Below are positions 1 to 61,019 of a DNA stretch of 61,019 bases, piece by piece (positions within the stretch are counted from its first letter, which is position 1; the number at the start of each line of letters is the position of its first letter). The notes under the pieces were generated by a model. It worked only from the letters and a program-made list of their open reading frames with translations, did not search any database and was not told the origin of the DNA. Position numbers and translations under genes: made by a program. This DNA is from a virus (lineage: Duplodnaviria; Caudoviricetes), in IMG/VR virus record IMGVR_UViG_3300020171_000029, positions 1 to 61,019 of that record. The stretch is one strand, 5' to 3'.

Positions 1-1
1 C

Positions 2-394
2 ATCAAACCCGCCATAATTTGTTCCGTCTCCAAATCTACTTGTTCCTATAACTTGAAGTCGTGCTTCAGGACTTGTTGTCCCAATCCCCACATTTCCGTT
101 AGTTGAATTGACGAAAAAGACAGAGTTGTTTATTTTAAAGTCGTTTGCTCCTAAGTCGACGTTTGACGTTGCTCCGACGTAGGGGATGTAAAGTCCAGAA
201 TTATTCCAAGTTCCTATTAGATTTCCAAAGAAATTATCTGCTGTAACATTATCTCCTGAAAAATTTGATGTAACTATATAATCTAATTTTCCTGTCCAAG
301 GATTATAAACTGTACTTAATTGGAATGCTAATACAGTTCCAACTAACAAAAGAAAAAACATACCTATAAATATTTGTTTAACTATATGCTTCAT
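2..394 (-). CDS. Secreted/fibre-like protein, N-terminal part (runs off window); not in ORF track
   Basis: Manual translation from ATG 394: MKHIVKQIFIGMFFLLLVGTVLA (Sec-like signal) then YNPWTGKLDY...YIPYVGATSNVDLG...NGNVGIGTTSP, a motif typical of beta-rich fibre/adhesin proteins; frame open to window edge. Confidence 0.7.
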   Translation of the reverse strand, partial: MKHIVKQIFIGMFFLLLVGTVLAFQLSTVYNPWTGKLDYIVTSNFSGDNVTADNFFGNLIGTWNNSGLYIPYVGATSNVDLGANDFKINNSVFFVNSTNGNVGIGTTSPEARLQVIGTSRFGDGTNYGGFD

Positions 395-1652
395 ATATTC
401 CACTCCTATTATCCCAAACTTTATCAAAATTTACATTCCCTGAACCAAATAATACTGAAACAGGTAATTGTAAATTTGAACTTGTTCCTGAATATCCCAT
501 CTTCCTTAATTGCCATCCAATAGAACTTGTCACTGTTCCTGGTAATGCCAATCCTAAATAAATTGGTTGTAATGAATCTTGATAATCCATTCTTTGAATT
601 AAATTTGTTGTAAAATCACTTATAAGTCCTGAAACATAAATCTCTGTCTTTGGCATATTAACAATTGAACCACCTAATCTTGTTGATGAAGAAATTATTA
701 CACTTCCAATCCCTTTCATAGCCATAGAACCAGTCATATTGCCGTTTATAAATATTAATCCACTAACTCCGATTAATGGAGCTGATTTAATTACAACAGA
801 ACCAATAACATTAGTTCCACTAATACCAACAGGGTTTTGTATCCAAATGTTACTACCAGTTGTTACACTATCTGTAACTGCTACCAAATCCCTAATATCT
901 AAATTAGTTGAGGCAACAGTAGTTGTAGGCATAGACCATATACTACCTGTATATCCAGTCCAACTTCCTATTGTAGCAGGATTATTTATATCAACTGCAG
1001 GCATATTAACTACACTACCAGCAATCCTATTATAAACAGAAGTGCTTCCTAATAAAGTTACAATACTATCTGATGTTACTGTTAAATCTCTAATATCTAA
1101 ATTTGTAGCAGTAATTGGAGGAAGATAAACGATAGAACCAGCTACCTGATTAGTAACCTTTAAATCATCTAATTTTGCTCCACTAATACCTAATACTGGA
1201 GCTGATTTTATAACAACACTTCCAATATCATTTGTTCCACTAATTCCAATAGGATTCTGAACCCAAACATTACTTCCTGTTGATACAGAAATAGATGGCA
1301 TAGAATAAATACTTCCTGCAGTTTGAACAACATTATAAATAGAAATAGAGCCTCCTTTGATATATGATTCTGAACCAGCTGAAACTGAAACAGTAGGCAT
1401 ACTCGAAATAGAACCAGCAACTATTAAATATGAACCAGCTTCTATTCTTGTTGATTGAACATTTACACCATCATATGCTCCAATCAAAGAGGCAGAACCC
1501 AAACCAGCAGCACCAATTTTAGTAGTAGCCGGGTCTGCAGCAGCTGTTATTGCAGGCATAGAAGTAATACTTCCTGCAACCCACAATCTATGACTATCAT
1601 CTACAATAGCATTATTTCCACTTCCAATTCCATCCATTAACATTTCTGCCAT
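378..1652 (-). CDS. Gly/Ser-rich repetitive putative virion (fibre/decoration) protein
   Basis: 424 aa; repeats AGSIxSMP, TNLDIRDL x2, TGSN.W.QNP.GISGTN.IGSVVIKSAP..G.SG x2; lies in morphogenesis operon. Confidence 0.6.
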   Translation of the reverse strand: MAEMLMDGIGSGNNAIVDDSHRLWVAGSITSMPAITAAADPATTKIGAAGLGSASLIGAYDGVNVQSTRIEAGSYLIVAGSISSMPTVSVSAGSESYIKGGSISIYNVVQTAGSIYSMPSISVSTGSNVWVQNPIGISGTNDIGSVVIKSAPVLGISGAKLDDLKVTNQVAGSIVYLPPITATNLDIRDLTVTSDSIVTLLGSTSVYNRIAGSVVNMPAVDINNPATIGSWTGYTGSIWSMPTTTVASTNLDIRDLVAVTDSVTTGSNIWIQNPVGISGTNVIGSVVIKSAPLIGVSGLIFINGNMTGSMAMKGIGSVIISSSTRLGGSIVNMPKTEIYVSGLISDFTTNLIQRMDYQDSLQPIYLGLALPGTVTSSIGWQLRKMGYSGTSSNLQLPVSVLFGSGNVNFDKVWDNRSGIYEAYS

Positions 1653-1903
1653 TATTGTTTCTCCTCGTTTAAACTATTATTTAATATTTGAAGTTCACCT
1701 AAAATTAACCACAAAAGATAATTACCTACTTCTGGAGCACCACTATCAAAAACAGGTTTTACTAAATCTCTATCTCTTAATTGGTCACCCAACAATTTCA
1801 TATCATTAAAGAATTGCTGAATATTCAAATCTGTTCTTGGATTTTCTTCAACTTCTTCCATTTCTTCAACTTCTTTTATTTGCTCTTTAATTTCTTTTGT
1901 CAT
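1652..1903 (-). CDS. Hypothetical protein
   Basis: 83 aa ORF overlapping both neighbours. Confidence 0.6.
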   Translation of the reverse strand: MTKEIKEQIKEVEEMEEVEENPRTDLNIQQFFNDMKLLGDQLRDRDLVKPVFDSGAPEVGNYLLWLILGELQILNNSLNEEKQ

Positions 1904-2225
1904 TTTTTAAATCAATATAAGTTAATTTATTTCTTTGTCTATGAGTACTTATCCTAACTCCTCTCCTTGTTAATGCTTCTTTTTGTTCTCCTTCAATTCC
2001 AGCTCTTGTTCCCCATAATTCATTTTCCATTCCTTGTCTCATAACCTCTTGTGGTGACTTAGTTCCTTGCCCACTTTCATCTTCCCAATCCCCAACAACA
2101 ACCACATCCTCTTGTTTTAATGCTTCAGTTACTTCAATTTGTTCTCCACAGTTATGAACAAAATCTGTGCAATCAAATCCAACTGTATATCTCTGATTAC
2201 AATTTGGACATAAATGAATACTCAT
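1887..2225 (-). CDS. Hypothetical Zn-ribbon protein
   Basis: CPNC...HNC; ATGA overlap with upstream gene. Confidence 0.65.
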   Translation of the reverse strand: MSIHLCPNCNQRYTVGFDCTDFVHNCGEQIEVTEALKQEDVVVVGDWEDESGQGTKSPQEVMRQGMENELWGTRAGIEGEQKEALTRRGVRISTHRQRNKLTYIDLKNDKRN

Positions 2226-2374
2226 TTTTCGATTTCCTCTAACATTTTATTTTTATTTTCCATTTCTTTCAAATATAATTTATAATAACATTCTCCACAA
2301 ATCCATTTACCACCATAAGCGACAAATGCTTCATTCTTACAATTCTTTACTGCACATTTCGGTCTATTATTCAT
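2222..2374 (-). CDS. Small Zn-finger protein
   Basis: Start at ATGA overlap with portal stop (MNNRPKC); CxxxxC...CxxC. Confidence 0.6.
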   Translation of the reverse strand: MNNRPKCAVKNCKNEAFVAYGGKWICGECYYKLYLKEMENKNKMLEEIEK

Positions 2375-4860
2375 TTTAGTTCCACCACTGGAGAATAGCA
2401 ACATCTGCACATAGGATGAATGGGCAATCCTGGTTCCTGTCCAATTTCATAAATAGTTCCATTCAAAGATTCACATTCTTGACACGTCCTATTCCCAAAA
2501 CTCGCTATATGTTTAATTCTTTTTATATCATTCTCTTTATAATAATCAACTGCTCCTTGATTTGCCATTCTTGTAACTTCACTTCTCACAATTCCAATTC
2601 CTCTCTTATCTGCACTCTTTGACAATATTGGTAATCCAGATATACCTAACTTTATATCACCTTCAGCAGTCATTCGATATAAATCCTTCAAACCAACTTT
2701 CTTATCAACTTGCATTGCCATCTCTTTCATCCCTAATCCCTTCTTAAATCCATTGTCTAATATTTTTCTTGTAATTTCAATTTGCTCTAAAGTAAGATAT
2801 CCAGCTTCCAACTCAATTTCATTAACTGCCTTTATATAATCAAAATCATAAACTGCAAGTGCTGCAATAATATGTCCTAAATATTTCTTATAATTAAAGC
2901 CAAGCCATTCACTTACATCATTTATATCATCAAATCCTTCTGTGCAATGAGCACATTCTTTCTTATGCTCATAATTCTCCTGTTCTTCTGTTCTCTTAAT
3001 CTTAACAACTAATTTCTCTTTACCAAATCCTTTAATTTGTGCTAATCTTTTTTCTGCTTGTGCTTTTGTAGGATAACATCCAAATTTCTTTCCTGTTTGA
3101 TGACTAAACACACAATACTCATTTCCAACTTTCTTTATATACTCCTCAACATGTTTTTCTTCAATATCAGTATCAACACTCTCAGTTTTTCTTGTAATTT
3201 TAAACGGTTGAAGTAATCCTTGTCGTTTATAAGCCATTTTCTTTAATTTATGAACTTTACTTTTAACAACTGGTACTTCTTCCTTTTTTATAGGTATCTC
3301 TTGATTTATTTTCTCTTCTTTATTTTTTGCCATTTGGTCTATAATTGATTTTAAGAAAATCATATCTTCTTCTCTCTTTGCTTTTAGTTCTTCTTTAGTC
3401 ATTTCTTGTTGCTTAATTAAATATTCATTTCTCATTTCCTCTTGCTTCTTTATTACCTCTATAAATCCAGCTAACATCTCTTCAGGTTTAGGTTGTTTAG
3501 GTTGCTCAGCTTTTGGTTGTGGCTTTTGAGGAAATCCTTTATTCTGTCCAGGAACAATAGGTTGTGGTTGTGTTTCCAATCTCTTTCTTTCCTCCTCTTC
3601 CTTTTGTTCTTGCTCCAATCTCAACTTTTCCCATTCATCTTTATCCAACTTCAATAAATTAATCATTTCTTCCTCAAGCATTATATTCATAGCACCAGTA
3701 ATTGTAGCTGATTTCATCATATCAGAAATCAACTTCATCCTTGCTTCAACTTGCAACATACTTGGTGTTCCCCATTCAAATTCAACATGAACATCTAATC
3801 CATTTGCTTGTAAAACTCTCTTAAATATCTTCTCCTCAATAATTTTTTCTAATTCAGCCTGTATAGATTGTATCCTTCTCTGAAATACATCCACTTGTGC
3901 TCTTGCTATTCCTTCATTAATATTAGCCATTCCCATAACAACAGCAGGAATCTGGAATGCATAAAATAACATTTCTAAATCATGTTTTAATATTGAATCA
4001 AACTTTCCTCCAATATTTCCAAAGTCAACAACTTTTAACTCAACTAAATCATCTGTAGCCCAATTTGTCTTCTTACTCATAAGCTCCATCTTTTTTCCAT
4101 AAGCATCAATATCCTCTTTTTTTGGTATAATCTTTATATCACCATCAACCTTTCCTAACTTTGCCTGCAATGGACTATTTGCTTTTCTTTCCATAAGCCA
4201 ATGTTGGTCTCTTTGCATTCTTAAAAAATTATCAACTAATGGCATAGCAGAATATCCAATTCCAATTCCATAAGCACAATCACCAACAATATTAAATGGA
4301 ACATGAGCAATTTGGTCTACAGAAAAATTTATAGTCTTCTGCTTATCAAATTTAGCAAAAGCACCTTTATATTGATTATACTCTTCTACCTTTCCTTTTT
4401 TATCTCTCTTAACATACATATAATTTGCATTAAGGACTTTCAATCCTTTAACACCTTCTTTCTTGCTACCGCCAATCTCCAAGAAACCATTTCCCTTAAC
4501 TAATGCTTCCTTTGCCCATTGTCTTAAAATAGTATCAAAATTAACATCCTGCATAAATTCCTCTATAATTGTTTTTGCTCTTGCATCCTTACACTCAATA
4601 TAAAATCCAGGTCCAATAACAAAATCAACATACTTATCAACAACAGAGGTAAATAAACCAAACTTCTTATAAAGTCCTTCTAATTGTGTAAAATCAAAAG
4701 GATGTTCCTCACCAAGGTCAGTAGGAAACTTAATCTCTATCTGTTCAACCTCACCTTTAAATTGTTCTAATAAATTAATTTGTCCCACTTCATTAAGACT
4801 TGATAATTGTGGTTTATAATCAATTTCAACTATTGCCTTCTCTCTAAATGGGTTCCACAT
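2371..4860 (-). CDS. Portal protein fused to C-terminal MuF/SPP1 gp7-like head morphogenesis domain
   Basis: Follows TerL; portal-like N-terminal ~430 aa (KEALVKGNGFLEI, AYGIG, AFQIP..VMG); Pro/Gln linker; C-terminal IVRSE.TR..N.G, RTCQEC, PIHPMCRC typical of MuF. Confidence 0.85.
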   Translation of the reverse strand: MWNPFREKAIVEIDYKPQLSSLNEVGQINLLEQFKGEVEQIEIKFPTDLGEEHPFDFTQLEGLYKKFGLFTSVVDKYVDFVIGPGFYIECKDARAKTIIEEFMQDVNFDTILRQWAKEALVKGNGFLEIGGSKKEGVKGLKVLNANYMYVKRDKKGKVEEYNQYKGAFAKFDKQKTINFSVDQIAHVPFNIVGDCAYGIGIGYSAMPLVDNFLRMQRDQHWLMERKANSPLQAKLGKVDGDIKIIPKKEDIDAYGKKMELMSKKTNWATDDLVELKVVDFGNIGGKFDSILKHDLEMLFYAFQIPAVVMGMANINEGIARAQVDVFQRRIQSIQAELEKIIEEKIFKRVLQANGLDVHVEFEWGTPSMLQVEARMKLISDMMKSATITGAMNIMLEEEMINLLKLDKDEWEKLRLEQEQKEEEERKRLETQPQPIVPGQNKGFPQKPQPKAEQPKQPKPEEMLAGFIEVIKKQEEMRNEYLIKQQEMTKEELKAKREEDMIFLKSIIDQMAKNKEEKINQEIPIKKEEVPVVKSKVHKLKKMAYKRQGLLQPFKITRKTESVDTDIEEKHVEEYIKKVGNEYCVFSHQTGKKFGCYPTKAQAEKRLAQIKGFGKEKLVVKIKRTEEQENYEHKKECAHCTEGFDDINDVSEWLGFNYKKYLGHIIAALAVYDFDYIKAVNEIELEAGYLTLEQIEITRKILDNGFKKGLGMKEMAMQVDKKVGLKDLYRMTAEGDIKLGISGLPILSKSADKRGIGIVRSEVTRMANQGAVDYYKENDIKRIKHIASFGNRTCQECESLNGTIYEIGQEPGLPIHPMCRCCYSPVVELK

Positions 4861-4880
4861 ATAAATTATATGTTATTATC

Positions 4881-4918
4881 ATTTAAAAATATATTTTAAT
4901 AAATTATATAATTAACTA
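4881..4918 (-). promoter_or_regulatory. Putative late promoter element (copy 1)
   Basis: 38-bp sequence with 2 mismatches to 56439-56476; ATTATATAAT palindrome plus TTTTTAAAT box about 21 nt before portal ATG. Confidence 0.65.
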
Positions 4919-6289
4919 ATACAAAGAAGGTGACCAATCAACATTCTCTGTGGCTACCCAACAAGCAAGAGCAAGAGCATCTGGATAGTCATCAAATCTA
5001 TTTTCAGAATGATGTATCTTTATATCACCCGAACTCATCCTTTCATACCTCAAATCTCTCAATTGAAATATCAACTTCTTATGATTAGGAAACTTCAATT
5101 TGCCTTGGTTCATAAGTTTTTTGAGATTAGAATATATATCCATTTTAAACCGAGTGGTAAACCTAAATCCATTAACTATGGCACTATTTATTCCTACCTT
5201 CTCAAATTCTTCTTTTAGCCAATCTGCAGGTCCTTCGCCCATTCCAGTTTTATCCAATCCCATAGAAGAATACTGATATTTATTATTTAACATACTATTC
5301 ATACCAACAATCTCTCTTGGTTTATTTTTAAGATAATTATCAATACTAACAACTCTTATTCCACCACCATGCCCTAAAACAGAAATAAAAACACTCTCAT
5401 CTTCTCCTTCTCCTGCAATATCATTTCCAAGATAATAATTATACTTTGATTTAGGTTCTTCAGGAATATTATATTCTTCTATACAATTCTCAATTTCATC
5501 TTTATTAAAATACTTATCTCTATCTTCAACAAAATTTCCATAAATTTCACATTGAACATACTCACTATCTTCTCCATAATCTTTTATATCCTTTTCTATC
5601 TCTTTAATTCCTTCTGGCAAAATATATGGATTATCTTTATAATTATAATGGAAACAACCATAATCTTCATCGCCATCCATTCCCCTTCTCCATAATTCCC
5701 AAACTTCACCTCTTCCCCAAGGAGTTGTTGTTTCCCAAACAGGAGCACCAGTATCATATGTCAATGGCTTAATAGCATTCTTAGCACCCTCTTTTATAAA
5801 TGCACTTTCATCCTTAAACAATCGGTCATAATTTTCACCTCTTAAACTATTTGGATTATCCGCACTTCCAAAATCAATATAACTTCCATTCTTAAAAATA
5901 ATCTTAGGATATGGCGACATAATAGTTCTATCAATATCACCAAATACTTTTGCTCTATGCATAAGTTCTAAAATCTTATCATAAACAATAATTGTATGCT
6001 TATATTGAGGACCAATAACCATTTGCTTTTTAAATATTCTCAGAACAGCACCTCTTATAAGTTCCGCCGAAATCATCTGAGTCTTCCCACTTCTCCTTCC
6101 ACAAACAATAATCTTATTCTTATTTGGTGACAAAAGAACTTCTTTTTGTTTATCATGTGGTTCCTGATTTAAATAAGCAATTTGAAATCCAATTGGATTA
6201 TAGAAATCTTTAACACCAAGATTTATGTTCTCCATATCCATATTCTCCTTTGCCATGTATTTCATCATGACAATCTTTACATAAAGCAA
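4916..6289 (-). CDS. terL: Terminase large subunit (true start probably 6256)
   Basis: Walker A CGRRSGKT, Walker B LFKDESA, TTP, YKDNPY, RNase H-like GNDIA...DD.PDAL. Confidence 0.93.
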   Translation of the reverse strand: MLYVKIVMMKYMAKENMDMENINLGVKDFYNPIGFQIAYLNQEPHDKQKEVLLSPNKNKIIVCGRRSGKTQMISAELIRGAVLRIFKKQMVIGPQYKHTIIVYDKILELMHRAKVFGDIDRTIMSPYPKIIFKNGSYIDFGSADNPNSLRGENYDRLFKDESAFIKEGAKNAIKPLTYDTGAPVWETTTPWGRGEVWELWRRGMDGDEDYGCFHYNYKDNPYILPEGIKEIEKDIKDYGEDSEYVQCEIYGNFVEDRDKYFNKDEIENCIEEYNIPEEPKSKYNYYLGNDIAGEGEDESVFISVLGHGGGIRVVSIDNYLKNKPREIVGMNSMLNNKYQYSSMGLDKTGMGEGPADWLKEEFEKVGINSAIVNGFRFTTRFKMDIYSNLKKLMNQGKLKFPNHKKLIFQLRDLRYERMSSGDIKIHHSENRFDDYPDALALACWVATENVDWSPSLY

Positions 6290-6479
6290 TTACATCAACA
6301 TCCAATTCTTCATTTCCAATATTATCATAATTCAAATGATGTAATTGTGTTGCCTTCTCCCCACACTTAGAACAAACCCATCCTATCAATTCCATAATAT
6401 ATTTTCTTCTCTCCTTCCACTCATCACTCTTCAAATATTCAATATATTCAATCTTGTGCATCTTCTTCTCCAATAACAA
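6210..6479 (-). CDS. HNH endonuclease between TerS and TerL
   Basis: YLKSDEWK..R, CSKC, HHLNY, LCKDCHDEIH. Confidence 0.85.
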   Translation of the reverse strand: MLLEKKMHKIEYIEYLKSDEWKERRKYIMELIGWVCSKCGEKATQLHHLNYDNIGNEELDVDVIALCKDCHDEIHGKGEYGYGEHKSWC

Positions 6480-6861
6480 TTTGCTTCTTTTTCCAATTCC
6501 TTAATCTCTCCATAATAACATCGGCAGTAACATCGAGATTTAAATTAACATTCTGTTGAACTGGCGGATATAAATATTTCATGTAATCAAGAATCTTATT
6601 CATAAGCGTAACAGCATCCCTAACACATTCATTCTTTAGCTTCTTATCATCAGTTTCAAGCTTATCATTATCTTTAAGAATCTTTTTTAAAAGAATAAGA
6701 CAATCTTCTAATTCTTCTATACATTTATCTTTTGTCCATCTTCTTTTATAAGGTACCTTTCTTTGTCTGCTTCTATATTCCTCATCTACTTCAATGGGAC
6801 GAGAACCAAATCCATATTTATATGCTTCTGGATTTCCACTTCTTCCTTTAACACCTGCCAT
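6448..6861 (-). CDS. terS: Terminase small subunit
   Basis: N-terminal AGVKGRSGNP, helical body, QNVNLN tail; upstream of TerL. Confidence 0.7.
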   Translation of the reverse strand: MAGVKGRSGNPEAYKYGFGSRPIEVDEEYRSRQRKVPYKRRWTKDKCIEELEDCLILLKKILKDNDKLETDDKKLKNECVRDAVTLMNKILDYMKYLYPPVQQNVNLNLDVTADVIMERLRNWKKKQIVIGEEDAQD

Positions 6862-6892
6862 TTTATATCGTGTTCTATAAAAAAATATAAAA

Positions 6893-7327
6893 CTACTTCT
6901 CCTTTTTCTTTATTTCTCTATGCTCTCCAATCTCTTTTCCTTCAAGTGGCACAAAAACTGAAATTCCATGTCCTCTATTCTTACATTGATAATTCAAAGT
7001 ATATCCAATCATACCTTGTGTCTTTTTTCCATCATCTGTAAGCTTATCACCATATGTGTCTTCTTCACTTATAAGTTCAAATCTATCAGCATCCCCATAC
7101 TTCTCTAAATCGCCAATATCAACACTTATCTCTTCAAACTTAATAAAGCCATGTCTTCTTTCAGATTCTTTTTCTGCTGTTTCCATCTTATCTCTAAAAT
7201 CCAACCTTGCACATTGTTCATCAAATGGTTTATGCATCTTAACAAACCTTTGTGCAACTTCAGCAGCCTTCCTACTAAAAATAGTTATCGGCATAACAGT
7301 TCCAACATCTACATAATCTTTTGTCAT
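6893..7327 (-). CDS. Hypothetical protein
   Basis: 144 aa ORF in packaging operon. Confidence 0.65.
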   Translation of the reverse strand: MTKDYVDVGTVMPITIFSRKAAEVAQRFVKMHKPFDEQCARLDFRDKMETAEKESERRHGFIKFEEISVDIGDLEKYGDADRFELISEEDTYGDKLTDDGKKTQGMIGYTLNYQCKNRGHGISVFVPLEGKEIGEHREIKKKEK

Positions 7328-7629
7328 TATTTGTCCTCCTTTTCAACTTCTTTTACTTGTTCGACCTTTTCCTCAACTCCATCTCTTATCTGGCTCTGTA
7401 AAATATTTATTACATTCTTTACAGTTGCCAATTCAGATTCATATTCCTTTTTGTTCTGTTTAAAATCCCTGATATTCTTTTTATGGTTCATATCCAAACC
7501 AGTTTTCAACATCAAATCGTGATATTCAATCTGATACTCTAACCACTCTTTTTCTTGCTTCCTATTCTCTAATCCTTTCATAGCAAAAATCAATTCTTGT
7601 CCTTCCAATTTTCTTTTTTTAGTTTTCAT
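7327..7629 (-). CDS. Coiled-coil hypothetical protein
   Basis: 100 aa, heptad-rich; GGAGG upstream. Confidence 0.65.
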   Translation of the reverse strand: MKTKKRKLEGQELIFAMKGLENRKQEKEWLEYQIEYHDLMLKTGLDMNHKKNIRDFKQNKKEYESELATVKNVINILQSQIRDGVEEKVEQVKEVEKEDK

Positions 7630-7790
7630 TTATTTACCTCCATAAATTGTTTGTATTCTTGGCAAAATTTTATGTACTCATCCAACTTGACTTGAACAAA
7701 TTTTGATAACTTAAAATGCTCCTCACCATTCAAAAACTCTTGTTGGTCTTTTCCTATTGTAATGCATTTTTGAATAAAATTTTCATCCAT
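7626..7790 (-). CDS. Ribbon-helix-helix-like DNA-binding protein (not in ORF track)
   Basis: MDENFIQKCITIGKDQQEFLNGEEHFKLSKFVQVKLDEY...; 54 aa; ATGA overlap with next gene; first gene after promoter. Confidence 0.6.
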   Translation of the reverse strand: MDENFIQKCITIGKDQQEFLNGEEHFKLSKFVQVKLDEYIKFCQEYKQFMEVNK

Positions 7791-7835
7791 CTTCAGTTAT
7801 ATATAAAATATATATAGAAAATATAAAAATCATAT

Positions 7836-7867
7836 ATTTAAAAATCTATTTAAGTAAATTATATAAT
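7836..7867 (-). promoter_or_regulatory. Putative late promoter element (copy 3)
   Basis: atttaaaaatctatttaagtaaattatataat, 3 mismatches to 4881-4912. Confidence 0.55.
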
Positions 7868-7869
7868 AT

Positions 7870-7955
7870 AAAATCCCAGTAACTTTCCTGGGTGTCAGAG
7901 GTTCGATGCACCGGACGTTGACCGGTATCCGTAGCCTCAGGGTGTTAACAACCCA
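7870..7955 (-). ncRNA. GC-rich structured RNA with terminal hairpin/terminator
   Basis: Stems GAGG/CCTC, GAT/ATC, ACCGG/CCGGT; GGG[T]TGTTA/TGACACCC; CCCAG-N8-CTGGG followed by ATTTT. Confidence 0.55.
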
Positions 7956-7956
7956 A

Positions 7957-8040
7957 TGCCCCCAGCAGGAATCGAACCTGCAACCATTCCATTTAGAAAG
8001 TGCGACATTGGTTGTCTCTTTGTTTCTTTCTTTAAGGGGC
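7957..8040 (-). tRNA. tRNA-like element (Arg-TCT-derived?), non-canonical
   Basis: Acceptor GCCCCT/GGGGGC-A, perfect T arm GCAGG-TTCGATT-CCTGC, TTTCTAA loop relic; no D stem or canonical anticodon stem. Confidence 0.55.
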
Positions 8041-8095
8041 ATCCCCGTCTTTTCAACGGGGTACTCAATAGGATTAAGTTATTACTTAACCCGTA
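8041..8095 (-). ncRNA. Two-hairpin spacer RNA between tRNA-like elements
   Basis: GGGTTAAGT-AATA-ACTTAATCC and CCCCGT..GAAA..ACGGGG. Confidence 0.45.
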
Positions 8096-8190
8096 TGCAG
8101 ACGGCAGGATTCGAACCTGCGAAGGGATTAATACCCACTTTGTCGCGATTACGCCTTCAGTTCCTTTGTCCGCTTGGATGTACGGTCTGC
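8096..8190 (-). tRNA. tRNA-Leu-like (class II) element with remodelled anticodon arm
   Basis: Acceptor GCAGAC/GTCTGC-A, D arm TCC-AAGCGGACAAA-GGA, variable arm GGG/CCC, T arm GCAGG-TTCGAAT-CCTGC; anticodon arm 23 nt with GCG-TAAT-CGC. Confidence 0.65.
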
Positions 8191-8213
8191 TTAAAATAAA
8201 AAAATAAACAAAG

Positions 8214-8221
8214 TTTATAAA
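8214..8221 (-). promoter_or_regulatory. TATA box for the ncRNA locus
   Basis: TTTATAAA 23 nt upstream of the 5' G (8190) of the Leu-like element. Confidence 0.6.
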
Positions 8222-8230
8222 TCTATTTTA

Positions 8231-8653
8231 TTAAATCTTATGTTGTTCATATCTCAAAACCTTTGATATATTAACCTTCTTTGAAGATTTTATCTCAACA
8301 AGTACAACACTATTTTTTACAACATTACTCCTCTCACTAAGTTCTTTTATAAACTTCTTTGCATCTAATTCTGATGTAAAAAACTTACAAGGGTCTTGAC
8401 TTGTTTCATCCCAAACTACAAGATGTGTTGGTTTCTTTGGAACATATTTTGAGCCACTGACCTTTTCATACCTACAAGCAAAAGGTTGAGCTTTATTTCC
8501 ATTTGGCAAAATTACTGTACAATTAAATTCTTCATTATTAGTACAAACATCATTATCTGCAGTAACAATTGTTCCCCTTGGATATTCCCTTAAAGAAGAT
8601 GTACTATTATCAATAATCCTCAACTTATCTCCTTTTTTCCATTCATATTTCAT
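8231..8653 (-). CDS. Hypothetical protein (SH3-like N-terminus)
   Basis: WKKGDKLRII...GTIVT pattern; strong GAGGTGA/GGAGGT SD. Confidence 0.65.
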   Translation of the reverse strand: MKYEWKKGDKLRIIDNSTSSLREYPRGTIVTADNDVCTNNEEFNCTVILPNGNKAQPFACRYEKVSGSKYVPKKPTHLVVWDETSQDPCKFFTSELDAKKFIKELSERSNVVKNSVVLVEIKSSKKVNISKVLRYEQHKI

Positions 8654-8834
8654 CTTTTTTCTTACCTCCTTTCACCTCTATATCAACTCCGACCATAAAT
8701 CCACACCTACACAACGTCATAATTGTATCTTCACCAACTTCCATATCTCTCTTACAATTATCACACTTAACAATAATCATCTTCTTCTCCTTCACAATAC
8801 TCTTTGCTCCACATAACCTCATTTCCACACTCAC
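8643..8834 (-). CDS. Small Zn-ribbon protein
   Basis: CDNC...CRCG; start uncertain. Confidence 0.5.
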   Translation of the reverse strand: MSVEMRLCGAKSIVKEKKMIIVKCDNCKRDMEVGEDTIMTLCRCGFMVGVDIEVKGGKKKDEI

Positions 8835-8881
8835 AAATATACTTCATAAGCTCACAATCTGAAACCATTAACTCGTTACAA

Positions 8882-9301
8882 TTAGGACATTTCATTTTTC
8901 TCCTCCACCTTCTTAATCAAATTCTCCAACAACCAAAGAAACTGGAAATCATCATCACAAAAAAGTATAGGAATCTTATGCTTCACAACAATGCTTGTCA
9001 TCTTTCCCAAAATGCAATTCTCGTGAATTTCAGATGTCCTATCCTTAATCCTTCCAACAACAATCAAAAAACATTCCTTGCCACAATTCTTCATCCTCTC
9101 AACTTGACTATCAATCCTCCCATTCAGAATACTCGAACAAAAATCATTTATTTCTTTTCTCTCAACAAGTATGTCCCTATAGACATAATCCCCAACTTTC
9201 AGTCTCTTCCTATCAAATTCAATTCCAACATCGTTTATATCTGCAATCAAATCCATTCTCGGTTCCCTATCATCAACTTCAACAATTATTTTCTCTTTCA
9301 T
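8882..9301 (-). CDS. ERCC4/XPF-family nuclease (possible resolvase)
   Basis: VDDRE, LKVGDY, VERK, DF..SI..GR...Q. Confidence 0.9.
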   Translation of the reverse strand: MKEKIIVEVDDREPRMDLIADINDVGIEFDRKRLKVGDYVYRDILVERKEINDFCSSILNGRIDSQVERMKNCGKECFLIVVGRIKDRTSEIHENCILGKMTSIVVKHKIPILFCDDDFQFLWLLENLIKKVEEKNEMS

Positions 9302-9441
9302 TTTGATGTCATTTTATTCTTCAGCAAATGTATCTGATAATGCTTTTTGAAAAGCAAGTTTTAATATCCATACCAATCCCAATGAAAATACACATGCTAA
9401 AACATAAAATACCATTCCAACATCTGAAATTTCTTTAGCCT

Positions 9442-9639
9442 TCATTTCTTCTTCCTCCTTTTTAATTTTTGAATCTTCTCTTCCTCACTCTTAACCCTAC
9501 ACATCTCCTCCAAAAACTCATCTCTATTCCAACCATCAACTCTTGTCTTCTCAATTAACATAACCCACTCTCTAATCAATTCCCTGTAATCTTCCGACTT
9601 ATAAATTGCCTTACAAATCGCATTATATCTCCGTTTCAT
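9442..9639 (-). CDS. Hypothetical protein
   Basis: 65 aa; ATGA-coupled. Confidence 0.5.
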   Translation of the reverse strand: MKRRYNAICKAIYKSEDYRELIREWVMLIEKTRVDGWNRDEFLEEMCRVKSEEEKIQKLKRRKKK

Positions 9640-9830
9640 TTTACTCCACCTCCTAAAATAAATTCACATTCTCTGCAAATCCACTCACCACAACTTCTAT
9701 CCAAATCATCAACATCAAACATCCCATTACAATTTATACACATCTCTTGCTCTTCAATCTTTTCATCTTCAAACTCTTCAATGTCTTTGTCATCCCGTTC
9801 TCTTTCATATAAATAATCTTCATCTATCAT
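9636..9830 (-). CDS. Small acidic Zn-finger protein
   Basis: CINC...CREC. Confidence 0.6.
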   Translation of the reverse strand: MIDEDYLYERERDDKDIEEFEDEKIEEQEMCINCNGMFDVDDLDRSCGEWICRECEFILGGGVK

Positions 9831-9984
9831 TTCTTTTCTCCTTTTGCTAATTGATTTATCATCTTTTCTAATTCAGGAACTCTTCTAACACTAACAACAC
9901 AATTGCTTATACTTTTTACTATACAATTAGTTCTACTACATTTTTCACATTCTTGAACATCATAATTACAAATTACTTCATCTA

Positions 9985-10167
9985 TCATTTTATCCTCCAA
10001 GTAAGAGAGTAAGAGGTTCTAACCTCTCTTACTTGATTTTTGTTATTCAAATAACTATTAGGAGAACAATAAAGTTCTCCTTTGAATTTATAATACAAGC
10101 CACCAATCTTACTATTCCAATATGCAAATAGTCTATAATCTTCTTGTTCTGTTTCTGGTATTTTCAT
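9985..10167 (-). CDS. Hypothetical protein
   Basis: 60 aa; GAGGAG upstream. Confidence 0.5.
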   Translation of the reverse strand: MKIPETEQEDYRLFAYWNSKIGGLYYKFKGELYCSPNSYLNNKNQVREVRTSYSLTWRIK

Positions 10168-10291
10168 TTTTCAATCTCCTCAGGATGTAATCTGAAATAT
10201 TCATCTTCAGTCATCCATCCTACTTTCTGGAATTTCTCCAATTCGCTTTCATCTATTCCTTCAATCACACATCCTACCGAATTATAAATTT

Positions 10292-10546
10292 TCATTCTTC
10301 ATCCTCCAACATATGACCAATAGTCATTCCTGCTAAGAAAAAATTCTCCATAAGATATTTCCTATCTATATTCAACTCTTTCAATTTTTTCATAGCTTCT
10401 TTTATCTCTGGTCTTTCTTTTAATTTTTCAAAATCCATCAATCCATCTTCTTTAGCAACTTCTTCTTGTGGAATTCTTCCAAGGTCAGTAAGTATCTTAC
10501 CAACTTCTTGTTTTTTTAATAGTTTCTGTCTTTCCCATACTTTCAT
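10292..10546 (-). CDS. Hypothetical protein
   Basis: 84 aa ORF on coding strand. Confidence 0.55.
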   Translation of the reverse strand: MKVWERQKLLKKQEVGKILTDLGRIPQEEVAKEDGLMDFEKLKERPEIKEAMKKLKELNIDRKYLMENFFLAGMTIGHMLEDEE

Positions 10547-10629
10547 CTTCTCTCATCTCCTCATTTAATTTCTGCAAATCACCTATGGTGATGCAATTTT
10601 CTTTTATGTACTCAATAGTTACTTCCATT

Positions 10630-11370
10630 TTATCTTCTCACCTTCTTTGCATAGTTACTTTGCGAAGTAACAAACTCTTTCGCTTTTTCCCAAAAGTTTT
10701 TTGCTTCTGCAATGGTCTTGAATTCTGCTCTGAATTCAAACTTACTTGCAATCTTATTTTCTGCATCAACACACATTTTTACTTCTGCACTTTCATTCCA
10801 ATCATCTTTTCCTTCCCATTTACAAGACATCTCTCTTCCTTTCCAAGGTTCGTCTTTTTCTCCATAGCTGTAATCTTTGTAAGTTACATCTACTTCAACT
10901 TCTTTCAAAAGTTTGTTTGCAGCAATTCTTCTCAATCCTTCTGCATTATTTGTTTTTGCTTTTTCTTCATTTTTTTCATTCATCCAAGTCTTCAATTCAT
11001 CTATTGTCATATATTCTATATTCATATTGTGATAGTTACTTCTATCACTATAGATGTTTATATTTGGTTCGGGTGCATCTTCATATCTATGAAGTCCTGC
11101 ATAAGCTTTTAATTCAAACTCAACAGCTGACATCTTTAAATCAATTCTGTTTGCTTCAAGATGTGCTCTTGCTTGTCTTAAAACTTCTTCTCTAATAGCT
11201 TTTTCACTACCTTCTTTTATTTTTTCAAAAGCTTTCCACTCTTTCTTTCTTCTGTCATAACCTTGTTCGTGGTCTGCATCTTTGTACTTTTTTGCTTGCT
11301 CAGTTATCAATTCATTGATAACTACAATTTCTTGTTTTTTTGTTTCCATTTTATAACAATGCCTCCACAT
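10630..11370 (-). CDS. Hypothetical early protein
   Basis: 246 aa charged ORF; probable start at METKKQ. Confidence 0.7.
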   Translation of the reverse strand: MWRHCYKMETKKQEIVVINELITEQAKKYKDADHEQGYDRRKKEWKAFEKIKEGSEKAIREEVLRQARAHLEANRIDLKMSAVEFELKAYAGLHRYEDAPEPNINIYSDRSNYHNMNIEYMTIDELKTWMNEKNEEKAKTNNAEGLRRIAANKLLKEVEVDVTYKDYSYGEKDEPWKGREMSCKWEGKDDWNESAEVKMCVDAENKIASKFEFRAEFKTIAEAKNFWEKAKEFVTSQSNYAKKVRR

Positions 11371-11650
11371 TATTTATCTGCATTCCAAGTTGTGTCATAT
11401 TCATTTTAGCAACCTTTTCTAATTTTGCTCTTACTTCTTCTAAAGTAAGTCCTTTTTCTACAAAAGTTCTTACTAAAGAAATTGTTTCTTCTTCACAACT
11501 TTCCCTTTTATTTTCTATATCTGTTCTGTTTTCCATTTTATTCATCTCCCTCAACCAAGAAAAAATCTCTTTCTCTTGCTTCATTTCCATATTCATATCC
11601 TTCCCACGTATATTGTTCCATTTTTTCCTCTTAGAGTGAACAATGTCCAC
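11351..11650 (-). CDS. Hypothetical protein
   Basis: 99 aa ORF in early cluster. Confidence 0.5.
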   Translation of the reverse strand: MDIVHSKRKKWNNIRGKDMNMEMKQEKEIFSWLREMNKMENRTDIENKRESCEEETISLVRTFVEKGLTLEEVRAKLEKVAKMNMTQLGMQINNVEALL

Positions 11651-11846
11651 TCAATTTTAATACCTCTTCTGGAGTAGCTCCAGATTTTTGAGCATTATCA
11701 TTTTGTTCTCGTAATTTTCTTTTATTACAAATATCATGCATACCAGAAGGATTTCTATCTAAATTACCCCAATTAGTTTTTCTTAACTTCTTTCCACAAT
11801 AACTACAAATATCCTTTGGATTTTGATTTTTCATTTCTATTTTCAT
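11631..11846 (-). CDS. Small Zn-binding protein
   Basis: CSYC...HDIC. Confidence 0.55.
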   Translation of the reverse strand: MKIEMKNQNPKDICSYCGKKLRKTNWGNLDRNPSGMHDICNKRKLREQNDNAQKSGATPEEVLKLSGHCSL

Positions 11847-11847
11847 T

Positions 11848-12051
11848 TTAATAAATTCTACTCAATTTTTTTACATATTTCTCAGTAATAATTACTTGAC
11901 AATTTTCACAACACCAAACTTTATATTTTCTATTAAATTTTACTAATCCTCCACACAATCCATTTTTAGAATAAGGATTATTACAAATATAACAATCTCT
12001 ATTATTTTTCTCATTTCTTTCATATTCTTTTAAATCTTGTTTATGTGTCAT
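11848..12051 (-). CDS. Small Zn-finger protein
   Basis: CYIC...CENC. Confidence 0.55.
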   Translation of the reverse strand: MTHKQDLKEYERNEKNNRDCYICNNPYSKNGLCGGLVKFNRKYKVWCCENCQVIITEKYVKKLSRIY

Positions 12052-12305
12052 TTTGTTTTCTTTTCCAATTTAATTGCCTCATTTAAAAGTTCTTGTGCCT
12101 TTAAATAAATTGCATGTGTATTTTCACAATATTTAAAAAAATCTTTATGTTTTTCACATACATTCAAACAAACTCTAACAAAAACATTTTTTCCACCAAT
12201 TTTCCTTGTAGAAATTATCTGTTTATTTTCTTTTATTCTACATACATCACATTCATTTTCCATTTTATTTAGTTCTCCTCCCAATTTCTTGAGCATTATC
12301 ATCAT
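12048..12305 (-). CDS. Small Zn-finger protein
   Basis: CDVC...CEKH; probable start at MENEC. Confidence 0.55.
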   Translation of the reverse strand: MMIMLKKLGGELNKMENECDVCRIKENKQIISTRKIGGKNVFVRVCLNVCEKHKDFFKYCENTHAIYLKAQELLNEAIKLEKKTK

Positions 12306-12546
12306 TCCAAATTAAATCCCTTACTTTTTTATAATTTTCCCAAATAAAAATTCTAATAGTATTATCATTCATATTAGCAAAATCAAATTCCACATCTCCA
12401 AATTTTTCTTTAGATTTTTCTACAATATCTTTTAAAAATTTAAATCTTTCTTCTTTACTTTTAAGATTTTCCCAATTCCAATCTCCTATTTTTATCCATT
12501 CTTTTCTTTCCATATCCCCCTCCTCCTTCCTATCTTGTTCTTTCAT
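12265..12546 (-). CDS. Hypothetical protein, first gene of leftward early unit
   Basis: 93 aa; TATA box about 22 nt upstream. Confidence 0.6.
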   Translation of the reverse strand: MKEQDRKEEGDMERKEWIKIGDWNWENLKSKEERFKFLKDIVEKSKEKFGDVEFDFANMNDNTIRIFIWENYKKVRDLIWNDDNAQEIGRRTK

Positions 12547-12580
12547 ATTATTATTAAATTAAATGAGTATATAAATGTTT
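12544..12580 (-). promoter_or_regulatory. Putative early leaderless promoter
   Basis: AAACATTTATATACTCATTTAATTTAATAATAATATG, near-identical to 16147-16184 on + strand. Confidence 0.65.
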
Positions 12581-12823
12581 ATATAATATATTAATATATA
12601 CTAAACTATATATATCTTTATAAAGGTATTTTTTAGCTATTTTTTGATTATTTTTCATTGTTTTTTGATTTATCCTATATTATATATATTTTTCTATATA
12701 CTTTTAATGAAATTTATTGATTAATATAAGATATATAGATAAAAAAAATAATAATATATTATATTTATAAATTTACTATATAATAAAATATTATAATATA
12801 TATCCTATATTCTTCCTCCCACT
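12581..12823. other. Extremely AT-rich non-coding region, candidate replication origin
   Basis: About 240 bp almost devoid of G/C with TATATA tracts, directly downstream of the SF3 helicase gene. Confidence 0.4.
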
Positions 12824-14152
12824 TTACAATCCAAATATTGGTAAAGGACTCTTTATCTTCACATTCCTAACACCAAATATATTATTTTTATTAGAATTAA
12901 ACTTTCCATAATTACAATAATTCCTGATATCTAATGAAAACTTTCTTGGTGTCTCAATTATACTAATATTATTCAATTTACAAAATTCTTCATAATTATA
13001 AAATAAATCAGAATTTGATGTCCAATAACCATTTTCATTAATTAAACACTCTATACAAAACTTTGCTACTGAACTTGCTTCACCTAACATAATCCTTCTA
13101 TTCTCTTCCCAATCTCTTCTATATGAAAAATAACCTTTTTCTAACAATCTATCCAAACCTTCTAATGCCCAATTAAGCAATCCAGACATTTCATTGTTAG
13201 TTATCAAACTATGAATAATATTAACATTTGTATTTTTATTATCTTTATCAAAAATATTATCAAAATCAAAAATCATCCATCTATTCCAATATGCTTGGTC
13301 GTCTACATCTGATTTTATTGCTGGAACTTTATTACAAGAAAAACTTAACTTAGCATAATTTTCAAAATCAAACCCATCACCAAATTTAGCTTCAGCCCTT
13401 ATAGAACTTCTACCTGTAACTTGTTTAAATGTTCCACTATCTGTAATATCCTTTTCAGATAAATCATCACAAATATTTGCATTCTTATTATAAAGTGGAA
13501 CAAGTTGCCATTTTCCTTGAGCTAATAATTGCAAACTTATACTACTACAATTTTCACTACCAACAAAATTTTTAAGTAAATTCATAAATGTTGTTTTTCC
13601 AGTATCTGGAACTCCACGAAATATAGATGCTTTCTTTATAAAATACTCTCTATAAAGTTGATATCCAAACCACTCTTGAACACACTCAATGTCTTCTGGA
13701 ATTAGTATATCATTTAAAAATGTAAAAACATTTTTACAATAAGCTTCAGGAATATATTCAATTAATAGTTTATTCATAAACATATACTTATCAGAATGTT
13801 CAAGTAATTTTTTTGTTTTTAAATCCAACACTCCATTTTTCAAACATATTAAATTCTTATCTCTACATCCCAATTTATTCCTATCAATTTTTGTTAATCT
13901 TTCAATCTTATTCTTAATTTCAGTAATAATATATGTTTTTGCTGCTTCTTCTAAAATATCTTCCGCTTCTTTTTCTATAATATCTTTTCCTTTTTCAATA
14001 AAAACACCATCTATATAAACATAAATTTCATTCATCTTTTTTCCTGAAATAGTTTTAAAAATATATTTCTTCATTAAATATTTTGCAATAAAATCATAAA
14101 TTTCAGAAGCAGGTCTTTTCATCAAAAACATTTGCTGAATTTTATCTTTCAT
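12824..14152 (-). CDS. D5/P4-type superfamily 3 replicative helicase (no primase domain)
   Basis: LICLKNGVLDL, QEWFGY, Walker A GVPDTGKTT, ANICDD, FKQVTG, FSCNKVP, WNRW, LNWALEG. Confidence 0.9.
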   Translation of the reverse strand: MKDKIQQMFLMKRPASEIYDFIAKYLMKKYIFKTISGKKMNEIYVYIDGVFIEKGKDIIEKEAEDILEEAAKTYIITEIKNKIERLTKIDRNKLGCRDKNLICLKNGVLDLKTKKLLEHSDKYMFMNKLLIEYIPEAYCKNVFTFLNDILIPEDIECVQEWFGYQLYREYFIKKASIFRGVPDTGKTTFMNLLKNFVGSENCSSISLQLLAQGKWQLVPLYNKNANICDDLSEKDITDSGTFKQVTGRSSIRAEAKFGDGFDFENYAKLSFSCNKVPAIKSDVDDQAYWNRWMIFDFDNIFDKDNKNTNVNIIHSLITNNEMSGLLNWALEGLDRLLEKGYFSYRRDWEENRRIMLGEASSVAKFCIECLINENGYWTSNSDLFYNYEEFCKLNNISIIETPRKFSLDIRNYCNYGKFNSNKNNIFGVRNVKIKSPLPIFGL

Positions 14153-14370
14153 CTTTCAATCATAGGTTCAATATTTACAATTTGTGAATATAAAACAGGA
14201 ATATATCCTAATTTGTCATCAATAAAACTAATTGTATCTTCATCATCACGATTTAAAATAAAGCCATTGTAAAATCTTCTATTATTTAGAGAAATATGAA
14301 TTTTTCTTTTTTTATTATCTTTCAATAAATTGTCTATAATTAAGGTTACTTCATTTCTTAACATAATCAT
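14149..14370 (-). CDS. Sm/LSm-like protein
   Basis: KIHISLNNRRFYNGFI...ISFID..G...VLYSQIVNI matches Sm1/Sm2 pattern. Confidence 0.55.
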   Translation of the reverse strand: MIMLRNEVTLIIDNLLKDNKKRKIHISLNNRRFYNGFILNRDDEDTISFIDDKLGYIPVLYSQIVNIEPMIER

Positions 14371-14384
14371 CTCCTTTAGAATTT

Positions 14385-14906
14385 TTAAATTAAAATTTCT
14401 TCAAAAGTTTTAATTCTTATTTTTTCTAAATCATTAATTGATATTAACCACCCAATTGTTATTTTTTCTTTTGTTGGAACTGTTGTTTCTCTCCATGGTG
14501 CTGGTCTTCCAGTTTTTGAACTATTTCTTATTTCTTTATTAACATATTCTCTGATATCTTTTAATTTATAAATATATATTTTTTTAGTTATTTGATTTCT
14601 TACAATAAAAATATCTACCTTTGATTCTGTCCCCCATCCCAATTTCCATTTTCCATCATAGTATAATCTTTCTCTTTCAAAAAATAAATTCTCTATCATT
14701 TTTTCATCACTTTTAGTTTCGATTTTAATTATTTTATCATCTTTTTTCATAAGAAAATCAACATCTAATATCCACCATATTTTTATTTTTCTAACATCTT
14801 CAAGTATCCAACCATCTTTTTCATAATTTTTTAATAATTTTTTAATAAATTCTTCATTTGTTTCTCCTTTTTTCATTAGCACCCCGTTATAATTTCCAAA
14901 AATCAT
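14385..14906 (-). CDS. PD-(D/E)xK nuclease-like protein
   Basis: DVDF...IETKSD...NLFFE...GW...SKVD; ATGA-coupled to methyltransferase. Confidence 0.65.
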   Translation of the reverse strand: MIFGNYNGVLMKKGETNEEFIKKLLKNYEKDGWILEDVRKIKIWWILDVDFLMKKDDKIIKIETKSDEKMIENLFFERERLYYDGKWKLGWGTESKVDIFIVRNQITKKIYIYKLKDIREYVNKEIRNSSKTGRPAPWRETTVPTKEKITIGWLISINDLEKIRIKTFEEILI

Positions 14907-16087
14907 ATTTCATTTCCCCAACTATCCCAATCTTTTCTTGTATTCCTTGCAAATAATTCTACATAATTACAATCGGGATACATTTTTTCAATTATTTTAT
15001 AAACACACTCTGGTTTTTTGCTATGTTTAAAATTTTCTCCTATGATTATACTTTCTGGTTTATATTCTGGTAATATAGAACCTTTTGTGCAAATTGTTAA
15101 TAATTCATGTTTCCCCATAATATAAAATCCAAGTGCTCCATATGTTGCTTTTTCTTTTGTCCAAACAAAATTAGTTTTATATTTAAATCCTAATCCATTA
15201 ATTAATTCAAATGATTCTTCAAGTAAAGGATTTGTCACCCACATAAATAATACACAATTTTTTTCTGCTAAATCTTTTATTCCTCTTCCATTTTCATCTT
15301 TAAATTCTAACATTTCTTTTATAGACATAGTATCATATTTTGTTTGTGCAGCTCCAGCAGTCCCTTCATTTTTATATTTCCAAGGTGGGTCTATATAAAT
15401 AACAGAATATTTTCGTTTTGGTAACGGATTAGATTTTTCTTCTTTTGCTGTTTCTTTTCTTTCTTTAATTTTAGATTCAACATTAATTTTATTATATGCT
15501 TGGTTTATAGAAATCTCACCGCTTCTTGCTTTTTCTTTAATTTCTTCATTTTCAGAATCAATAATTTTTTTAACTTTTGTTGCTTGTGGTTGGCTTAATT
15601 TTACTCTTTTAGCAACTTCTTTATGTGTATGATGCGGTTTAATAAATATTTTATTAATCCGCTTTTGTTCTGGAGAACCTCCAGAAAGTTGTTTATTTTT
15701 TTCTGCTTCTTTTTTATCATATTCTGCAAGTTTCCAAGAAAGTTCTAATTTTTGGAAATCTGTTAAATTTCTTCTTGCTAATTGATTTTTACCAATCCAA
15801 TTAATTACTTCATTCTCATTCTCAAACTTTTTAGAAATTGTTTTATAAGAAATCTTATGTTTTTGACAAATCTTAAATCTATTATGCCCATCAATTATAA
15901 AATCATTCCAAAGAACAAGAGCATCACGACAACCTTCATTTATAATAGAATCTTCTAATCCTTTAAATTCTTCATCAGTAAGTGGTGGTATTAAATTAGA
16001 AAAATTTTTATTTATTTGTATCATAATCATCTCCTTTGATAAATTATTATAAATTATTTTATTTATAAATAAATATATACTCAACAA
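14903..16087 (-). CDS. ParB-N fused MT-A70 family N6-adenine methyltransferase
   Basis: PPLTDEEF..L..SI..G, IIDGHNR, NQLARRNL; IYIDPPW, LFMWVT, HSKKP, ELFAR, WDSWGNE. Confidence 0.92.
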   Translation of the reverse strand: MLSIYLFINKIIYNNLSKEMIMIQINKNFSNLIPPLTDEEFKGLEDSIINEGCRDALVLWNDFIIDGHNRFKICQKHKISYKTISKKFENENEVINWIGKNQLARRNLTDFQKLELSWKLAEYDKKEAEKNKQLSGGSPEQKRINKIFIKPHHTHKEVAKRVKLSQPQATKVKKIIDSENEEIKEKARSGEISINQAYNKINVESKIKERKETAKEEKSNPLPKRKYSVIYIDPPWKYKNEGTAGAAQTKYDTMSIKEMLEFKDENGRGIKDLAEKNCVLFMWVTNPLLEESFELINGLGFKYKTNFVWTKEKATYGALGFYIMGKHELLTICTKGSILPEYKPESIIIGENFKHSKKPECVYKIIEKMYPDCNYVELFARNTRKDWDSWGNEI

Positions 16088-16146
16088 ATATATATACCTT
16101 CAATATATATATTAAAGTTTTAATTTTATTATATACTATATAATAT

Positions 16147-16181
16147 AAATATTTATATACTCATATAAATTAAATATTATT
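16147..16181 (+). promoter_or_regulatory. Putative early leaderless promoter
   Basis: AAATATTTATATACTCATATAAATT; TATA 22 nt before ATG 16182. Confidence 0.65.
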
Positions 16182-16394
16182 ATGGAAACAAAAATTAAAG
16201 TAGTAAAGGTTGGTGGTAGTAATTTTATTATTATTCCTTCTGAGTTTATCAAGGTTTTTAAGCTTCATAAATATATCTACAACATTGATGTTGCAAAAGA
16301 TGGCAAATCATTTAAATATATTAGAGTTGGCATTGATGAAGAAATGGAACAACCTGATGAAGAAGAAAAAATAGAAGATAAAACAAAATTATAA
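16182..16394 (+). CDS. AbrB/MazE/SpoVT-like DNA-binding protein
   Basis: KVVKVGGSNFIIIPSEF. Confidence 0.75.
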   Translation: METKIKVVKVGGSNFIIIPSEFIKVFKLHKYIYNIDVAKDGKSFKYIRVGIDEEMEQPDEEEKIEDKTKL

Positions 16395-16452
16395 AAAAAT
16401 TAATAAATAACTTTCAACCAAATATAATTGAAAGGAGGTTAAAAAAACAAAT

Positions 16453-17526
16453 ATGGACATAAATGAATACTTAAAAAAATGGAGTGAAAAACTTTCATTA
16501 TCTGTAGAAGAAATACAAAATGAATTCAATAAATTTGCTGATGAAGAAAAGAACATTCATCCTGACCTAAGTGAAGAAGAAAGAAACAAAAGAGCTCTTC
16601 AAAGATTAGCACTTATCTATAAAAAACAATTAAGAAGTCCAGCTATAGGATTTGAAGGAATAATTATTGGAATTGGTGACTGTATTGATATCGTGGCAAA
16701 GCAAAAAAGAGAAGCTATCGAACTTTATAAAACAGACCCACAAACTGCAATCAATGATGGAATTACAAATGAAGAAGGAGTTCCTCTTGATACAAGAAGA
16801 GAATGGGCAAATGGAAAAGCAAATAATTCATATGGAAAACCATTACCAGATAATAATTTCTTGAGAAATGTTTTTGGAATTGCAGTCAAGTCAAAAATAT
16901 CTGATGCAACTAATATACCAAAATTATTTACAATGACAATCAACGGGCAAAAAGCAACAGATGAAAACATTCCAACATTTAAACCGCTAAGATTTATGGC
17001 AATCGACAAGTCTCAGCAACCAAATACATATAAGCTTAATGCATCACAATTTACAAATTTCACTGTAGATGATAAAATGATATTACCAAATTTCAAGACA
17101 CTTATAAGTAGTTGCTGTGAAGTTGTAAAACTATCTGAGTTAGAATCTTATCATACTTTGAATAAAGAAGACTTTAATAGAATTGTAATTATTGAAGGTG
17201 ATGTATCAATGGTAAATCTTGAACCAACAATGACAGGAAGCAGAGTTATGTATGTTGAAGATGGTGAAGCACTTGAAGATTTAGATGCAAAAGGATTAAC
17301 TTGTTGGTTACCAGAAAGAATAAATGTTGACTTCGCAGAAGGTAGTAAAGTTTTAATTGCTGGTAGAACTGCTCAAGGCAAAAAGAAAGACGAATTAGGA
17401 AACATAACTGATGAACTTGGTGACATTACAATGAATGTATATGGGTTATATGCGTTACCGGAATACAAAATCAATTTGCCGAAATCAATTCAATCGATTA
17501 CAGAAGAAAGTTTAGATATCGAATAA
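16453..17526 (+). CDS. Putative ssDNA-binding protein (RPA-like OB folds)
   Basis: Helical N-terminus, beta-rich C-terminus (VIIEGDV...LTCW...FAEGSKVLIAGR), acidic tail; head of replication operon. Confidence 0.55.
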   Translation: MDINEYLKKWSEKLSLSVEEIQNEFNKFADEEKNIHPDLSEEERNKRALQRLALIYKKQLRSPAIGFEGIIIGIGDCIDIVAKQKREAIELYKTDPQTAINDGITNEEGVPLDTRREWANGKANNSYGKPLPDNNFLRNVFGIAVKSKISDATNIPKLFTMTINGQKATDENIPTFKPLRFMAIDKSQQPNTYKLNASQFTNFTVDDKMILPNFKTLISSCCEVVKLSELESYHTLNKEDFNRIVIIEGDVSMVNLEPTMTGSRVMYVEDGEALEDLDAKGLTCWLPERINVDFAEGSKVLIAGRTAQGKKKDELGNITDELGDITMNVYGLYALPEYKINLPKSIQSITEESLDIE

Positions 17527-17574
17527 TTATTATTTTACCCTGATGTTTGCAGGGTTCATAATCACAAAATCAAA

Positions 17575-17802
17575 ATGACAAAAAAAATGTTAGAATATAA
17601 ATTAATAGAGAAAGACATAGAAAAATTGAAAAAGAAAAGAATCAATATAATAGAAGGAAAAATACAACCTCAAGGAAAAGATTATATTTTATGGGATGAT
17701 TTAAATCAATTATTAACAATGAACAAATTAACAACAAACAAAAAAGAATCTATTTTGAAAAGTCTTTGGTATGAATTTCGTTATAGTAATGACATATATT
17801 AA
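17575..17802 (+). CDS. Hypothetical protein
   Basis: 75 aa. Confidence 0.5.
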   Translation: MTKKMLEYKLIEKDIEKLKKKRINIIEGKIQPQGKDYILWDDLNQLLTMNKLTTNKKESILKSLWYEFRYSNDIY

Positions 17803-18106
17803 AAAAATGACAAAGAAAAAAATAAAAAAAGAAATAGAAGTTTGGATAACCCATGATGAAGGAACATGGGATGATGAACAAGGTAAATATATTCCAACTG
17901 GAAAAATGGCAAGATTTGAAGACCTTATAAATTTTTTTAATGAAACTAAAAAAGTATCTTATGGTTGGGAAACAATAGAAGATAGCATAAAAAAAGGAAG
18001 TAAAGTTTATCTTGATATTAATTGTAGAATTGGAAACGAAGTAATCAGCAAGCGACTACCATTGATATTAGATATGTTTAGAAAAAAGAAAAGAGGTTTT
18101 TGGTAA
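17771..18106 (+). CDS. Hypothetical protein
   Basis: About 100 aa, probable start at MTKKK. Confidence 0.55.
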   Translation: MNFVIVMTYIKKMTKKKIKKEIEVWITHDEGTWDDEQGKYIPTGKMARFEDLINFFNETKKVSYGWETIEDSIKKGSKVYLDINCRIGNEVISKRLPLILDMFRKKKRGFW

Positions 18107-18107
18107 A

Positions 18108-18362
18108 ATGACAAAACTTAAAACTTTGAAGGATTTAAAAACAGATAGTGCAGATTTGTTTTGTGAAGCAGTAAGTTATGAAGAACTAAAAGCAGTAGCA
18201 ATTAAGTGGGTTAAGAAAGATATTAAAGATTGGAATAAAGGAGGATTATTTCAATCAGAAATTATAAAGAGATGGAAAGAAAGATTAAACATCACAGAAA
18301 AAGATTTAATGACCAATGATGAAATAAATGCTCAAGAAAATGGAGAAATAGGTAATAATTAA
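18108..18362 (+). CDS. Small paralog family A (LKTLKDL...AIKWVK...NITEKDL)
   Basis: Shares terminal motifs with ORFs at 20003, 20553, 45917. Confidence 0.7.
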   Translation: MTKLKTLKDLKTDSADLFCEAVSYEELKAVAIKWVKKDIKDWNKGGLFQSEIIKRWKERLNITEKDLMTNDEINAQENGEIGNN

Positions 18363-18363
18363 A

Positions 18364-19146
18364 ATGGCATGGGATAATTTAGCAGAAAAAACAGAAGTGA
18401 AAGAGCAAGAAAAACCAAAAACAAGTATCTTATTTAAAAATCTTTCAGAAGCCAAACAAGATAGAGGAATAAAAATACTTTCATATGGCAACTTCTCAAC
18501 AGGTAAAACGCATTTCGCATTATCATCAGATAAACCAGTTTATATAATTGATACAGAAAATGGTGCATCGCCTTTAGCAAATAAATTTCCAGATGCAAAA
18601 GTTATAAACATTTGTAATACTGATTTTGAATCTGTTGAAGAAAAAGATGAAGTAAAAAACTTTGAGAATTTTCAAGATACAATTAATTATCTTATGAGCA
18701 TTCCTGACAATGAAATTGGAACAATCATAATAGATAGTATATCAGATATTTGGACTTGGTGTCAAGGATATTGTAAAATTAAAATATTTAAATTAAATAT
18801 AGAAGACAGATTAAAACAAAGATTTGATTGGGGAATTATAAACAATATGTTCAAAAAACCAATAATGAAATTGATTAATAAAAATTGTAACGTAATTTTT
18901 ACAGCAAGAGAAAGTGATATTTATGATAACGCTTCTGGACCAAGTGGAAGAGTAAAAGCAGATTGTCAAAAAAGAGTTCCATTTTATGTTGATGTAGTGT
19001 TGAGACATGAATTAAAATTTATAAATAAGCAATTTCAATTTCAAGTAAAAATAGAAAAATGTCGTGAAAATGGAAAAATAATTGGAAAAACAATAGTAGA
19101 TTTAAATTTAGAAAAATTAAAAAACTTAATAAAAGAAAATGAATAA
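18364..19146 (+). CDS. Sak4/AAA_24-like P-loop ATPase (recombinase)
   Basis: YGNFSTGKT, IIDTENG, IIIDSISD, VIFTARE. Confidence 0.8.
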   Translation: MAWDNLAEKTEVKEQEKPKTSILFKNLSEAKQDRGIKILSYGNFSTGKTHFALSSDKPVYIIDTENGASPLANKFPDAKVINICNTDFESVEEKDEVKNFENFQDTINYLMSIPDNEIGTIIIDSISDIWTWCQGYCKIKIFKLNIEDRLKQRFDWGIINNMFKKPIMKLINKNCNVIFTARESDIYDNASGPSGRVKADCQKRVPFYVDVVLRHELKFINKQFQFQVKIEKCRENGKIIGKTIVDLNLEKLKNLIKENE

Positions 19147-19774
19147 AGGATATAATCATAAAGAAAATTGTATTTGTAAATTATGTATTGGAAAAACTTC
19201 ATTTAAAAAAGGATTTGATAAAAGAAGAACCAACGGATTTCAAAAAGGTAATAAATTATTTGTAGGTAAAAATAATCATATGTTTGGTAAAAAAAGAAGT
19301 TGTTCCTGGACATCAGAAAGAAATAAAAAACAAGTAGGAGAATTAAATCCATTTTATGGAAAACATCATACAGAAGAATCGAAATTTAAACAGATTATTT
19401 CAAAAATTAGAAATAATAAATATAAGTTTAATCCAACTGAAAAATATTATTTAGATTTAAAAATGAAGTTTAAAAGCAATTGGGAAGCTAATATGGCAAG
19501 AATTTTTAATTTCTTAGAACTAACTTGGTATTACGAACCACAAATATTTAAATTAAAAAGTTCTTTTTATTGTCCTGATTTTTATATAAAAGATTGGAAT
19601 TGTTTTATTGAAGTTAAAGGATATATGTATCCTAAAAGCTTACAAAAAATAAATGAATTTAAAGAAAAATATCCAATAGAAATTATATCATCTAAAGAAT
19701 ATAAAAGTTGGTGTAATGATTTTCCATTACAAATTAAAGAATTGTCAAAAGGAGAAAAAAATGATAAAATTTGA
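19139..19774 (+). CDS. NUMOD3-containing PD-(D/E)xK endonuclease, probable homing endonuclease
   Basis: GKNNHMFGK, GELNPFYGKHHTEESK; FKSNWEA, YEP, YCPDF, FIEVKG. Confidence 0.8.
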   Translation: MNKGYNHKENCICKLCIGKTSFKKGFDKRRTNGFQKGNKLFVGKNNHMFGKKRSCSWTSERNKKQVGELNPFYGKHHTEESKFKQIISKIRNNKYKFNPTEKYYLDLKMKFKSNWEANMARIFNFLELTWYYEPQIFKLKSSFYCPDFYIKDWNCFIEVKGYMYPKSLQKINEFKEKYPIEIISSKEYKSWCNDFPLQIKELSKGEKNDKI

Positions 19775-20003
19775 TTTAAACGATATTATTCCAGAAGAAG
19801 AATTTAATTTAAGTGATAAAAGACAATTTCATGGAAATGGAATTACTAAGTATTATCCAGAAGAAGATGTTAAAGAGAAAATACAAAATGCTCAAAAGAG
19901 AATTAAAAGTATTGGTTACATAAGAGAAGAAGATTATATTAAAGAAATTAATAAAATATTCCTTGAGGAATTTGGAAAAGAGCTATTGGAGGAAAAGGGA
20001 TAA
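19761..20003 (+). CDS. Small paralog family B (EFNLS.K...DVKE...I...FG)
   Basis: Motifs shared with 20311, 20759, 20968; ends LEEKG in repeat R1. Confidence 0.7.
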   Translation: MIKFDLNDIIPEEEFNLSDKRQFHGNGITKYYPEEDVKEKIQNAQKRIKSIGYIREEDYIKEINKIFLEEFGKELLEEKG

Positions 20004-20314
20004 TGGAAGAAGAATTAAAAACAATAAAAGATATAGTAAGCTGGACTTGTGAATGTAATTGTGTAACTTTTGATAATGAGATATGTCGCTCTTGCGGGAA
20101 ATCACCAAAATATGGAGAGATTAATTATGATGATATAAAAGCAGAAGCAATCAAAATTCTAAAATCTGATACAAAAGATTTATGTGATTATCTTGGAGTT
20201 AAAGAATTGTCTAACGAACAAGTAATGGTAATTGATTTACTTATAAAAAAATCTTGCAATATTACAGAAAAAGATTTGGATACCCTAAAGGGCATAAAGG
20301 ATGTGCGAAGATGA
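20003..20314 (+). CDS. Small paralog family A with inserted Zn ribbon
   Basis: LKTIKDI...CEC..CRSC...KAEAIK...NITEKDL; ends KDVRR in repeat R2. Confidence 0.7.
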   Translation: MEEELKTIKDIVSWTCECNCVTFDNEICRSCGKSPKYGEINYDDIKAEAIKILKSDTKDLCDYLGVKELSNEQVMVIDLLIKKSCNITEKDLDTLKGIKDVRR

Positions 20315-20553
20315 ATAAAGAATTTAATTTAAAGGAAAAAAGAGAAAGATTTTTTAAAGATTGTATTCCAAACTTTGTTATTCATGGAAATGCACCTGTT
20401 TTAATAATAATTAAAGAACAAATTGAAAAACAAGATAAAGAATTTATTAAGAGATTGAAAAAGAAGTTATTTGGTGGTTCAAAAAAATTAAGTGATAATG
20501 AAATGATAGACATAATTGATAAACTCTCAGGAGATTTGGAGGAAAAGGGATAA
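20311..20553 (+). CDS. Small paralog family B
   Basis: MNKEFNLKEK...DKEFIKRLK...IDKLSGDLEEKG. Confidence 0.7.
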   Translation: MNKEFNLKEKRERFFKDCIPNFVIHGNAPVLIIIKEQIEKQDKEFIKRLKKKLFGGSKKLSDNEMIDIIDKLSGDLEEKG

Positions 20554-20759
20554 TGGAACTTAAAACTTTGAAAGATTTGAAACAATATAACTTTAATGTA
20601 GAAGATAATATAGTTTTTGCTGAACAGTTAGAACAATTAGCAATTAAGTGGGTTAAGGAAGATATAAATGAAGAAAAGGAATTAACAACTTATGAATTAA
20701 CAGAAAAGTGGATTAAAAGATTGAATATAAATAGAGAAGATTTGGAGGAAAAGGGATAA
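20553..20759 (+). CDS. Small paralog family A
   Basis: MELKTLKDL...AIKWVKEDI...LNINREDLEEKG. Confidence 0.7.
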   Translation: MELKTLKDLKQYNFNVEDNIVFAEQLEQLAIKWVKEDINEEKELTTYELTEKWIKRLNINREDLEEKG

Positions 20760-20971
20760 TGGAAGAATTTAATTTAAGTAAGAAAATAGCAAAAACTAAT
20801 TTTACAACTGTTACAAATTTTATAAGAGTAAAAGATGTCAAAGAATTTATCCGATTAGAAGGTTACTTACTTCAAAGTTATATTACAAGAGAAATTACTT
20901 GGTATGAAATGTGTGATAAAAGAAGAAAACTTATTGGAGAAGAATTAACAAAGGATGTGCGAAGGAAATGA
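20759..20971 (+). CDS. Small paralog family B
   Basis: MEEFNLSKK...DVKEFIR...LIGEELTKDVRRK. Confidence 0.7.
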   Translation: MEEFNLSKKIAKTNFTTVTNFIRVKDVKEFIRLEGYLLQSYITREITWYEMCDKRRKLIGEELTKDVRRK

Positions 20972-21177
20972 GGAAAGAAAAACCATTAAGACCATTAAGT
21001 GAGAAGAAATTAGAGACTTGTAAATTAGCAAGAGGTTTTCCAAATACTTATCCAGAAAAAGATGTAGCAGAAGCAGTAAGGAGATTGAAAGAAGGAATAC
21101 ACGTTTTTAATGAGTCGGTATTAGGAGATAAAGGGAGAAATAATTTAATTAATGAAATATTTGGAGATTTAGAATGA
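20968..21177 (+). CDS. Small paralog family B
   Basis: PLSEK...YPEKDVAEAVRRLKE...INEIFGDLE. Confidence 0.7.
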   Translation: MRKEKPLRPLSEKKLETCKLARGFPNTYPEKDVAEAVRRLKEGIHVFNESVLGDKGRNNLINEIFGDLE

Positions 21178-21323
21178 ATAAAGAGAATTTCCGAAAAGCA
21201 ATAATAGAATATTCCAGAAAAAGCCAAATAGGAATACATCAGTTAAAACACTATTTAACAGATGGAAGATTAATTGGTATTTTGGAAATTTATGATAAAT
21301 TAACAAAGGATGTGCGAAGATGA
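21174..21323 (+). CDS. Small protein ending in repeat R2 (not in ORF track)
   Basis: MNKENFRKAII...YDKLTKDVRR, 49 aa, ATGA overlaps at both ends. Confidence 0.55.
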   Translation: MNKENFRKAIIEYSRKSQIGIHQLKHYLTDGRLIGILEIYDKLTKDVRR

Positions 21324-21451
21324 AATGTATTAAATGTAAAAGGAATTTTAAAATGCTTACAAAAGAAGATTTATGTGCTTATTGTTATAAAGATAAGACA
21401 GGAGAATGGGCTAAGGAATTTTCAGAGTTTAAAAAAGGAGAACAGAAATGA
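21320..21451 (+). CDS. Small Zn-finger protein (not in ORF track)
   Basis: MKCIKC...LCAYC, 43 aa, ATGA overlaps. Confidence 0.55.
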   Translation: MKCIKCKRNFKMLTKEDLCAYCYKDKTGEWAKEFSEFKKGEQK

Positions 21452-21684
21452 AAAACATAGAAAATAAATGTGAATGTAAAAATTGTGATTGCAACCCAAT
21501 TCTTAAAAAAATTAAACAAGAAGGATTTAAGTATATTTCAATTAGACATTACAATTGGGATGGTGATGTTTATGAACTTAAAAAAGATGGAAAGTTAAAA
21601 AGTAGAGTAATTTATAATAAAGAAACTGATAAAATTATTCAGCAAACAATTTACGGAGATGGAGAATTGATTTTGGATGAATAA
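21448..21684 (+). CDS. Hypothetical protein
   Basis: 78 aa; CECKNCDC. Confidence 0.55.
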   Translation: MKNIENKCECKNCDCNPILKKIKQEGFKYISIRHYNWDGDVYELKKDGKLKSRVIYNKETDKIIQQTIYGDGELILDE

Positions 21685-21853
21685 AAAGATTTAAATATTT
21701 TGAAATTTTTATAATTAATGGTAAAAACTATAGAAAGATGCTTTTATCAGATATTTAAAACTCAAACAGATTGTAAAGGAAATTGTTATACTTGCAAGAC
21801 AGATGAATTAAATAAAGAATGTGAAAGATATGTTCCAATAAAAATAAGCACCT

Positions 21854-22177
21854 ATGAAATACAAAACTCTTACACTTAAAGATGTGATAGACACACTTGT
21901 TTATTATGATTTAGAACATTGCAGATTTCCTCATAATTATCTTGCAGAAGATTATCAAATTCCAAAAATTAGAGGATTAACTTTAGATGACAAAAAACTT
22001 ATTCTTATAGATAAAGAACAATCTATCGAAGTGGTTAAAGAAATTCTGATACATGAACTTTTACATATAAAACATTATGCTCTTTCAGACTTACCAAGAA
22101 ATATGAATCAAATTGAGAAAATAATACAAAAAGAAACAGAATTAACTTATAAAAAGATTTACGGATTTAAACCATGA
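21854..22177 (+). CDS. HExxH zincin-like metallopeptidase
   Basis: IRGL...ILID...ILIHELLH. Confidence 0.65.
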   Translation: MKYKTLTLKDVIDTLVYYDLEHCRFPHNYLAEDYQIPKIRGLTLDDKKLILIDKEQSIEVVKEILIHELLHIKHYALSDLPRNMNQIEKIIQKETELTYKKIYGFKP

Positions 22178-22794
22178 ATAAATTTACAAGACATATGGAA
22201 AAATTTTCAAAACCATTAAAATTGAGAATAGGAATAGATATTTGTGGAGTAATCGCAGATATAGGTCCAAGTCTTGAAAAAATACTTTCAAAGAGACAAG
22301 GTAGACAAGTTAAGAAAGAAGAAATAATTACTTATAATCTAAAACATATGGGTGTAGAATCTCACGAATATAAAGATATATTCAATAAAGATTTTTATAC
22401 AAATCTTAAACCAATTAAAGATGCGATTGATATAATAAATTGTTTATATGATAAAAATTATATCTCTCTAATAACATCAAGAAATCAATATTCAGAAGTT
22501 ATGAAAGATACATTTGACTGGTTAATTGATAATGGAATACTTTTTGACAATCTTATTCAATCAGATAACAAAGTAGAACCTATGAAGAGTGAAGAATTAG
22601 ATTTCCTAATTGACGACCACTTTGGTACTTGTTACAATCTTGCTAAAAATAAGATTAATAGTTATTTATTTGAACAACCTTGGAATAAGTATTCAACATT
22701 TTCTGATGATTTAGAGTTTAAACATATTAAACGAGCTAAGAATTGGAAAGATGTTGCTCATCAAATTAATCAATGTCAGAAGGTGTACAAGTGA
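22174..22794 (+). CDS. HAD-family 5'(3')-deoxyribonucleotidase-like protein
   Basis: IGIDICGVIAD, ITSR, T.DWL, K, LIDD, QPWN, NW. Confidence 0.8.
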   Translation: MNKFTRHMEKFSKPLKLRIGIDICGVIADIGPSLEKILSKRQGRQVKKEEIITYNLKHMGVESHEYKDIFNKDFYTNLKPIKDAIDIINCLYDKNYISLITSRNQYSEVMKDTFDWLIDNGILFDNLIQSDNKVEPMKSEELDFLIDDHFGTCYNLAKNKINSYLFEQPWNKYSTFSDDLEFKHIKRAKNWKDVAHQINQCQKVYK

Positions 22795-23183
22795 AAAAAA
22801 TATTATTTGAAAGAGTTGCTAAAGACCTTATTGGTATTATAGACGAAACACCCCTTGCTCTTAGACCTTCTATTATTATTCCAAAAAATAAAATAGAGGC
22901 TTATTTTGTTATGGGATTTACAATGAACACTCCTTGGGGAGGAAAAGGTATTGCTTTGGCTTACGAATGTGATAATATGACTAAAACTCTTGTTCACGAA
23001 GCATTACATATTCAATATCCAATACTTGAAGAAACTGATATAGAAGGACTTACAGAAGAATTTTTTAATATAATGGATGTAAGAAAAGCTTCTCAAAGGA
23101 GAATTGTTGATAAGTTAAATGAATATGAGAAAAACAGAAAGATGAAGAAGTATGAAATGGATTGGGAAAAGGTATATATTTAA
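22773..23183 (+). CDS. HExxH zincin-like protein
   Basis: TLVHEALH.QYP..EE. Confidence 0.6.
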   Translation: MSEGVQVKKILFERVAKDLIGIIDETPLALRPSIIIPKNKIEAYFVMGFTMNTPWGGKGIALAYECDNMTKTLVHEALHIQYPILEETDIEGLTEEFFNIMDVRKASQRRIVDKLNEYEKNRKMKKYEMDWEKVYI

Positions 23184-23271
23184 ATATATAATAATAAACA
23201 AATATATATTACTCAATTATATATATTAAAAAATAAAAACATTTAAATACTATTAATATTATTATATTAAT

Positions 23272-23406
23272 ATGAAATTAACAAAAAAAATAATTCAAAT
23301 TGCACAAAGTTTAGGTATTATTATCGACAAACCAATTAGTAAAAAATTAAAATTAAAAAGAGGAGATTTAGTTGAATTGGATATAAAAAAGATTAAAAAT
23401 GAATAA
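23272..23406 (+). CDS. AbrB/MazE-like DNA-binding protein (not in ORF track)
   Basis: MKLTKKIIQIAQSLGIIIDKPISKKLKLKRGDLVELDI; TTTAAATA box 22 nt upstream. Confidence 0.8.
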   Translation: MKLTKKIIQIAQSLGIIIDKPISKKLKLKRGDLVELDIKKIKNE

Positions 23407-23560
23407 AACTATGAAAGGAGGTAAAGATGATATTAAACGAACTTTATATTTTAAACAAATTTAAAGATATTATAAAAAACAAAAATATTTCGGAATTCAC
23501 AATTTCGGACATTATAAATCTTATAGAAATTTGTTTAGAGGATTATGAATCAAGCAAAAA

Positions 23561-24244
23561 ATGAAAATCGAAAAAAAATTTCTGGAAATCCCATTTGATT
23601 GTATAAAAGATTTAATTATAGAACCTTGTCTTAAATTCAATTCTGAAGGAATGTTCATAACAGCATTTGCAGAATCTAATGCAGCATTGTGTTTGTTTAA
23701 ACTGCCAAAGGAAAAATTCGTTCAATATGAATTTTTAGAAGAACAAAAATTCAAAATTAGTTCAGAACTTCTTGCAAAGATTATGAAGCGAATCAAAACG
23801 CAATTTGTAAATCTGGATTTTAAAGATGAAAAGTTTATAATATCTGATGAGAATAAAAAGGAATATTCAATCGCAGTTATGCATGATGATGAGGTTGAAA
23901 GGAATGTCCCACAGCTTGAGTTAAAATCCAATTTTAAAATGATAAGCTCTGAATTACAAAATTTGTTTTTAGATGCAGGTATAATAGGCGATGATATAAA
24001 ACTTGAAACAAAAGGAAAAATAATTATTTCTTCTGGAGAATTAAACAAGTTTAATCAGGAAGTTGAATGTGAAGTTGTTGGAGAGGCACAATCCATTTAT
24101 AGTTTAGAATATCTTAATAAGTTTATGAATGCTTCAAAATATTTTAAAGATGTTTTGTTTGAGTTTGATTCTAATAGTCCTTGCAGATTAACTTTTAAAG
24201 ATGAATTGGAAATTCAATTTGTTTTGGCGCCAAGAGCTGAGTAA
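23561..24244 (+). CDS. pcn: PCNA sliding clamp
   Basis: DLI.E..LKF.SEG, F..YE, two-domain repeat, YSLEYLNK, P..L.F, FVLAPRAE C-terminus. Confidence 0.9.
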   Translation: MKIEKKFLEIPFDCIKDLIIEPCLKFNSEGMFITAFAESNAALCLFKLPKEKFVQYEFLEEQKFKISSELLAKIMKRIKTQFVNLDFKDEKFIISDENKKEYSIAVMHDDEVERNVPQLELKSNFKMISSELQNLFLDAGIIGDDIKLETKGKIIISSGELNKFNQEVECEVVGEAQSIYSLEYLNKFMNASKYFKDVLFEFDSNSPCRLTFKDELEIQFVLAPRAE

Positions 24245-24257
24245 GGATTTTTATAAA

Positions 24258-24923
24258 ATGGAGAGTGAATTATTACCTACAAATGAAGAACCAATTAAGA
24301 TTATTAATGCTGATTGTCTTGAGGTTTTGAAGAAACTTCCTGATAATTGTATTGATTTGGTTTTAACAGACCCACCTTATGGAATAAATCAAGATAAAGG
24401 GATTCAATTATATACAAAAGCATCTTCCAAACATACAGTAAAAAAATATAAAGATAATTGGGATTCAAAAACACCTTCTAAAGAGATTTTTGATGAAATA
24501 TTAAGAGTGGGGAAAAAAGTTATTATTTTTGGAGGTAATTATTTTATAGATAAATTGCCATTTAAAACATCTTGGATTATATGGGATAAAATAGGTAATA
24601 TAAAATTTAATGATACTTTCACAGATGTTGAAATGGCATGGACTAATTTTGATAGAAATATATCTAAAAAATATATTTGTATTCAACATGGTTTTGTTTC
24701 TGAAGAAAGAAAAAGAGAACATCCAACCCAAAAACCAGTTAAATTATTTAGAAATATTATAAAAGATTATTCAAAAGAAGGAGAGCTTATCATGGATTGC
24801 TTTCTCGGCTCAGGAACAACAACAATTGCATGTAAACAATTAAACAGAAAATGTCTTGGAATAGAAATATCAAAAAAATATTGTGATATTGCAAAAAAGA
24901 GATTACAACAGGGAGTCTTATAA
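24258..24923 (+). CDS. N4-C/N6-A DNA methyltransferase (beta class)
   Basis: DLVLTDPPYG, HPTQKP, DCFLGSGTT, GIEI; ends QQGVL. Confidence 0.93.
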   Translation: MESELLPTNEEPIKIINADCLEVLKKLPDNCIDLVLTDPPYGINQDKGIQLYTKASSKHTVKKYKDNWDSKTPSKEIFDEILRVGKKVIIFGGNYFIDKLPFKTSWIIWDKIGNIKFNDTFTDVEMAWTNFDRNISKKYICIQHGFVSEERKREHPTQKPVKLFRNIIKDYSKEGELIMDCFLGSGTTTIACKQLNRKCLGIEISKKYCDIAKKRLQQGVL

Positions 24924-25071
24924 TGGTATGCCCGAGCAGAAAAAATTTAATGATATGCAAAATAATTAAAGATAAAAAAACGAAGAAAAAAGAAGTTAAA
25001 CCAAAAGAAAAGATAATAGAAGAAGAACATCAAAAAAGATTAAAAAAATTAAAAGAAATGGGATTTAAAAT

Positions 25072-25578
25072 ATGAAAAAATTAGCAATACAAATGGGAGG
25101 AAGAAGTGATGAATTTCATACTCCAAAATATGCAATAAAACCATTACTACCTTTTTTAAAAAAGAATTGGATTATATGGGAATGTGCTTGGGGAAAAGGA
25201 AGTTTAGCAGAACATTTAGAAAAAGAAGGATTTAAAGTAATTGGAGATAGTGATGTAGATTTTATTAAAGTTTCTTATATGGATCATTCAGATTGTTTAG
25301 TTACAAATCCACCTTACTCAAAAAAAGATGAATTTTTGAAAAAAGCATTTGAATTAGGAAAGCCATTTGCATTTCTTATGCCATTAACAGCATTGGAAGG
25401 AATAAAAAGAGGAGAATTATTTAGAAGATATGGAATACAACTTATAATTCCAAATAGAAGAATAAATTTTATAACTCCTTCTGGAAAAGGAAGTGGAGCT
25501 TGGTTTCAAACTGCTTGGTTTTGTTGGGGATTAAATTTGCCAAAGGATTTAAATTTTGTAGAATTAGAAAAAGAATGA
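25072..25578 (+). CDS. Small N6-adenine DNA methyltransferase
   Basis: DEFHTP, IWECAWGKG, VTNPPYS. Confidence 0.85.
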   Translation: MKKLAIQMGGRSDEFHTPKYAIKPLLPFLKKNWIIWECAWGKGSLAEHLEKEGFKVIGDSDVDFIKVSYMDHSDCLVTNPPYSKKDEFLKKAFELGKPFAFLMPLTALEGIKRGELFRRYGIQLIIPNRRINFITPSGKGSGAWFQTAWFCWGLNLPKDLNFVELEKE

Positions 25579-25919
25579 AAAAATTAGCAATATTCGACAT
25601 AGAAACAGATTCACTAATCATAGAAGAAGCACAAATAAAATTCATAGGGATTCTTGATTTACAAACTAATGAATATAATATAATCCAATATAAAGAACCA
25701 AAAGAAATTAAAACAATATTGAACAATTATGATTTCATAATCACATTCAACGGTGAGCAATTTGATATACCAATATTAAAAAGGCACAGAATAATTATCC
25801 CAGATTATAAACATATTGACTTATATAAAGTTTTTAAGAAGAAGGCGCCATTGCTTTGTTCTGGCGGGTTTAAGAGTTATAGTTTGAATAATATCACAAA
25901 GGAGATTGAGAAGTTATGA
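25575..25919 (+). CDS. polB: PolB 3'-5' exonuclease N-terminal fragment (ExoI+ExoII)
   Basis: Start at ATGA overlap 25575; FDIET, TFNGEQFDIP, HIDL, SYSL; stops before ExoIII. Confidence 0.85.
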   Translation: MKKLAIFDIETDSLIIEEAQIKFIGILDLQTNEYNIIQYKEPKEIKTILNNYDFIITFNGEQFDIPILKRHRIIIPDYKHIDLYKVFKKKAPLLCSGGFKSYSLNNITKEIEKL

Positions 25920-26170
25920 TAAAAGAATTTAAAATAAAAAAAGAAAATCAGTTTAAAGATTTTAATGGTTTAACAACCATTTCTATTCAAGCATATAAAG
26001 AAAATAATCTATTTGGTATTGAATTTATAAAATTTTTTGAATTAAGAGATTATAATGGACATACATCACACCATTTTATAAAAACTATTAAATCAGAAAA
26101 TATCAACATAGATTTAGAATTTAAAAATATTTCTCAAGAATTAATAAATTTAAAAAGGGATATTAAATGA
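25916..26170 (+). CDS. Hypothetical protein inserted between polB halves
   Basis: 84 aa, ATGA overlaps both sides. Confidence 0.6.
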   Translation: MIKEFKIKKENQFKDFNGLTTISIQAYKENNLFGIEFIKFFELRDYNGHTSHHFIKTIKSENINIDLEFKNISQELINLKRDIK

Positions 26171-26901
26171 TGGAAATAAATAAAGTTATTTATGGTGATT
26201 ATTTGGAAGAAATGAAAAAGTTACCAAATGAAAGTATAAATTTAATTCTTACAGACCCTCCTTATGGGATAAATTTTCAATCTGGACACAGAAAACAAGT
26301 TAGTAATGTTAAATTTAATAAATTTAAATTAGATGATAATTTATTATGGTATGAATTATTTTATGATGAATGTATGAGAATTTTAAAAAATGATTCTTTT
26401 ATGTATATTTGTTTTAGATTTGATAGTTTATTTGAAATAGCAAAATTATTTGGAGATAAAGTAAAGCCATTTAAAGTTTTAATTTGGGATAAAATGGATT
26501 ATGGAATGGGAGATTTGAATTTTTTTTCTGTATCTTATGAAATTATTTTATGTTATAAAAAAAGAAATCCAAAGTTAATAAATTATGATAAACGTCCAAA
26601 TGGTATTTTTAGAATACCAAAAGTTCAAAATTTTAGATGTAAAGAAAATAAACCAACAGGAGATAAAAATCAAGATTTTATGTTACATCCAACACAAAAA
26701 CCATTAGAACTTATGAAAAGAATAATAAGTGTGTCATCAAAAGAAAATGATTTGATTTTAGACCCGTTTGCAGGAGGAGGTTCTACATTAATAGCATCAA
26801 AAATGTTAAAACGAAATTATATTGGAATAGAAATAGATGAAAAATATTGTGATGTAATTCAAAAACGATTAAATAAAGAAAATAAACAAATGATATTATG
26901 A
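26167..26901 (+). CDS. N4-C/N6-A DNA methyltransferase (beta class) between polB halves
   Basis: LILTDPPYG, HPTQKP, LDPFAGGGST, GIEI; ends KQMIL. Confidence 0.93.
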   Translation: MMEINKVIYGDYLEEMKKLPNESINLILTDPPYGINFQSGHRKQVSNVKFNKFKLDDNLLWYELFYDECMRILKNDSFMYICFRFDSLFEIAKLFGDKVKPFKVLIWDKMDYGMGDLNFFSVSYEIILCYKKRNPKLINYDKRPNGIFRIPKVQNFRCKENKPTGDKNQDFMLHPTQKPLELMKRIISVSSKENDLILDPFAGGGSTLIASKMLKRNYIGIEIDEKYCDVIQKRLNKENKQMIL

Positions 26902-28313
26902 AAAAAGAAAAAATTAATTATAAAATATTTCAAAAAGATGAATGGACACAAGAAGAACTACAAGAAATAAAAAAATATCTTAAACAAGATTTAAACCTCA
27001 CAAAAGACCTATGGCAGTTCCTAATAAAAAAATTCGACTCACTTAAAGAATTCATACCACAAAAAGATGCAGAAAACTTTAAACACATAACAATGTCAAG
27101 CGGAGCATATGGATACAAGGTTATCTGCCATCTGTTGGGATTAAAAGAAGAATATAATAATATTAATGGAAATCCCCATTATGAAGGAGCCTATGTGATG
27201 CAGCCAAAAGAGGAAACGTTAAAAGGGAACATTCTATGCTTTGATTTTGCATCGCTTTATCCGATGATGTATGTCCATGCAAATTTGTTTTCTCATGATT
27301 GTAAGTGCTGCAAGCAAGAAGAAAAATGGCATGGTAATGAAAGTTTTAAAGTAGAAGGTTATTATTGTTCAAAACAACAAGGAAAGATAGAAGAATTGGT
27401 CAAAGAATTTTATATGAAAAGAAAATTATACAAGTTAGAAAAAGATAACAGACAATTTGCTATAAAAATAGTTCTTAATTCTCTTTATGGGATTTCCGCA
27501 AAACCATCATTTAAAAATCTTTATAATAAAAATATTGCAAGTGATTGCACGGCATTGGCAAGGCAATGCATTCATTATGCCATAAAGAAATTTGAAGATA
27601 ATATGTATGATATTGTTTATTCCGACACAGATTCTGTTTTTATAAATCTAAAAAATTATCAGAAAAAAGAACTTTGCATGCAATTGGCAGAAGAAATATC
27701 AATAGAAATAAGCAGACAATTTCCTTTTCCATTTGATGAGTTTAGTTTAAGTATTGATGATGAGATAAAGTATCTGCAATTTTTTATTGGTAGAGATGAG
27801 CAGTTGAATAAAAAGCATTATCTTTATATAAACAAAGATGATAAATTAAGGATAAAAGGATTGGATATTATAAAAAAAGATTGCAGTGAATTAAGTCAAA
27901 AAATATTTAATGATTTTTTAAAAGAAGATATTATAAAAAATTTAAATTGTAAATTTGATAGGGATTTTATGGATAATAAAATTAATGAAATTATAAAACA
28001 AGATAAAACGATTATTGCAAAGCGATTTAATATAAAATCATTAAAAAATTATAAGTCAAAAACTTCTATTTATTATCTTATTGGAGAGAAATATGGAAGT
28101 GGTGAGATTTTATTGATAAAAAATTATAAATTTGGTGCTGGAAAAAGGATTAAATATTGTTCTATAGATGAAGCAAAAAATTTAGATGTTGGTGATTTGA
28201 ATTTAGAAGATATTTATAAAGAATTGGGAGTTTTTATAAAAGATTATAAAGTTGAAAAGGTTAAGAAAGAAAAGAAGATTAAAAAAATTAAATCAAAGCA
28301 AATGGAATTATGA
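26898..28313 (+). CDS. polB: Family B DNA polymerase, ExoIII + polymerase domains
   Basis: ExoIII YLKQD; YEGA; motif A FDFASLYP; motif B KIVLNSLYG; motif C YSDTDS; KKHY, IKG; ends KQMEL. Confidence 0.93.
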   Translation: MKKEKINYKIFQKDEWTQEELQEIKKYLKQDLNLTKDLWQFLIKKFDSLKEFIPQKDAENFKHITMSSGAYGYKVICHLLGLKEEYNNINGNPHYEGAYVMQPKEETLKGNILCFDFASLYPMMYVHANLFSHDCKCCKQEEKWHGNESFKVEGYYCSKQQGKIEELVKEFYMKRKLYKLEKDNRQFAIKIVLNSLYGISAKPSFKNLYNKNIASDCTALARQCIHYAIKKFEDNMYDIVYSDTDSVFINLKNYQKKELCMQLAEEISIEISRQFPFPFDEFSLSIDDEIKYLQFFIGRDEQLNKKHYLYINKDDKLRIKGLDIIKKDCSELSQKIFNDFLKEDIIKNLNCKFDRDFMDNKINEIIKQDKTIIAKRFNIKSLKNYKSKTSIYYLIGEKYGSGEILLIKNYKFGAGKRIKYCSIDEAKNLDVGDLNLEDIYKELGVFIKDYKVEKVKKEKKIKKIKSKQMEL

Positions 28314-28897
28314 ACTGTATAGAAGAAATTTGGCAATTACATAGAAATAGTAAATCTTATACTGGTGCATATCCAGAAGGATATATAAGAAATGTTGATA
28401 AACTTATAACATTAACAGGAAAAAAAGTTTTACATTTATTTGGCGGTATTACAAAAGAAGATAAAAATAATCATACAAATGATACAAAACAAGAAAAAGC
28501 AACATTTCATTTTGATGCAAGAAAAAAATTTCCGATTAATGATGAAGAATATGATGTTGTTATGTGCGACCCTCCTTATGATTTAGAAGAAAATTTTATA
28601 CATTTATCAGATAAGAAAAAGAGATTGCATTATGGAAAAAATCTTTATGATACTCCATTTGTTCCACCATATAGTTTTATAGATGAAGCAGTTAGAGTTT
28701 GTAAACATAAAGGATTTATATGTGTTTTGCATTTTTTAGTTTATAAAATTCCAAAAGGAACTAAAAGATATGCATTAATTCCAATTATTTCTGGTCCTAA
28801 TTTAAGAATAAGATGTTTAAGTATATTTCAAAAAATAAATAATAATGAAGAAATACAAATTTTAAACAAAAAATTAATACAACAAAAATTAATATGA
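28310..28897 (+). CDS. Putative amino-methyltransferase (DPPY)
   Basis: YTGAYP, VLHLFGG, DVVMCDPPY; ends QQKLI. Confidence 0.75.
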   Translation: MNCIEEIWQLHRNSKSYTGAYPEGYIRNVDKLITLTGKKVLHLFGGITKEDKNNHTNDTKQEKATFHFDARKKFPINDEEYDVVMCDPPYDLEENFIHLSDKKKRLHYGKNLYDTPFVPPYSFIDEAVRVCKHKGFICVLHFLVYKIPKGTKRYALIPIISGPNLRIRCLSIFQKINNNEEIQILNKKLIQQKLI

Positions 28898-29481
28898 AAA
28901 TACTAAATTTATATGCAGGAATTGGAGGAAATAGAAAACTTTGGGGAGATGAACATGAAGTTACTGCAATTGAAATTAATCCAGAGATTGCTGGGATATA
29001 TAAATACAATTTTCCAAATGATAAAGTAATAGTTACAGATGCTCACCAATATTTATTGCAGCATTATCAAGAATTTGATTTTATCTGGAGCAGTCCACCT
29101 TGTCCAACACATAGTAGATTATGTTTTAGCCAACCAATTAAGAATTATCCAGACATGACTTTTTATCAACAAGTTATTTTATTAAAAAGCTGGTTTAAAG
29201 GAAAATGGGTTGTTGAAAATGTAATACCTTATTATGAAGCATTAATTAAACCAACTTTTGAATTAGGAAGGCATCCTTTTTGGAGTAACTTTAATGTTAA
29301 TAAAATAGAATTTAAGAATATTGATGTAAGTCGTTCAACAGCAGAAGAACTTTCAGAATATTTAGATATGCCTATACCAAGAATAAAAGCAAGATTATTA
29401 TTAAGAAATTGTATAGAACCTAAAATGGGTTTACATATTTTTAATTGTGCTTTTAAAAAAAGACAAGGAGTTTTAATATGA
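28894..29481 (+). CDS. C5-cytosine DNA methyltransferase (short)
   Basis: LNLYAGIGG, WSSPPC, VENV, RH; ends RQGVLI. Confidence 0.88.
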   Translation: MKILNLYAGIGGNRKLWGDEHEVTAIEINPEIAGIYKYNFPNDKVIVTDAHQYLLQHYQEFDFIWSSPPCPTHSRLCFSQPIKNYPDMTFYQQVILLKSWFKGKWVVENVIPYYEALIKPTFELGRHPFWSNFNVNKIEFKNIDVSRSTAEELSEYLDMPIPRIKARLLLRNCIEPKMGLHIFNCAFKKRQGVLI

Positions 29482-30134
29482 AACGAATACTATCAAAATC
29501 ACAAGCAAATTTATTTTTGCAATGTCCTTACAAATGGAAAAAAATATATTTAGATAAGATTTCATCTATACCATCACCTGCACAAGCGAGAGGAATTTCA
29601 ATACACAAAAAGATTGAAAAATTCTATAAAAATCTACAACCTGATATTGATTTAAAACATTTTATAAAATTTGAATTAAGAAGAATAAAAGATATGATTA
29701 AAGAAGGAAAATTTGATAAAAAATATTTTTTTCCAATATTTCAGGAATTAAAATTATATAATGAAGAACTTGGACTTAAAGGAATTGTTGATGCTGTGTT
29801 TATAAATTCAAAAGATGATGAACTTGTTGTAATAGATTGGAAGACAGGAAAATATTATCCAGATAAGTTTGACGATTATAGATTTGAACTTGCTGTTTAT
29901 GCCGAACTTTTAAAACATTCTGGAAAGGTAGATGAAAGTCCTGCTTATTGGGGAATATATTTTTCTGACCAAGATAAACTATTCTTTGAGAAGATTGATG
30001 ATGCTCATATTAAAAAAATGTATGATACAATGCATCAAGTAAGAAAAGGAATTGAAAGTGGTGAATATAAACCAAAAAGAAATGAGTGGTGTTACTGGTG
30101 CCAATTTAAACGAGAGTGTTGTTTTATAAAATAA
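29478..30134 (+). CDS. Cas4/RecB-like PD-(D/E)xK exonuclease with Fe-S cluster
   Basis: LS.S....F.QCP, G..IH, GIVD, IDWKTG, Y, CYWC....EC. Confidence 0.88.
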   Translation: MKRILSKSQANLFLQCPYKWKKIYLDKISSIPSPAQARGISIHKKIEKFYKNLQPDIDLKHFIKFELRRIKDMIKEGKFDKKYFFPIFQELKLYNEELGLKGIVDAVFINSKDDELVVIDWKTGKYYPDKFDDYRFELAVYAELLKHSGKVDESPAYWGIYFSDQDKLFFEKIDDAHIKKMYDTMHQVRKGIESGEYKPKRNEWCYWCQFKRECCFIK

Positions 30135-30135
30135 A

Positions 30136-31065
30136 ATGGAATTTAAAAAATACGATAAAATTTATGCAATTGGACATACTGAAAATTCTGATATATTTAA
30201 GGATAAAGATGATGAGATAATTATCCAGGAAAAGATTGATGGAGCTAATTTTAGATTTTATATAACAGAAGATGGTAAAATTATTTTTGGTAGTAGAAGT
30301 CAACAACTTACTTCTAATGAAGGAGAAGATACAAATATACAAAAAAATTTTCAAAGATGTATATTATATATAAGAGATAAATGGGAAAGTGTAAGAGATA
30401 TTGCTCCCAATTTATCACATTTAATTTTTTATGGGGAATGTATGGTAAAACATACTATAGCTTATGATTGGGAAATTATACCTCCTTATCTTGGATTTGA
30501 TATTTATGATATAAAAATTGGAAAATATTTAGATTATAAAGATGTAGAAACAATATTTTGTAAGAATTTAAAAGTTAACATAGTGCCACTTGTAAAAATA
30601 TGTAAAGCAAAAGATATAAAATCTATTACAGATGAGAGTGTTCCTAAAAGTATATATGCTTCAATTAGCTCTCAAGACCAACAAGCTGAAGGAATAGTTT
30701 ATAAAAATTATGATAAACAGTTAATAGCTAAATATGTAAGAGAAAAATTTAAAGAGAAAAATAGAGAAGTATTTGGCGGAAGTAAAAAGTTTGCTAAGAC
30801 AGATGATGAATACTTTGTAGCAGTATATTGTACTAATGCAAGAATTGATAAATGTATTTTCAAACTAATTGACGATGAAAATCCCCTTGATATGACCATT
30901 ATGGGAAAATTACTTAATATGGTTTACAAAGATATATGGGAAGAAAATTGGAATGAAATTGCAATAAGTAAAAAGAAGATTGATTTGTTAAATATGAAAA
31001 AATTAATTAGCAAGAGATGTTTAGAAGTATTAAAACAATCAATGGTAAATAATTCATTAAAATGA
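30136..31065 (+). CDS. Rnl2-family RNA ligase
   Basis: EKIDGAN, GSR, FYGE, GFDI, VP, EGIVYK, AKYV...FKE. Confidence 0.85.
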   Translation: MEFKKYDKIYAIGHTENSDIFKDKDDEIIIQEKIDGANFRFYITEDGKIIFGSRSQQLTSNEGEDTNIQKNFQRCILYIRDKWESVRDIAPNLSHLIFYGECMVKHTIAYDWEIIPPYLGFDIYDIKIGKYLDYKDVETIFCKNLKVNIVPLVKICKAKDIKSITDESVPKSIYASISSQDQQAEGIVYKNYDKQLIAKYVREKFKEKNREVFGGSKKFAKTDDEYFVAVYCTNARIDKCIFKLIDDENPLDMTIMGKLLNMVYKDIWEENWNEIAISKKKIDLLNMKKLISKRCLEVLKQSMVNNSLK

Positions 31066-31340
31066 GATATTTGAATATTGAACAATTAGAGTTAAAAGCG
31101 AAAAGTAAAAATAAAAGTAAACAAAACAGGACATTAACTACAATCATTAGAGCAAGAAGGATTTTAAAAATATTACAAAGAGATAATTTTATGTGTGTCA
31201 AATGCAAAGCAAAAGAAAAATTAACAATCGACCATATTGATGGAAGAAAATTTGCAAAACACGATAATGCAAAAAAATATAAATTAGATAAGTGTCAGAC
31301 ATTATGTATAGAATGTCATGATAAAAAGAATCAAAAATGA
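31062..31340 (+). CDS. HNH endonuclease
   Basis: RDNFMCVKC, LTIDHI, QTLCIECH. Confidence 0.85.
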   Translation: MRYLNIEQLELKAKSKNKSKQNRTLTTIIRARRILKILQRDNFMCVKCKAKEKLTIDHIDGRKFAKHDNAKKYKLDKCQTLCIECHDKKNQK

Positions 31341-32236
31341 TATATGAAGTAGGACTACCAAGAAAAACAATCAATTCAAAGAAAGAAGAAGCAGATTTTA
31401 TAAACAAGTATAATGGTATGAAGGCAATTTATAGAACAGTTTATAATTTTGAATTAATGAATGATTATAAACCAGACTATAATTCAGCAATAGTAAACAA
31501 ATTATTCTTCGATTTTGATGATAATGATTGTTGGAATGAAGCAAATAGACTTCATCAATTTTTGATAAAAGAAAATATAAAACATTACATCATAATGAGT
31601 GGAAAAGGATATCATATTTTTATATTGACAAAAGATTATAAACCACAGAATTTGAAAAGTTGTATTTATAATTCACAACATTATTTTATAGACAAATTAA
31701 ACCTAAAATGCGACTCACAAGTTGTTGGTGATAATGCAAGACTTCATAGAATACCAAATACTTATAATGTGAAGGCAAAGAGATTTTGTATTCCAATAAC
31801 AAAAGAACAATTTAAATCAGGTGACATAATTATAAAACAAGCAGCACAATATCAGAATTTTATAAAAAACATTTCTATAGGAACAGAGCTATTCGATGTT
31901 TCAAGATATGATTATAAATCAGATAAATTTAGTGATAAAATTATTGTTGACAATTCTAATTTTGAAAATAATTTGAATGCAGATTATGCAACTAAATCTC
32001 CTAACTTTATAAAACAATTATTATTGAAAAGGGATGCAGGATGGAATGATAGATATTTATTAATTTTATTTTTTCGTGATTCTGGATATACAAGAGAAGA
32101 AGTGTTCCAAATTCTAAAAGACAATCTTACAGAAAGGAAATTTAAGCATTGTGTTTATGAAGAGAGACAATTACAATATTTGTTTGAGAGATACGACTTA
32201 TGTTTTCCAGAGAAGTATTGTAAGATATATAAATAA
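31337..32236 (+). CDS. Archaeo-eukaryotic primase (AEP)
   Basis: FFDFD, SGKGYH, D..V.GD.ARL.RIPNT; helical C-terminal domain. Confidence 0.88.
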   Translation: MIYEVGLPRKTINSKKEEADFINKYNGMKAIYRTVYNFELMNDYKPDYNSAIVNKLFFDFDDNDCWNEANRLHQFLIKENIKHYIIMSGKGYHIFILTKDYKPQNLKSCIYNSQHYFIDKLNLKCDSQVVGDNARLHRIPNTYNVKAKRFCIPITKEQFKSGDIIIKQAAQYQNFIKNISIGTELFDVSRYDYKSDKFSDKIIVDNSNFENNLNADYATKSPNFIKQLLLKRDAGWNDRYLLILFFRDSGYTREEVFQILKDNLTERKFKHCVYEERQLQYLFERYDLCFPEKYCKIYK

Positions 32237-32329
32237 ATTATATTTTTATATATATTACTTGATTATATATTAATTTAAAAATAAAAGAAATTTAAATTAT
32301 ATAATTTTAAATTAAAGGAGAGTGACAAA

Positions 32330-32578
32330 ATCGCATACAGAGGACCTGCATTACAATACCAAATAAGAAAAACTACTACCAATAACAAAACTGGTGATAA
32401 CTATTCTATAACAATTCCGCGTATTATTGCACATAAATTTGAAGAATGTCTTTTTAGATTATGTGTTTCTGGCAATTCAATAATTTTTGAAAGTGGATGT
32501 AAAATGACTGTTAATGATATAGAGATTGATAAATCAAAAAGAATTTTTGTTGGTGGAGGAACAATAGTTTTTAAATAA
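32330..32578 (+). CDS. AbrB-like protein with apparent ATC start (not in ORF track)
   Basis: IAYRGPALQYQIRK...GDNYSITIPRIIA...SGNSIIFES; AGGAGAGTGA SD-like just upstream; no in-frame ATG/GTG/TTG upstream. Confidence 0.55.
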   Translation: MAYRGPALQYQIRKTTTNNKTGDNYSITIPRIIAHKFEECLFRLCVSGNSIIFESGCKMTVNDIEIDKSKRIFVGGGTIVFK

Positions 32579-32579
32579 A

Positions 32580-32876
32580 ATGTCATACGAAGGATATAGT
32601 CAGTTTTTAGATGAAGTTGGACATTATTGGACAACAGATTGTTATATAGAAGCAGATGAAATAAAAAATAACAATTGTCCAATTTGTGGAAAACCAGCGG
32701 TCTGGAGAAATATGGTTAATACAACAAATGGAAGTTTTGATGATTATGGAGATGGAACAAGAATTGATGGATATAAAGAACTCAAAGTTAAGAAAAAAAT
32801 ATCAGGGGTATGTAGTTGTTGTGGTGAAGAGCATGTTTGTGAGATAACTTATTATATTCCAAAGAAGAAAAAATGA
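32580..32876 (+). CDS. Zn-binding hypothetical protein
   Basis: CPICG, CSCCG. Confidence 0.65.
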   Translation: MSYEGYSQFLDEVGHYWTTDCYIEADEIKNNNCPICGKPAVWRNMVNTTNGSFDDYGDGTRIDGYKELKVKKKISGVCSCCGEEHVCEITYYIPKKKK

Positions 32877-32976
32877 AAGATAGTTATGATTTATTATTTA
32901 TGATATTAGATGATTTTGGAATTTATATTCCAGTAATTATATTTGTTGGTATATTATATATTACAAGGTTTGAGCC

Positions 32977-34215
32977 TTGGAAATTATTATGTGGGTTTAT
33001 AGGTTTTATGGTTATTTCAAATTTTATAAAATGGATGTGGAAAAAATGAGAATTCTTTGGCTTTCAGATTCACCAATGACTGTTACCGGTTATGCAACCA
33101 TAAGTTGGAATATCTGTAATAAATTAGCCGAAGCAGGACATGAAGTTTATTTTATTGGACATAATTATATCGGACAAACAATACCAAAAGGACTTGTTCT
33201 TCAAGATGGAACAAAATTTAATTTTACAATTCTTGGAGGAAGTCCACAAGCATATGCACAAAATTTATTGATGCCTTATATCAAAAAATATAATATTGAT
33301 GTTTTTGGAATTCTTCTTGACACCTTTATGACTTATCCTTGGTTACTTAATTTTGATTTTAGTCCAGCAAAATCAATCTTTTATTATCCTTCTGATGGTG
33401 GAGGAGGAATGCCATTGGGATGTGAAAATATTTTGAAAAAAGTTAATTGTCCAGTTGCTATGGCAAGATTTGGAATGAGACAAGTAAAAGAACTTTATGG
33501 AATGGATACAAAATATATTCCTCATGCTATTGATACAAAAATATATTATCCATTATCAAAAGAAGAAAAAGAACAATGTAAAATAAAGTTTGGATTGCAA
33601 GGAAAGTATGTTGTTGGTGTTGTTGCCAGAAATCAAGGTAGAAAAATGCTTGATAGAACAATCAAATCTTTTTCTTTATTTTGTAAAGATAAACCAGATG
33701 CAGTATTGTTTATGCATACCGACCCATATGATGTTGCTGCACCTTTTGATATGATGAATTTGATTAATAGATATAAATTAAATAATAGGGTTATTTTTTC
33801 TGGGATGTCATTTTTTAACGGATTTGATTATAAAAAAATGAATGAAGTTTATAATGCAATGGATTGTTTTTTACTTACAACTTCTGGAGAAGGATTTGGA
33901 GTACCAATTTTAGAAGCACATGCTTGTGGAATACCAACAATTGCTACCGATTATACAACTACTCAAGAATTACTTATTGAAGATGGACAATGTGGATTGC
34001 CAGTAAAACTTGCTTCAGAACTTACCGGTTCATGGAATGTAGAGCGAGCAATAATGGATGATAACCATTGTGTTGAGTGTTTAAACAATTTATATTTTAA
34101 TAAAGAACTAAGAGAGCAATTTGGAAATACTGGAATTGAAAAAGTAAATAAATTATATAGCTGGGAAAATGTTGGAAAGCAGTGGTGTAGTTTAATAGAG
34201 GAATTACTAAAATGA
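32977..34215 (+). CDS. GT4 (GT-B) glycosyltransferase (start probably 33031/33046)
   Basis: ILWLSDSP..TGY, IPHAID, VARNQGRK, EGFGVPILEA. Confidence 0.92.
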   Translation: MEIIMWVYRFYGYFKFYKMDVEKMRILWLSDSPMTVTGYATISWNICNKLAEAGHEVYFIGHNYIGQTIPKGLVLQDGTKFNFTILGGSPQAYAQNLLMPYIKKYNIDVFGILLDTFMTYPWLLNFDFSPAKSIFYYPSDGGGGMPLGCENILKKVNCPVAMARFGMRQVKELYGMDTKYIPHAIDTKIYYPLSKEEKEQCKIKFGLQGKYVVGVVARNQGRKMLDRTIKSFSLFCKDKPDAVLFMHTDPYDVAAPFDMMNLINRYKLNNRVIFSGMSFFNGFDYKKMNEVYNAMDCFLLTTSGEGFGVPILEAHACGIPTIATDYTTTQELLIEDGQCGLPVKLASELTGSWNVERAIMDDNHCVECLNNLYFNKELREQFGNTGIEKVNKLYSWENVGKQWCSLIEELLK

Positions 34216-34529
34216 AAATAATGATAAATTGGTTGATTTGTGATACACACAAAGATATTTGTGATTGTGAAATCAAAAAATATAAATATAAAAATTGGGA
34301 AGGAAAAGTATATATGATTTCAGGAAGTAATTTAATTTATAATTTATTAGGGAAAGATTTTTTTAAAATGCCTCCATATAATAATTGGATAAACAATAAT
34401 GGTTTTTTAATTATTAAAGCATCTAAATTTGAAAAGAAATTTCCTAATGCTAAAAAAATGAAATTTGAAATTTATGATAAATCAGAATACAATTTAGATA
34501 AATTAAAAAAGGAAAATATATTACAATGA
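34212..34529 (+). CDS. Hypothetical protein
   Basis: 105 aa, ATGA-coupled. Confidence 0.55.
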   Translation: MKIMINWLICDTHKDICDCEIKKYKYKNWEGKVYMISGSNLIYNLLGKDFFKMPPYNNWINNNGFLIIKASKFEKKFPNAKKMKFEIYDKSEYNLDKLKKENILQ

Positions 34530-35392
34530 ATTACATAATAACAGGAAATTCAGGATTAATCGGAACATATCTAAAAAAAAGTTTAGATAAAAAACATAAT
34601 TGTATTCTTCAGATAGACCAACGAGAAGGATTTAATGTATTAAGTTTAGATGGAGTTAAGTTAAATCCAAAAACACAAAAGACAGATATTTTATATCATC
34701 TTGCAGCTCATTGTAAAATTCAAGAAGGGATTGATTATCCACAATTACCTCACATAAATAATGCAGATGGAATTCATAAAGTTATGGAATTTTGTAGAAA
34801 AAATAATATACCAAAGATTGTAGCATTTTCAAGTAGCAGAGTGTTAAGTGTAAATGAAAATCCTTATACTGCAAGTAAAAAATATTTAGAAAATCTTGTA
34901 AAGGGATATACAGAATGTTACGGAATTGAACATATCATAATAAGACCAAGCACTGTTTATGGTCCTATTCATGATGTTACAAGTAGATTATTAACAACTT
35001 GGTGCATAAAAGCATTAAAAGAAGAAAAATTACCATTATATGGTGATGCGAATAAGACATTAGATTTCACACATGTTAGTGATTTTGTTGATGGAATAAA
35101 CTTGCTTGTAGATAATTGGGGTAAAACAAAAAATAAAGCTTATAATGTTTCAGGAAATGAAGAAGTAAAATTGGTTGATGTTGCTAATATGATTTTTAAA
35201 GAAGTTGGTTATAATTGGACTGTTCCACAGATAATAAACTTTCTACCGCCAGAAACAGCTCAACCGCAAAGAGTCAATGTTGATACTTCTGAAATTAGAA
35301 AGTTAGGATATAAACCAAAAGTTAAATTAGAAGATGGCATTAAAGAAATGATTAATTTTTATAAGAAGGAGGGAATAAAATGGTTAAGTTAA
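34526..35392 (+). CDS. NAD-dependent sugar epimerase/dehydratase (extended SDR)
   Basis: ITGNSGLIG, HLAA, SSS, YTASK, RPSTVYGP, DFTHVSD. Confidence 0.92.
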   Translation: MNYIITGNSGLIGTYLKKSLDKKHNCILQIDQREGFNVLSLDGVKLNPKTQKTDILYHLAAHCKIQEGIDYPQLPHINNADGIHKVMEFCRKNNIPKIVAFSSSRVLSVNENPYTASKKYLENLVKGYTECYGIEHIIIRPSTVYGPIHDVTSRLLTTWCIKALKEEKLPLYGDANKTLDFTHVSDFVDGINLLVDNWGKTKNKAYNVSGNEEVKLVDVANMIFKEVGYNWTVPQIINFLPPETAQPQRVNVDTSEIRKLGYKPKVKLEDGIKEMINFYKKEGIKWLS

Positions 35393-36624
35393 TAGTTGTA
35401 ATAATGGGACCAGGAAAGAAACATTTTGCTGAGATGTGTTTGGATAGTGTTAAAGATGCTGACAAGATTTTGTATTGGACAAGTGCTAATTTTTTACCAT
35501 TTCCAGTTACAAAAGATGTAGAAGAACATTATAATTTTTGGGACGAAACAGACCCAGCAACAAATGGAAAATGTAGACAAAGATATTTGGAACATCTTAA
35601 AGAAAACTATCCAGATGATTGGTGTCTTGTTCTTGATGAAGACGAACTAATTGAAGACTTAGAAAAAATTAGAGAGTTTATAAACAATCCACAAACACAA
35701 AAACTTGGAGGTGCTTGGCAAGTAAAGATGAGACACTTTATAGGAGATTTAGGACATGAAGATGCAACTGTTCAAGAGCATTATGTTCCAAATAGATTAT
35801 TTAAGATAAGTGATGCTGAGTATTACCCAGAACATTCTCATCCTATTTTAGTTACAAAAGGTGGACAATCACAAAGATATCGAGCAACAACAATTTTCCA
35901 CTTAGGACATTTGCCAGTAAGCTATATGGATTATATATTAAAAAGATATAAACAACATGCTAAAGATAGCATAATTCATAATCAAGAATTTTTAAAGCAA
36001 TGGAAAATAAGTCACTTGTTAGGAGTGTATCCCACAAGACAAATTAATCCTCTTGAATTACCAAAACAAATTTGCGATAGATATGAAATTGATAAAGATG
36101 AATTTTATTTTGCAGATAGAAAAAATTTAGAAGCAAAACACTTTATGATGATAAGGAATTGGTTTGATAAGTTTAATCCAAAATCAATTTTAGATATAGG
36201 ATGTGGATTTGGATTATTTGGATATGCAGCAAAAACAATTAATCCAGAAATAGAATATACAGGAGTAGATATAAGCAAGTATGTTGGAAAATATTGGAAT
36301 GATAATATTGGAGAACTTATAGTTAATGATATAACAAATGTTTTTATAAATAAGCATTATGATTTAATTTTATTTATAGACATATTAGAACATTTATTAT
36401 ATGAAGATTTAGAAATTGTTTTAAAAAATGAATGTAATAGAGATGGCGCTTTTATATTTTCAATACCATTTGAAGGTGACCCAAATCTTGAAGCAGATGC
36501 TACACATATTATCAAAGAAGATAAAGATTGGTGGGTAGAAAAATTAAGTAAATATTTTAATATAAGAGATGCTCCAAAAGAATGGTTATTCTCACAACAA
36601 TTATTAATAGGAGAGAAAAAATGA
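35380..36624 (+). CDS. GT-A glycosyltransferase fused to class I SAM methyltransferase
   Basis: WCLVLDEDE, RLF, HLGH; C-terminal ILDIGCGFG, GVDIS, DILEH. Confidence 0.85.
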   Translation: MVKLIVVIMGPGKKHFAEMCLDSVKDADKILYWTSANFLPFPVTKDVEEHYNFWDETDPATNGKCRQRYLEHLKENYPDDWCLVLDEDELIEDLEKIREFINNPQTQKLGGAWQVKMRHFIGDLGHEDATVQEHYVPNRLFKISDAEYYPEHSHPILVTKGGQSQRYRATTIFHLGHLPVSYMDYILKRYKQHAKDSIIHNQEFLKQWKISHLLGVYPTRQINPLELPKQICDRYEIDKDEFYFADRKNLEAKHFMMIRNWFDKFNPKSILDIGCGFGLFGYAAKTINPEIEYTGVDISKYVGKYWNDNIGELIVNDITNVFINKHYDLILFIDILEHLLYEDLEIVLKNECNRDGAFIFSIPFEGDPNLEADATHIIKEDKDWWVEKLSKYFNIRDAPKEWLFSQQLLIGEKK

Positions 36625-36763
36625 CAGAAAAAGAAAGAGAAATCGAAAGTATAATAAATAAAACAGAAAAAGTAATTGGTGTTAATGGAGCAACTTTTGA
36701 TTACAAAAATTTAATTGTTCAAGCTAAAACAATGGACGAATGTAAAAAAGTGTTTGACGAGGA

Positions 36764-37189
36764 ATGGGAAAAATGAGAAAATATAATTTGACTCTTAGTG
36801 AACTGGTTGATAGATTATACATAGTAACACTCAAGTCAATTAAAATACCACAACATAAAAAAGAATATGAAGATGAGGCAAAACTAATTATGGATGATAT
36901 TCATACAATTATGAAGACAAAAAAGATTTCTGAATGGGGACAATTTATAAGAGCATTAGGAATAATTATGTTATCGAATGAAGTGATTTGGCAAAATGAA
37001 TCTGAAGCAAGAAAAGGCAAATCAAATCAAGACCACTTATTAAAATTCACTCATAGTGTTAATGGAGTAAGAAGTAATGCTAAAAATGTCATAAGCCAAT
37101 TGACTGGTGAGAGAAAAGATTTAAAGTTAGATTGTTTGGCTGCTGAACTTTGTAAATCACAAGGATATGATTTTGGAGGAATATTATGA
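36764..37189 (+). CDS. Helical protein of a type often found in glycan loci (DUF6165/DUF4254-like)
   Basis: SELVDRL.I..LK, N..IW..E, N..R...K..I pattern (recalled, unverified). Confidence 0.5.
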   Translation: MGKMRKYNLTLSELVDRLYIVTLKSIKIPQHKKEYEDEAKLIMDDIHTIMKTKKISEWGQFIRALGIIMLSNEVIWQNESEARKGKSNQDHLLKFTHSVNGVRSNAKNVISQLTGERKDLKLDCLAAELCKSQGYDFGGIL

Positions 37190-37357
37190 AATACGAAAAT
37201 ATGATACACGGAGAAACTATTAGAACAATAATGAATAGAAATAAATGCGACCCAATTAAATTCAATATGATGTTCTGTGATGAATACATGATGCAGAATT
37301 GTAAGATGACTTGTGAGTATGCAATCAAAATGAGTAAATTAGAAGAAGGAGTGAAAT

Positions 37358-38041
37358 ATGAATAAAAAAGAATTGGTAGATTTTGAAAAGAATATTATTA
37401 AAGAATTTAAAAAAGGAGAAACATATGGACCGGTTCATCTTTCAGGAGGAAATGAAGATGCTCTTATAAAAATATTTAAAAAAGTTAAACCACAAGACTG
37501 GATATTCTCAACTCATCGCTCGCACTATCATGCTCTATTAAAATCACAAGATAAAAAATGGCTTACCGATGAGATTATAAAGAATGCAAACTCAAGTCAT
37601 ATTAATTCAAGAACACATAAAATATTTACATCAGCAATTGTTGGTGGAATAATTCCGATTGCTCTTGGTGTTGCTATGGGAATAAAAAGAAAGTGGGAAA
37701 TACCTTGTTTAGACAAGGATGGAAAAGTAGATGTTGAACCAAACCATAAAGCTCATGTTTGGTGCTTTGTAGGAGACATGGCATCAGAGATGGGATGTTT
37801 TCATGAAGCAATAAAATATGCTAATGGAAATAAATTACCTATAACTTTTATAATAGAAGATAATGCTATTGGATGTAACTCTCCAACTAAAAAAGTTTGG
37901 GGAGGAAGAACATGGGGATGGCCATCTAATGTTATACATTATACATATGTTAGATATTATCCTCATTACGGAATTGGTGAATGGGTTATATTTAAGAAAA
38001 AGAAATTTAAATCACAAGGAGATTATAATGCTTATAAATAA
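37358..38041 (+). CDS. TPP-dependent E1 alpha-like subunit (short)
   Basis: HLSGGNE, THRSH, AIVGG, GDMASEMG.FHE...EDN TPP motif. Confidence 0.9.
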   Translation: MNKKELVDFEKNIIKEFKKGETYGPVHLSGGNEDALIKIFKKVKPQDWIFSTHRSHYHALLKSQDKKWLTDEIIKNANSSHINSRTHKIFTSAIVGGIIPIALGVAMGIKRKWEIPCLDKDGKVDVEPNHKAHVWCFVGDMASEMGCFHEAIKYANGNKLPITFIIEDNAIGCNSPTKKVWGGRTWGWPSNVIHYTYVRYYPHYGIGEWVIFKKKKFKSQGDYNAYK

Positions 38042-38200
38042 ATTTATTAATTTAGGGAATGGTTATTTAGATATAACAAAAATTATTGGTATTTGGAAAC
38101 AAGAATCAATGGATTATCCATATATTGTTTTATATGGTAATGGAAGAATTGGAATAACTCAAAGAGATTTTATTAAATTAAAAAAAGAATTAAAATTAAA

Positions 38201-38749
38201 ATGAACAATAAAAAATATCAAGAAAACTTATGTAAAGCAATGACAATGCTCGGAAAAGAAGAGAAATCAATATTCATAGGACAAACAATTGTTTATGGCG
38301 GTAGTCCAATGTATGGAAGTTGTGAAGGAGTTCTAAAAGAAAAGAAAATTGAAATGCCAGTCTTCGAGGATACTCAAATGGGAATATCAATAGGATTAGC
38401 ATTGGAAGGATTTATTCCAATAAGTATTTTTCCAAGAATAGATTTTTTGATATGTGCGACAAATCAACTTATAAATCATTTAGATAAAGTTGAAGAGATG
38501 TCAAAAGGAGAATGGAAACCCGGAGTTATTATTAGAACACAAATTGGAAATATAAAACCTCTATATCCTGGAGCACAACATTGTCAAGACCATTATGTTG
38601 GATTAAAAGCAATGTGTAAACATATCGAGGTTTTTAAAATAGAAAATGAAGATGAGGTAATACCTTCATATAGAATTGCATTAAGAAGAGCTAAACAAGG
38701 AAAATCTACTTTGTTAATAGAAATTCCTACCGGAGTATTTGGAAAATGA
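38201..38749 (+). CDS. E1 beta/transketolase pyrimidine-binding domain protein (no C-terminal domain)
   Basis: FIGQ, EMPVFED..MG..IGLAL.G..P, NQLINH, GAQH. Confidence 0.88.
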   Translation: MNNKKYQENLCKAMTMLGKEEKSIFIGQTIVYGGSPMYGSCEGVLKEKKIEMPVFEDTQMGISIGLALEGFIPISIFPRIDFLICATNQLINHLDKVEEMSKGEWKPGVIIRTQIGNIKPLYPGAQHCQDHYVGLKAMCKHIEVFKIENEDEVIPSYRIALRRAKQGKSTLLIEIPTGVFGK

Positions 38750-38884
38750 AAATAGATTTTCATATATTTGAATTAGAACCAAGAGTATTTTATATCAAAT
38801 ACTTTTTATTTTTCAAAACTAAAAAAGAAAAAGAAATGAAGAATATATTAAAACAAGAAATAGATATTTGTATGAATAAACAAT

Positions 38885-39316
38885 ATGGGACACAAACGGT
38901 ATATTAAAATGAAAGGAGTAAAAATATATCCAATAAAACTTGCGCATAGTGATGAGAGAAGAGACATACTTGAAATGTTTAATGGAGATTTTGATTGTAA
39001 ACAAGTTAAGATTCTGAAAGTAAGAAAAGGACAGATACTTGGAAATCATTATCACACTTACCGAGAGATTAGATATTTATTAAAAGGAAAAATAAAATAT
39101 TATTTAAAAGTTGCTGATATTGCTTTTGATAGAGAAGAAACTTATGAAACAGAAGAATTCATTATGAATGAAGGAGAAGTAATGATAACCGAACCTTACA
39201 TTGCTCATACAGGAGAATTTTTAGAAGATAGTATTATAGTTGAAGGAACTGAAGAACCATATATAAATGCAAAACATAATGATGTAGTATATAAATTAAA
39301 GGAGGGAACAAAATAA
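38885..39316 (+). CDS. Cupin, NDP-sugar isomerase/epimerase (FdtA/RmlC-like)
   Basis: DERR, GQILGNHYH...E, P.IAH. Confidence 0.75.
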   Translation: MGHKRYIKMKGVKIYPIKLAHSDERRDILEMFNGDFDCKQVKILKVRKGQILGNHYHTYREIRYLLKGKIKYYLKVADIAFDREETYETEEFIMNEGEVMITEPYIAHTGEFLEDSIIVEGTEEPYINAKHNDVVYKLKEGTK

Positions 39317-39476
39317 TGGTAGCAATATCGACAATTTTACTTTGTGCAAACTTATTGGCATTGATTATAAACAAGACACCTTTGTTTAGTTTTTGGTGGA
39401 ATGTATTTGCTTATGGAATTGAAATAGCTTTATATCTTATAATCTTTGTTATAATAGCAATAGCAGCAGCATTAAA

Positions 39477-40562
39477 ATGAAAATACTAATAACTGGAATA
39501 AATGGAATGGTAGCAAGCCACTTGGCAGACTTGCTTTTAGAAAAAGGACATGAAGTAGTAGGAACTATGAGATGGCAAGAAGATATGTCTAACATACAAC
39601 ATATAAAAGATAAAATAAAATTAGTTCATATGAATATGAATGACTTATCAAATTGCATTAAAGTTATAGAGCAAGAAAAACCAGATGCTATTTCTCATTT
39701 AGCAGCAGAAAGTTTTGTGGGAGATAGTTTCGACCATCCTGAAGAGAGTATAAGAACAAATGGATTAGGAACTTATAAATTATTAGAAGCAGTTAGGATT
39801 TGTAAAGAAAATTTCGAATATGGTTATCAAGTAGATGAATATGGAGACAATCCATCTTATAAATATATAAAAATAAGTACTGGAGATAATTATGACCCAA
39901 TAATCCACATCTGCTCGTCATCAGAAGTTTATGGACTTGTAGAAGAAAAAGATGTTCCAATAAAAGAAAATCAAGTTTTTAATCCAGCAAATCCTTATGC
40001 TTGTGGGAAAGTTCTTGCAGATGTGTTGGCAAGAATGTATTATACAAATTATGGATTAAAAACAATTACAACAAGGATGTTTACGCACACTTCCCAGAGA
40101 AGAAAAATGTTAAGTGCTGAAGTTAATTTTGCAAAACAGATTGTTGAAATGGAAAAAGATTTTGCAACAAATCCAAGTGTAGAAATGAATATTGCTTTGG
40201 GGCAGAGATATATTCTTAAACACGGAAACCTAAATTCCATTAGAACTTGGGCACATGTTGAGGATGCTTGTGAAGCATATTATTTAATTCTAACTCAACC
40301 AAAAAGATTTGGTGAAGCATATAACATAGGAGGAATAGATAGTAAAGAAATTGGAGAAATGCTTGACTTTATGATTTCACTTTCACCATTAAAAGATAGA
40401 ATTATAAAACAACTTGATAAAAGTTTGTTAAGAAAACATGATGTAACATTGCAATTACCTTGTGTTGATAAATTCAAAAAAGATTATCCTGAATGGAAGC
40501 CGAAATGGAAATTTGAAGAAATCATAAAAGATGTTCTGGAGGGACAAAGAAAAAATGCCTGA
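39477..40562 (+). CDS. gmd: GDP-mannose 4,6-dehydratase-like enzyme
   Basis: ITGINGMVASHL, HLAAESFV..SF, SSSEVYG, PANPYACGK, GNLNSIR. Confidence 0.85.
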   Translation: MKILITGINGMVASHLADLLLEKGHEVVGTMRWQEDMSNIQHIKDKIKLVHMNMNDLSNCIKVIEQEKPDAISHLAAESFVGDSFDHPEESIRTNGLGTYKLLEAVRICKENFEYGYQVDEYGDNPSYKYIKISTGDNYDPIIHICSSSEVYGLVEEKDVPIKENQVFNPANPYACGKVLADVLARMYYTNYGLKTITTRMFTHTSQRRKMLSAEVNFAKQIVEMEKDFATNPSVEMNIALGQRYILKHGNLNSIRTWAHVEDACEAYYLILTQPKRFGEAYNIGGIDSKEIGEMLDFMISLSPLKDRIIKQLDKSLLRKHDVTLQLPCVDKFKKDYPEWKPKWKFEEIIKDVLEGQRKNA

Positions 40563-40679
40563 AGAAGTTAAAAGATGTTGTATGTGTAATGATGTTGCAA
40601 TATATATAAATAATGATACAAAAGAATATCTTTGTCAACGATGTGCAGAAATAAATGAAGTAGCAAGGAGAAGTAAATA

Positions 40680-41918
40680 ATGGTATCAGTTAATTTTGTA
40701 ATACCAAGTTGGTCTTATTGGAAGGAACCACTTAGAGCACAGCCATTAACACAAATGTATTTAGCAACAATACTCGAAGAGCAAGGAGTTGATATAAGCT
40801 TTACTGACTTTAGAGATGGACCTAAAAAAGTTAATAAAGCAGACTTATATTTTTATACAATAGCAAGTCCGGATTTAAAAGAGGTTCAAAATATATCAAA
40901 AAAAATAAAAGAAAGTTATCCAGAATCAAAACATATCGCTGGAGGACCACATCCATCTATATTGCCAAATGAAACAAAAGGATTCGATTCTATTTGCATT
41001 GGAAGAGGAGAAGAAGTTGTAAAACAAATTGTAAAAGATTTTCCAAATCTAAAATCTAAATATCAAATAGAACCAAAAGGAGATTATCCTTTTCCAAGAA
41101 GACATTTTTTAAGTAAAGATAAAATAATAAATGATAACTTATTTAAAACCGATAAAATAAGGTCGACAACAGCACAATTCAGTTTTGGTTGTCCATTTGG
41201 TTGTTCATTCTGTGCAAATTATACAAGAGATAAGATACGAAGAAATGCTATTAATAAAATATCAGATGAAATAGATTATTTAAAATCTGAATATGGAATA
41301 GAAGGATTAGCATTACAAGATGAAATATGTTTGCCAAAGAATGCTGATGAATATTTAGATATGCTTATATCGAAAAACATTAAATGGAGAGGACAAGTAA
41401 GGGCAACTGTTACAGAAGATACATTAAGAAAAGCAAAGGAAAGTGGACTTGTTGAATTATCATTTGGTTTAGAATCTTGTGACCAAGATGTTTTAGATTT
41501 TGCAAACAAACATATTAAAATAGAAGATGTAGAACGAACAATTGAATATTGTAAAAAATATAATATAAAGACAAGAATATATTTGCTTAATGGCTTACCT
41601 GGAGAAAAAGAGGACATAGTTGATAAAACAAAAAAATTTATAATTAAAAATAATCCGGATTTAGTTTTATTATCTTCACTTCAACCATATCCTGGAAGCC
41701 CTATATCAACAAATCCAGAAAAATATGGAATTAAGTTTATAAGCAAGGAATATGACAAATTTAATCATTTACTTTGTAGGTTTGAAGATTCAAAAGATAA
41801 TGCTGAAGATGCTGTTCCATATGAGTTTATGAAAGGAAGAGGAATGAGTAGAAAACAGATTATAAATAATATGTTGACATTACAATCTTTTTTAAGAGGG
41901 AGGGATATGAACAAATGA
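40680..41918 (+). CDS. B12-binding radical SAM protein (class B methyltransferase-like)
   Basis: PL..MYLA, AGGPHP, GRGE, CPFGCSFC, FGLES, GLPGE, PYPGS. Confidence 0.92.
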   Translation: MVSVNFVIPSWSYWKEPLRAQPLTQMYLATILEEQGVDISFTDFRDGPKKVNKADLYFYTIASPDLKEVQNISKKIKESYPESKHIAGGPHPSILPNETKGFDSICIGRGEEVVKQIVKDFPNLKSKYQIEPKGDYPFPRRHFLSKDKIINDNLFKTDKIRSTTAQFSFGCPFGCSFCANYTRDKIRRNAINKISDEIDYLKSEYGIEGLALQDEICLPKNADEYLDMLISKNIKWRGQVRATVTEDTLRKAKESGLVELSFGLESCDQDVLDFANKHIKIEDVERTIEYCKKYNIKTRIYLLNGLPGEKEDIVDKTKKFIIKNNPDLVLLSSLQPYPGSPISTNPEKYGIKFISKEYDKFNHLLCRFEDSKDNAEDAVPYEFMKGRGMSRKQIINNMLTLQSFLRGRDMNK

Positions 41919-42601
41919 TAATTGGAATTCCAATATTTAAACAATTAGAAAGTTTAAAATATGCATTTTATACTTTTTTAAATTCAACAATGATTAGAGA
42001 TAAAATAATTTTATTGGTATCAGATTCAGATGATGGAACTCCAGAATTCTGTGATGAGTTAGCAAAGTTTTATAGCTTTGTTGAAGTAATACATACTCCA
42101 AAAGAAGGACCATTAAAAGCATATAATCGTTTATTTCAAATTGCAAAAGAGAGGAAAGAAGATTTATTTCTCTTCCAGACAGATGTAATTTTTCCAAGAA
42201 AATATGATGTTGATTGGCTTAAAGAGATGAATAGAATTGCAGATGAAAGAGAAGATTGTGGTTTAGTTACTTGTTGGGGAGGAGGAGGACATTCTGGACC
42301 TGAATTTATAAATGGTTTTTTCTGGGTTGGTGCTTGGTGTACTTATATTCCATATAGAACAATTGAAAAGATTGGAGGATATGATGAGAATATTCCTTTA
42401 GGTTGGGGAGTTGATATAGATTATACTTATGCAGTTAAACAAGCAGGACTTCAAGTTTATACAATAGATTACTGGGTTCAGCATAGACCTGATTATGTGC
42501 ATAGTCATGAACATGAAAAAGTAGATGATATTGACCAATTAAAAAAAGATGCTTTTGTTTATATGAAGAAAAAATGGAAAGTAGGAGAGTTTGCAGAATG
42601 A
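41915..42601 (+). CDS. GT2 glycosyltransferase
   Basis: IGIP, SDDGT, QTDV, IGGYDE, GVDIDY, H. Confidence 0.85.
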   Translation: MIIGIPIFKQLESLKYAFYTFLNSTMIRDKIILLVSDSDDGTPEFCDELAKFYSFVEVIHTPKEGPLKAYNRLFQIAKERKEDLFLFQTDVIFPRKYDVDWLKEMNRIADEREDCGLVTCWGGGGHSGPEFINGFFWVGAWCTYIPYRTIEKIGGYDENIPLGWGVDIDYTYAVKQAGLQVYTIDYWVQHRPDYVHSHEHEKVDDIDQLKKDAFVYMKKKWKVGEFAE

Positions 42602-42737
42602 GTAATCAAATAGAAGATGGATGGTATCCAGAATGTGATGATTGTGGGTGTGGTAATTTAGGAAAATCTATTACTTTTTGTGAAGAATGTTGGAATAAAC
42701 TAAAAGAAAAATATAAGATAAAGGAGGATTTTAATAT

Positions 42738-43427
42738 ATGAGTTGGACAGACAAAAAAGTAATTGAAGTAATCAAACATCTTCGTGACAAATATGAAATA
42801 AGAACTTTCATAGAAACCGGAACATTTCATGGTATAAACGCTCGTCTTCATAGCAAAAACTTTAATCTTGTTATGACTTGTGAAAAACAACAAGCATTTT
42901 ACAAGAGTGCAAAAGAAAAATTAAAAATACATAAAAATGTTTTGGTTATAAATGATAATAGTCCTGATTTTTTAAGTCGATTATCTTTAGACAAATATAT
43001 ATTTTTCTTGGATGCACATTTCTACGACCCAAGAATTCCAAAAGAAGATAGATTTATAATTCTAAAAGAACTTGAAAGTATGAAAAAATTTAAAGATTCA
43101 ATTATTATAGTTCATGATTTTCATAATGGACTTGGTGGAATAACATATGATGGAATAAACCTTGATATAAATTTATTAAGAAGTAGATTAAAAAACATAA
43201 ATGGAAACTTCTTTTTCTATACTAATACACTTGAAGGATGTGATATTGTTAAGCCAAATGCAAGAGATATGAAAGAAGCAGGATTAGAAGTTGATTATGA
43301 AACATTGGACAATTTGAATTATGCTTGGCTTTGTCCTCGCTTATCTTATCGTGGAATACTTTATTGTTTGCCAACTGAATTAAATAAAGATGAATTAAAA
43401 AAATTAGGATTAAGAAAATGGAATTAA
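42738..43427 (+). CDS. SAM-dependent methyltransferase-like protein
   Basis: FIETGT..G, TCE, NSPDFL, FFLDAH, EL, IIVHD. Confidence 0.75.
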   Translation: MSWTDKKVIEVIKHLRDKYEIRTFIETGTFHGINARLHSKNFNLVMTCEKQQAFYKSAKEKLKIHKNVLVINDNSPDFLSRLSLDKYIFFLDAHFYDPRIPKEDRFIILKELESMKKFKDSIIIVHDFHNGLGGITYDGINLDINLLRSRLKNINGNFFFYTNTLEGCDIVKPNARDMKEAGLEVDYETLDNLNYAWLCPRLSYRGILYCLPTELNKDELKKLGLRKWN

Positions 43428-43428
43428 A

Positions 43429-43617
43429 ATGAGTTGGCAATTAACAAAAAAACAACATTTAAAGATTAGAAGTATATCTCCAGGTAAATGTAAGTATTGC
43501 AATAAACAAGTATCTAAAAGTAATAGTAGTTTGGTATGTACAAATTGTAAGAACAAAGAAAGAGAAGGATTTTTTATAATTAAAAAGATGAGGGAGGAAA
43601 ATGGAATTAAACCTTAA
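43429..43617 (+). CDS. Small Zn-finger protein
   Basis: CKYC...CTNC. Confidence 0.55.
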   Translation: MSWQLTKKQHLKIRSISPGKCKYCNKQVSKSNSSLVCTNCKNKEREGFFIIKKMREENGIKP

Positions 43618-44191
43618 AGGAAAAAAAGCATTAATTACTGGAGGTAGCAAAGGAATTGGACTTGCTATCAAGAAAGCATTAGAAGAAGAAGGAGTAGAAT
43701 GTATCAGTTGGAGTAGAAGTGAAGGAGTTGATTTAGAAAATGATATTCCAGAAATTCCAGATATAGATTTCCTTATAAATAATGTAGGAGGAAGAGGAAC
43801 TTGGAATGAATTTAATAAAATTATAAATATAAACTTAAATCCTTTTTTGAATTTAACACATCAATTTATGGCATTGGGAAAGATAGATGGAAGAATTATT
43901 ACAATTGCAAGTATATATGGAAAAGAAAAAGGTGATAATCAAACATTTACTGCTTGTAAAGCATTTCAAATAGCAATGATGAAATCATTGGCAGGAAGAT
44001 GTGGAAAAGTAACATTTAACACAATTTGTCCTGGACATATCGATGTTGGTAAACCATTTCCATACAAACCAGAAAAAATTGGCAAACCAGAAGATGTTGC
44101 AAACATAGTTACATTCTTATGCTCAGATTTAGCATCCCATATAAATGGAGCTTGTATAACAGTTGATGGAGGAGAGAGCCATGCCTTTTAA
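43601..44191 (+). CDS. Short-chain dehydrogenase/reductase (classical SDR)
   Basis: ITGGSKGIG, INNVG, ASIYG, NTICPG, G.PEDVA, VDGG; catalytic YxxxK reads FTACK. Confidence 0.88.
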   Translation: MELNLKGKKALITGGSKGIGLAIKKALEEEGVECISWSRSEGVDLENDIPEIPDIDFLINNVGGRGTWNEFNKIININLNPFLNLTHQFMALGKIDGRIITIASIYGKEKGDNQTFTACKAFQIAMMKSLAGRCGKVTFNTICPGHIDVGKPFPYKPEKIGKPEDVANIVTFLCSDLASHINGACITVDGGESHAF

Positions 44192-44307
44192 TTGTGATGT
44201 TTGTGGAGAAGAAGTAAGTTATTCAGAGCCAGTTTTTAAATTAAGAAATAATGCTGAAATTGTCATATGTAAAAAATGCATTAAAAAAGAATTAAGGAGA
44301 AAAAAGA

Positions 44308-44643
44308 ATGACAAAAATAAAATCTAAAAAAACAGAATTAAGAGAACTTGATGAAATGTGGAAAAAGAAAGTTAAAGATAGAGATGAATGGAAGTGTCAA
44401 GTATGTTTCAAAACAGTTACCGGACATAACTGTCAAGCACACCATATATTACCAAAAGGATTAAAAGGAATGAGATGGGATGTTGATAATGGAATTACCT
44501 TATGCTTACAACATCACAAATTTGGAAATTGGGGAGCACATATGAATGCAATATGGTTTACATTTTGGTTAAAGACAAATAAACCACAACAATTCAAATA
44601 TATTACAAATAAATTAATAAGTTTAGGAAAACAAATAAAATGA
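44308..44643 (+). CDS. HNH/NinG-like nuclease
   Basis: RDEWKCQVC, AHH, RWD..NGITLC..HH. Confidence 0.8.
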   Translation: MTKIKSKKTELRELDEMWKKKVKDRDEWKCQVCFKTVTGHNCQAHHILPKGLKGMRWDVDNGITLCLQHHKFGNWGAHMNAIWFTFWLKTNKPQQFKYITNKLISLGKQIK

Positions 44644-45920
44644 AAATAGCATTGATAAATCCTCCAAGTCCATTTCTTATAAATGAGAGAGTATTTCCAA
44701 ATATCGGTTTAGTTAGAGTAGCAACAATGTTAGATAAAAAATATGATGTTGAATTAATTGATTTTGCTGGAGAAAAAGATTATATAAACAAAATAAGACA
44801 AAGAGCATTTGATTTTAATTATTATGGTTTCAGTTCTACAACACCACAATTTCCAATGGTTTATAATATGATGAAAGCTCTTAAAGATGAAAATCGATTT
44901 GTTAATACAATCATCGGAGGTCCACATGCCAATGCAGTTGGTTCATTAAGAAGAAAAGGAATTGATGATATAAACATAAAAAGTTTAGAAGAATTTGGAA
45001 CAATATTTGAAGGAGAGGGAGAGAACATAAAAAATATACTTGATAAAGGATGGCAGAATGGTGGTGTTATAAAAAATTTAGATGAACTACCAATTCCGAA
45101 TAGAAAGTTTATAGACACTCTATCTTATAAATATACTTTAAATGGATTACCAACAACAAATATTCAAACTCAAAGGGGATGTCCATTTGTTTGTAAATTT
45201 TGTTGTGGAAGAGATATTGAAATGTATAATAAGGTTAGAGTGCATTCACCAGAACGAGTATTAGAAGAAATGGATAGTTTAAATGAACAATTTGGATATA
45301 AATCTTTTATGTGGTATGATGATGAAATAAATGTTAATCCAAAAAGATTAGAACAATTATGTATTGAATTAACCAAAAGAGATTATCAACATAGAGGATT
45401 TGTAAGAAGTGACTTAATTGTTAAACATCCTGAATCTGTTCAATGGATGAGAGAAGCAGGATTTGTCAAATTGTGTACAGGAGTTGAATCTGGTTCAGAT
45501 AAAGTTCTAAAGACAATAAAAAAATTAACAACATATGATATAAACTTAAAAGCAAGACAAATAATCGGTGATAATGGAATACATTACGAATCGTTTATAA
45601 TACTCGGACATCCAGGAGAAACAAAAGAAGATGTAGAGATGTCTGTAAAATGGATTAAAGAAGCAAAGCCAGATGACTTTGATATAAACATTCTTACTCC
45701 ATATCCTGGAAGCAAGATTTATAATGATGCAAAACCATCAACAAAATATAAAGGATATAAATGGGAATATGAAGGACTATACTTTAATAAACCTGATTAC
45801 TCTAAAGATATTATCTTCTATAAAGGAATTGGTGGCAAAAGTGCTGTTAATTCGAGGACAGATGATATGACTGAAGCATACTTACACAATAGAAGAGAGG
45901 AGATTGAAAAGTTAAAATGA
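44640..45920 (+). CDS. B12-binding radical SAM protein (second copy)
   Basis: LINPP, PNIGL, IGGPH, GEGE, RGCPFVCKFC, YDDE, GVES, GHPGET, PYPGS. Confidence 0.92.
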   Translation: MKIALINPPSPFLINERVFPNIGLVRVATMLDKKYDVELIDFAGEKDYINKIRQRAFDFNYYGFSSTTPQFPMVYNMMKALKDENRFVNTIIGGPHANAVGSLRRKGIDDINIKSLEEFGTIFEGEGENIKNILDKGWQNGGVIKNLDELPIPNRKFIDTLSYKYTLNGLPTTNIQTQRGCPFVCKFCCGRDIEMYNKVRVHSPERVLEEMDSLNEQFGYKSFMWYDDEINVNPKRLEQLCIELTKRDYQHRGFVRSDLIVKHPESVQWMREAGFVKLCTGVESGSDKVLKTIKKLTTYDINLKARQIIGDNGIHYESFIILGHPGETKEDVEMSVKWIKEAKPDDFDINILTPYPGSKIYNDAKPSTKYKGYKWEYEGLYFNKPDYSKDIIFYKGIGGKSAVNSRTDDMTEAYLHNRREEIEKLK

Positions 45921-46141
45921 AATCAAAAACTTTAAAAGATATTAAACCATATATGCAAGGAACAATGTTAGCAGAGTTTGACCTTGCTAAAGAAAAATTA
46001 AAACAAATAGCAATTAGTAAAGTTAAGTGGTTAATTAAAAATGAAAAAAATCATGTAAGTGCAAGAGAAGATATTTATGCACAAGGTCAAGTAGACGTAT
46101 TAGCTGAATTATTCAATATTACTATGGAGGATTTAAAATGA
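45917..46141 (+). CDS. Small paralog family A, dispersed copy
   Basis: KTLKDI...LKQIAI...FNITMEDLK. Confidence 0.65.
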   Translation: MKSKTLKDIKPYMQGTMLAEFDLAKEKLKQIAISKVKWLIKNEKNHVSAREDIYAQGQVDVLAELFNITMEDLK

Positions 46142-46974
46142 AAGTAGATATAATGATATGTTCAAAAGACAGACCCACTGAATTAGCATTATTACTTCAA
46201 AGTCTCCGAACACAAACACATCAAGAATTTGATGTTTTTATTTATGACGATAGAAGCGGTGTACCATACCAGAATTATCATTTTATTCAAATGATAATAA
46301 GCAGGATGAAATTAGAAAATCATAATGTTTTAATTTGGAGAAATGACATTCCGTTAGGTGTTACGAGATTAAGAAGAAATATGGTAGAAAAGATTTTAGA
46401 AGTCAGCGATGCAGATGCGATACTAAGACTCGATGATGATAACCTTTTAGAACCAGACTATATTGAAAGACTTGTTAAATGTCTTAATGATGGTTGGGAT
46501 ATTGCATCTGGATTAGTTCCACATTGTGGAGTTCCATTTATAAAAAGAGATACAAAATTTGTTAAGCCATTTATAAGTGATGTGAAATTAAATGATAAAG
46601 GAGAAATAATCTATTTTGGTGATGAATGTGGAATGGAATATATTACAAAAGAAGTTATACCAAGTCCAAATTTTAGAAGTATGGCTCTTATTAAAAGAGA
46701 AGTTCACGAAAAAGTGAAGTATGAAGACAATCTTGGATTTTGTTCATTTAGAGAAGAACAATGGTTTAGTTTTAGAGCATTATTGGAAGGATATAAGATA
46801 TGTGTCGATACAGGAGCAATCGCTTATCATCTTCAAACTCCAAGTGGAGGAGAAAGAACAAATGAATATATGGTAGGATTACAAAGGAATAATGAATTGC
46901 TAAATAAATTTACTCAAAAAATTTATAAAGAAAAAGGTGATTTTTTAGAAGAATATAGGAGTAAGTTTAAATGA
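46138..46974 (+). CDS. GT2 glycosyltransferase
   Basis: SKDRP, SLRTQT, YDD, RLDDD, REE, HL...GG. Confidence 0.9.
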   Translation: MKVDIMICSKDRPTELALLLQSLRTQTHQEFDVFIYDDRSGVPYQNYHFIQMIISRMKLENHNVLIWRNDIPLGVTRLRRNMVEKILEVSDADAILRLDDDNLLEPDYIERLVKCLNDGWDIASGLVPHCGVPFIKRDTKFVKPFISDVKLNDKGEIIYFGDECGMEYITKEVIPSPNFRSMALIKREVHEKVKYEDNLGFCSFREEQWFSFRALLEGYKICVDTGAIAYHLQTPSGGERTNEYMVGLQRNNELLNKFTQKIYKEKGDFLEEYRSKFK

Positions 46975-47177
46975 AATTCAAAATAATTAATTGTCCAAAA
47001 AGAGTAGAAAAATTCATAAGAAATTTTTTAAATGAAACAGATATAGAAGATTTTATTGAAGAATTATCTTTACAATCTTTTAGAGATTATGTAATATATG
47101 GATATAATCCATGGGATTATTTAGAAGAAACAAAATTAAATCTAAAACATCAAAAATTTAAACCTATTTTAAAATGA
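46971..47177 (+). CDS. Hypothetical protein
   Basis: 68 aa, ATGA-coupled. Confidence 0.5.
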   Translation: MKFKIINCPKRVEKFIRNFLNETDIEDFIEELSLQSFRDYVIYGYNPWDYLEETKLNLKHQKFKPILK

Positions 47178-48310
47178 AAAAAATTAATATTGTTGGAAGC
47201 ATATTTGGTTCAGATGGCTACTCATCACACACTCGCCAATTAGCAAATGCTTTATATAAAGTAGCAGATTGTAGAATAACAACACAAGCACCACCAGATT
47301 GGGTTAAACATGTCAATGATGCTGAATTAGATATGCTTACCAAACCAGAAAGAAAAGATGATTATAATCTAATTATTGCGATGCCACATATGTGGAAATT
47401 GTTTACTGGATTAGGAAAAAATATTGGATATGTTATTTGGGAGGGAGACAAAGTACCTCGTTCATGGTGTGAAGAATTTTATAATAATAAAATAGATTAT
47501 ATTTTTGTTCCAAGTGAACATACTAAACAAGCAATATTAAATACAATAATTCCACTTAACGAACACTTAAAAAAATTAATTATAGATAAAATAAAAGTAA
47601 TTCCACATGGTGTAGATAGAAATATATTTCATAGTCTCCAAGATGCTGTTCCGACATTGAAAGATGATATCCACCTGAAATCGGAGCGTAATAGGTTAGG
47701 AGACACTTTCAAATTCATATGCAATAAAGGATGGCGCGGAACATCTTGGGATAGAGGAGGAGTTCAATATCTCATAAAAGCATTTGCAGAAGAATTCAAA
47801 AAAGATGACAAAGTTAAGCTTATAATCAAACTCAATCCAGCATACATAAATCCTGAGATTATAAACCAAGCATTACAACAACTCAATCTTCCAGAGGACA
47901 GAGCACCAATTCATATTAATTGTGATATCCTTCCGTTTGAAAAGTTAAATGATTTATATAACCAAGCAGACTGTTTTGTTTGTCCAACAAGATGTGAGTC
48001 ATTTAACTTACCAGGACTTGAAGCAATGAGTTGTGGTTTGCCAACTATCCAGACTTCTTTTGGAGGACAAACTGATTATATGACTGCTGATAATAGCATG
48101 TTTATAGATTATGAATTACAAGATTCAGAAGAAATACCAATGTATGAAGGAGTGAAATGGGCTATTCCAAAAATGGATTTCTTAAAAAAATCATTAAGAT
48201 GGGCATTTGAAAATCAAGATAAAATAAAAGAAATGGGAAAACAAGCAGAACAAGATAGTAAAAATTTTACTTGGGATAATTCAGCAAAGAAAATCATTGA
48301 GTTATTATAA
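47174..48310 (+). CDS. GT4 glycosyltransferase
   Basis: DGY, WE, VPSE, IPHGVD, ESFNLPGLEAMSCGLP, FTW. Confidence 0.92.
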   Translation: MKKINIVGSIFGSDGYSSHTRQLANALYKVADCRITTQAPPDWVKHVNDAELDMLTKPERKDDYNLIIAMPHMWKLFTGLGKNIGYVIWEGDKVPRSWCEEFYNNKIDYIFVPSEHTKQAILNTIIPLNEHLKKLIIDKIKVIPHGVDRNIFHSLQDAVPTLKDDIHLKSERNRLGDTFKFICNKGWRGTSWDRGGVQYLIKAFAEEFKKDDKVKLIIKLNPAYINPEIINQALQQLNLPEDRAPIHINCDILPFEKLNDLYNQADCFVCPTRCESFNLPGLEAMSCGLPTIQTSFGGQTDYMTADNSMFIDYELQDSEEIPMYEGVKWAIPKMDFLKKSLRWAFENQDKIKEMGKQAEQDSKNFTWDNSAKKIIELL

Positions 48311-48327
48311 ACTATATATCAAAATAT

Positions 48328-48477
48328 ATGATGACAGAAAAAAAATTAACACCATTAAAGGCAGTAAAGCAGTATTGTAAAGAGAGTTGTTGTGCTGGAG
48401 ATGTAAAATCTTGGAAAGATTGTTTATCCCCAGAATGTCCTCTTTTTATATATAGGTTTGGGAAAAAGAAAATTTAA
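48328..48477 (+). CDS. Small Cys-rich protein (not in ORF track)
   Basis: LTPLKAVKQYCKESCCAGD...C.SPECPLFIYRFG, 49 aa. Confidence 0.6.
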   Translation: MMTEKKLTPLKAVKQYCKESCCAGDVKSWKDCLSPECPLFIYRFGKKKI

Positions 48478-48568
48478 TGTATAATTGATTAGAATTATAA
48501 GAATAGGTGTAAAAACAGCGTGTTTTTATATATGAAATTTTCAAAAAACACCTATTCTATATAAGGTT

Positions 48569-48796
48569 TTATTTATTTAAAACAGGTAAGTCTCTTATTC
48601 CACAGACTCCAAGAATAACTACAACTCCAGTCCAAATTTGTGTGACTGATAATGTGCCATCAGTAAGCCATGTTACTAATGCAGGCAATATCATTCCAAC
48701 ACCACCTAAAATACCTGCCCATTTTGTTTTACTCATATACCAAGATTTTTCTTTTGCTACCATATTCATGTCCATATTTGTTTTACCTCCTTTCAA
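48569..48796 (-). CDS. Two-TM membrane protein, holin-like
   Basis: KSWYMSKTKW followed by two hydrophobic helices and GIR. Confidence 0.6.
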   Translation of the reverse strand: MKGGKTNMDMNMVAKEKSWYMSKTKWAGILGGVGMILPALVTWLTDGTLSVTQIWTGVVVILGVCGIRDLPVLNK

Positions 48797-48884
48797 TATA
48801 TAATTAATATATATTTTACATATACTCTCCCACTATAAAAAAATTAAAATAAAAAAAATAATAAATTGTTTTGTTGAATTAGAT

Positions 48885-49364
48885 TTATGTATATTTTACA
48901 GTACTATCTTCATCTTCTTGATAAGTTACTGTAACATTATAAGTCATTCTATGTGATGTTTCACCTTCAACTTTAAATTTTAATTTCACTTTAAAATCAA
49001 CCACTGTGCAATCATCAACATAAGTAACATTATAATCATCATAAACTTTTGATACACTAATCTCATTAAAATCATATTCTTCATATTCAAGGATAGTTAT
49101 ATCATTTCCTGCTTCATCTTCTTCATCTTCAACTGCTTTCAGGAATGTTGCAAGTGCCTTATCAAGAACACTTGGAGCTGGTACTTCTACGATGACTTCT
49201 TTAGTAACTTCCACTTCAACTGGAACCTTTACTTCTTTCTCTACTGTAACTGTTTTCTCTACAATTTCAGTAGTCGCAAAGCCAAATGCTCCTATTAGTC
49301 CACCTAATAAGATGCAAATAACTCCGACAGTCAGAAGTGCTGGCCAGTTCATTTCTTTTGCCAT
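48885..49364 (-). CDS. Membrane-anchored acidic protein with V-E-K stalk
   Basis: N-terminal TM, VEKTVTVEKEVKVPVEVEVTKEVIVEVP, acidic C domain; GGAGG SD. Confidence 0.7.
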   Translation of the reverse strand: MAKEMNWPALLTVGVICILLGGLIGAFGFATTEIVEKTVTVEKEVKVPVEVEVTKEVIVEVPAPSVLDKALATFLKAVEDEEDEAGNDITILEYEEYDFNEISVSKVYDDYNVTYVDDCTVVDFKVKLKFKVEGETSHRMTYNVTVTYQEDEDSTVKYT

Positions 49365-49482
49365 GTTATTTTCGCCTCCTTTTCAATTGTATAAAGTATC
49401 ATTTTGAGGTATAATTATTAATTATTTATTGTTTTTAAATGTATTTATTAAATGTTCATTTATATGGTTAGAATATATATTA

Positions 49483-49905
49483 TCAAAATATAACTTTACT
49501 TAGTTTATATTTTATTGTATTAATAGGTCTGAAAAAAGTATCGGTTTGTGGTTCTATAATCCATAATATTTTTTTATCATCAACAAAAACATTAAAAGCA
49601 TGAGTAGTTGAAAGTCCTAATCCAAATGCTCCTCCTTCAAATTTTTCTTTTAATCTACCCAACAAGATTAATGCAAAATCATCACAATCGTGGTATTCAG
49701 ATTTATATTTTTTAAAACTTAAATTATCATATTTAATAAAATCATATACTTCATCAAAGGAATAGAGTTTATATTGTTTATCCATTATTAATGACCAACA
49801 ATTAAATATTTTTTTCAATTCATTATCTGGTATTAAGAGTCTTACTATTGTTAATTCTGGTTGTTTTTTTTCAAAAAATTGTTTAATAAAATCTATAAAT
49901 TTCAT
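49483..49905 (-). CDS. Transglutaminase/papain-like cysteine protease
   Basis: DCDDFA...HAFN...IIEPQ. Confidence 0.7.
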   Translation of the reverse strand: MKFIDFIKQFFEKKQPELTIVRLLIPDNELKKIFNCWSLIMDKQYKLYSFDEVYDFIKYDNLSFKKYKSEYHDCDDFALILLGRLKEKFEGGAFGLGLSTTHAFNVFVDDKKILWIIEPQTDTFFRPINTIKYKLSKVIF

Positions 49906-49906
49906 T

Positions 49907-50485
49907 TTAAATCCAATTTGTTGTATAAGTTATCCTCGCACCATAAATTGATTTAGATGCATCTAAATCATTACTGAAAATCCAATAAGAATAAACTGAA
50001 TTATCAACTGTTCCATTTGTTATTGTTGTATCTTCTACATTAAATTCTCCTGTTGCCATATCTGATGTTGTTCCATCACTTAAAGTTGTTCTCCTTAATA
50101 TCCACGATGTACTTGCACCTCCTGCACTTGCATATACTATCGCTCCTGTTATAATTGCTCCATTTGGTATTCCATTTACTGATGTCATTCCTTTTGAATT
50201 ACCTACACTTGTCGCAAAAGAACCATCTGCTTCTGAATAAAAAACTAAATTTGATGCCGGTGTTGTATAATCTATTGCTTCTTTAAAGGCTAATCCTATA
50301 CAATTCCAATAAGAAGTTTTATTATTAGTAAAAGAACCAGTAATTAAAATATTATTATCAGATTGAGTAATACTATTCAATCTATCCACAAGAGGATTAA
50401 TTCCAGAAGTTCCCAAAGCACTCCCAACTATCGCTCCTGCTGTAAACTGTACTCCAGATGCATATTGACTATAAAGTTCTGCCAT
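49907..50485 (-). CDS. Putative tail tip/receptor-binding protein
   Basis: Beta-rich, IPNGAIITG, YGARITY; end of tail module. Confidence 0.55.
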   Translation of the reverse strand: MAELYSQYASGVQFTAGAIVGSALGTSGINPLVDRLNSITQSDNNILITGSFTNNKTSYWNCIGLAFKEAIDYTTPASNLVFYSEADGSFATSVGNSKGMTSVNGIPNGAIITGAIVYASAGGASTSWILRRTTLSDGTTSDMATGEFNVEDTTITNGTVDNSVYSYWIFSNDLDASKSIYGARITYTTNWI

Positions 50486-50544
50486 TTTTATTTATATATT
50501 AATATTTTGTGATTTTTAAATTTATTTATTTTTAAATTATATAA

Positions 50545-50898
50545 TTATATTACAAATTTAATTACTTGTTGCACTTGAAGTTCTTGCTCACCATCAAATA
50601 CCAAACTTCCTATTAACACTTCACGATTTAACATTGCACTACCTAAAGTGAAAGTTCCAAATTCTTTTAAGATACATCCACTAATATCATTGGGTGCCCA
50701 ATTCGCTATCATAGTAACTTGTTCTGCTGTTCCTAAATCATTTGTATCAACTTGATTTCTATCAAATTCACTTACTAAAACAGTATTACCAGATATATAT
50801 GCAGTTGAACCGATACCAACTCCAATATAATGATTTGTAGTATAACTTCCTATTAATGCTGCTGCACAAATTGATAATCCATGTGTTGTTATTCCCAT
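50545..50898 (-). CDS. Baseplate/tail fibre N-terminal-like protein
   Basis: IT..G, YIGVG.G, L..E..R, LKEFG.F, REV pattern. Confidence 0.6.
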   Translation of the reverse strand: MGITTHGLSICAAALIGSYTTNHYIGVGIGSTAYISGNTVLVSEFDRNQVDTNDLGTAEQVTMIANWAPNDISGCILKEFGTFTLGSAMLNREVLIGSLVFDGEQELQVQQVIKFVI

Positions 50899-50910
50899 CT
50901 TTACCTCCTT

Positions 50911-52419
50911 TTATCCACTTTTAACTATACTGCCAAGTCTCATATCTCCTAATAAAGCAGTAGGCGAATTTAATTGATTATGTCCAGGAACATGAAAATA
51001 AAATGAAGAACCAATACTTCTACATATAGCTTTATATGAATCTTGTACAGTTACACTTCCAGTAGCTAATTCAATATTTGTTATAGATGTATCAACTTCT
51101 GCTCCCTCAAGATTTCTTAATCTTAATTCAACTTCTTTAATATAGCTTGTAAAATCTTTTATTCTTTTATTTACACTCAATGTCAATACATTATTAGAAA
51201 AATTATTTTGTTTTGTAAATGAATATGAAGCATTTAACATCATATAAGTTTGATTACTTATATCATGAAAAGGAATATTAACAATACAGGTTTCTCCAGG
51301 AGTAACATTAACAACTCCATTAACATCAATATCTCCTTGTATTAATGGGTCTTTATATTTTGCTAATAAAGTATTTGCTCGTAAATTTGCTTCATCTAAT
51401 GATTTTATATTTCTATCAATAACTCTCTTATCTTTTCTTCCATAAGTTGATTGACTTGTTAAATCACCACGAATACTTATAAGTGGAGAACTTCTATCAT
51501 ATTCAACAATTATTACACTACCTGTCCATCCTAAATTATTTCCTCCTGTTGTTCCGGAAACAATAACTACTTGACTTGATTGAAAATTTACAAGCCATTT
51601 TACATCTGTATCTGATGGATTACTTACATATAAGATTCCTCCTGGTTGTAGAGTTGTATTAGTAGCTCCACTCCCTATCATTCTAATATTATAAGGTTTA
51701 TCATCTAATGTATAAACACTTCCTGGAGATATTGAACTAAATTCCTCTCTTGCTCCTGTTAAAACTCTATCACCATAAACATAGATATTATTAAAAATCT
51801 CATTATCTGTATTTGTAAAATCAGCATAAGTTGTATTTGTATTATCAAAAGTTAATCCACTACTTACATTATCTCTTTGCTCAAAATGTAAATCTTTATT
51901 AACATCAATATAAAAGAAAAATCCAGATATTTCTGCAAGTTCTCGTAAGGCATCAAATAAACTAATATTATTAAAAGTTATTCTATCAATAGTTATACCG
52001 GTTGCATCAATATTATTCCATGTAATTCCTCTATTTACTGCATTTTGAATTAGCAATCCTTCTGCAATTTTACTTGCCTCTTCATTTTTAAAAATTCTTG
52101 GACTTATAATAATGTCTTGTAGAATTGCACCATAATCTCTACCTCGTATTGTTAATCTTTCATCTTTTTCACTTCCTCTAAATTTTATATTTTCTACAAT
52201 TCCTGTAAATATTTTAGTTGTAGATGGATTGACATCCTTATCAGAATAAATAACAACTTCATCATTCAAACTAAAATCACTTTTATGTCTTCCTGCATAG
52301 TTTATAAAGTCAATTGTAAAATTACTTGTGCTATCAAAATTGTCCATAGTTTTTTCTACTTTCATAGTTTCTGGAGAATATTCAACTCCTCCAATTTCAA
52401 GTTTTGTATATATCGTCAT
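50911..52419 (-). CDS. Baseplate hub/tail tip protein
   Basis: Directly after TMP; IFTGIV, IRGRD, LAEISGF.FYID..KDLHF, N.I.VYG, S..YG. Confidence 0.75.
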   Translation of the reverse strand: MTIYTKLEIGGVEYSPETMKVEKTMDNFDSTSNFTIDFINYAGRHKSDFSLNDEVVIYSDKDVNPSTTKIFTGIVENIKFRGSEKDERLTIRGRDYGAILQDIIISPRIFKNEEASKIAEGLLIQNAVNRGITWNNIDATGITIDRITFNNISLFDALRELAEISGFFFYIDVNKDLHFEQRDNVSSGLTFDNTNTTYADFTNTDNEIFNNIYVYGDRVLTGAREEFSSISPGSVYTLDDKPYNIRMIGSGATNTTLQPGGILYVSNPSDTDVKWLVNFQSSQVVIVSGTTGGNNLGWTGSVIIVEYDRSSPLISIRGDLTSQSTYGRKDKRVIDRNIKSLDEANLRANTLLAKYKDPLIQGDIDVNGVVNVTPGETCIVNIPFHDISNQTYMMLNASYSFTKQNNFSNNVLTLSVNKRIKDFTSYIKEVELRLRNLEGAEVDTSITNIELATGSVTVQDSYKAICRSIGSSFYFHVPGHNQLNSPTALLGDMRLGSIVKSG

Positions 52420-54443
52420 TATAATCTTATTGTATTATTTAATTCTGATTGTAATTCATGTGCAATATCCTTTGCATTAAATCCATTGAGATTATTTATA
52501 TATATATTCAATCCTCCCATTTTATTCGGTGTTTTTGTAGCAATAAGAGTATCTTGTGGATGAGTTTTAATTATATCTCCATTTGGTCTTATTATAGCAT
52601 CACCTACTCCTATCAAGTCTCCAATATTCTTTAATCCAAAAAGAGATTGTATTCCTCCTCCACCTAACTTTTTTTGTAATTGATAAATCCTTGTGAATAA
52701 TGCTTCTATTCTTTCACCATCGCTTATTGTTCTTTCTGCATATATTTTGGATTCTGTTGTTAAAGCATCTATTGCCAAAGTATTTCTTTCTATGGCTAAT
52801 CTATTTGTATCATATTTATCAATAACTCCTTGTATATCTTTTTTGACACTATCCATAGTTATAGTAGATTGTTCTTCTGATATTTTCCATTGTTGAACAA
52901 TTAAATTTTGTTTTGTTCTCCACATATCATATCTATCTAATTCTTTATCAATAGCATCAATTAATTTATTTATATGTTCTATATCAGATTCATCATCAGC
53001 TAATTTTTTTCTTTTTCTTTCTAACTTTTCTAAGTCATTCATTTCATCTAAATATGTTTTCTTCTTTAATTCATTATTTATCTTGAATTGCTCTATGGTT
53101 TCTATTAATCCCTTTTGTTCAGCAATAAACATATCATTTTTTGCTTGTTCTATATTCTTTATATCTGAAAATTCTACATCTCTTTGTAATCTTAATATAT
53201 CTAATTCATTTTGTAATTGTTTTAGTCTATCTGTTTCTTCAATCTCTCCAGCTTCAAGCATTCTTAATTTTTCTACATTAATATCATGTTCTTTTTCTGC
53301 TATTATTATATTTTTTTCAGATTCTCCCGCAAGTACAGCTTGAATATTAGATAAACTTGATAATAACTCTTGAGTTGTTTTTTTAGACTGTTCTATTTTT
53401 TTATTTATATCTACAATCTTTTCAGAAACCTTTCCATATTTTTCAATTAATTTTTCTTGCAATACTAATTTTTCTTGTTCTAATGATATTTCTTTAGGAA
53501 AAATAGTTGATACTTTTTCCTTTAAATCATTCATATATGCTTCATTTTCTTGACTTAATATTTTTGTATTATCAGTTATTTTTCTTATTTGATTTGCAAT
53601 ATCATTTAATTTAGTTAAAATTTCTGGAGATTTTATATCATCTGCAAATATATCATAAAGAACTATTGCTTTACCTAAACTTTCTATCCAATCATAACTT
53701 TCAATTATTGCTTTTCCCATGGCTGATTTAACATTTTCCCATGTCGCAATTAATCTTTGTAATTTTTCTGTATGAGTTTCTGTTGCATATCTCATAGCTT
53801 CTGTTAATGCTGTTCCTTGTTCAATAACTGCATTTGTAAAAGCTTGTTTTCTTTCAACTTCTGTTAATTGATTAGCAGTTTTTCCTAATTCAAAAGCATA
53901 TCTTTTATATGCATCTTCAGCATTAACAATTATACCAAGATTATCAAGAATTAATTTAGATTGTCTTCCAATACCTATTGTTATATCATTGAATGCTTCT
54001 GTAACTGTTCTACCCATAATTTTACCAAGAGCAGCAGACATTTCCATTAATTGTGGTAATTGATTTTGTTCTATTCCTAACATTAATGCTCTATTGGCAG
54101 CTTGCATTAAATCAAAATCAGAAACCATACCTTTAGACGCTTTTTTCAAATCATTTAATAATATATCTGCAGTATCACCAACAACTATATTAAATGATTG
54201 TGCTGCTCTTTCTGTTTGTAAATATGCTTTAACTGATTGAACACCAAATCCAAAAGCAGCTCCAGTAAGTGCAGCATATCCAATTCCAGTATCTTTAAGA
54301 ATTCCTGTTAATTTTTGAAATCCTGTCTGTTGTTTCTGTAAATCTTTATTTAATTTATTAAAATCTTTAGAATATTGGTCAACTGCTTTTATAATTATAC
54401 TAATTGTTGCCCCACCTACTGCTCCTCCTAATATTCCTACCAT
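52419..54443 (-). CDS. Tail tape measure protein
   Basis: IIIKAVD, DLMQAANRA, GIGRQSKLILDNLGI, long coiled coil, D.IIRPNG...HP.D. Confidence 0.88.
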   Translation of the reverse strand: MVGILGGAVGGATISIIIKAVDQYSKDFNKLNKDLQKQQTGFQKLTGILKDTGIGYAALTGAAFGFGVQSVKAYLQTERAAQSFNIVVGDTADILLNDLKKASKGMVSDFDLMQAANRALMLGIEQNQLPQLMEMSAALGKIMGRTVTEAFNDITIGIGRQSKLILDNLGIIVNAEDAYKRYAFELGKTANQLTEVERKQAFTNAVIEQGTALTEAMRYATETHTEKLQRLIATWENVKSAMGKAIIESYDWIESLGKAIVLYDIFADDIKSPEILTKLNDIANQIRKITDNTKILSQENEAYMNDLKEKVSTIFPKEISLEQEKLVLQEKLIEKYGKVSEKIVDINKKIEQSKKTTQELLSSLSNIQAVLAGESEKNIIIAEKEHDINVEKLRMLEAGEIEETDRLKQLQNELDILRLQRDVEFSDIKNIEQAKNDMFIAEQKGLIETIEQFKINNELKKKTYLDEMNDLEKLERKRKKLADDESDIEHINKLIDAIDKELDRYDMWRTKQNLIVQQWKISEEQSTITMDSVKKDIQGVIDKYDTNRLAIERNTLAIDALTTESKIYAERTISDGERIEALFTRIYQLQKKLGGGGIQSLFGLKNIGDLIGVGDAIIRPNGDIIKTHPQDTLIATKTPNKMGGLNIYINNLNGFNAKDIAHELQSELNNTIRL

Positions 54444-54840
54444 TTTGTTTTATTTTTAGATAATTTTTTCATCTTCCTTCTTTTTTTATTTATAAAACGG
54501 AATACAGTATCTCTCTCAAAAAGGGTAAGATTATAAACATCAAATAATGACCAATGAAAATATTCGCATATTTCTAAGTCATTATTTATTCTTTTATTTC
54601 TGTTTCCGTATTCTGAAAATCTTCATTCAATTCAATATAAACTTTCCAAATTTTTTGACCATCTCTCTTTGAAAGATTACTAATCTCTTCTTCTGTTAAA
54701 TCTGTTGCTATACTCAACATTGCTGGAGCATAACCAATTGTTTGAATTTTCTCAGTTATTTCTGGCTTAAAAGTATCTATGAATTTTACTTCTAATACTT
54801 TCACTTTTCTTCCTTTTATTTCTACAAATTTCTCTTCCAT
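54437..54840 (-). CDS. Tail assembly chaperone, -1 frameshift-extended form (gpGT-like)
   Basis: -1 frame open from GAT TTT C (54613-54621) to TAG 54437, encoding ...DLEICEYFHWSLFDVYNLTLFER...; no usable start of its own. Confidence 0.75.
54586..54840 (-). CDS. Tail assembly chaperone (gpG-like)
   Basis: 84 aa between tail tube and TMP. Confidence 0.75.
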   Translation of the reverse strand: MEEKFVEIKGRKVKVLEVKFIDTFKPEITEKIQTIGYAPAMLSIATDLTEEEISNLSKRDGQKIWKVYIELNEDFQNTETEIKE

Positions 54841-54917
54841 CTATTATTTTATCCTCCTTTCACTTTTATGCTTATAATTCTCAAGAAAATTTAATTGAGA
54901 ATAACTTAAATAAATTT

Positions 54918-55895
54918 TTACCAAGCATTGTATTTAACAATACTATCAAATGCACTTCCTGTAACATGGCTTGGAACAAATGTAAAACTTTGTTCTTGAA
55001 CTCCTTCCATTGGACTTGGTATTGTCATATCTGACATCTTACATCCACTTAACACCAAATATAAACTTCCTGCAACTCCCAAAGCACTTAATTCTGCATT
55101 GAATTCACTTCCCGCAATATAATAACTCTCATAAAATGTTCTTGCATTCCCATCATCCATATTCAATGATGATGTAACTTCATATGCCCTATTCAAAGGT
55201 AACAATCCTGTTGCAACTCTTGAGCCATTTAATACTGCATCTCTTTCAATACTATTATTGATACTAAATGTAACTTCCTTTGCATTTCCAACTAATGTTC
55301 CGTCTGGAATTTCTAATTTAATATTATTAAAAAGATATGGTTTAGTAGTTGTTGCTGCTAATGCTACAATCGCTCCCGAACTCATTGTTGAATCCTGAGC
55401 TATGTAACCAATTTCACAATTAACTATTTCTCCAACTCCTGCTATCAATTGAAAACTATCTATCATAGCACCAATAGTTGTCCTTATAAAATTACTTCCT
55501 GCATATCCAACATTCTTTGAATCTTCAATAGCAAAATGATACAATGGGTTACTTGAAACTTGAACTCTATCATCAGAATTTGTTTCTGAAAATACATGTA
55601 AAATTCCTGTTGCTGTTCCACTAATATCTGTAACACTTCCAATTGCAAATCCTAACATTTTCCAATCTTGTGGAAGATAACTTATTGTTCCATTCCATTC
55701 TTTCATACCATCTGCAAAATCATCAACATTTCTATCTGTTGAACCTTGATATCTCACTTGAATAACATTCATATTTGGTTCTAATGAATGGTCCTGAACA
55801 AGTCCTAACCATTGACGAGCTCCACTTATATTTGCATATGTACCACTTTCATACTGAAAACATGTTCTGTTTTGGTCTCCTATATATCTTGTCAT
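54918..55895 (-). CDS. Major tail tube protein
   Basis: ESGTY, FSINNS, R..E; position after tail terminator; GGAGGTGA SD. Confidence 0.8.
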   Translation of the reverse strand: MTRYIGDQNRTCFQYESGTYANISGARQWLGLVQDHSLEPNMNVIQVRYQGSTDRNVDDFADGMKEWNGTISYLPQDWKMLGFAIGSVTDISGTATGILHVFSETNSDDRVQVSSNPLYHFAIEDSKNVGYAGSNFIRTTIGAMIDSFQLIAGVGEIVNCEIGYIAQDSTMSSGAIVALAATTTKPYLFNNIKLEIPDGTLVGNAKEVTFSINNSIERDAVLNGSRVATGLLPLNRAYEVTSSLNMDDGNARTFYESYYIAGSEFNAELSALGVAGSLYLVLSGCKMSDMTIPSPMEGVQEQSFTFVPSHVTGSAFDSIVKYNAW

Positions 55896-55908
55896 TTTTC
55901 ACCTCCTT

Positions 55909-56373
55909 TCAATTTATTATTACCATGAAGCGATATTCACTTACTTTACTTTTTATTCCACTCTCACCTAATTCATCTACATTAACCATAGATTGAAGTG
56001 AAAAATCATGAAGATTACTATCCGATAATCCTGTTGTTGCGTCCAATTGATTTGTTCTTAAATAATCATAAACTTGCTGTGACAATTCATCTCTCTGTAC
56101 AACATTTCTTGCCCATATTCTAATTTCAACATCAATGCTAAGAACTGTTCCTTCGCTTGCCATTCCAAGTTTTCCTCTTTGAATTGTTCCTCTATCAGTA
56201 ATTGTAATTATAGGATAAGTAACAGCTCTTTTAGGATAACTTGTTAAACAAAACTTCTCTGTAGATGGTCTTGAAGAAACCAAAGGGTCTGTAATATTGC
56301 TACGAATTTTATCCCGAATTAAGTTAATTGTATCACTAAGAAATGTTGCACTTAAAACTTCTGTTATTGTCAT
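55909..56373 (-). CDS. Tail terminator/completion protein
   Basis: YPIITI, EIRIWAR...RDEL...V...L. Confidence 0.7.
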   Translation of the reverse strand: MTITEVLSATFLSDTINLIRDKIRSNITDPLVSSRPSTEKFCLTSYPKRAVTYPIITITDRGTIQRGKLGMASEGTVLSIDVEIRIWARNVVQRDELSQQVYDYLRTNQLDATTGLSDSNLHDFSLQSMVNVDELGESGIKSKVSEYRFMVIIN

Positions 56374-56378
56374 ATTTT

Positions 56379-56417
56379 ATTCTCGCTTGAATTTGATTAT
56401 AAATCTCGCTTGATTTA
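56379..56417 (-). promoter_or_regulatory. Twin hairpins with identical AAGCGA loops in 5' leader
   Basis: TAAATC-AAGCGA-GATTTA and ATTC-AAGCGA-GAAT. Confidence 0.5.
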
Positions 56418-56438
56418 CCTAATTATAAATTTAATTTA

Positions 56439-56476
56439 ATTTAAAAATATATTTTTATAAATTATATAATAAACTA
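56439..56476 (-). promoter_or_regulatory. Putative late promoter element (copy 2)
   Basis: 36/38 identical to 4881-4918. Confidence 0.65.
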
Positions 56477-56920
56477 TCTAATAGAAATTACCTTACCAGT
56501 AATTTCAGCATTTATAATATCTCTAATTTTCTTTTCAGTCCTAATTCTTGTATTTCCAAAATGTCTCCTCGGTCCTCCTACAATCTTTGAACTATGCTCT
56601 AAAATTATTGCAACATCTTCTGTTGTCTGTCCAGAAGGATAAGATTTTCTTTGTGGTTTTATAATACCACTTGCTTCACCTAATTTTACAAATTCAATAC
56701 TATTAGCAAATGTTCCAGTGTCAACGGATTTATGCTCTGCTCTATTCCCAATCACACTTTCCTTAACTTCTTCTTGAACATATGTTCCTGCTCTAACAAC
56801 TCCCATATCTGCACCTGCTTTAATTTGTTGACCTTTTGCTTGAAGCATTCTTATAACTTCACCAATTCCAAGAATTTCAACCTGAACAACATTTCCTTTT
56901 GTCCCCCTTACTTGAACCAT
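56474..56920 (-). CDS. HK97 gp10-like neck protein
   Basis: I.G..E, VDTG...NSI, A..LE, PR.HF. Confidence 0.75.
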   Translation of the reverse strand: MVQVRGTKGNVVQVEILGIGEVIRMLQAKGQQIKAGADMGVVRAGTYVQEEVKESVIGNRAEHKSVDTGTFANSIEFVKLGEASGIIKPQRKSYPSGQTTEDVAIILEHSSKIVGGPRRHFGNTRIRTEKKIRDIINAEITGKVISIR

Positions 56921-57354
56921 TATACTTCTCCCATTAAACTGCCATTTGTCAATCTTCTTATAAACAATTTTTTTAAAATTGGTGTATCATTAACATCCCA
57001 TTTTGTAACACCTTCACTCAATAAACTATATTCACATCCCGACATATTAGTATAACTTCCCAATCCAATTTTAATTGTTCCAGATGTATTAATTGCTCCA
57101 CGAATATATAATTTAGTATCATTCATAAGAATCTTTCCTTGCTCTAACAATACTGCATCACTACTTCCTCTCGTATTGCTTATAGGCAACACAACACCAG
57201 AAATCCAATAATCTGCTCCACTTTGTGTTAATTGAACATCATCGTCATAATAACTTCCTGCACCAAAACCAACATTATAATATTTTATTCTAAGTTGTTG
57301 TCCGAATTTTAGTGCTTCAAGAACACCATTCTGAAAATCAGAAATAATTGTCAT
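56920..57354 (-). CDS. Head closure protein
   Basis: FGQ..RI, position between adaptor and gp10-like gene. Confidence 0.55.
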   Translation of the reverse strand: MTIISDFQNGVLEALKFGQQLRIKYYNVGFGAGSYYDDDVQLTQSGADYWISGVVLPISNTRGSSDAVLLEQGKILMNDTKLYIRGAINTSGTIKIGLGSYTNMSGCEYSLLSEGVTKWDVNDTPILKKLFIRRLTNGSLMGEV

Positions 57355-57644
57355 TAGAATATCCTCGCAATTACCATATTAATGATAGCCATAATAACTA
57401 CTGCACCACCTGCCCACTTTGCCATTTTTAGTTTTATTACTCCGATTTCTGAAGTATTATTTTCACTTGCTTTTTGTCTTGTATCAAGTTCTTTTTGATG
57501 TCTTATAACCGACCCATTTAAAGTTTTGAGATGTTCTTCTATCTTTGCGATATTAGTTTTTATTTCAATAATATATTTTAACACTTCATCTTGATTTTTT
57601 ACCATTTTAAGTCCACGTTTGATAATAAGAGATTTTTTCACCAA
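57354..57644 (-). CDS. Coiled-coil protein with C-terminal TM helix
   Basis: IEEHLKTLNGSV..., KWAGGAVVIMAIINMVI. Confidence 0.6.
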   Translation of the reverse strand: MVKKSLIIKRGLKMVKNQDEVLKYIIEIKTNIAKIEEHLKTLNGSVIRHQKELDTRQKASENNTSEIGVIKLKMAKWAGGAVVIMAIINMVIARIF

Positions 57645-57978
57645 GTCCTTCTATTTGTTTAATTCCCAATTGTATCCAACTCGAAGCCGATTGTTCATTC
57701 ATTCCTTTTGCTATGGACAATTCACCAATATTTACAGATTTTGTTCCAACTCCTTGAGCACTCATTAAATTCAAAACATTTCCTATTGTAAGACTTATAA
57801 TTCCAGGTTGATATGATTTTCCTATTGCAGTTGTTCCGATTGTATCTCCAGTCATTGTCTCAGCAAAATAAATTTGTTGGTCTACAATTGTTGTTATTAA
57901 TCCTGTTATACCTGCTGGTACATTTTCTACTATTCCTAATACTACACTTCCTATTTCTATATTTGTAAGTGTTGCCAT
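57607..57978 (-). CDS. Head-tail adaptor protein
   Basis: KSVNIGELSI; position downstream of capsid. Confidence 0.55.
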   Translation of the reverse strand: MATLTNIEIGSVVLGIVENVPAGITGLITTIVDQQIYFAETMTGDTIGTTAIGKSYQPGIISLTIGNVLNLMSAQGVGTKSVNIGELSIAKGMNEQSASSWIQLGIKQIEGLGEKISYYQTWT

Positions 57979-58000
57979 TTTGATTAAAAAAACAAAATAA

Positions 58001-58189
58001 CTAAAATACTGAACCTATTCTTCCTGTACTATCACATTTGATTGGAATTACCGCTAATCCTGATAATCCACATAATAAACATAATTGAACTGCACCTTGA
58101 TTTATAAATTGTGTTCCACTAAAAAATACACGTCCTGCTAAACCAGTATCTGTCCCTGAAGCATTTACTTTCATTATTGTTGCTACCAT
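58001..58189 (-). CDS. Small putative virion protein
   Basis: 62 aa, SG/GS-rich. Confidence 0.55.
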   Translation of the reverse strand: MVATIMKVNASGTDTGLAGRVFFSGTQFINQGAVQLCLLCGLSGLAVIPIKCDSTGRIGSVF

Positions 58190-58204
58190 TTTAAATTAAA
58201 AAAT

Positions 58205-58471
58205 TTAAACAGTTTGCAATGCATGCCATCCTAATCCACCTGCACCATTAACAATATCTCCAATACAGAAACTTCCAGTGCTTGCTACATAACAAATATC
58301 ACTACCTGTTATACTCATTAATACTCCAGATGGGTCATAATTTACAAATATTAAATTTGGTGTTATACTTCCTGCCAAATGTCCATCTTTTATTCCGTGT
58401 GCCATTCCAGGTTTTAACCCTTGAGAAGTCATTAAACTTCCTGTTCCTATATATTGTTCTGTTGTTGTCAT
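58205..58471 (-). CDS. Small putative virion protein
   Basis: 88 aa, GS-rich; GGAGG SD. Confidence 0.6.
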   Translation of the reverse strand: MTTTEQYIGTGSLMTSQGLKPGMAHGIKDGHLAGSITPNLIFVNYDPSGVLMSITGSDICYVASTGSFCIGDIVNGAGGLGWHALQTV

Positions 58472-58509
58472 TTTGTTTTCTCCTCCTTTTTAAGTTATAT
58501 AAATATAAA

Positions 58510-59043
58510 TTAAATACCTACTGCCATCCAACCAACTACTGTTGCTGAACCACCTACTATAAAACAACTTCCTGTTGCTTTTGTTCCACTTACACAATAA
58601 CTTGATTGGCTTCCTGTACTACTCCATTGAGGTGCTCCATATTCTTGTGCTGTAGCAAAAACCATATAGTTTGCTGATGCAAATGGGGATTTAAATACTA
58701 TTAATCCTGAAATATCATCTCCCATCAACACACTTCCTATCTTTATTTTCTGTCCATAAATTGCTGTAGCATTATCTATTGAAACACTATGAAGAGTTCC
58801 TTCTCCTCCAACTCTTATATTGGTTCCACTAATGTTATTTCCAATTATTGTCGGACCACTTACCCATTGATTTGTATCTACTAAATCACAATGAACTTGG
58901 TCTCCTGATATAGCCCCACCTAAAAAAGTTGTACATTGCATCCATCTCCCATATAATTGGTCTCCACTAATCACCTCAGTATAACTTGCTTGATTGACTT
59001 CTTCAAAACCCATTCCATCAATTGTGCTTACATTACTTGCCAT
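58510..59043 (-). CDS. Putative head fibre/decoration protein
   Basis: ISG repeats; C-terminal I.F..PF....Y.V...WMAVG lectin/gp53-like end. Confidence 0.6.
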   Translation of the reverse strand: MASNVSTIDGMGFEEVNQASYTEVISGDQLYGRWMQCTTFLGGAISGDQVHCDLVDTNQWVSGPTIIGNNISGTNIRVGGEGTLHSVSIDNATAIYGQKIKIGSVLMGDDISGLIVFKSPFASANYMVFATAQEYGAPQWSSTGSQSSYCVSGTKATGSCFIVGGSATVVGWMAVGI

Positions 59044-59164
59044 TTCTTTGTTTTTTTCTCCATTTAATTGTGTTCATTTAAAGTTGAACTTCTTATTTGA
59101 ATTATAAGTCAAACTGCTTTTTTAAGTAAAAATAAAAAAATAAAAAAATAAATTTGTACTGTAC

Positions 59165-60028
59165 TTAATCAGTATGTATTTTAGCGATTGCGTTAGTCCT
59201 CATTTCTCTAATCTTGATTCTTTGAGTAATTGATGCTGCTGACATATCGTAAACAGGCATCTCAAAGTTCTCAATAGTTATAGGTCTCTTCTCAGCGATT
59301 ACATAAGCATGCATTCTATCTGTAACAAAAGCATATTTACTATAAGTTGTAGTTGGTGCTGCATTGGTTGAAAATTTAATTACATTCAATCCGTAGATTA
59401 TTCCTAAAAATCCTCTCTCAAGCATATCCCTATTTCCAACTTTATTAGCTTCAACAAAAGTATCAATATTTCTCAAATCATTCAGAACTTCCATTCCAAC
59501 AAACAAAGTTGTTGCTGTATAATCTGCATCATCAAGATATTGCATAGCCCTTGTAATATTAGCGATAGTAATTGCTGCTCCACCTGTTACTAAATTCGCA
59601 TAACTCATCAAAGCATCCTGTAAGATTAATCTTGTCTCGTTCTCTGCAAATCTCTTACCAGCAATCTTAACATTATGCTGTAATAAATTCCACTTAGCAT
59701 CTTCTAACAACTCACGAGTAATCCTTAATGCTACTCCCCATTTAACTGGTTTAACATTGATAGATGTATATGCTGTCTGGTCAATTATTATCTCTGCTCC
59801 TTCTGCTATCTTCCTAACACTCATTTGATTAGGTGTAACTAAATCAATATCAATGCTACTTCCTGGAATATCTCCTGGTCCAAAATAGATTGCGCATTCA
59901 CTTCTTGGAATTAAATTCTTGTCAACTTCTTCAATTAAAGTATCATGAATCTTTCTTGGTATCAAAAGTTGTCCTTCTACTCCAAGTCCTGTGTTCAATA
60001 ATTCTTGTACTGCTTTATATTCTGTCAT
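59165..60028 (-). CDS. Major capsid protein (HK97 fold)
   Basis: LIP..I...LIE, IAEGAEI, K.G....ITRELLED, G.LG.IYGL.V. Confidence 0.9.
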   Translation of the reverse strand: MTEYKAVQELLNTGLGVEGQLLIPRKIHDTLIEEVDKNLIPRSECAIYFGPGDIPGSSIDIDLVTPNQMSVRKIAEGAEIIIDQTAYTSINVKPVKWGVALRITRELLEDAKWNLLQHNVKIAGKRFAENETRLILQDALMSYANLVTGGAAITIANITRAMQYLDDADYTATTLFVGMEVLNDLRNIDTFVEANKVGNRDMLERGFLGIIYGLNVIKFSTNAAPTTTYSKYAFVTDRMHAYVIAEKRPITIENFEMPVYDMSAASITQRIKIREMRTNAIAKIHTD

Positions 60029-60029
60029 T

Positions 60030-60515
60030 TTAAATATTTAAAGATACAATTGAATAGCTTCCATGTCCGCCTGCTGTTAACATTGTTCCAACTGCAAAAT
60101 CAATAATTCCTGCTGCATCTTTTACTGGCGATGCCAATCCTGATGCGATAGGGAAAATTGTTCCAGCACTACCTGCTGCAAATTTCTGTCCTGCAAAACC
60201 TGAGCCAACTGCAATTCCACTAAGTCCCGGCATGATATATAATCCTCTCATAGCCACTGGTCCATATGTATTTGAACCGATATTTTGCAATGCTAATCCG
60301 ATAACCATTGAACCAATTTGTGTTGCCACAGTAGTTCCTCTGATATCGCTTGCTGCATAAGTATCTGCTCCCGAACCTACAAGTCCTACTTCTCCTGAGC
60401 CATTTACCCAATAACCACCTGAAATATTTTCATATGCTAATACAGTTATAACTCTTGGTGCTCCACCATCTGCTAATTGAACTGCTCCATATGGGTTTCT
60501 TGGTTCTATTGCCAT
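60030..60515 (-). CDS. Capsid cement/decoration protein
   Basis: A.ENISGG, VIGLAL, G...GPVAMRG; directly upstream of MCP. Confidence 0.7.
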   Translation of the reverse strand: MAIEPRNPYGAVQLADGGAPRVITVLAYENISGGYWVNGSGEVGLVGSGADTYAASDIRGTTVATQIGSMVIGLALQNIGSNTYGPVAMRGLYIMPGLSGIAVGSGFAGQKFAAGSAGTIFPIASGLASPVKDAAGIIDFAVGTMLTAGGHGSYSIVSLNI

Positions 60516-60598
60516 TTCTTTTTCTTCCTCCTTTTAATTCTATTTGAATATGAGCTAATGCTCATGAATATGAATAAGATAAAAATTTAAAATAAAAT

Positions 60599-61015
60599 CT
60601 ATCTTACTAATCTTTTAAGATTGGTATCTGCATTCTCTCTTGAATAATCTCTATACATTGAAAAGTTTCCTTTTCCCATAGCTTCGATAATTCTGTTATC
60701 TATATTACTCAATTTTTCTTCTGTCTCTGTTGATATCTCTCCTTTAGTCATATCTTCCTTTACACTTTCTACCTGTTCTATAACTTTTTTCTTCTCTGTT
60801 AAAAGTTCTTTCAATTCTGCAAGTTGCTTTTTCATATCAGCAATCTCAGTTGTATCAACTTTTACATTAATATTCTGAGCTTTTTCGGTAGCAACTTCTT
60901 CTTTTTCTACTTCAGGAGTTTCGGGAGTTTCAGGAGTTTCGACATCTTCAACTTTTGTATCTTCCTCTGCCATTTGGTTTATCTCCATATTTAATTTAGC
61001 TTTTTCTTTCAGCAC
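60599..61015 (-). CDS. Scaffold protein or C-terminal scaffold domain of prohead protease (may extend beyond window)
   Basis: Acidic coiled coil, ETPETPE repeat; frame open to window edge. Confidence 0.55.
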   Translation of the reverse strand: MLKEKAKLNMEINQMAEEDTKVEDVETPETPETPEVEKEEVATEKAQNINVKVDTTEIADMKKQLAELKELLTEKKKVIEQVESVKEDMTKGEISTETEEKLSNIDNRIIEAMGKGNFSMYRDYSRENADTNLKRLVR

Positions 61016-61019
61016 TATA

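Follow-up and report, generated by a model that had tools for sequence, protein, structure and literature searches.

A lineage-wide excess of Gly-Ser pairs in the virion proteins of an uncultured siphovirus that encodes its own glycosyltransferases

Virion proteins of an uncultured siphovirus carry more serines next to glycine than chance predicts, and this protein-level excess is common to the whole lineage to which the virus belongs. The bias is real but modest, being ~1.5-fold outside a 424-aa fibre-like protein. As a preliminary description of the sequence had remarked, it extends across unrelated virion families, of which we count about eight: the fibre-like protein, a cement-like head protein, small head-proximal proteins, one neck protein, the fused tail tube protein, the hub and a small tail protein. 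In our judgement, held with a little less than even confidence, the excess mainly reflects a structural motif, a turn or corner, that the lineage inherited. The preliminary description had proposed instead that virion proteins carry acceptor sites for the viral glycosyltransferases; the excess on which it relied proved real and absent from an outgroup, while the link to glycosylation is circumstantial. The window, i.e. the whole stretch of DNA analysed (61,019 nt, IMGVR_UViG_3300020171_000029:1-61019), is most of a ~60-kb siphovirus. Its features are listed in Table 1, and proteins are designated below by the first coordinate of their genes where needed.

Table 1. Features of the window, with coordinates and strand
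Feature	Coordinates	Strand	Remarks
Truncated ORF at contig end	2..427	-	Frame open at window end; weak match to phrog_9942 tail fiber (E 1.2e-4, residues 95-129)
424-aa GS-repeat fibre-like protein	378..1652	-	Strongest signal: GS 21, SG 9
GT4 glycosyltransferase	32977..34215	+	PF00534; homologue in 5/6 sequenced relatives
NAD-dependent sugar epimerase or dehydratase	34526..35392	+	PF01370
414-aa protein with C-terminal SAM methyltransferase domain	35380..36624	+	In 5/6 relatives
Pyruvate-dehydrogenase-E1-like alpha and beta pieces, thiamine-dependent	37358..38749	+	
Nucleotide-sugar 4,6-dehydratase	39477..40562	+	PF16363, E 1e-64
B12-binding radical SAM enzyme	40680..41918	+	PF04055 and PF02310
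GT2 glycosyltransferase, 228 aa	41915..42601	+	PF00535
Second B12-binding radical SAM enzyme	44640..45920	+	
GT2 glycosyltransferase	46138..46974	+	In 6/6 relatives
GT4 glycosyltransferase	47174..48310	+	In 6/6 relatives
192-aa Gly/Ser-rich protein	49907..50485	-	
117-aa tail protein	50545..50898	-	
Baseplate hub or distal tail protein	50911..52419	-	phrog_177
Tape measure protein	52419..54443	-	phrog_3779
Tail tube protein, fused two-domain type	54918..55895	-	PF18906
144-aa neck protein, directly upstream of Neck1 gene	56920..57354	-	'Head closure' from position only
62-aa virion-module protein	58001..58189	-	
88-aa virion-module protein	58205..58471	-	
177-aa virion-module protein	58510..59043	-	
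Major capsid protein, HK97-type	59165..60028	-	PF05065 and PHROG major head protein
161-aa Gly-rich protein, cement/decoration-like, directly upstream of capsid gene	60030..60515	-	

RESULTS

Gly-Ser pairs exceed chance in virion proteins

The sum of GS and SG in each of the 100 ORFs of at least 60 aa was compared with the expectation from 2000 composition-preserving shuffles per ORF. An excess at p<0.01 was found for 5 of the 30 virion-module ORFs (the 424-aa protein, 60030, 56920, the tube 54918 and 50545) and for none of the 70 other ORFs; at p<0.05, the numbers were 9/30 and 4/70. Pooled virion proteins contain 122 pairs versus 74.7 expected, or 92 versus 60.8 when the 424-aa protein is left out (Poisson p ~1e-4). 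The enrichment thus persists after correction for G and S content, both in the shuffles and in the ranking of all 400 dipeptides of the virion set, where GS is first and SG fifth (GS is second without the 424-aa protein).

For the 424-aa protein, the 21 GS and 9 SG given in the preliminary description are exact (G 48, S 61). These 30 pairs compare with 13.8 expected in the shuffles, and the excess is carried by GS (21 versus 6.9), SG alone being not significant (9 versus 6.9). Clear excesses are also seen in the cement-like 60030 (13 versus 5.0), the neck protein 56920 (8 versus 3.0), the tube (12 versus 5.8) and 50545 (6 versus 1.8), followed by the hub 50911 (12 versus 6.7, p 0.03), 58001 (4 versus 1.5, p 0.046) and 58510 (10 versus 5.9, p 0.05). 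Most of the ten proteins previously named as dense in these pairs are therefore above chance, but 58205 is not significant in the window (5 versus 2.7, p 0.11) and the excess of 49907 is gone after composition correction (5 versus 4.8, p 0.54). The capsid protein (1 versus 1.1), the portal (2 versus 3.4) and the tape measure protein (0 versus 3.8) do contain few pairs, as had been claimed for them and for the replication enzymes, and so does the terminase (4 versus 3.6). The non-virion pool has 69 pairs versus 61.8 expected (1.12), and none of its ORFs reaches p<0.01.

The bias is specific for the Gly-Ser pair. In the virion set there is no enrichment of GT/TG (1.13-1.18), GN/NG (0.71-0.89), GA/AG or GD/DG, and SS/ST/TS fall below expectation (0.77-0.80). 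We considered whether composition, a DNA-level motif or mutational decay of Gly-Gly to Gly-Ser in an AT-rich genome could have produced the excess as an artefact; virion proteins are indeed rich in G and S, and AGY codons account for 0.60 of their Ser beside Gly versus 0.44 of their other Ser. However, composition is kept in the shuffles, other loop-type pairs are unenriched and the enzymes of the same genome show no excess. Moreover, the hexamers encoding Gly-Ser occur almost only in frame (GGAAGT 29, 0 and 3 times in frames 0, 1 and 2) and in several synonymous forms, Gly makes up just 5.7% of the residues that orthologues have in place of these Ser, and GGA, used for most Gly, is more than one step away from Ser. 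The shuffles, the pair specificity, the in-frame hexamers and the lack of excess in enzymes largely refute such an artefact, to which we give hardly any credence.

The pairs are flanked by hydrophobic, strand-type residues (I-S-G-T, [A/T/I]-G-S-[V/Y]): I at -1 and T/A at +1 are enriched around SG, and A/T/I at -1 and V/Y at +1 around GS.

GS belongs to a duplicated repeat in the fibre-like protein

In the 424-aa protein, GS is part of a periodic, duplicated repeat. Residues 73-175 are duplicated at 229-319, with a score of 183 versus a shuffle mean of 45 +/- 7. Among the matches listed, all 36 proteins (query included) have GS at ~1.6-4.4 times expectation, and all share the context [A/T/I]-G-S-[I/V]-x-[I/V] with a modal spacing of 8. 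The AlphaFold2 monomer is poor (pLDDT 46). Atlas weakly likens the middle of the protein to a bactofilin-like beta-helix (TM 0.38/0.64), and finds its C-terminal residues 349-424 similar both to small viral proteins and to the end regions of collagen-type fibre proteins. In the relative G019, the homologue is placed after the hub genes.

Inherited sites supply most of the excess

The Gly-Ser excess is held at ~2-fold in relatives, and about 58 inherited conserved GS/SG sites supply most of it. When sites shared by 50% or more of clade members were removed (masking), the pooled observed/expected ratio of the orthologues dropped from 1.88 to 1.21. The entire excess of the tube (2.14 to 0.84), 56920 (2.42 to 1.19; 7 sites present in at least 50% of 61 sequences), 58205 (1.82 to 1.05) and 58001 sits in inherited sites, and in 58001, 3/4 of the GS/SG sites are kept in 8-9/9 orthologues. 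By contrast, 50545 (2.88 to 2.24), 58510 (1.91 to 1.59) and the hub 50911 (1.97 to 1.56) retain an excess. Orthologues of 60030 have a ratio of 1.84-1.89.

With conservation set at 80% of sequences or more, there are 26 sites for GS/SG versus 8 for GT/TG, 3 for GA/AG, 2 for GN/NG and 5 for GD/DG. Thr takes the place of Gly-adjacent Ser in 4.7% of cells, compared with 12.2% for other Ser. Ser beside Gly is better conserved than other Ser in virion proteins (0.56 versus 0.34), but the gap is similar in non-virion enzymes (0.47 versus 0.27, p 0.007), where SG is the commonest invariant dipeptide (6 versus 1.0 expected).

The tail tube and the outgroup phages

The product of 54918-55895 is a fused tail tube protein of the T5/P74-26 type, as indicated by its match to PF18906 (E 5.7e-13) and its two-domain fold. 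The best Foldseek matches of the model (pLDDT 87) are 8ed0, 8xan, 7qg9 and 9iny (E 1e-11 to 3e-16); it resembles the tubes of P74-26 (8ed0, E 3e-16, TM 0.74) and T5 (9iny, 5ngj) in fold but shares only 12-16% sequence identity with them. Nine GS/SG sites of the tube are conserved in the clade. In the model, GS/SG sites are not preferentially in coil, nor are they concentrated at element ends (8/12 versus 208/324 positions overall). Family representatives at 20-30% identity keep 5.6/9 Gly, and the weakest of the representatives still have an observed/expected ratio of ~1.5 (summed across rows). Distant tube homologues reach 1.80 though only 2.8/9 sites are in common, and density therefore seems to be maintained through site turnover.

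As for the other virion proteins, Atlas gives 60030 a feature match (0.96) with the cluster 'phage cement protein', 12% of whose members bear PF09956; this is a lead only, and 60030 has no Pfam match even at E<=1 and no PHROG match. No family match was obtained for the neck protein 56920 in Pfam or PHROG.

As outgroup we used five complete Bacillales phages that lack glycosyltransferases and have a homologous tail tube, a comparison that the preliminary description had suggested. Their virion modules are devoid of Gly-Ser excess (observed/expected 0.97-1.16; 1/90 ORFs at p<0.01), with ~1.3 for the tubes alone (18 versus 14.0, summed). At the nine conserved tube sites, the outgroup holds Gly at 5-6, which marks these as structural glycines, and has I, N, K, A, T, D or E in place of the Ser, so the same tube fold is built with these residues at the Ser positions. 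The Ser-beside-Gly tube sites are a feature of the clade studied here and are not common to the Bacillales homologues. The occurrence of the excess in unrelated virion families, and neither in enzymes nor in outgroup virion modules, suggests that virion proteins are subject to a common cause.

A sugar cluster with four glycosyltransferases

A Pfam scan of 117 ORFs (E<=1e-3) delineates a 15-kb cluster predicted to encode four soluble glycosyltransferases and a modified deoxysugar pathway. The virus has two GT4 (PF00534/PF13692) and two GT2 (PF00535) enzymes of its own, which are kept in relatives. Outside the capsid clade, the GT2 46138 is found only in record fragments and thus looks like a clade hallmark. 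The GT4 47174 has 319 related stretches in viral contigs and a weak PDB match to chlorovirus B736L, and the GT4 32977 has only generic GT4 matches in PDB and NCBIfam and no hydrophobic 19-residue window. None of the four transferases contains a hydrophobic segment, and a polytopic membrane protein was not found in the window, which would fit direct transfer in the cytoplasm.

Such a cluster raises the possibility, which we consider doubtful, that Ser beside Gly is an O-glycosylation acceptor site for the phage transferases. A short strand-turn-strand element would serve as the recognition site of the soluble 46138, 47174 and 32977. Acting in the cytoplasm, ahead of assembly or in its course, these enzymes would attach a modified deoxysugar from the neighbouring pathway to the proteins of the tail, fibre and decoration. 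This would account for a Gly-Ser-specific excess that survives composition correction, is confined to virion proteins, is kept across the clade and is absent from the five transferase-less outgroup phages, which keep Gly and not Ser. The rare replacement by Thr, the density that some families and distant tubes maintain by exchanging sites, the soluble nature of the enzymes and the conservation of the transferase core (PF00534 11/12; 46138 and 47174 6/6; 32977 5/6) argue in the same direction. On the other hand, a transferase-less genome was not found within the clade, PF00534 being present in 11/12 long relatives' records and the twelfth being a fragment. Since the motif and the transferase core are both clade-wide, they are inseparable from shared ancestry and their association counts as one evolutionary event. 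In two distant viruses that possess homologues of the GT4 genes, G037 (a complete genome carrying two) and G042, the virion-block ratio is only 1.24. In addition, the capsid protein is without the motif and the neck protein is strong in it, the sites are mostly inherited and fixed, those of the tube model show no preference for coil, and Ser beside Gly stands out in conservation among non-virion enzymes as well. The bare dipeptide occurs 69 times in non-virion proteins, too often for it to serve as a sequon on its own. Finally, the transferases match only generic GT4 and GT2 enzymes, and they may instead modify DNA, a host glycan or a small molecule.

A pattern specific for Ser and limited to virion proteins could also result if an enzyme of host or phage origin subjected these Ser to another modification or covalent chemistry, such as phosphorylation, acylation, methylation or cross-linking. 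The cluster does encode two B12-radical SAM enzymes as well as the 414-aa protein with a methyltransferase domain, which is conserved. However, neither a kinase nor an acyltransferase was found in Pfam among the 117 ORFs scanned, and the radical SAM and methyltransferase genes, which lie amid sugar-pathway genes, would more simply serve in sugar tailoring. We therefore regard this explanation as improbable.

DISCUSSION

Comparison with known glycosylation systems

Freeman et al. in 2023 reportedly described virion glycosylation by phage glycosyltransferases in the mycobacteriophages Che8, Corndog and Myrna. Mycobacteriophages glycosylate capsid and tail tube by their own transferases (PMC12363180, citing Freeman et al.). 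The two cases are alike in combining a siphovirus with its own soluble glycosyltransferases and a tail tube that bears sugar there and is proposed to do so here. They differ in that the capsid protein, a target there, is without the motif here, and in the size of the present cluster, which at 15 kb greatly exceeds theirs and includes a deoxysugar pathway, the sugar here being predicted from genes.

A second precedent is provided by TibC and AAH, cytoplasmic autotransporter heptosyltransferases that act on regularly spaced loops of TibA and AIDA-I; TibC modifies Ser and not Thr on beta-helix loops, with one mapped site in N-S-G-G (PMC4358343). The 424-aa family similarly has a periodic [A/T/I]-G-S-[I/V] unit in which Thr rarely replaces Ser, its likeness in fold being weak. 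In contrast, the enzymes here are GT4 and GT2, and non-repeat folds, the tail tube among them, would count among the acceptors. The autotransporter heptosyltransferase family (GT9-like) has no match among the 117 ORFs (Pfam, E<=1e-3).

In eukaryotic proteoglycans, the xylosylation sequon consists of Ser directly followed by Gly with acidic flanks. Ser directly before Gly is also found here; however, the flanks are I, A, T, V and Y instead of acidic residues, GS is as enriched as SG or more, and no xylosyltransferase-type family was matched in Pfam among the 117 ORFs.

A structural motif or an acceptor code

Under the structural explanation that we favour, short hydrophobic strands would be joined at a turn or beta-helix corner occupied by Gly, and the Ser next to it, with a presumed structural role, would have been fixed early in the lineage. 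In the 424-aa protein, GS would form the corner of the periodic unit, later multiplied by internal duplication, and the 15-kb sugar cluster would be a separate trait. We count in favour of this explanation the drop to 1.21 upon masking, the Gly kept in the outgroup, the hydrophobic flanks and the periodic GS of the 424-aa family, together with the Ser conservation gap seen in enzymes too. The ratios of ~1.5 in the weakest tubes, ~1.3 in the outgroup tubes and 1.24 in the distant GT4 viruses, and a capsid protein without excess beside a neck protein among the strongest, also agree with it. However, a purely structural role leaves unexplained the choice of Ser as the partner of Gly, given that GT/TG, GA/AG, GN/NG and GD/DG are unenriched. 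The rarity of Thr, the 26 highly conserved GS/SG sites versus 8 or fewer for each of those pairs, the restriction of the excess to virion families that are otherwise unrelated, the outgroup tubes that fold alike without the Ser, the excess remaining in 50545, 58510 and the hub after masking, the tube-model sites lying away from any preference for element ends and the density kept by turnover in distant tubes likewise argue against the structural explanation.

It is possible, though rather unlikely, that Ser beside Gly is instead the acceptor code of a phage cytoplasmic O-glycosylation, run by soluble GT2 and GT4 enzymes particular to the clade, which would place an unusual branched or C-methylated deoxysugar on turns of the tube, hub, fibre and decoration proteins. 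If true, such a code would give this lineage a sugar-coated virion.

Genome organization

The window takes in an entire IMG/VR record (61,019 bases), which is classed as linear with an estimated completeness of 64%; its GC content is 23-33%, and complete related records measure 57-63 kb. The siphovirus morphogenesis module consists of minus-strand genes at 48.5-61 kb and 0.4-7.3 kb and encodes the large terminase, a portal fused to a Mu-F-like domain (separate genes in the Bacillales outgroup), an HK97-type capsid protein, Neck1, a PF18906 tail tube, the tape measure and the hub. The contig ends (1-427 and 60599-61019) split this module, and open frames run off both ends without being in phase; probably, therefore, some sequence is missing, or the genome is permuted. 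Two ORFs with hydrophobic segments, between the tail genes and the sugar cluster, are possible candidates for lysis genes and have no family match. The window holds no tRNA genes.

The middle of the genome encodes replication and DNA modification functions: a family B polymerase, a PCNA-like clamp, a D5-type helicase, an ERCC4 nuclease and several DNA methylases. The polymerase lies in apparent pieces (25500-28313, plus strand), with an 84-aa ORF and an entire N6/N4 DNA methylase gene lying between them. Six ORFs have DNA-methyltransferase-type matches (MT-A70, N6_N4_Mtase twice, EcoRI-methylase-like, Eco57I-like and the N-terminal part of a C-5 methylase), an unusually heavy complement for 61 kb, and DNA is thus also a candidate target of the modification enzymes of this virus. 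HNH-type endonuclease ORFs are scattered over the genome, one of them inside the sugar cluster with a dehydrogenase on one side and a radical SAM gene on the other.

The phage collection searched contained no close isolate. Among 185,579 species genomes, the capsid protein matched one short contig only (CAZDKD010000045.1, 3.2 kb; residues 98-286 at 81% identity), which had been placed in the bin of an uncultured Saccharibacteria genome. This match is too weak for naming a host; it may hint at one or may result from a binning error. The 36.6-kb record of one clade member (G048) is classed by IMG/VR as a provirus; its capsid protein is 54% identical and the GT2 of 46138 is present.

Coordinates of the features discussed, with Gly-Ser plus Ser-Gly pairs observed versus expected
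Feature	Position	Strand	Observed vs expected; remarks
424-aa fibre-like protein	378-1652	-	30 vs 13.8
Virion protein	1887-2225
Portal	2371-4860	-	829 aa in total; Mu-F-like minor head domain C-terminal
HNH endonuclease	6210-6479	-
Virion ORF	6448-6861		2 vs 0.3
DNA methyltransferase-type	14903-16087	-
DNA methyltransferase-type	24201-24923	+
DNA methyltransferase-type	25072-25578	+
RNase-H/exonuclease-like	25500-25919	+	139 aa
N6/N4 DNA methylase	26167-26901	+
Polymerase ORF	26898-28313	+	471 aa
DNA methyltransferase-type	28310-28897	+
DNA methyltransferase-type	28894-29481	+
HNH endonuclease	31062-31340	+
GT4	32977-34215	+
E1-like alpha and beta pieces	37358-38749	+
B12-radical SAM enzyme	40680-41918	+
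GT2	41915-42601	+
HNH endonuclease	44308-44643	+
B12-radical SAM enzyme	44640-45920	+
GT2	46138-46974	+
GT4	47174-48310	+
Candidate lysis ORF	48569-48796	-	75 aa; two hydrophobic segments
Candidate lysis ORF	48885-49364	-	159 aa; N-terminal hydrophobic segment
Tail protein 50545	50545-50898		6 vs 1.8
Hub	50911-52419	-
Tape measure	52419-54443	-	0 vs 3.8
Tail tube	54918-55895	-	12 vs 5.8
Neck protein 56920	56920-57354		8 vs 3.0
Cement-like protein	60030-60515	-	13 vs 5.0

Gly-Ser and Ser-Gly pairs are in excess in a subset of virion proteins

The preliminary description had noted dense Gly-Ser (GS) and Ser-Gly (SG) pairs in many virion proteins and had proposed them as acceptor sites for the viral glycosyltransferases. 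Its manual count of 21 GS and 9 SG in the 424-aa protein is exact. We compared 100 ORFs (30 of the virion module and 70 elsewhere) with composition-preserving shuffles. Five virion ORFs exceeded expectation at p<0.01 (the 424-aa, cement-like, 56920, tube and 50545 proteins; ORFs are named by their lower coordinate) and four more at p<0.05 (hub, 58510, 58001 and the ORF at 6448-6861); among the other 70 ORFs none did so at p<0.01 and four at p<0.05. Of the proteins described as dense, 58205 (p 0.11) and 49907 (5 vs 4.8) do not exceed chance. The capsid protein and portal have few pairs, as had been stated, and no excess after shuffling; the terminase has no excess either. The tape measure has none at all, the opposite of its neighbouring genes.

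The pooled virion module contains 122 pairs against 74.7 expected, or 92 against 60.8 if the 424-aa protein is excluded (Poisson p about 1e-4), and the rest of the window 69 against 61.8, so that the enrichment survives correction for Gly and Ser content. Among the 400 dipeptides of the virion set, GS has the highest rank (the second highest when the 424-aa protein is left out) and SG the fifth. A generic clustering of loop residues was rejected as the cause, since GT, GN, SS and ST pairs are not enriched; GT/TG, GN/NG, SS, ST and TS all lie at or below expectation. A DNA-level motif was likewise rejected: the coding hexamers occur almost solely in frame and in several synonymous forms, which indicates that the excess acts on the protein and not on the DNA. 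Decay of Gly-Gly to Gly-Ser under AT pressure would fit the share of AGY codons (0.60 vs 0.44), but this explanation is weak, as Gly makes up only 5.7% of the alternatives at these Ser positions and the main Gly codon is GGA. A Pfam search of ten virion proteins returned nothing significant at E<=1. The observation is real, yet smaller and less general than first stated, and we regard an artefact as highly improbable.

The 424-aa protein

GS occurs at about 1.6-4.4 times its expected frequency in all 36 proteins among the homologue matches listed, the query included. In this family GS stands in a fixed context, [A/T/I]-G-S-[I/V]-x-[I/V], most commonly spaced by 8 residues. Moreover, residues 73-175 of the protein recur at 229-319 (alignment score 183, against 45 +/- 7 for shuffles). 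Because of this duplication, its 21 GS are not independent events. The AlphaFold2 monomer model was poor and unusable (pLDDT 46). In Atlas, a structure and feature comparison resource, residues 349-424 resemble small viral proteins and the C-termini of collagen-type fibre proteins, and the middle shows a weak likeness to a bactofilin-type beta-helix. As a single query against viral contigs the protein found 6 loci, mostly through a common C-terminal domain only; in the relative G019 its homologue sits behind the hub genes. We read the protein as a repeat fibre of putative fold, with GS as the corner of the repeat.

The excess is conserved among relatives and resides largely at fixed sites

The capsid protein recovered 64 related viral loci at 58-83% identity, bar one weak match at 36%. 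Orthologues keep the excess, with a pooled per-sequence observed/expected ratio of 1.88 across 16 virion families. The ratio is about 2 or more for the cement-like protein, 58510, 58001, 58205, 56920, tube, hub, 50545 and the 1887-2225 protein, and about 1 for capsid, 57607, Neck1, 55909, 60599 and two small proteins. Masking the 58 sites common to at least half of the clade reduced the pooled ratio to 1.21 (for GT/TG, the same masking gave 0.94 from 1.25). No excess was then left in tube, 56920, 58001 and 58205, and some was left in 50545 (2.24), 58510 (1.59) and hub (1.56).

Sites conserved in at least 80% of the sequences comprise 26 GS/SG, 8 GT/TG, 5 GD/DG, 4 GG, 3 GA/AG and 2 GN/NG. Replacement by Thr is seen in 4.7% of cells at these conserved Ser and in 12.2% at other Ser. 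Some modification of Ser other than glycosylation seems improbable to us. Ser beside Gly is more conserved than other Ser in the virion families (0.63 vs 0.34, p 2e-7; 0.56 vs 0.34 on the six genomes used for the enzymes). This was rejected as a sign of virion-specific function, since the gap is equal in enzymes (16 non-virion families, 0.47 vs 0.27, p 0.007) and hence generic. It is the density that differs: 14 invariant GS/SG in 2,073 virion residues against 6 in 5,024 enzyme residues.

The tail tube in transferase-less phages and in the wider family

Distant tube homologues (24-28% identity) were found in Bacillus phages Jayan and DZ1, Staphylococcus phage MVC_VPHSA1, Rossellomorea phage phiT1 and Geobacillus phage GBK1, and these five complete records contain no match to PF00534 or PF00535. 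The motif excess is absent from their virion modules (observed/expected 1.16, 1.04, 0.97, 1.11 and 1.09), and their ORFs exceed expectation at chance level (7 of 90 at p<0.05, 1 of 90 at p<0.01), though individual proteins among them can attain 2.5-3 times the expected count (7 vs 2.4 in one case). Nine tube sites conserved in the clade were compared in four of these phages, MVC_VPHSA1 being left out as its tube is annotated as two CDSs. Gly is mostly kept and the Ser of the clade is replaced, for example by I/N/K/K, A/A/T/D, T/T/-/S, N/N/N/N or S/T/E/T. This comparison is the strongest point for a clade-specific role of Ser and, with the lack of excess in phages without transferases, it favours acceptor sites; the outgroup is, however, one lineage with a different host and base composition. 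When viral contigs were searched with a tube profile for distant relatives lacking transferases, every match belonged to the same clade and was at least 36% identical.

In 1.84 billion representatives, a profile search found 1,393 tube matches; of the best 150, we examined the 101 with a length of at least 280 aa. Of the 9 sites, relatives that are 30-50% identical to the tube of the window retain 7.3-7.8, and their ratio is 2.09. Those at 20-30% keep 2.8 (Gly 5.6, Ser 3.4), yet their ratio is 1.80, which indicates that the density is partly maintained through site turnover. The 17 weakest matches among those examined gave about 1.5 (hand sum), implying a mild baseline excess in the tube fold to which the clade adds roughly another 1.4-fold. 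Prediction gave a good model of the tube (pLDDT 87), with structural matches to the fused tubes of P74-26 and T5. At its 12 GS/SG sites, Ser is in coil in 50% of cases against 41% overall; no more than one residue separates 8 of the 12 from an element end, as it does 208 of all 324 positions, so that neither coil nor element ends are preferred. The flanks are hydrophobic or beta-branched (SG with I at -1 and T/A at +1; GS with A/T/I at -1 and V/Y at +1).

The sugar cluster and its distribution

The 15-kb sugar cluster (32,977-48,310) encodes two GT4 and two GT2 glycosyltransferases, a nucleotide-sugar 4,6-dehydratase, an epimerase, a short-chain dehydrogenase, a cupin, E1-alpha/E1-beta-like thiamine enzymes, a methyltransferase-domain protein and two B12-radical SAM enzymes. 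Pieces resembling pyruvate dehydrogenase E1 and the radical SAM genes accompany the dehydratase, and the gene content suggests a branched or C-methylated deoxysugar as the putative product. All four transferases lack a hydrophobic 19-residue window, and the window as a whole encodes no polytopic membrane protein. Searches of PDB and NCBIfam with the transferases gave just generic GT4/GT2 matches, below curated cut-offs.

PF00534 is present in 11 of 12 long records of relatives. In six sequenced relatives, GT2 46138 and GT4 47174 occur in all, and GT4 32977 and the methyltransferase-domain protein in five; the pathway genes other than these four core genes have homologues in only some relatives. 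Homologues of GT4 47174 were found in 319 viral stretches, and 22 of 31 long records also have a capsid match, 19 of these at 49-79% identity. For the GT2 46138 family, nine of 12 further records fall in the clade and three are fragments. The virion-block ratio is 1.88, 1.77 and 1.70 in the clade members G029, G019 and G027, and 1.48 in G038 (capsid 39% identical, different tail, GT2 present). Against acceptor sites, it is only 1.24 in two distant transferase-bearing viruses, G042 and G037; the latter is complete, with a capsid 28% identical and two GT4 homologues but no GT2, and drops to 0.95 (hand sum) without its two distal tail proteins. As far as the sequences tell, the motif and the transferase core are both hallmarks of one clade; beyond shared ancestry, the data neither link nor unlink them.

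Interpretation and significance

PMC12363180, citing Freeman et al. 2023, states that in mycobacteriophages the capsid and tail tube proteins are glycosylated by phage-encoded transferases. PMC4358343 describes TibC as modifying Ser, not Thr, of the TibA beta-helix, with Ser-313 in N-S-G-G and the sites in a solenoid pattern. The glycosylation proposal came through the computational tests set out with it but stays circumstantial, and we consider it doubtful that the serines beside Gly are acceptor sites. Our tentative preference is for an inherited structural motif. This fits better with sites that are fixed, a fibre in which the pairs originate from a repeat, a conservation of Ser beside Gly that is generic, the presence of the motif in the neck protein and not in the capsid, and the weak signal in distant transferase-bearing viruses.

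If the motif is structural only, it would be a lineage signature of limited wider interest, and a warning against taking a Ser-Gly excess that adjoins a glycosyltransferase cluster as evidence of glycosylation. Should the serines be glycosylated, virions outside the actinobacteriophages would have an acceptor rule that is simple and can be read from sequence. Such a rule would be linked to a large and conserved sugar pathway carried by the phage, and would make sugar-coated phages predictable from metagenomes; sugar coats on phages bear on host recognition, stability and immune recognition.

What the first reader, a model, noticed from the sequence alone, without database searches (positions are those of the whole stretch)
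23561..29481. PolB and four DNA methyltransferases share a C-terminal Q-x-x-L tail next to a viral PCNA
Seen C-termini: RLQQGVL (24923), NKQMIL (26901), PolB SKQMEL (28313), LIQQKLI (28897), KRQGVLI (29481). These enzymes span different classes (beta amino-MTases, another DPPY type, C5-MTase, polymerase). Established: PIP boxes are Q-x-x-[LIM]-x-x-aromatic-aromatic, often C-terminal in archaea, and DNMT1 uses one. Inference: a truncated PIP motif loads the methylases onto the viral clamp, giving replication-coupled multi-motif methylation against host restriction.
Basis: partly seen in the sequence, partly recalled or inferred. Interest (0 to 1): 0.78.

Follow-up and report, generated by a model that had tools for sequence, protein, structure and literature searches.

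The report
Clamp-binding tails on viral DNA methylases
In a tailed, probably archaeal virus, the DNA polymerase and four DNA methylases next to a viral sliding clamp all end in the same short Gln-x-x-Leu tail, which looks like a cut-down clamp-docking motif and also occurs widely on methylases of other viruses and bacteria, suggesting that DNA is methylated as it is copied.

Summary
All five C-termini are as quoted. In the window, 6 of 112 ORFs end Q-x-x-[LIM]-(x), against 1.5 expected, and five of the six lie in the nine ORFs of 24201-29481. Start/stop overlap and Shine-Dalgarno sequences do not explain them.

The PolB tail is a truncated PIP box by homology: homologues grade from KQTKLGDF through KQTKLF and SQKRL to KQMEL. 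Related viruses keep the tail on all five of their MTase ORFs, with different residues at the x positions. The tail is coil, with low confidence in the C5 methylase model. A PCNA-tail fold gave only weak support: 0.52 against a best control of 0.27.

Both methylase families carry such ends widely: 41 of 120 N6/N4 homologues and 66 of 120 C5 homologues. This includes bacteria, isolated bacteriophages and complete small phages without PCNA. There the end is usually QxxLF, the bacterial beta-clamp motif.

Best reading: a general sliding-clamp docking tail on viral DNA-modifying enzymes, here in a minimal PCNA form. I found no paper describing it. Binding is untested.

The parts
23561..24244 (+). 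Viral PCNA (sliding clamp), 227 aa
   Evidence: Pfam PCNA_N 1.8e-5. PDB phmmer best hit is A. fulgidus PCNA 1rwz, 3e-14, residues 14-227. 809 homologues at E<=1e-3. The C-terminal L-A-P-R is (nearly) invariant in a 70-row alignment.
24201..24923 (+). MTase1, N6/N4 (beta-class) DNA methylase. Tail QGVL is encoded at 24909-24920.
   Evidence: Pfam N6_N4_Mtase 2.1e-29. Tail read from the DNA. AF2 model: last helix 225-236, final four residues coil.
24923..25075 (+). Conserved 50-aa lysine-rich ORF (MVCPSRKN...), no tail
   Evidence: ORF. A 52-aa homologue sits between an MTase and PolB in L091. Function unknown.
25072..25578 (+). MTase2, small NPPY methylase WITHOUT the tail (...ELEKE)
   Evidence: Weak Pfam EcoRI_methylase hit, 7.9e-4, below the curated cut-off. 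Ten homologues in IMG/VR also lack the strict tail.
25575..25919 (+). PolB exonuclease piece (Exo I/II), ends EIEKL, no tail
   Evidence: Pfam RNase_H_2 5.5e-13. Residues 1-111 align to residues 1-110 of the unsplit homologue P0004 at 75% identity.
25916..26170 (+). 84-aa ORF of no family. Together with MTase3 it forms the insert that splits PolB.
   Evidence: No Pfam family. Position shown.
26167..26901 (+). MTase3, N6/N4 DNA methylase inserted within PolB. Tail QMIL is encoded at 26887-26898.
   Evidence: Pfam N6_N4_Mtase 1.5e-39. 41 of 120 homologues end Q..[LIM].?$. Its last 34 residues were folded with the PCNA trimer: weak support.
26898..28313 (+). PolB polymerase piece (Exo III to thumb). 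Tail QMEL is encoded at 28299-28310.
   Evidence: Pfam DNA_pol_B 1.4e-28. Residues 3-471 align to P0004 115-583 at 74% identity. The C-terminus is homologous to the PIP box of cellular DPANN-type PolBs.
28310..28897 (+). MTase4, Eco57I-like amino-methylase (CDPPYD). Tail QQKLI is encoded at 28880-28894.
   Evidence: Pfam Eco57I 4.4e-6, above the cut-off. No relatives found in IMG/VR.
28894..29481 (+). MTase5, mini C5 cytosine methylase. Tail QGVLI is encoded at 29464-29478.
   Evidence: Pfam DNA_methylase 5.3e-8. 66 of 120 homologues end Q..[LIM].?$. AF2: residues 187-195 are coil, and the last pLDDT block (residues 191-195) averages 55.
29478..30134 (+). PD-(D/E)XK (Cas4-like) nuclease, no tail. 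It marks the end of the syntenic module.
   Evidence: Pfam PDDEXK_1 1.5e-23. Same position after PolB in L091.
14903..16087 (-). MT-A70 family methylase, no tail. It is the seventh MTase-like gene of the window.
   Evidence: Pfam MT-A70 4.6e-22.

Best explanation
The window is a tailed dsDNA virus, probably of a DPANN-type archaeon. Its replication module encodes its own PCNA, a family-B polymerase and several DNA methylases. The C-terminal Q-x-x-L(-I) ends of the polymerase and of four methylases are minimal sliding-clamp docking motifs. They keep the first half of a PIP box (Gln, then the aliphatic residue three positions on) and have lost the aromatic pair.

Each enzyme would hang from the clamp that encircles freshly made DNA by this flexible end. 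Several methylases of different specificity would then act on nascent viral DNA at or just behind the fork, before host restriction enzymes can cut it.

What is shown:
- the motif, its clustering, and its conservation across relatives and across unrelated enzyme folds;
- its homology to a PIP box in PolB;
- its exposed position.

What is inferred:
- physical binding to PCNA, viral or host;
- coupling of methylation to replication;
- the anti-restriction purpose.

The same device, usually as QxxLF, appears on methylases of bacteriophages and bacteria, where the partner would be the beta clamp.
For: 1. Non-random clustering. 6 of 112 ORFs match against 1.47 expected, and five of the six lie in nine adjacent ORFs.

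2. PolB series. 27 of 29 cellular DPANN-type PolB homologues end in a canonical PIP (19, e.g. KQTKLGDF, KQTGLSAWG) or a short form (8, e.g. KQTKLF, SQKRL). In the viral family, 27 of 91 end Q..[LIM].?$ (KQKKLF, KQRSLF, RQMIL, KQMEL) and 10 of 91 have Q..h..aromatic in the last 18 residues.

3. Relatives. In L091 (PolB 65% identical, with a PCNA) the ends are C5 MTase KQYQKTL, two N6/N4 MTases NQKKLI and KQKKLI, and PolB KQRSLF. L090 has an MTase ending EQTKL and L092 one ending RLQQQTL. All 5 MTase ORFs detected in the relatives' loci carry the tail.

4. SLiM signature. Q and L are fixed while the x positions and the linker length vary. Examples are KQMIL, KQSTL, SQMNLF and QQSRLF after 0-8 linker residues. 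All 12 closest C5 homologues in the list (P0241-P0252), the window's own protein among them, keep Q-x-x-L after the last helix.

5. The same place in some homologues holds a canonical PIP: C5 6 of 120 (e.g. KQNSLTSF, QGTLASF) and N6/N4 3 of 120 (e.g. QNNLKEWF, QENLRNYF).

6. Different folds share the tail: N6/N4, Eco57I-like and C5 methylases and PolB. In more distant PolB-family loci, TGT/DpdA-like enzymes end KQVGVFDF and KQQTIFG.

7. AF2 models put the tail after the last helix as coil. The last pLDDT block (residues 191-195) of MTase5 averages 55.

8. Complex fold of PCNA x3 with MTase3 residues 210-243.
- ipSAE 0.52 (runs 0.52, 0.39, 0.53); best control 0.27.
- The mark was reached by 58 of 80 solved complexes and 2 of 110 mismatched pairs. 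At 0.60 or under it was reached by only 7 of those 80 and by both passing mismatches, so the support is weak.
- The runs agree in at least 77% of contacts, and the partner's pLDDT is at least 53.
- My own alignments and three PCNA copies make the calibration only rough.
- PCNA-PIP complexes are solved, so the pass may reflect likeness to them.

9. Established knowledge: PIP is Qxx[I/L]xxFF, the beta-clamp motif is a C-terminal QL(S/D)LF, and Dnmt1 uses a PCNA-binding motif (PMC9690074, passages; PMC4929162, passages).
Against: - The aromatic pair that fills most of the PCNA hydrophobic pocket is missing, so affinity could be very low.
- No binding was measured. The only structural test gave weak support and no interface.
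- In MTase1 and many N6/N4 homologues (...RLRQEVLL) the tail follows the last helix with no linker. It could therefore be a structural cap of the domain.
- The tail is common where there is no PCNA (bacteria, bacteriophages, complete small phages). The link to the neighbouring viral PCNA is therefore not specific.
- Two of six sampled phage N6/N4 MTases and two of four sampled phage C5 MTases lack a terminal motif.
- MTase2 and the MT-A70 methylase of the same virus lack it.
- No clamp loader was found among the 30 window proteins scanned.
- Homologue counts are not phylogenetically independent, so the p-values are overstated.
Confidence: 0.58

Rival explanations
1. The tail is an intrinsic element of these methylase families with a role unrelated to clamps. 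Possible roles are capping the last helix, dimer contacts, DNA contact, or a C-terminal stability or degradation signal. Its likeness to the PolB tail would be convergence on a simple amphipathic end.
For: The tail is family-wide in N6/N4 (41 of 120) and C5 (66 of 120) homologues whatever the genome context. In many N6/N4 members it abuts the last helix with no linker, and the last pLDDT block of MTase1 averages 84.
Against: The same motif sits on four unrelated folds, and on TGT-like enzymes in related loci. Linker length varies from 0 to about 8 residues. The tail of MTase5 is low-confidence coil. Some homologues carry a full canonical PIP at the same place. In PolB it is homologous to a PIP.
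Confidence: 0.2
2. The tails dock onto a shared partner other than the sliding clamp. Candidates are the D5-like primase-helicase, an SSB, or the conserved 50-aa lysine-rich protein encoded between MTase1 and MTase2.
For: The 50-aa ORF is conserved next to PolB in the window and in L091. No binding partner has been shown. The complex fold was only weak.
Against: The motif grades into canonical PIP boxes in cellular PolBs and into the beta-clamp pentapeptide form in bacteriophages that have none of these viral proteins.
Confidence: 0.1
3. The tails are a by-product of DNA-level constraints. The genes overlap by ATGA or TAATG, and the last codons hold the Shine-Dalgarno sequence of the next gene, which forces similar C-terminal residues.
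For: All five genes end in a 1- or 4-base start/stop overlap. Two tails contain GGAG (CAGGGAGTC, CAAGGAGTT), which gives the G-V of QGVL.
Against: Three of the five tails have no GGAG. Most other ATGA junctions in the window end in Lys (AAATGA) and lack Q..L. The tail is kept in homologues with other downstream contexts and other codons, and in cellular and phage genomes.
Confidence: 0.03

Closest known systems
PIP box of archaeal and eukaryotic PCNA clients (Q-x-x-[LIM]-x-x-[FY]-[FY]), e.g. the C-terminal PIPs of archaeal PolB, Fen1, RFC-L and NucS
   Same: A Gln and an aliphatic residue three positions on, at the extreme C-terminus after a flexible linker, on a replicative PolB beside a PCNA. 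The PolB tail is positionally homologous to canonical PIPs of cellular DPANN-type PolBs. Motif definition from PMC4929162 (passages).
   Different: The aromatic pair is absent. The protein ends at motif position 4 or 5. The clients include prokaryotic-type DNA methylases, which the reviews I read do not list as archaeal PCNA clients.
DNMT1-PCNA coupling in mammals
   Same: A DNA methylase carries a PCNA-binding motif and acts preferentially on PCNA-marked, newly replicated DNA (PMC9690074, passages).
   Different: DNMT1 is a large maintenance C5 enzyme with an internal canonical motif. Here several small, unrelated orphan methylases (N6/N4, Eco57I-like, mini C5) of a virus each carry a minimal terminal motif.
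Bacterial beta-clamp-binding motif QL(S/D)LF
   Same: A C-terminal pentapeptide with Q at position 1 and L at position 4 (PMC9690074, passages). Many homologous MTases from bacteria and bacteriophages end exactly QxxLF, for example Flavobacterium, Cellulophaga and Tenacibaculum phages.
   Different: The window's tails lack the final Phe, and the virus encodes a PCNA, not a beta clamp. MTases are not among the beta-clamp clients named in that review, and no paper found in my searches names them.
Phage T4 gp45 clamp clients (C-terminal tails of gp43 polymerase, gp33 and gp55)
   Same: A virus-encoded clamp serves as a hub for several viral proteins that dock by short C-terminal tails. This is recalled knowledge; titles and abstracts on T4 late transcription were seen in the listing.
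   Different: The clamp family and the motif differ. The T4 clients are the polymerase and transcription factors, not methylases.

Membership tests
PIP box (PCNA-interacting peptide) | Gln at motif position 1 | tested here: met
   All five tails have Q four or five residues from the end.
PIP box (PCNA-interacting peptide) | Aliphatic L/I/M at position 4 | tested here: met
   L in all five tails. It is conserved in relatives.
PIP box (PCNA-interacting peptide) | Two aromatic residues at positions 7-8 | tested here: not met
   The proteins end at position 4 (three) or 5 (two). Homologues at the same place sometimes have the aromatic residue: 19 of 29 cellular PolBs, 6 of 120 C5 and 3 of 120 N6/N4.
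PIP box (PCNA-interacting peptide) | Lies in an exposed, flexible terminus or linker | tested here: met
   AF2: MTase5 residues 187-195 are coil and the last pLDDT block (191-195) averages 55. In MTase1 the last four residues are coil after helix 225-236. PolB has a Lys-rich linker.
PIP box (PCNA-interacting peptide) | Binds the hydrophobic pocket under the interdomain connecting loop of PCNA | tested here: inconclusive
   Complex fold: 0.52 against a best control of 0.27, rated weak support, with no interface reported. No measurement is possible with these tools.
Bacterial beta-clamp-binding motif QL(S/D)LF | C-terminal pentapeptide Q-x-x-L-F | tested here: not met
   None of the five window tails ends in F; two end L-I. 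Many homologues do end QxxLF: 43 of 120 C5 and 15 of 120 N6/N4 end Q..h-aromatic, and so do 4 of 6 sampled phages.
Bacterial beta-clamp-binding motif QL(S/D)LF | A beta clamp (DnaN) is available as partner | tested here: not met
   The virus encodes a PCNA. Its PolB's nearest cellular relatives are named as Nanoarchaeota, Pacearchaeota and Micrarchaeota. The host was not identified directly.
PCNA (for the clamp gene) | Two-domain clamp fold over the full length, with the conserved C-terminal LAPR strand | tested here: met
   phmmer against PDB gives archaeal PCNAs over residues 14-227, E 3e-14. L222, A223, P224 and R225 are (nearly) invariant in 70 rows. In the complex fold the PCNA chains (x3) had pLDDT 90-91.

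The most novel reading that the evidence does not exclude
C-terminal clamp-docking tails are a general, so far undescribed feature of DNA-modifying enzymes of prokaryotic viruses. These include N6/N4 and C5 orphan methylases and DpdA/TGT-like base-exchange enzymes. The tail takes the form QxxLxxF or QxxL for PCNA in archaeal viruses and QxxLF for the beta clamp in bacteriophages. Anti-restriction modification would then be physically coupled to the replication fork across both domains. This virus would show the extreme case: a viral clamp serving as hub for at least four methylases and a split polymerase.
Probability: 0.4. Interest if true: 0.85.

Novelty: new variant of a known kind. Interest (0 to 1): 0.72.

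Why it matters
Phage and archaeal-virus methylases are usually thought of as free enzymes that must win a race against host restriction enzymes. A clamp-docking tail would give that race a mechanism: modification happens on the clamp, as the DNA is made. This is the DNMT1-PCNA logic, but in viruses of prokaryotes and for several specificities at once.

It would add a new and abundant class of clients to both PCNA and the beta clamp. It would explain why small orphan methylases with minimal DNA-binding parts are effective. It would also give a simple sequence mark (a terminal QxxL[F]) for predicting replication-coupled DNA modification in metagenomes.

The graded series from canonical PIP to QxxL in DPANN-type polymerases also bears on how little of a PIP box is enough. 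The idea is directly testable with peptides and recombinant clamps.

Tried and rejected
Translational-coupling artefact. I read the DNA of all five gene ends and of all 112 ORF ends. Only two tails hold GGAG, and other ATGA junctions mostly end in Lys. Rejected as the main cause.

Chance. Rejected.

Search with the single PolB protein in IMG/VR. It gave only 22-24% relatives and was of no use. The profile search gave one family member, L010. The metagenome scan gave the useful loci.

MTase4 relatives in IMG/VR. None were found, so conservation of its tail could not be tested.

MTase2 relatives. Ten homologues, none with the strict tail. Several have ...QLNFV[DE]L near the end, contiguous with the conserved domain. 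I did not count this as a motif.

The listing of cluster members on ten C5 homologues. It gave no organism names, so host domain could not be assigned to the metagenomic homologues. I used named phage and GTDB records instead.

PCNA or beta clamp in five IMG/VR records with tailed C5 MTases. Neither was found. For the PCNA profile the tool warns that an empty answer without a positive control shows little. The beta-clamp family rang in 10 of 14 control genomes.

Literature. Seven searches (listings with abstract starts only) found no paper linking prokaryotic or viral DNA methylases to a PIP or clamp-binding motif. I read passages of PMC4929162 and PMC9690074. The first mentions only a pull-down of an adenine methylase with NucS. 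The second names only Dnmt1. Subscription papers and supplements were not visible, so prior description cannot be excluded.

I did not test the PolB, MTase1, MTase4 or MTase5 tails in a complex fold (one job only). I did not build a tree-aware test of tail form against clamp type.

Full report
WHAT IS THERE. The window is a 61-kb IMG/VR virus record, linear, estimated 64% complete. It is a tailed virus with portal, large terminase, HK97-type capsid and tail tube. The + strand region 16-48 kb holds replication and DNA-modification genes.

The finding covers the following genes:
- PCNA (23561-24244).
- MTase1, N6/N4 (24201-24923).
- A 50-aa ORF.
- MTase2, a small NPPY enzyme (25072-25578).
- The PolB exonuclease piece (25575-25919).
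- An 84-aa ORF.
- MTase3, N6/N4 (26167-26901).
- The PolB polymerase piece (26898-28313).
- MTase4, Eco57I-like (28310-28897).
- MTase5, a mini C5 enzyme (28894-29481).
- A PD-(D/E)XK nuclease follows.

The PCNA is full length. Its best PDB match is A. fulgidus PCNA, E 3e-14 over residues 14-227. The nearest cellular relatives of the PolB are named as Nanoarchaeota, Pacearchaeota, Micrarchaeota or 'archaeon'. A DPANN-type archaeal host is therefore likely, but this is inferred.

The pattern Q..[LIM].?$ fits 6 of 112 ORFs, against 1.47 expected. Five of the six lie in the nine ORFs of 24201-29481 (hypergeometric 5.5e-6).

I first suspected the DNA, because every one of these genes ends in an ATGA or TAATG overlap with the next start. 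That would favour NNA last codons and put the next gene's Shine-Dalgarno sequence in the tail. However, only two tails contain GGAG. Most other ATGA junctions in the window end AAATGA (Lys), and none of them has Q..L. MTase2, the exonuclease piece and an MT-A70 methylase at 14903-16087 have no tail.

THE POLYMERASE TAIL IS A SHORTENED PIP BOX. The PolB search returned 120 proteins, and their ends form a graded series.
- Of 29 cellular DPANN-type PolBs (about 770-820 aa), 19 have a canonical Q..h..aromatic motif in the last 18 residues (KQTKLGDF, KQTGLSAWG, NQKSLDRFF).
- Eight end in a short form (KQTKLF, KQQKLF, SQKRL, SQKKL).
- Only 2 of 29 have neither.
- Of 91 members of the compact viral family (about 570-610 aa), 27 end Q..[LIM].?$ (KQKKLF, KQRSLF, AQASLF, RQMIL, KQMEL). 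Ten have Q..h..aromatic in the last 18 residues. A further 36 have an aliphatic-x-x-aromatic end without the strict tail.

So KQMEL is what is left of a PIP box when the last three or four residues are lost. Cellular polymerases show the same truncation.

THE METHYLASE TAILS ARE CONSERVED IN RELATED VIRUSES. A profile scan of metagenome contigs gave 21 loci of the PolB family. The closest ones with context are as follows.
- L091 (PolB 65% identical) has a PCNA, a C5 MTase ending KQYQKTL, two N6/N4 MTases ending NQKKLI and KQKKLI, the same small MVCPSRKN ORF, an unsplit PolB ending KQRSLF, and the PD-(D/E)XK nuclease.
- L090 has an N6/N4 MTase ending EQTKL directly before a split PolB.
- L092 has one ending RLQQQTL before PolB, which ends RQMKL.

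An HMM scan of all ORFs in these loci found five MTase ORFs outside the window, and all five carry the tail. Q and L stay fixed while the residues between them and the codons change. This is the signature of a short linear motif under selection.

In more distant loci of the family, two TGT/DpdA-like proteins next to PolB end KQVGVFDF and KQQTIFG.

THE TAIL IS MUCH WIDER THAN THIS VIRUS.
- Among the 120 best homologues of MTase3, 41 end Q..[LIM].?$ (RLRQEVLL, RLRQGVLL, RLEQDVLF, SQMNLF, QQSRLF). Linkers run from 0 to about 8 residues, and 3 carry a canonical PIP (QNNLKEWF, QENLRNYF).
- Among the 120 best homologues of MTase5, 66 end this way, 43 of them Q..L-aromatic (EQNKLF, EQDKLF, NQTELF). 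Six have a canonical PIP at the same place.
- In 80 GTDB genome loci with N6/N4 homologues, 8 have the strict end: 7 of 75 bacterial, one of which is a truncated ORF, and 1 of 5 archaeal. Several more have near-terminal QTLWLAL- or QTLSLEL-type motifs.
- Of 79 IMG/VR contigs with a C5 homologue, 21 have the end. None has a PCNA or this PolB within 10 kb.
- Five such records, two of them 97-100% complete, have neither PCNA nor DNA_pol3_beta. One is a 27-kb tailed phage with portal and terminase.
- I chose six isolated bacteriophages from the top 40 hits, not at random. Four N6/N4 MTases end QxxLF: Flavobacterium phages lillamy9-7 and 11b, Cellulophaga phage Nekkels_1 and Tenacibaculum phage JQ. 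The Microcystis phage has QGNLF seven residues from the end, and the Tetrasphaera phage has QAVLF about twenty residues from the end.
- Of four sampled phage C5 MTases, the Vibrio and Gordonia phages have no motif. A Flavobacterium phage has NQVSIFDAIG, and a Nitrosopumilaceae spindle-shaped virus has KQVILSTLGFESP.

However, QxxLF at a C-terminus is the bacterial beta-clamp-binding pentapeptide (PMC9690074, passages). The simplest single account of all the data is a clamp-docking tail that takes the form suited to the clamp at hand.

STRUCTURE. AF2 models place the tail after the last helix as coil. These were MTase1 (mean pLDDT 82) and MTase5 (mean pLDDT 89.6). In MTase5, residues 187-195 are coil and the last pLDDT block (residues 191-195) averages 55. 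In MTase1 the helix ends at residue 236 and QGVL is coil, with the last block at pLDDT 84.

The one complex job folded three PCNA copies (70-row alignment) with the last 34 residues of MTase3 (64-row alignment). Its result:
- ipSAE was 0.52 (runs 0.52, 0.39, 0.53) against a best control of 0.27.
- The tool rates this weak support. The mark was reached by 58 of 80 solved complexes and 2 of 110 mismatches, but at 0.60 or under by only 7 of the 80 and by both passing mismatches.
- The runs agree in at least 77% of contacts, and the partner's pLDDT is at least 53.
- No interface was given.
- The job differs from the calibration. PCNA-PIP complexes are solved, so memory of them may contribute.

MECHANISM AND CONFIDENCE. 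I take the tails to be minimal clamp-docking motifs that tether PolB and four methylases to PCNA on nascent viral DNA. My confidence is about 0.85 for PolB and about 0.55 for the methylases, 0.58 overall. Binding, replication coupling and the anti-restriction purpose are inferred.

The main rival (0.2) is a family-intrinsic role of the tail in the methylases. Against it stand the spread over unrelated folds, the variable linkers and the canonical PIPs at the same site in some homologues. A different shared partner (0.1) and a DNA-level artefact (0.03) are less likely.

KNOWN OR NEW. PIP boxes, the beta-clamp motif, DNMT1-PCNA coupling and viral clamps as hubs (T4 gp45, recalled) are all known. 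Seven literature searches and the two reviews I read in passages turned up no description of clamp-binding motifs on prokaryotic or viral DNA methylases. Supplements and subscription journals were not visible.

I file this as a new variant of a known kind. It fails the PIP membership test on the aromatic pair and the beta-motif test on the terminal Phe, but it plausibly works like both.

Noticed in passing
window 25575-28313; also L090 and L092: The PolB gene is cleanly split between Exo II and Exo III by a 1-kb insert (84-aa ORF plus MTase3). The exonuclease piece aligns to residues 1-110 and the polymerase piece to residues 115-583 of an unsplit 583-aa homologue. Split forms of 466-471 aa recur in relatives (P0002, P0006/L090). 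L092, P0009 and P0015 start at a second site (query residue 143...KWHGNE), again with an MTase directly upstream. MTase genes seem to invade PolB repeatedly.
   Followed up: partly
L105:2017-3252 and L099:977-2215: TGT (queuine tRNA-ribosyltransferase)-like proteins of 411-412 aa, possibly DpdA-type DNA base-exchange enzymes. They lie next to PolB in distant relatives and end in PIP-like KQVGVFDF and KQQTIFG.
   Followed up: partly
window 12824-14152 (-): The D5-like primase-helicase (DUF5906, D5_N) ends ...SPLPIFGL. A second tail type, P-x-P-L-[FL] at the end (APIPLFY, TPTPLF, QPQPLL, NPPLFAGL), recurs in N6/N4 MTase homologues. It may be another docking motif.
   Followed up: no
window 14903-16087 (-) and 35380-36624 (+): Further methyltransferases: an MT-A70 family enzyme next to the helicase and a class-I SAM methyltransferase domain in a 414-aa protein. 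Neither has the tail.
   Followed up: no
window 32977-48310 (+): A long run of sugar- and cofactor-type genes unusual for a 61-kb virus. It includes a group-1 glycosyltransferase and two B12-binding radical SAM enzymes (40680-41918 and 44640-45920).
   Followed up: no
window 19716-21323 (+): A family of small tandem ORFs with repeated ends...LEEKG twice, and ...KDVRR or ...KDVRRK three times. Their DNA is near-identical at the gene junctions.
   Followed up: no
window 24923-25075; L091:9486-9644: A conserved lysine-rich mini-protein of 50-52 aa (MVCPSRKN...). It lies between a methylase and the next replication gene in both viruses. It was not scanned against Pfam.
   Followed up: no
window 23561-24244 versus L091:5537-6289: The two viral PCNAs are only 25% identical although the PolBs are 65% identical. 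The clamp evolves much faster than the polymerase, or it was exchanged.
   Followed up: no

Follow-up and report, generated by a model that had tools for sequence, protein, structure and literature searches.

A viral family B DNA polymerase encoded in two colinear pieces, with a recurrent break between ExoII and ExoIII

Introduction

Family B DNA polymerases (PolBs) and other essential phage enzymes have been found encoded in pieces. In the T4-related Aeromonas phages 25 and 44RR, the gene 43 PolB is split into the cistrons 43A and 43B, whose products co-purify with polymerase activity (PMC2988022, citing Petrov et al. 2010), and in phage 25 a seg-type homing endonuclease forms part of the insert (PMC2988022). 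In Aeh1, nrdA, which encodes ribonucleotide reductase, is split in a functionally critical region by mobE, a free-standing endonuclease; the pieces reassemble without splicing, and the short tails made by the insertion stay on the fragments (PMC3045599, PMC2988022). Two-gene PolBs, known or presumed to make up a single enzyme, are described for PhiKZ (DNAP-N/DNAP-C), magrovirus group B and Methanobacterium, with the split in the palm insertion and the genes far apart in PhiKZ, and with the split in the catalytic polymerase domain in the other two (PMC13648687, PMC5434244). In environmental phage-like DNA, some genes are fractured, with split inteins and a free-standing homing endonuclease gene between the pieces (PMC2677866). 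In the excerpts of the literature covered by our search, the known PolB breaks lie in the polymerase domain, and none is reported between ExoII and ExoIII.

In this study, we analysed a 61,019-nt stretch of viral DNA (IMG/VR record IMGVR_UViG_3300020171_000029; hereafter the window), in which a first-pass annotation made from the sequence had described a PolB gene divided inside its proofreading domain by two inserted genes.

Results

Organization of the polymerase fragments

The first-pass annotation had placed ExoI and ExoII in a 114-aa ORF, and ExoIII with all polymerase motifs in a separate ORF starting MKKEKINY; both ORFs were as described (Table 1). In the ORF listing the N fragment begins further upstream, at a TTG (25500); we adopted the ATG at 25575, as in every relative. 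With this start, the N fragment has the N-terminus MKKLAIFDIETDS, FNGEQFD inside and the C-terminus SYSLNNITKEIEKL, its last letters being KEIEKL*. It carries ExoI (D8 and E10, in DIET) and ExoII (N59 and D64, in NGEQFD), and the Pfam profile DNA_pol_B_exo1 scored 21.8 bits on it, under the 23-bit cut-off. The C fragment contains KYLKQD, with the ExoIII residues Y27 and D31, followed by motifs A (DFASLYPMM), B (KIVLNSLYG) and C (YSDTDS), and has a KQMEL tail at its C-terminus. All six exonuclease residues of the two chains (D8, E10, N59, D64, Y27 and D31) were invariant in 28-row alignments. The pattern of a proofreading-type PolB (ExoI DxE, ExoII NxxxFD, ExoIII YxxxD) is present across the two chains, and that of the polymerase (A DxxSLYPS, B KxxxNSxYG, C YxDTDS, Pfam DNA_pol_B) in the C fragment. 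A contiguous form would be a compact PolB of about 585 aa, consisting of an exonuclease domain and a polymerase domain, and a fused relative was matched by solved Thermococcales PolBs (E 9e-24). Since the record is 64% complete (CheckV), the virus may encode a second polymerase elsewhere.

Table 1. Features of the split polymerase locus (positions in the window)
Feature	Position	Strand	Evidence or remark
PCNA-like sliding clamp	23561..24244	+	PCNA_N, E 1.8e-5, 24.9 bits vs cut-off 20.3
EcoRI-like MTase, directly upstream of N fragment	25072..25578	+	Pfam; 61% identity to L039 homolog
PolB N fragment, 114 aa	25575..25919	+	ExoI, ExoII; RNase_H_2, E 2.9e-13
Left junction TTATGATAAAAGAA	25914..25927	+	N fragment stop overlaps 84-aa ORF start
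84-aa ORF, first insert gene	25916..26170	+	No Pfam/PHROG family; homologs P0138, P0139
N6/N4-type DNA methyltransferase, 244 aa, second insert gene	26167..26901	+	N6_N4_Mtase, E 1.5e-39
Right junction TTATGAAAAAAGAA	26896..26909	+	MTase stop overlaps C fragment start
PolB C fragment, 471 aa	26898..28313	+	ExoIII and all polymerase motifs; DNA_pol_B, E 1.4e-28

The insert and its junctions

Counted from the start codon of the 84-aa ORF up to, but not including, the ATG of the C fragment, the distance is 982 bp, in agreement with the earlier estimate of about 980 bp, and both insert genes were found. The 84-aa ORF, without a Pfam or PHROG family match, is conserved in two other protein clusters, P0138 (78%) and P0139 (66%); it had no homolog in any of the 100 fetched loci, and its Atlas matches were unnamed clusters only (0.77-0.80). 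Its AF2 model was poor (pLDDT 62.6), and its local similarity to the HNH region or core of L029 was weak and not significant (E 0.19-0.39). The methyltransferase (MTase) is intact, with DPPY and FAGGGS motifs, coverage of Pfam profile positions 1-221/221 and the C-terminus NKENKQMIL*. Pfam and PHROG searches recognised no homing endonuclease in this insert.

All three internal junctions of the four-ORF chain are 4-nt ATGA overlaps, a type present in 31/95 same-strand gene pairs of this genome, and eight 4-nt overlaps follow in succession from 24923 to 30134. The repeat noticed earlier at both junctions is an exact 14-mer, TTATGAWAAAAGAA, with matches at 25914 and 26896 only. That observation stood, but its evidential weight is small because gene starts here resemble each other, with identity of at least 13/14 also in 10/5671 pairs of gene-start contexts in the window. 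A reading of the 14-mer as a target-site duplication was considered and, gene starts being alike anyway, was not used as evidence of mechanism.

The fragments align with contiguous orthologs

Three contiguous orthologs, P0003, P0004 and P0005 (586, 583 and 589 aa; 73-74% identical), read across the break as ...SYSLNNI(A/S)K(E/T)IG-linker-KG(K/E)IDY.... The fragments aligned with P0004 at 75% identity for N (residues 1-111) and 74% for C (residues 114-581), and tblastn placed residues 1-110 of P0004 at 25575-25907 and residues 115-561 at 26904-28247. Given contiguous orthologs of 583-589 aa, no residues are missing from the split polymerase. Judged by these alignments, the two ORFs are colinear halves of one PolB, and the suggestion that the C ORF directly continues the N ORF was borne out.

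We then considered whether one polypeptide arises by removal of the insert, through an intron (group I/II or archaeal bulge-helix-bulge), a split intein or translational bypass. The 14-nt direct repeat at the junctions would fit such removal, as would the in-frame intein-like inserts found at other sites of polB in relatives, including at motif B. However, Rfam covariance models, group I/II introns included, gave 0 matches at E up to 1 over 25000-28500 on both strands, and Pfam detected no Hint or Intein_splicing domain in the four ORFs. The alignment of each fragment with contiguous orthologs reaches to about 3 residues from the break, too close for intein halves to fit. Two conserved protein genes make up the insert, and relatives have four different inserts at this site, with differing junction sequences. 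If the repeat is cut at equivalent points, the TGA stays in frame, and, as the first-pass annotation had noted, excision leaves a stop/start rather than a fusion. Its statements that intein termini are lacking and that splicing is the less likely alternative are in accord with these results, and we regard insert removal as very improbable.

The break recurs in relatives with different cargo

Among 90 loci with a member of the family, the break point between ExoII and ExoIII (site A) was decidable in 66. It is contiguous in 59/66 and split in 7/66, namely the window, L010, L011, L015, L029, L030 and L039; both the fused and the differently interrupted orthologs proposed earlier as a check were thus found. 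The protein database held 14 more clusters of stand-alone N fragments (114-117 aa, 73-85% identity), and 14/14 of these end KEIEKL, KEIEKLK or KEIEKWK and keep the ExoI D/E and ExoII N/D residues. A single-protein scan of viral contigs returned only relatives at 23-24% identity. The break is, by sequence comparison, a recurrent insertion hot spot common to the relatives.

The cargo at site A varies. L029 carries an HNH ORF (Pfam HNH, E 4.7e-9), L039 an EcoRI-like MTase, and L015 and L030 N6_N4 MTases. L010 and L011 carry a 76-aa ORF and an out-of-frame tail that resembles the L032 Endonuclease_7 protein at residues 140-160 (57% over 21 aa; E 0.002 against a database of six short stretches), and this cargo reads as a decayed Endonuclease VII gene. 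At other sites of polB, L032 has an Endonuclease_7 gene (E 2.2e-16) and L055-L059 an HNH-like ORF (phrog_1271, E 1.2e-8). Of the marks of a gene in pieces, contiguous orthologs exist for the window's gene, and an endonuclease in the insert was found only in relatives at site A. Homing endonucleases are, by this sequence evidence, likely founders of the break.

These loci also bear on whether an assembler joined the insert into polB. The window comes from a lone metagenomic record; the sole sequencing run with all sampled words (X1) is possibly its own source, and no RNA run contained them. The Logan contigs over 25000-28500 were short, mostly diverged pieces, none of which spans the stretch, a result neutral as to the assembly. 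Against a chimera, the break point recurs on six other loci, drawn from several records, and in the 14 stand-alone N-fragment clusters; other contigs carry N fragments with the ending KEIEKL as well as homologs of the 84-aa ORF; and all junctions are clean overlaps of a kind common in this genome. An assembly chimera is hardly credible on these grounds, and neither intein, intron nor chimera was found to account for the window's split.

Lability of the split state and purifying selection on the N fragment

A tree was built from the C part, with 24 junction-proximal residues left out. Six split and three fused forms made up a single clade (support 100/99). A constraint keeping the split forms together was rejected (AU p 0.00037), and the tree requires at least 4 changes between split and fused states. 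The split state thus appears scattered among fused forms and labile. Fused members keep the outgroup-like KEIG, and KEIEK is common to all split members. Sliding-window DNA identity over the first 90 nt was 79-85% for split and 76-80% for fused forms, a difference within noise, and gave no clear co-conversion tract around the junction.

The dN/dS comparison suggested at first pass was carried out on the small fragment. The results showed values of 0.11-0.17 between split forms vs 0.07-0.32 between fused forms; for L010 and L039, which share the same left junction, dS was 0.66 and dN/dS 0.15. These values point to purifying selection on the N fragment, with the divergence being partly pre-split should the split allele have spread recently by lateral transfer.

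Model of the two-chain enzyme

The heterodimer proposed earlier was modelled from the N and C chains. The complex scored 0.89 vs 0.00 for the best of 3 controls; the mark for this score is reached by 58/80 solved complexes and 2/110 mismatched pairs, counts that are rough here, with own alignments used. The runs agreed in at least 78% of contacts, with partner pLDDT of at least 88, and C-chain residues 21-46 (the ExoIII helix) contacted N-chain residues 2-13, 22-29, 54-58 and 81-114. Because the halves resemble solved single-chain polymerases, this pass may reflect memory and not binding of these copies. The model suggests that the two chains assemble.

A further explanation is that proofreading has been lost, with the C fragment acting alone as a mutator polymerase deficient in exonuclease, and the N fragment being a decaying remnant or a protein with another role. 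The break does part ExoI and ExoII from ExoIII, and neither chain alone has the full DEDD site. However, dN/dS of the N fragment is the same as in fused genes, the 14/14 further N fragments are intact, of constant length and with their catalytic residues, the ExoIII residues Y27 and D31 are invariant in C chains, and the complex model passes its controls. Both the selection data and the conserved N fragments speak against lost proofreading, the alternative offered in the first-pass annotation, and we consider it improbable. The annotation's other proposal, a two-chain polymerase whose exonuclease site forms in trans, is best supported, by colinearity, invariant residues, selection and the complex model.

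Neighbouring genes and host

An exact 18-nt direct repeat (25072-25089 and 25575-25592), equal to the first six codons of polB, flanks the upstream EcoRI-like MTase. Two matches occurred in 0/100 shuffles, and this was the only 18/18 pair among 5778 gene-start pairs. The homolog of this MTase in L039 is located within site A. The PCNA-like clamp is presumed to be the partner of the polymerase's C-terminal tail, and L010 has the same PCNA-like gene directly upstream of polB. A genome-contig profile scan for the host (alignment A1) found no relative. The PCNA gene and distant cellular PolB matches, of 26-32% identity, suggest an archaeal, DPANN-like host, and the virus belongs to an uncultured group, probably one of archaeal viruses.

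Discussion

We consider it likely, from the model and the comparative evidence, that a mobile insertion broke this polymerase gene in pieces and that its products work as a heterodimer sharing a composite exonuclease site. A mobile insertion would have entered the length-variable linker between ExoII and ExoIII, bringing with it the codons at which the upstream part now stops and the downstream part starts. Its founder may have been a free-standing HNH/Endonuclease VII homing endonuclease, as in relatives, replaced here by the 84-aa ORF and the MTase. The four ORFs would be translated from one message, coupled by the ATGA overlaps. The 114-aa N chain would give three of the four DEDD carboxylates, and the 471-aa C chain the fourth carboxylate and the tyrosine, carried on its ExoIII helix. 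Folded together non-covalently, the chains would form one exonuclease domain on the polymerase, so that proofreading is kept.

A more speculative reading, possible but on balance doubtful, treats site A as a reusable cargo slot in an essential gene, with PIP-like tails that let MTases ride the viral clamp and methylate DNA as it is made. The constant frame would be the resident's start on the left and, on the right, the resident's ...ENKQ(Q/M)(T/I)L* tail and the ATGA restart; the swapped contents would include a homing endonuclease and DNA methyltransferases of three kinds. The tail would be a short PCNA-binding (PIP-like) peptide of the same kind as the polymerase's own, and clamp-riding methyltransferases would provide replication-coupled anti-restriction. 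On the cargo-slot reading, the split would persist because the polymerase and the protective methylases are then made together.

If the heterodimer forms, a four-carboxylate DEDD active site is divided between two polypeptides, a natural test of the fragmentation that a proofreading site tolerates, and the closely related fused and split enzymes (73-77% identical) would offer a pair for comparing fidelity. The locus would also display the life cycle of a homing site, from endonuclease invasion through decay to anti-restriction methyltransferases, in an essential replication gene.

The break in the Aeromonas phage 43A/43B polymerases reportedly falls within the polymerase part rather than between ExoII and ExoIII. 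Like 43A/43B, the window has a phage PolB in two cistrons with an insert between them; unlike 43A/43B, the cargo is an MTase and an 84-aa ORF, the PolB is a compact two-domain enzyme, and the virus encodes PCNA. As in Aeh1 nrdA, an essential gene is broken by insertion at a functionally critical region, but here the enzyme is another one, the tails are only about 3 residues (EKL; EKWK in relatives) and the insert is without a recognisable endonuclease. Unlike the fractured genes, whose fragments carry split-intein halves and are ligated by trans-splicing, the pieces here have none. For PhiKZ, magrovirus and Methanobacterium, the source passages report no split within the exonuclease active site or as a slot of changing cargo. 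Split family B polymerases are already known, and relative to the literature covered here, the novelty of the present locus lies in its break between ExoII and ExoIII.

The split gene and its fused counterparts

The family B DNA polymerase (PolB) gene of the window spans four consecutive plus-strand ORFs (25575-28313), with an ATGA overlap at every junction. Every detail of the first-pass annotation of the ORFs, motifs and junctions proved correct; its 14-nt junction words also hold, with exact matches at 25914 and 26896 only. The inserted 84-aa ORF is probably a real gene because two homolog clusters exist for it (78% and 66% identity). The features of the region are listed in the table.

Features of the polB region and of related genes in the window
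Feature	Coordinates	Strand	Remarks
N fragment of PolB, 114 aa	25575-25919 (ATG at 25575)	+	RNase_H_2 (Pfam), E 2.9e-13; DIET, FNGEQFD
84-aa ORF	25916-26170	+	no Pfam or PHROG family
N6_N4 DNA methyltransferase, full-length (site A)	26167-26901	+	E 1.5e-39; QxxL(F/W/I) tail
C fragment of PolB, 471 aa	26898-28313	+	DNA_pol_B, E 1.4e-28; starts MKKEKINY; YLKQD; polymerase motifs A, B, C; QxxL(F/W/I) tail
PCNA-like viral clamp	23561-24244		
DNA-methyltransferase-like gene	14903-16087	-	
DNA-methyltransferase-like gene	24201-24923		QxxL(F/W/I) tail
DNA-methyltransferase-like gene, EcoRI-like	25072-25578		ends ELEKE
DNA-methyltransferase-like gene	28310-28897		QxxL(F/W/I) tail
DNA-methyltransferase-like gene	28894-29481		QxxL(F/W/I) tail
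18-nt direct repeat, exact	25072-25089; 25575-25592		
HNH ORF, free-standing endonuclease-like	31062-31340		PF01844, E 1.5e-4, 22.3 bits (cut-off 21.4)
211-aa ORF, free-standing endonuclease-like	19139-19774		NUMOD3 motif, E 7.4e-10

We searched the protein database with the C fragment (8000 candidates scored; 150 proteins with E ≤ 0.001, 120 of these listed). The results showed that three contiguous proteins of 583-589 aa (P0003-P0005; 73-74% identity), each with an RNase_H_2 domain at the N-terminus, were among the closest of the matches listed. Across the break point these proteins read ...SYSLNNI(A/S)K(E/T)IG, a short linker and KG(K/E)IDY... Family members differ in both the length and the sequence of this linker, as expected of a surface loop. 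The split chains have only about three residues next to the break, EKL on one side and MK on the other, that the fused proteins do not match; nothing is missing from the split polB, and no space is left for the halves of a split intein. Of the catalytic residues, the N chain carries D8, E10, N59 and D64 and the C chain carries Y27 and D31; all six are invariant in the 28-row alignments.

The evidence speaks against excision of the insert from the RNA or from the protein, in line with the earlier view of splicing as a less likely alternative. Rfam gave no matches in 25000-28500, intein termini are absent, and cuts at equivalent points of the repeats keep a stop in frame. Moreover, conserved genes make up the insert, and the junction sequences differ in relatives.

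Recurrence of the split with different cargo

We fetched 100 loci and aligned the fused 583-aa ortholog P0004 onto each. A family member was present in 90 sequences, window included, and the break point between ExoII and ExoIII (site A) was decidable in 66, of which 59 were contiguous and 7 were split (the window and the viral loci L010, L011, L015, L029, L030 and L039; L010 and L011 are near-identical loci in two records). Both fused orthologs and splits with other cargo, which the first-pass annotation had proposed looking for, were found. An assembly chimera is unlikely, given the independent loci with the same split.

Site A carries the 84-aa ORF and an N6_N4 methyltransferase in the window, N6_N4 methyltransferases in L015 and L030, and in L039 an EcoRI-like methyltransferase 61% identical to the window gene just upstream of polB. 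In L029 the cargo is an HNH endonuclease ORF (E 4.7e-9) whose start is cut off by the contig end. In L010 and L011, a 76-aa basic ORF is followed by an out-of-frame match to the C-terminal end of the L032 Endonuclease_7 protein (57% over 21 residues, E 0.002 in a very small database), and this cargo looks like a decayed endonuclease gene. The protein database held 14 further stand-alone N-fragment clusters, each of 114-117 aa (16 matches from 19 candidates, the rest being the window's own protein and a 100-aa fused-type piece). They end in KEIEKL (3), KEIEKLK (1) or KEIEKWK (10), and the ExoI and ExoII residues are kept in all 14.

Selection on the N fragment and the predicted complex

The N-fragment dN/dS (Nei-Gojobori) was 0.11-0.17 among split forms, as the suggested selection check required measuring, versus 0.07-0.32 among fused forms, with dS near saturation for several pairs and counts from about 58-63 synonymous sites. 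For L010 versus L039, dS was 0.66 and dN/dS 0.15; these two loci probably descend from the same insertion event because their left junction is identical. Both this purifying signal and the preservation of the catalytic residues argue against a loss of proofreading in the split polymerase.

We then predicted the complex of the C chain and N chain, with a 28-row alignment for each, three runs and three controls. The complex scored 0.89 (runs 0.88-0.89) versus 0.00 for the best of the three controls. Among solved complexes 58 of 80 reach this score, and among mismatched pairs 2 of 110, a calibration that is rough here as our own alignments were used. Contact agreement between runs was at least 78%, and partner pLDDT was at least 88. 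C-chain residues 21-46 (the ExoIII helix) were placed against N-chain residues 2-13, 22-29, 54-58 and 81-114, a predicted interface that corresponds to the usual core of a DEDD domain. This pass may reflect likeness to known single-chain structures, since the two chains together make up a fold for which many one-chain structures exist. The prediction shows that the pieces still resemble a complete domain; it shows likeness, not binding.

Evolution of the split state

In a tree of the C part (17 rows, 448 columns; first 24 residues past the break excluded), the six split forms grouped with the fused forms of L009, L012 and L013 in one clade with support 100/99. Constraining the split forms together cost 52.6 log-likelihood units (AU p 0.00037), a test weakened somewhat because the split group was named after seeing a quick tree. 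At least 4 state changes are needed on the tree. KEIEK is common to all split alleles, the fused clade members retain an outgroup-like KEIG, and the N fragments track their backbones, that of the window resembling L009 and those of L010 and L039 resembling L012. The simplest account of these sequences is lateral spread of a single split allele through related viruses, in the manner of homing elements; recurrent insertion or recurrent exact loss may have occurred instead. No clear co-conversion tract was found around the junction.

Other insertions in and beside polB

In the aligned loci, mobile elements target polB at many positions. At motif B (KxxLN|S), L029, L030, L039, L054 and L081 have in-frame inserts of about 1180-1350 bp, and L039 combines such an insert with the site-A split. 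The inserts of L029 and L030 begin with Cys right after LN. With the insert of L033, which lies in frame at another site, the range is about 1050-1350 bp. Four inserts were scanned against Pfam: Intein_splicing matched those of L030, L081 and L033 (E 6e-6 to 1.5e-10), below the gathering score in L030 and L081 and above it in L033, which also has LAGLIDADG_3; the L054 insert matched neither Hint nor Intein_splicing. An Endonuclease_7 gene splits the palm in L032 and L077 (between P0004 residues 411 and 413), and in L055-L059 residues 389 and 392 are separated by a Cys-rich HNH-like ORF of 148 aa. In L023, a methyltransferase lies directly 5' of a fragment whose sequence begins MKTKKWHGNE (about residue 250), a case to which the database proteins P0009 and P0015 also belong. 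All of these are further breaks within the polymerase domain. In L028 (1947-2073), polB switches reading frame around residues 477-493, with a frameshift and a sequencing error as candidate causes.

The direct repeat flanks the EcoRI-like methyltransferase just upstream of the window polB. It comprises the first six codons (MKKLAI) and is the sole 18/18 pair among 5778 gene-start pairs; it seems that a duplicate of the polB start now serves the inserted methyltransferase gene. In L010, polB abuts the PCNA gene directly, without the three intervening genes.

C-terminal QxxL tails

In the window and the loci, with methyltransferase-like ORFs dereplicated, we counted proteins ending in Q..[LIMV] plus no more than 2 further residues. 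This tail was present on 15 of 20 methyltransferase-like ORFs and on 19 of 64 PolBs, but on only 17 of 576 other ORFs; a fuller PIP-like QxxLxx[WFY] occurs near the C-terminal end of many PolBs that are more distant. In the window, the polymerase ends SKQMEL and the site-A methyltransferase NKQMIL, and three neighbouring methyltransferases bear the motif too; a shared QxxL(F/W/I) tail also occurs in L015, L016, L023, L025, L030, L039, L074 and L087. The site-A tail ...ENKQ(Q/M)(T/I)L is common to the non-homologous methyltransferases of L039, L030 and the window, whereas the L039-type methyltransferase outside site A lacks it. We read this tail as a putative clamp-binding peptide that would be a property of the site-A slot. 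The tail shared by methyltransferases and polymerase suggests clamp-tethered, replication-coupled methylation via the viral PCNA. In a literature search, the papers listed dealt only with eukaryotic PCNA and DNA methyltransferases.

Virus record and neighbourhood

The IMG/VR record is linear (61,019 bases) and 64% complete by CheckV. Its genes include those for a portal protein, a large terminase, a D5-like primase-helicase and an MT-A70 methylase. The polymerase neighbours are the PCNA-like clamp, four more DNA methyltransferases, a PD-(D/E)XK nuclease and an RNA-ligase-family protein, in a region of about 19-34% GC. An archaeal host is likely because, among the C-fragment matches listed, DPANN-type archaeal PolBs (26-32% identity) come closest of all cellular polymerases. 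A scan of the species genome collection found no relative. The 61 kb contain at least six genes resembling DNA methyltransferases, which fall into four Pfam types (MT-A70, N6_N4, EcoRI/Eco57I-like, C5), and five of them crowd around polB; the two downstream of polB have no match in L011. Two free-standing endonuclease-like ORFs are also present, one with NUMOD3, a DNA-binding motif typical of homing endonucleases.

Comparison with known two-gene polymerases

Our literature search, whose coverage mostly excludes subscription papers, surfaced neither a natural PolB split between ExoII and ExoIII nor a split site carrying methyltransferase cargo. The genes-in-pieces principle is demonstrated for Aeh1 NrdA (PMC3045599), and the 43A and 43B products of the two-gene PolB of Aeromonas phages 25 and 44RR co-purify and are active (PMC2988022). 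The two-gene PolB of PhiKZ, whose complex has a cryo-EM structure, is split within a palm insertion (PMC13648687), whereas the window gene is split between ExoII and ExoIII.
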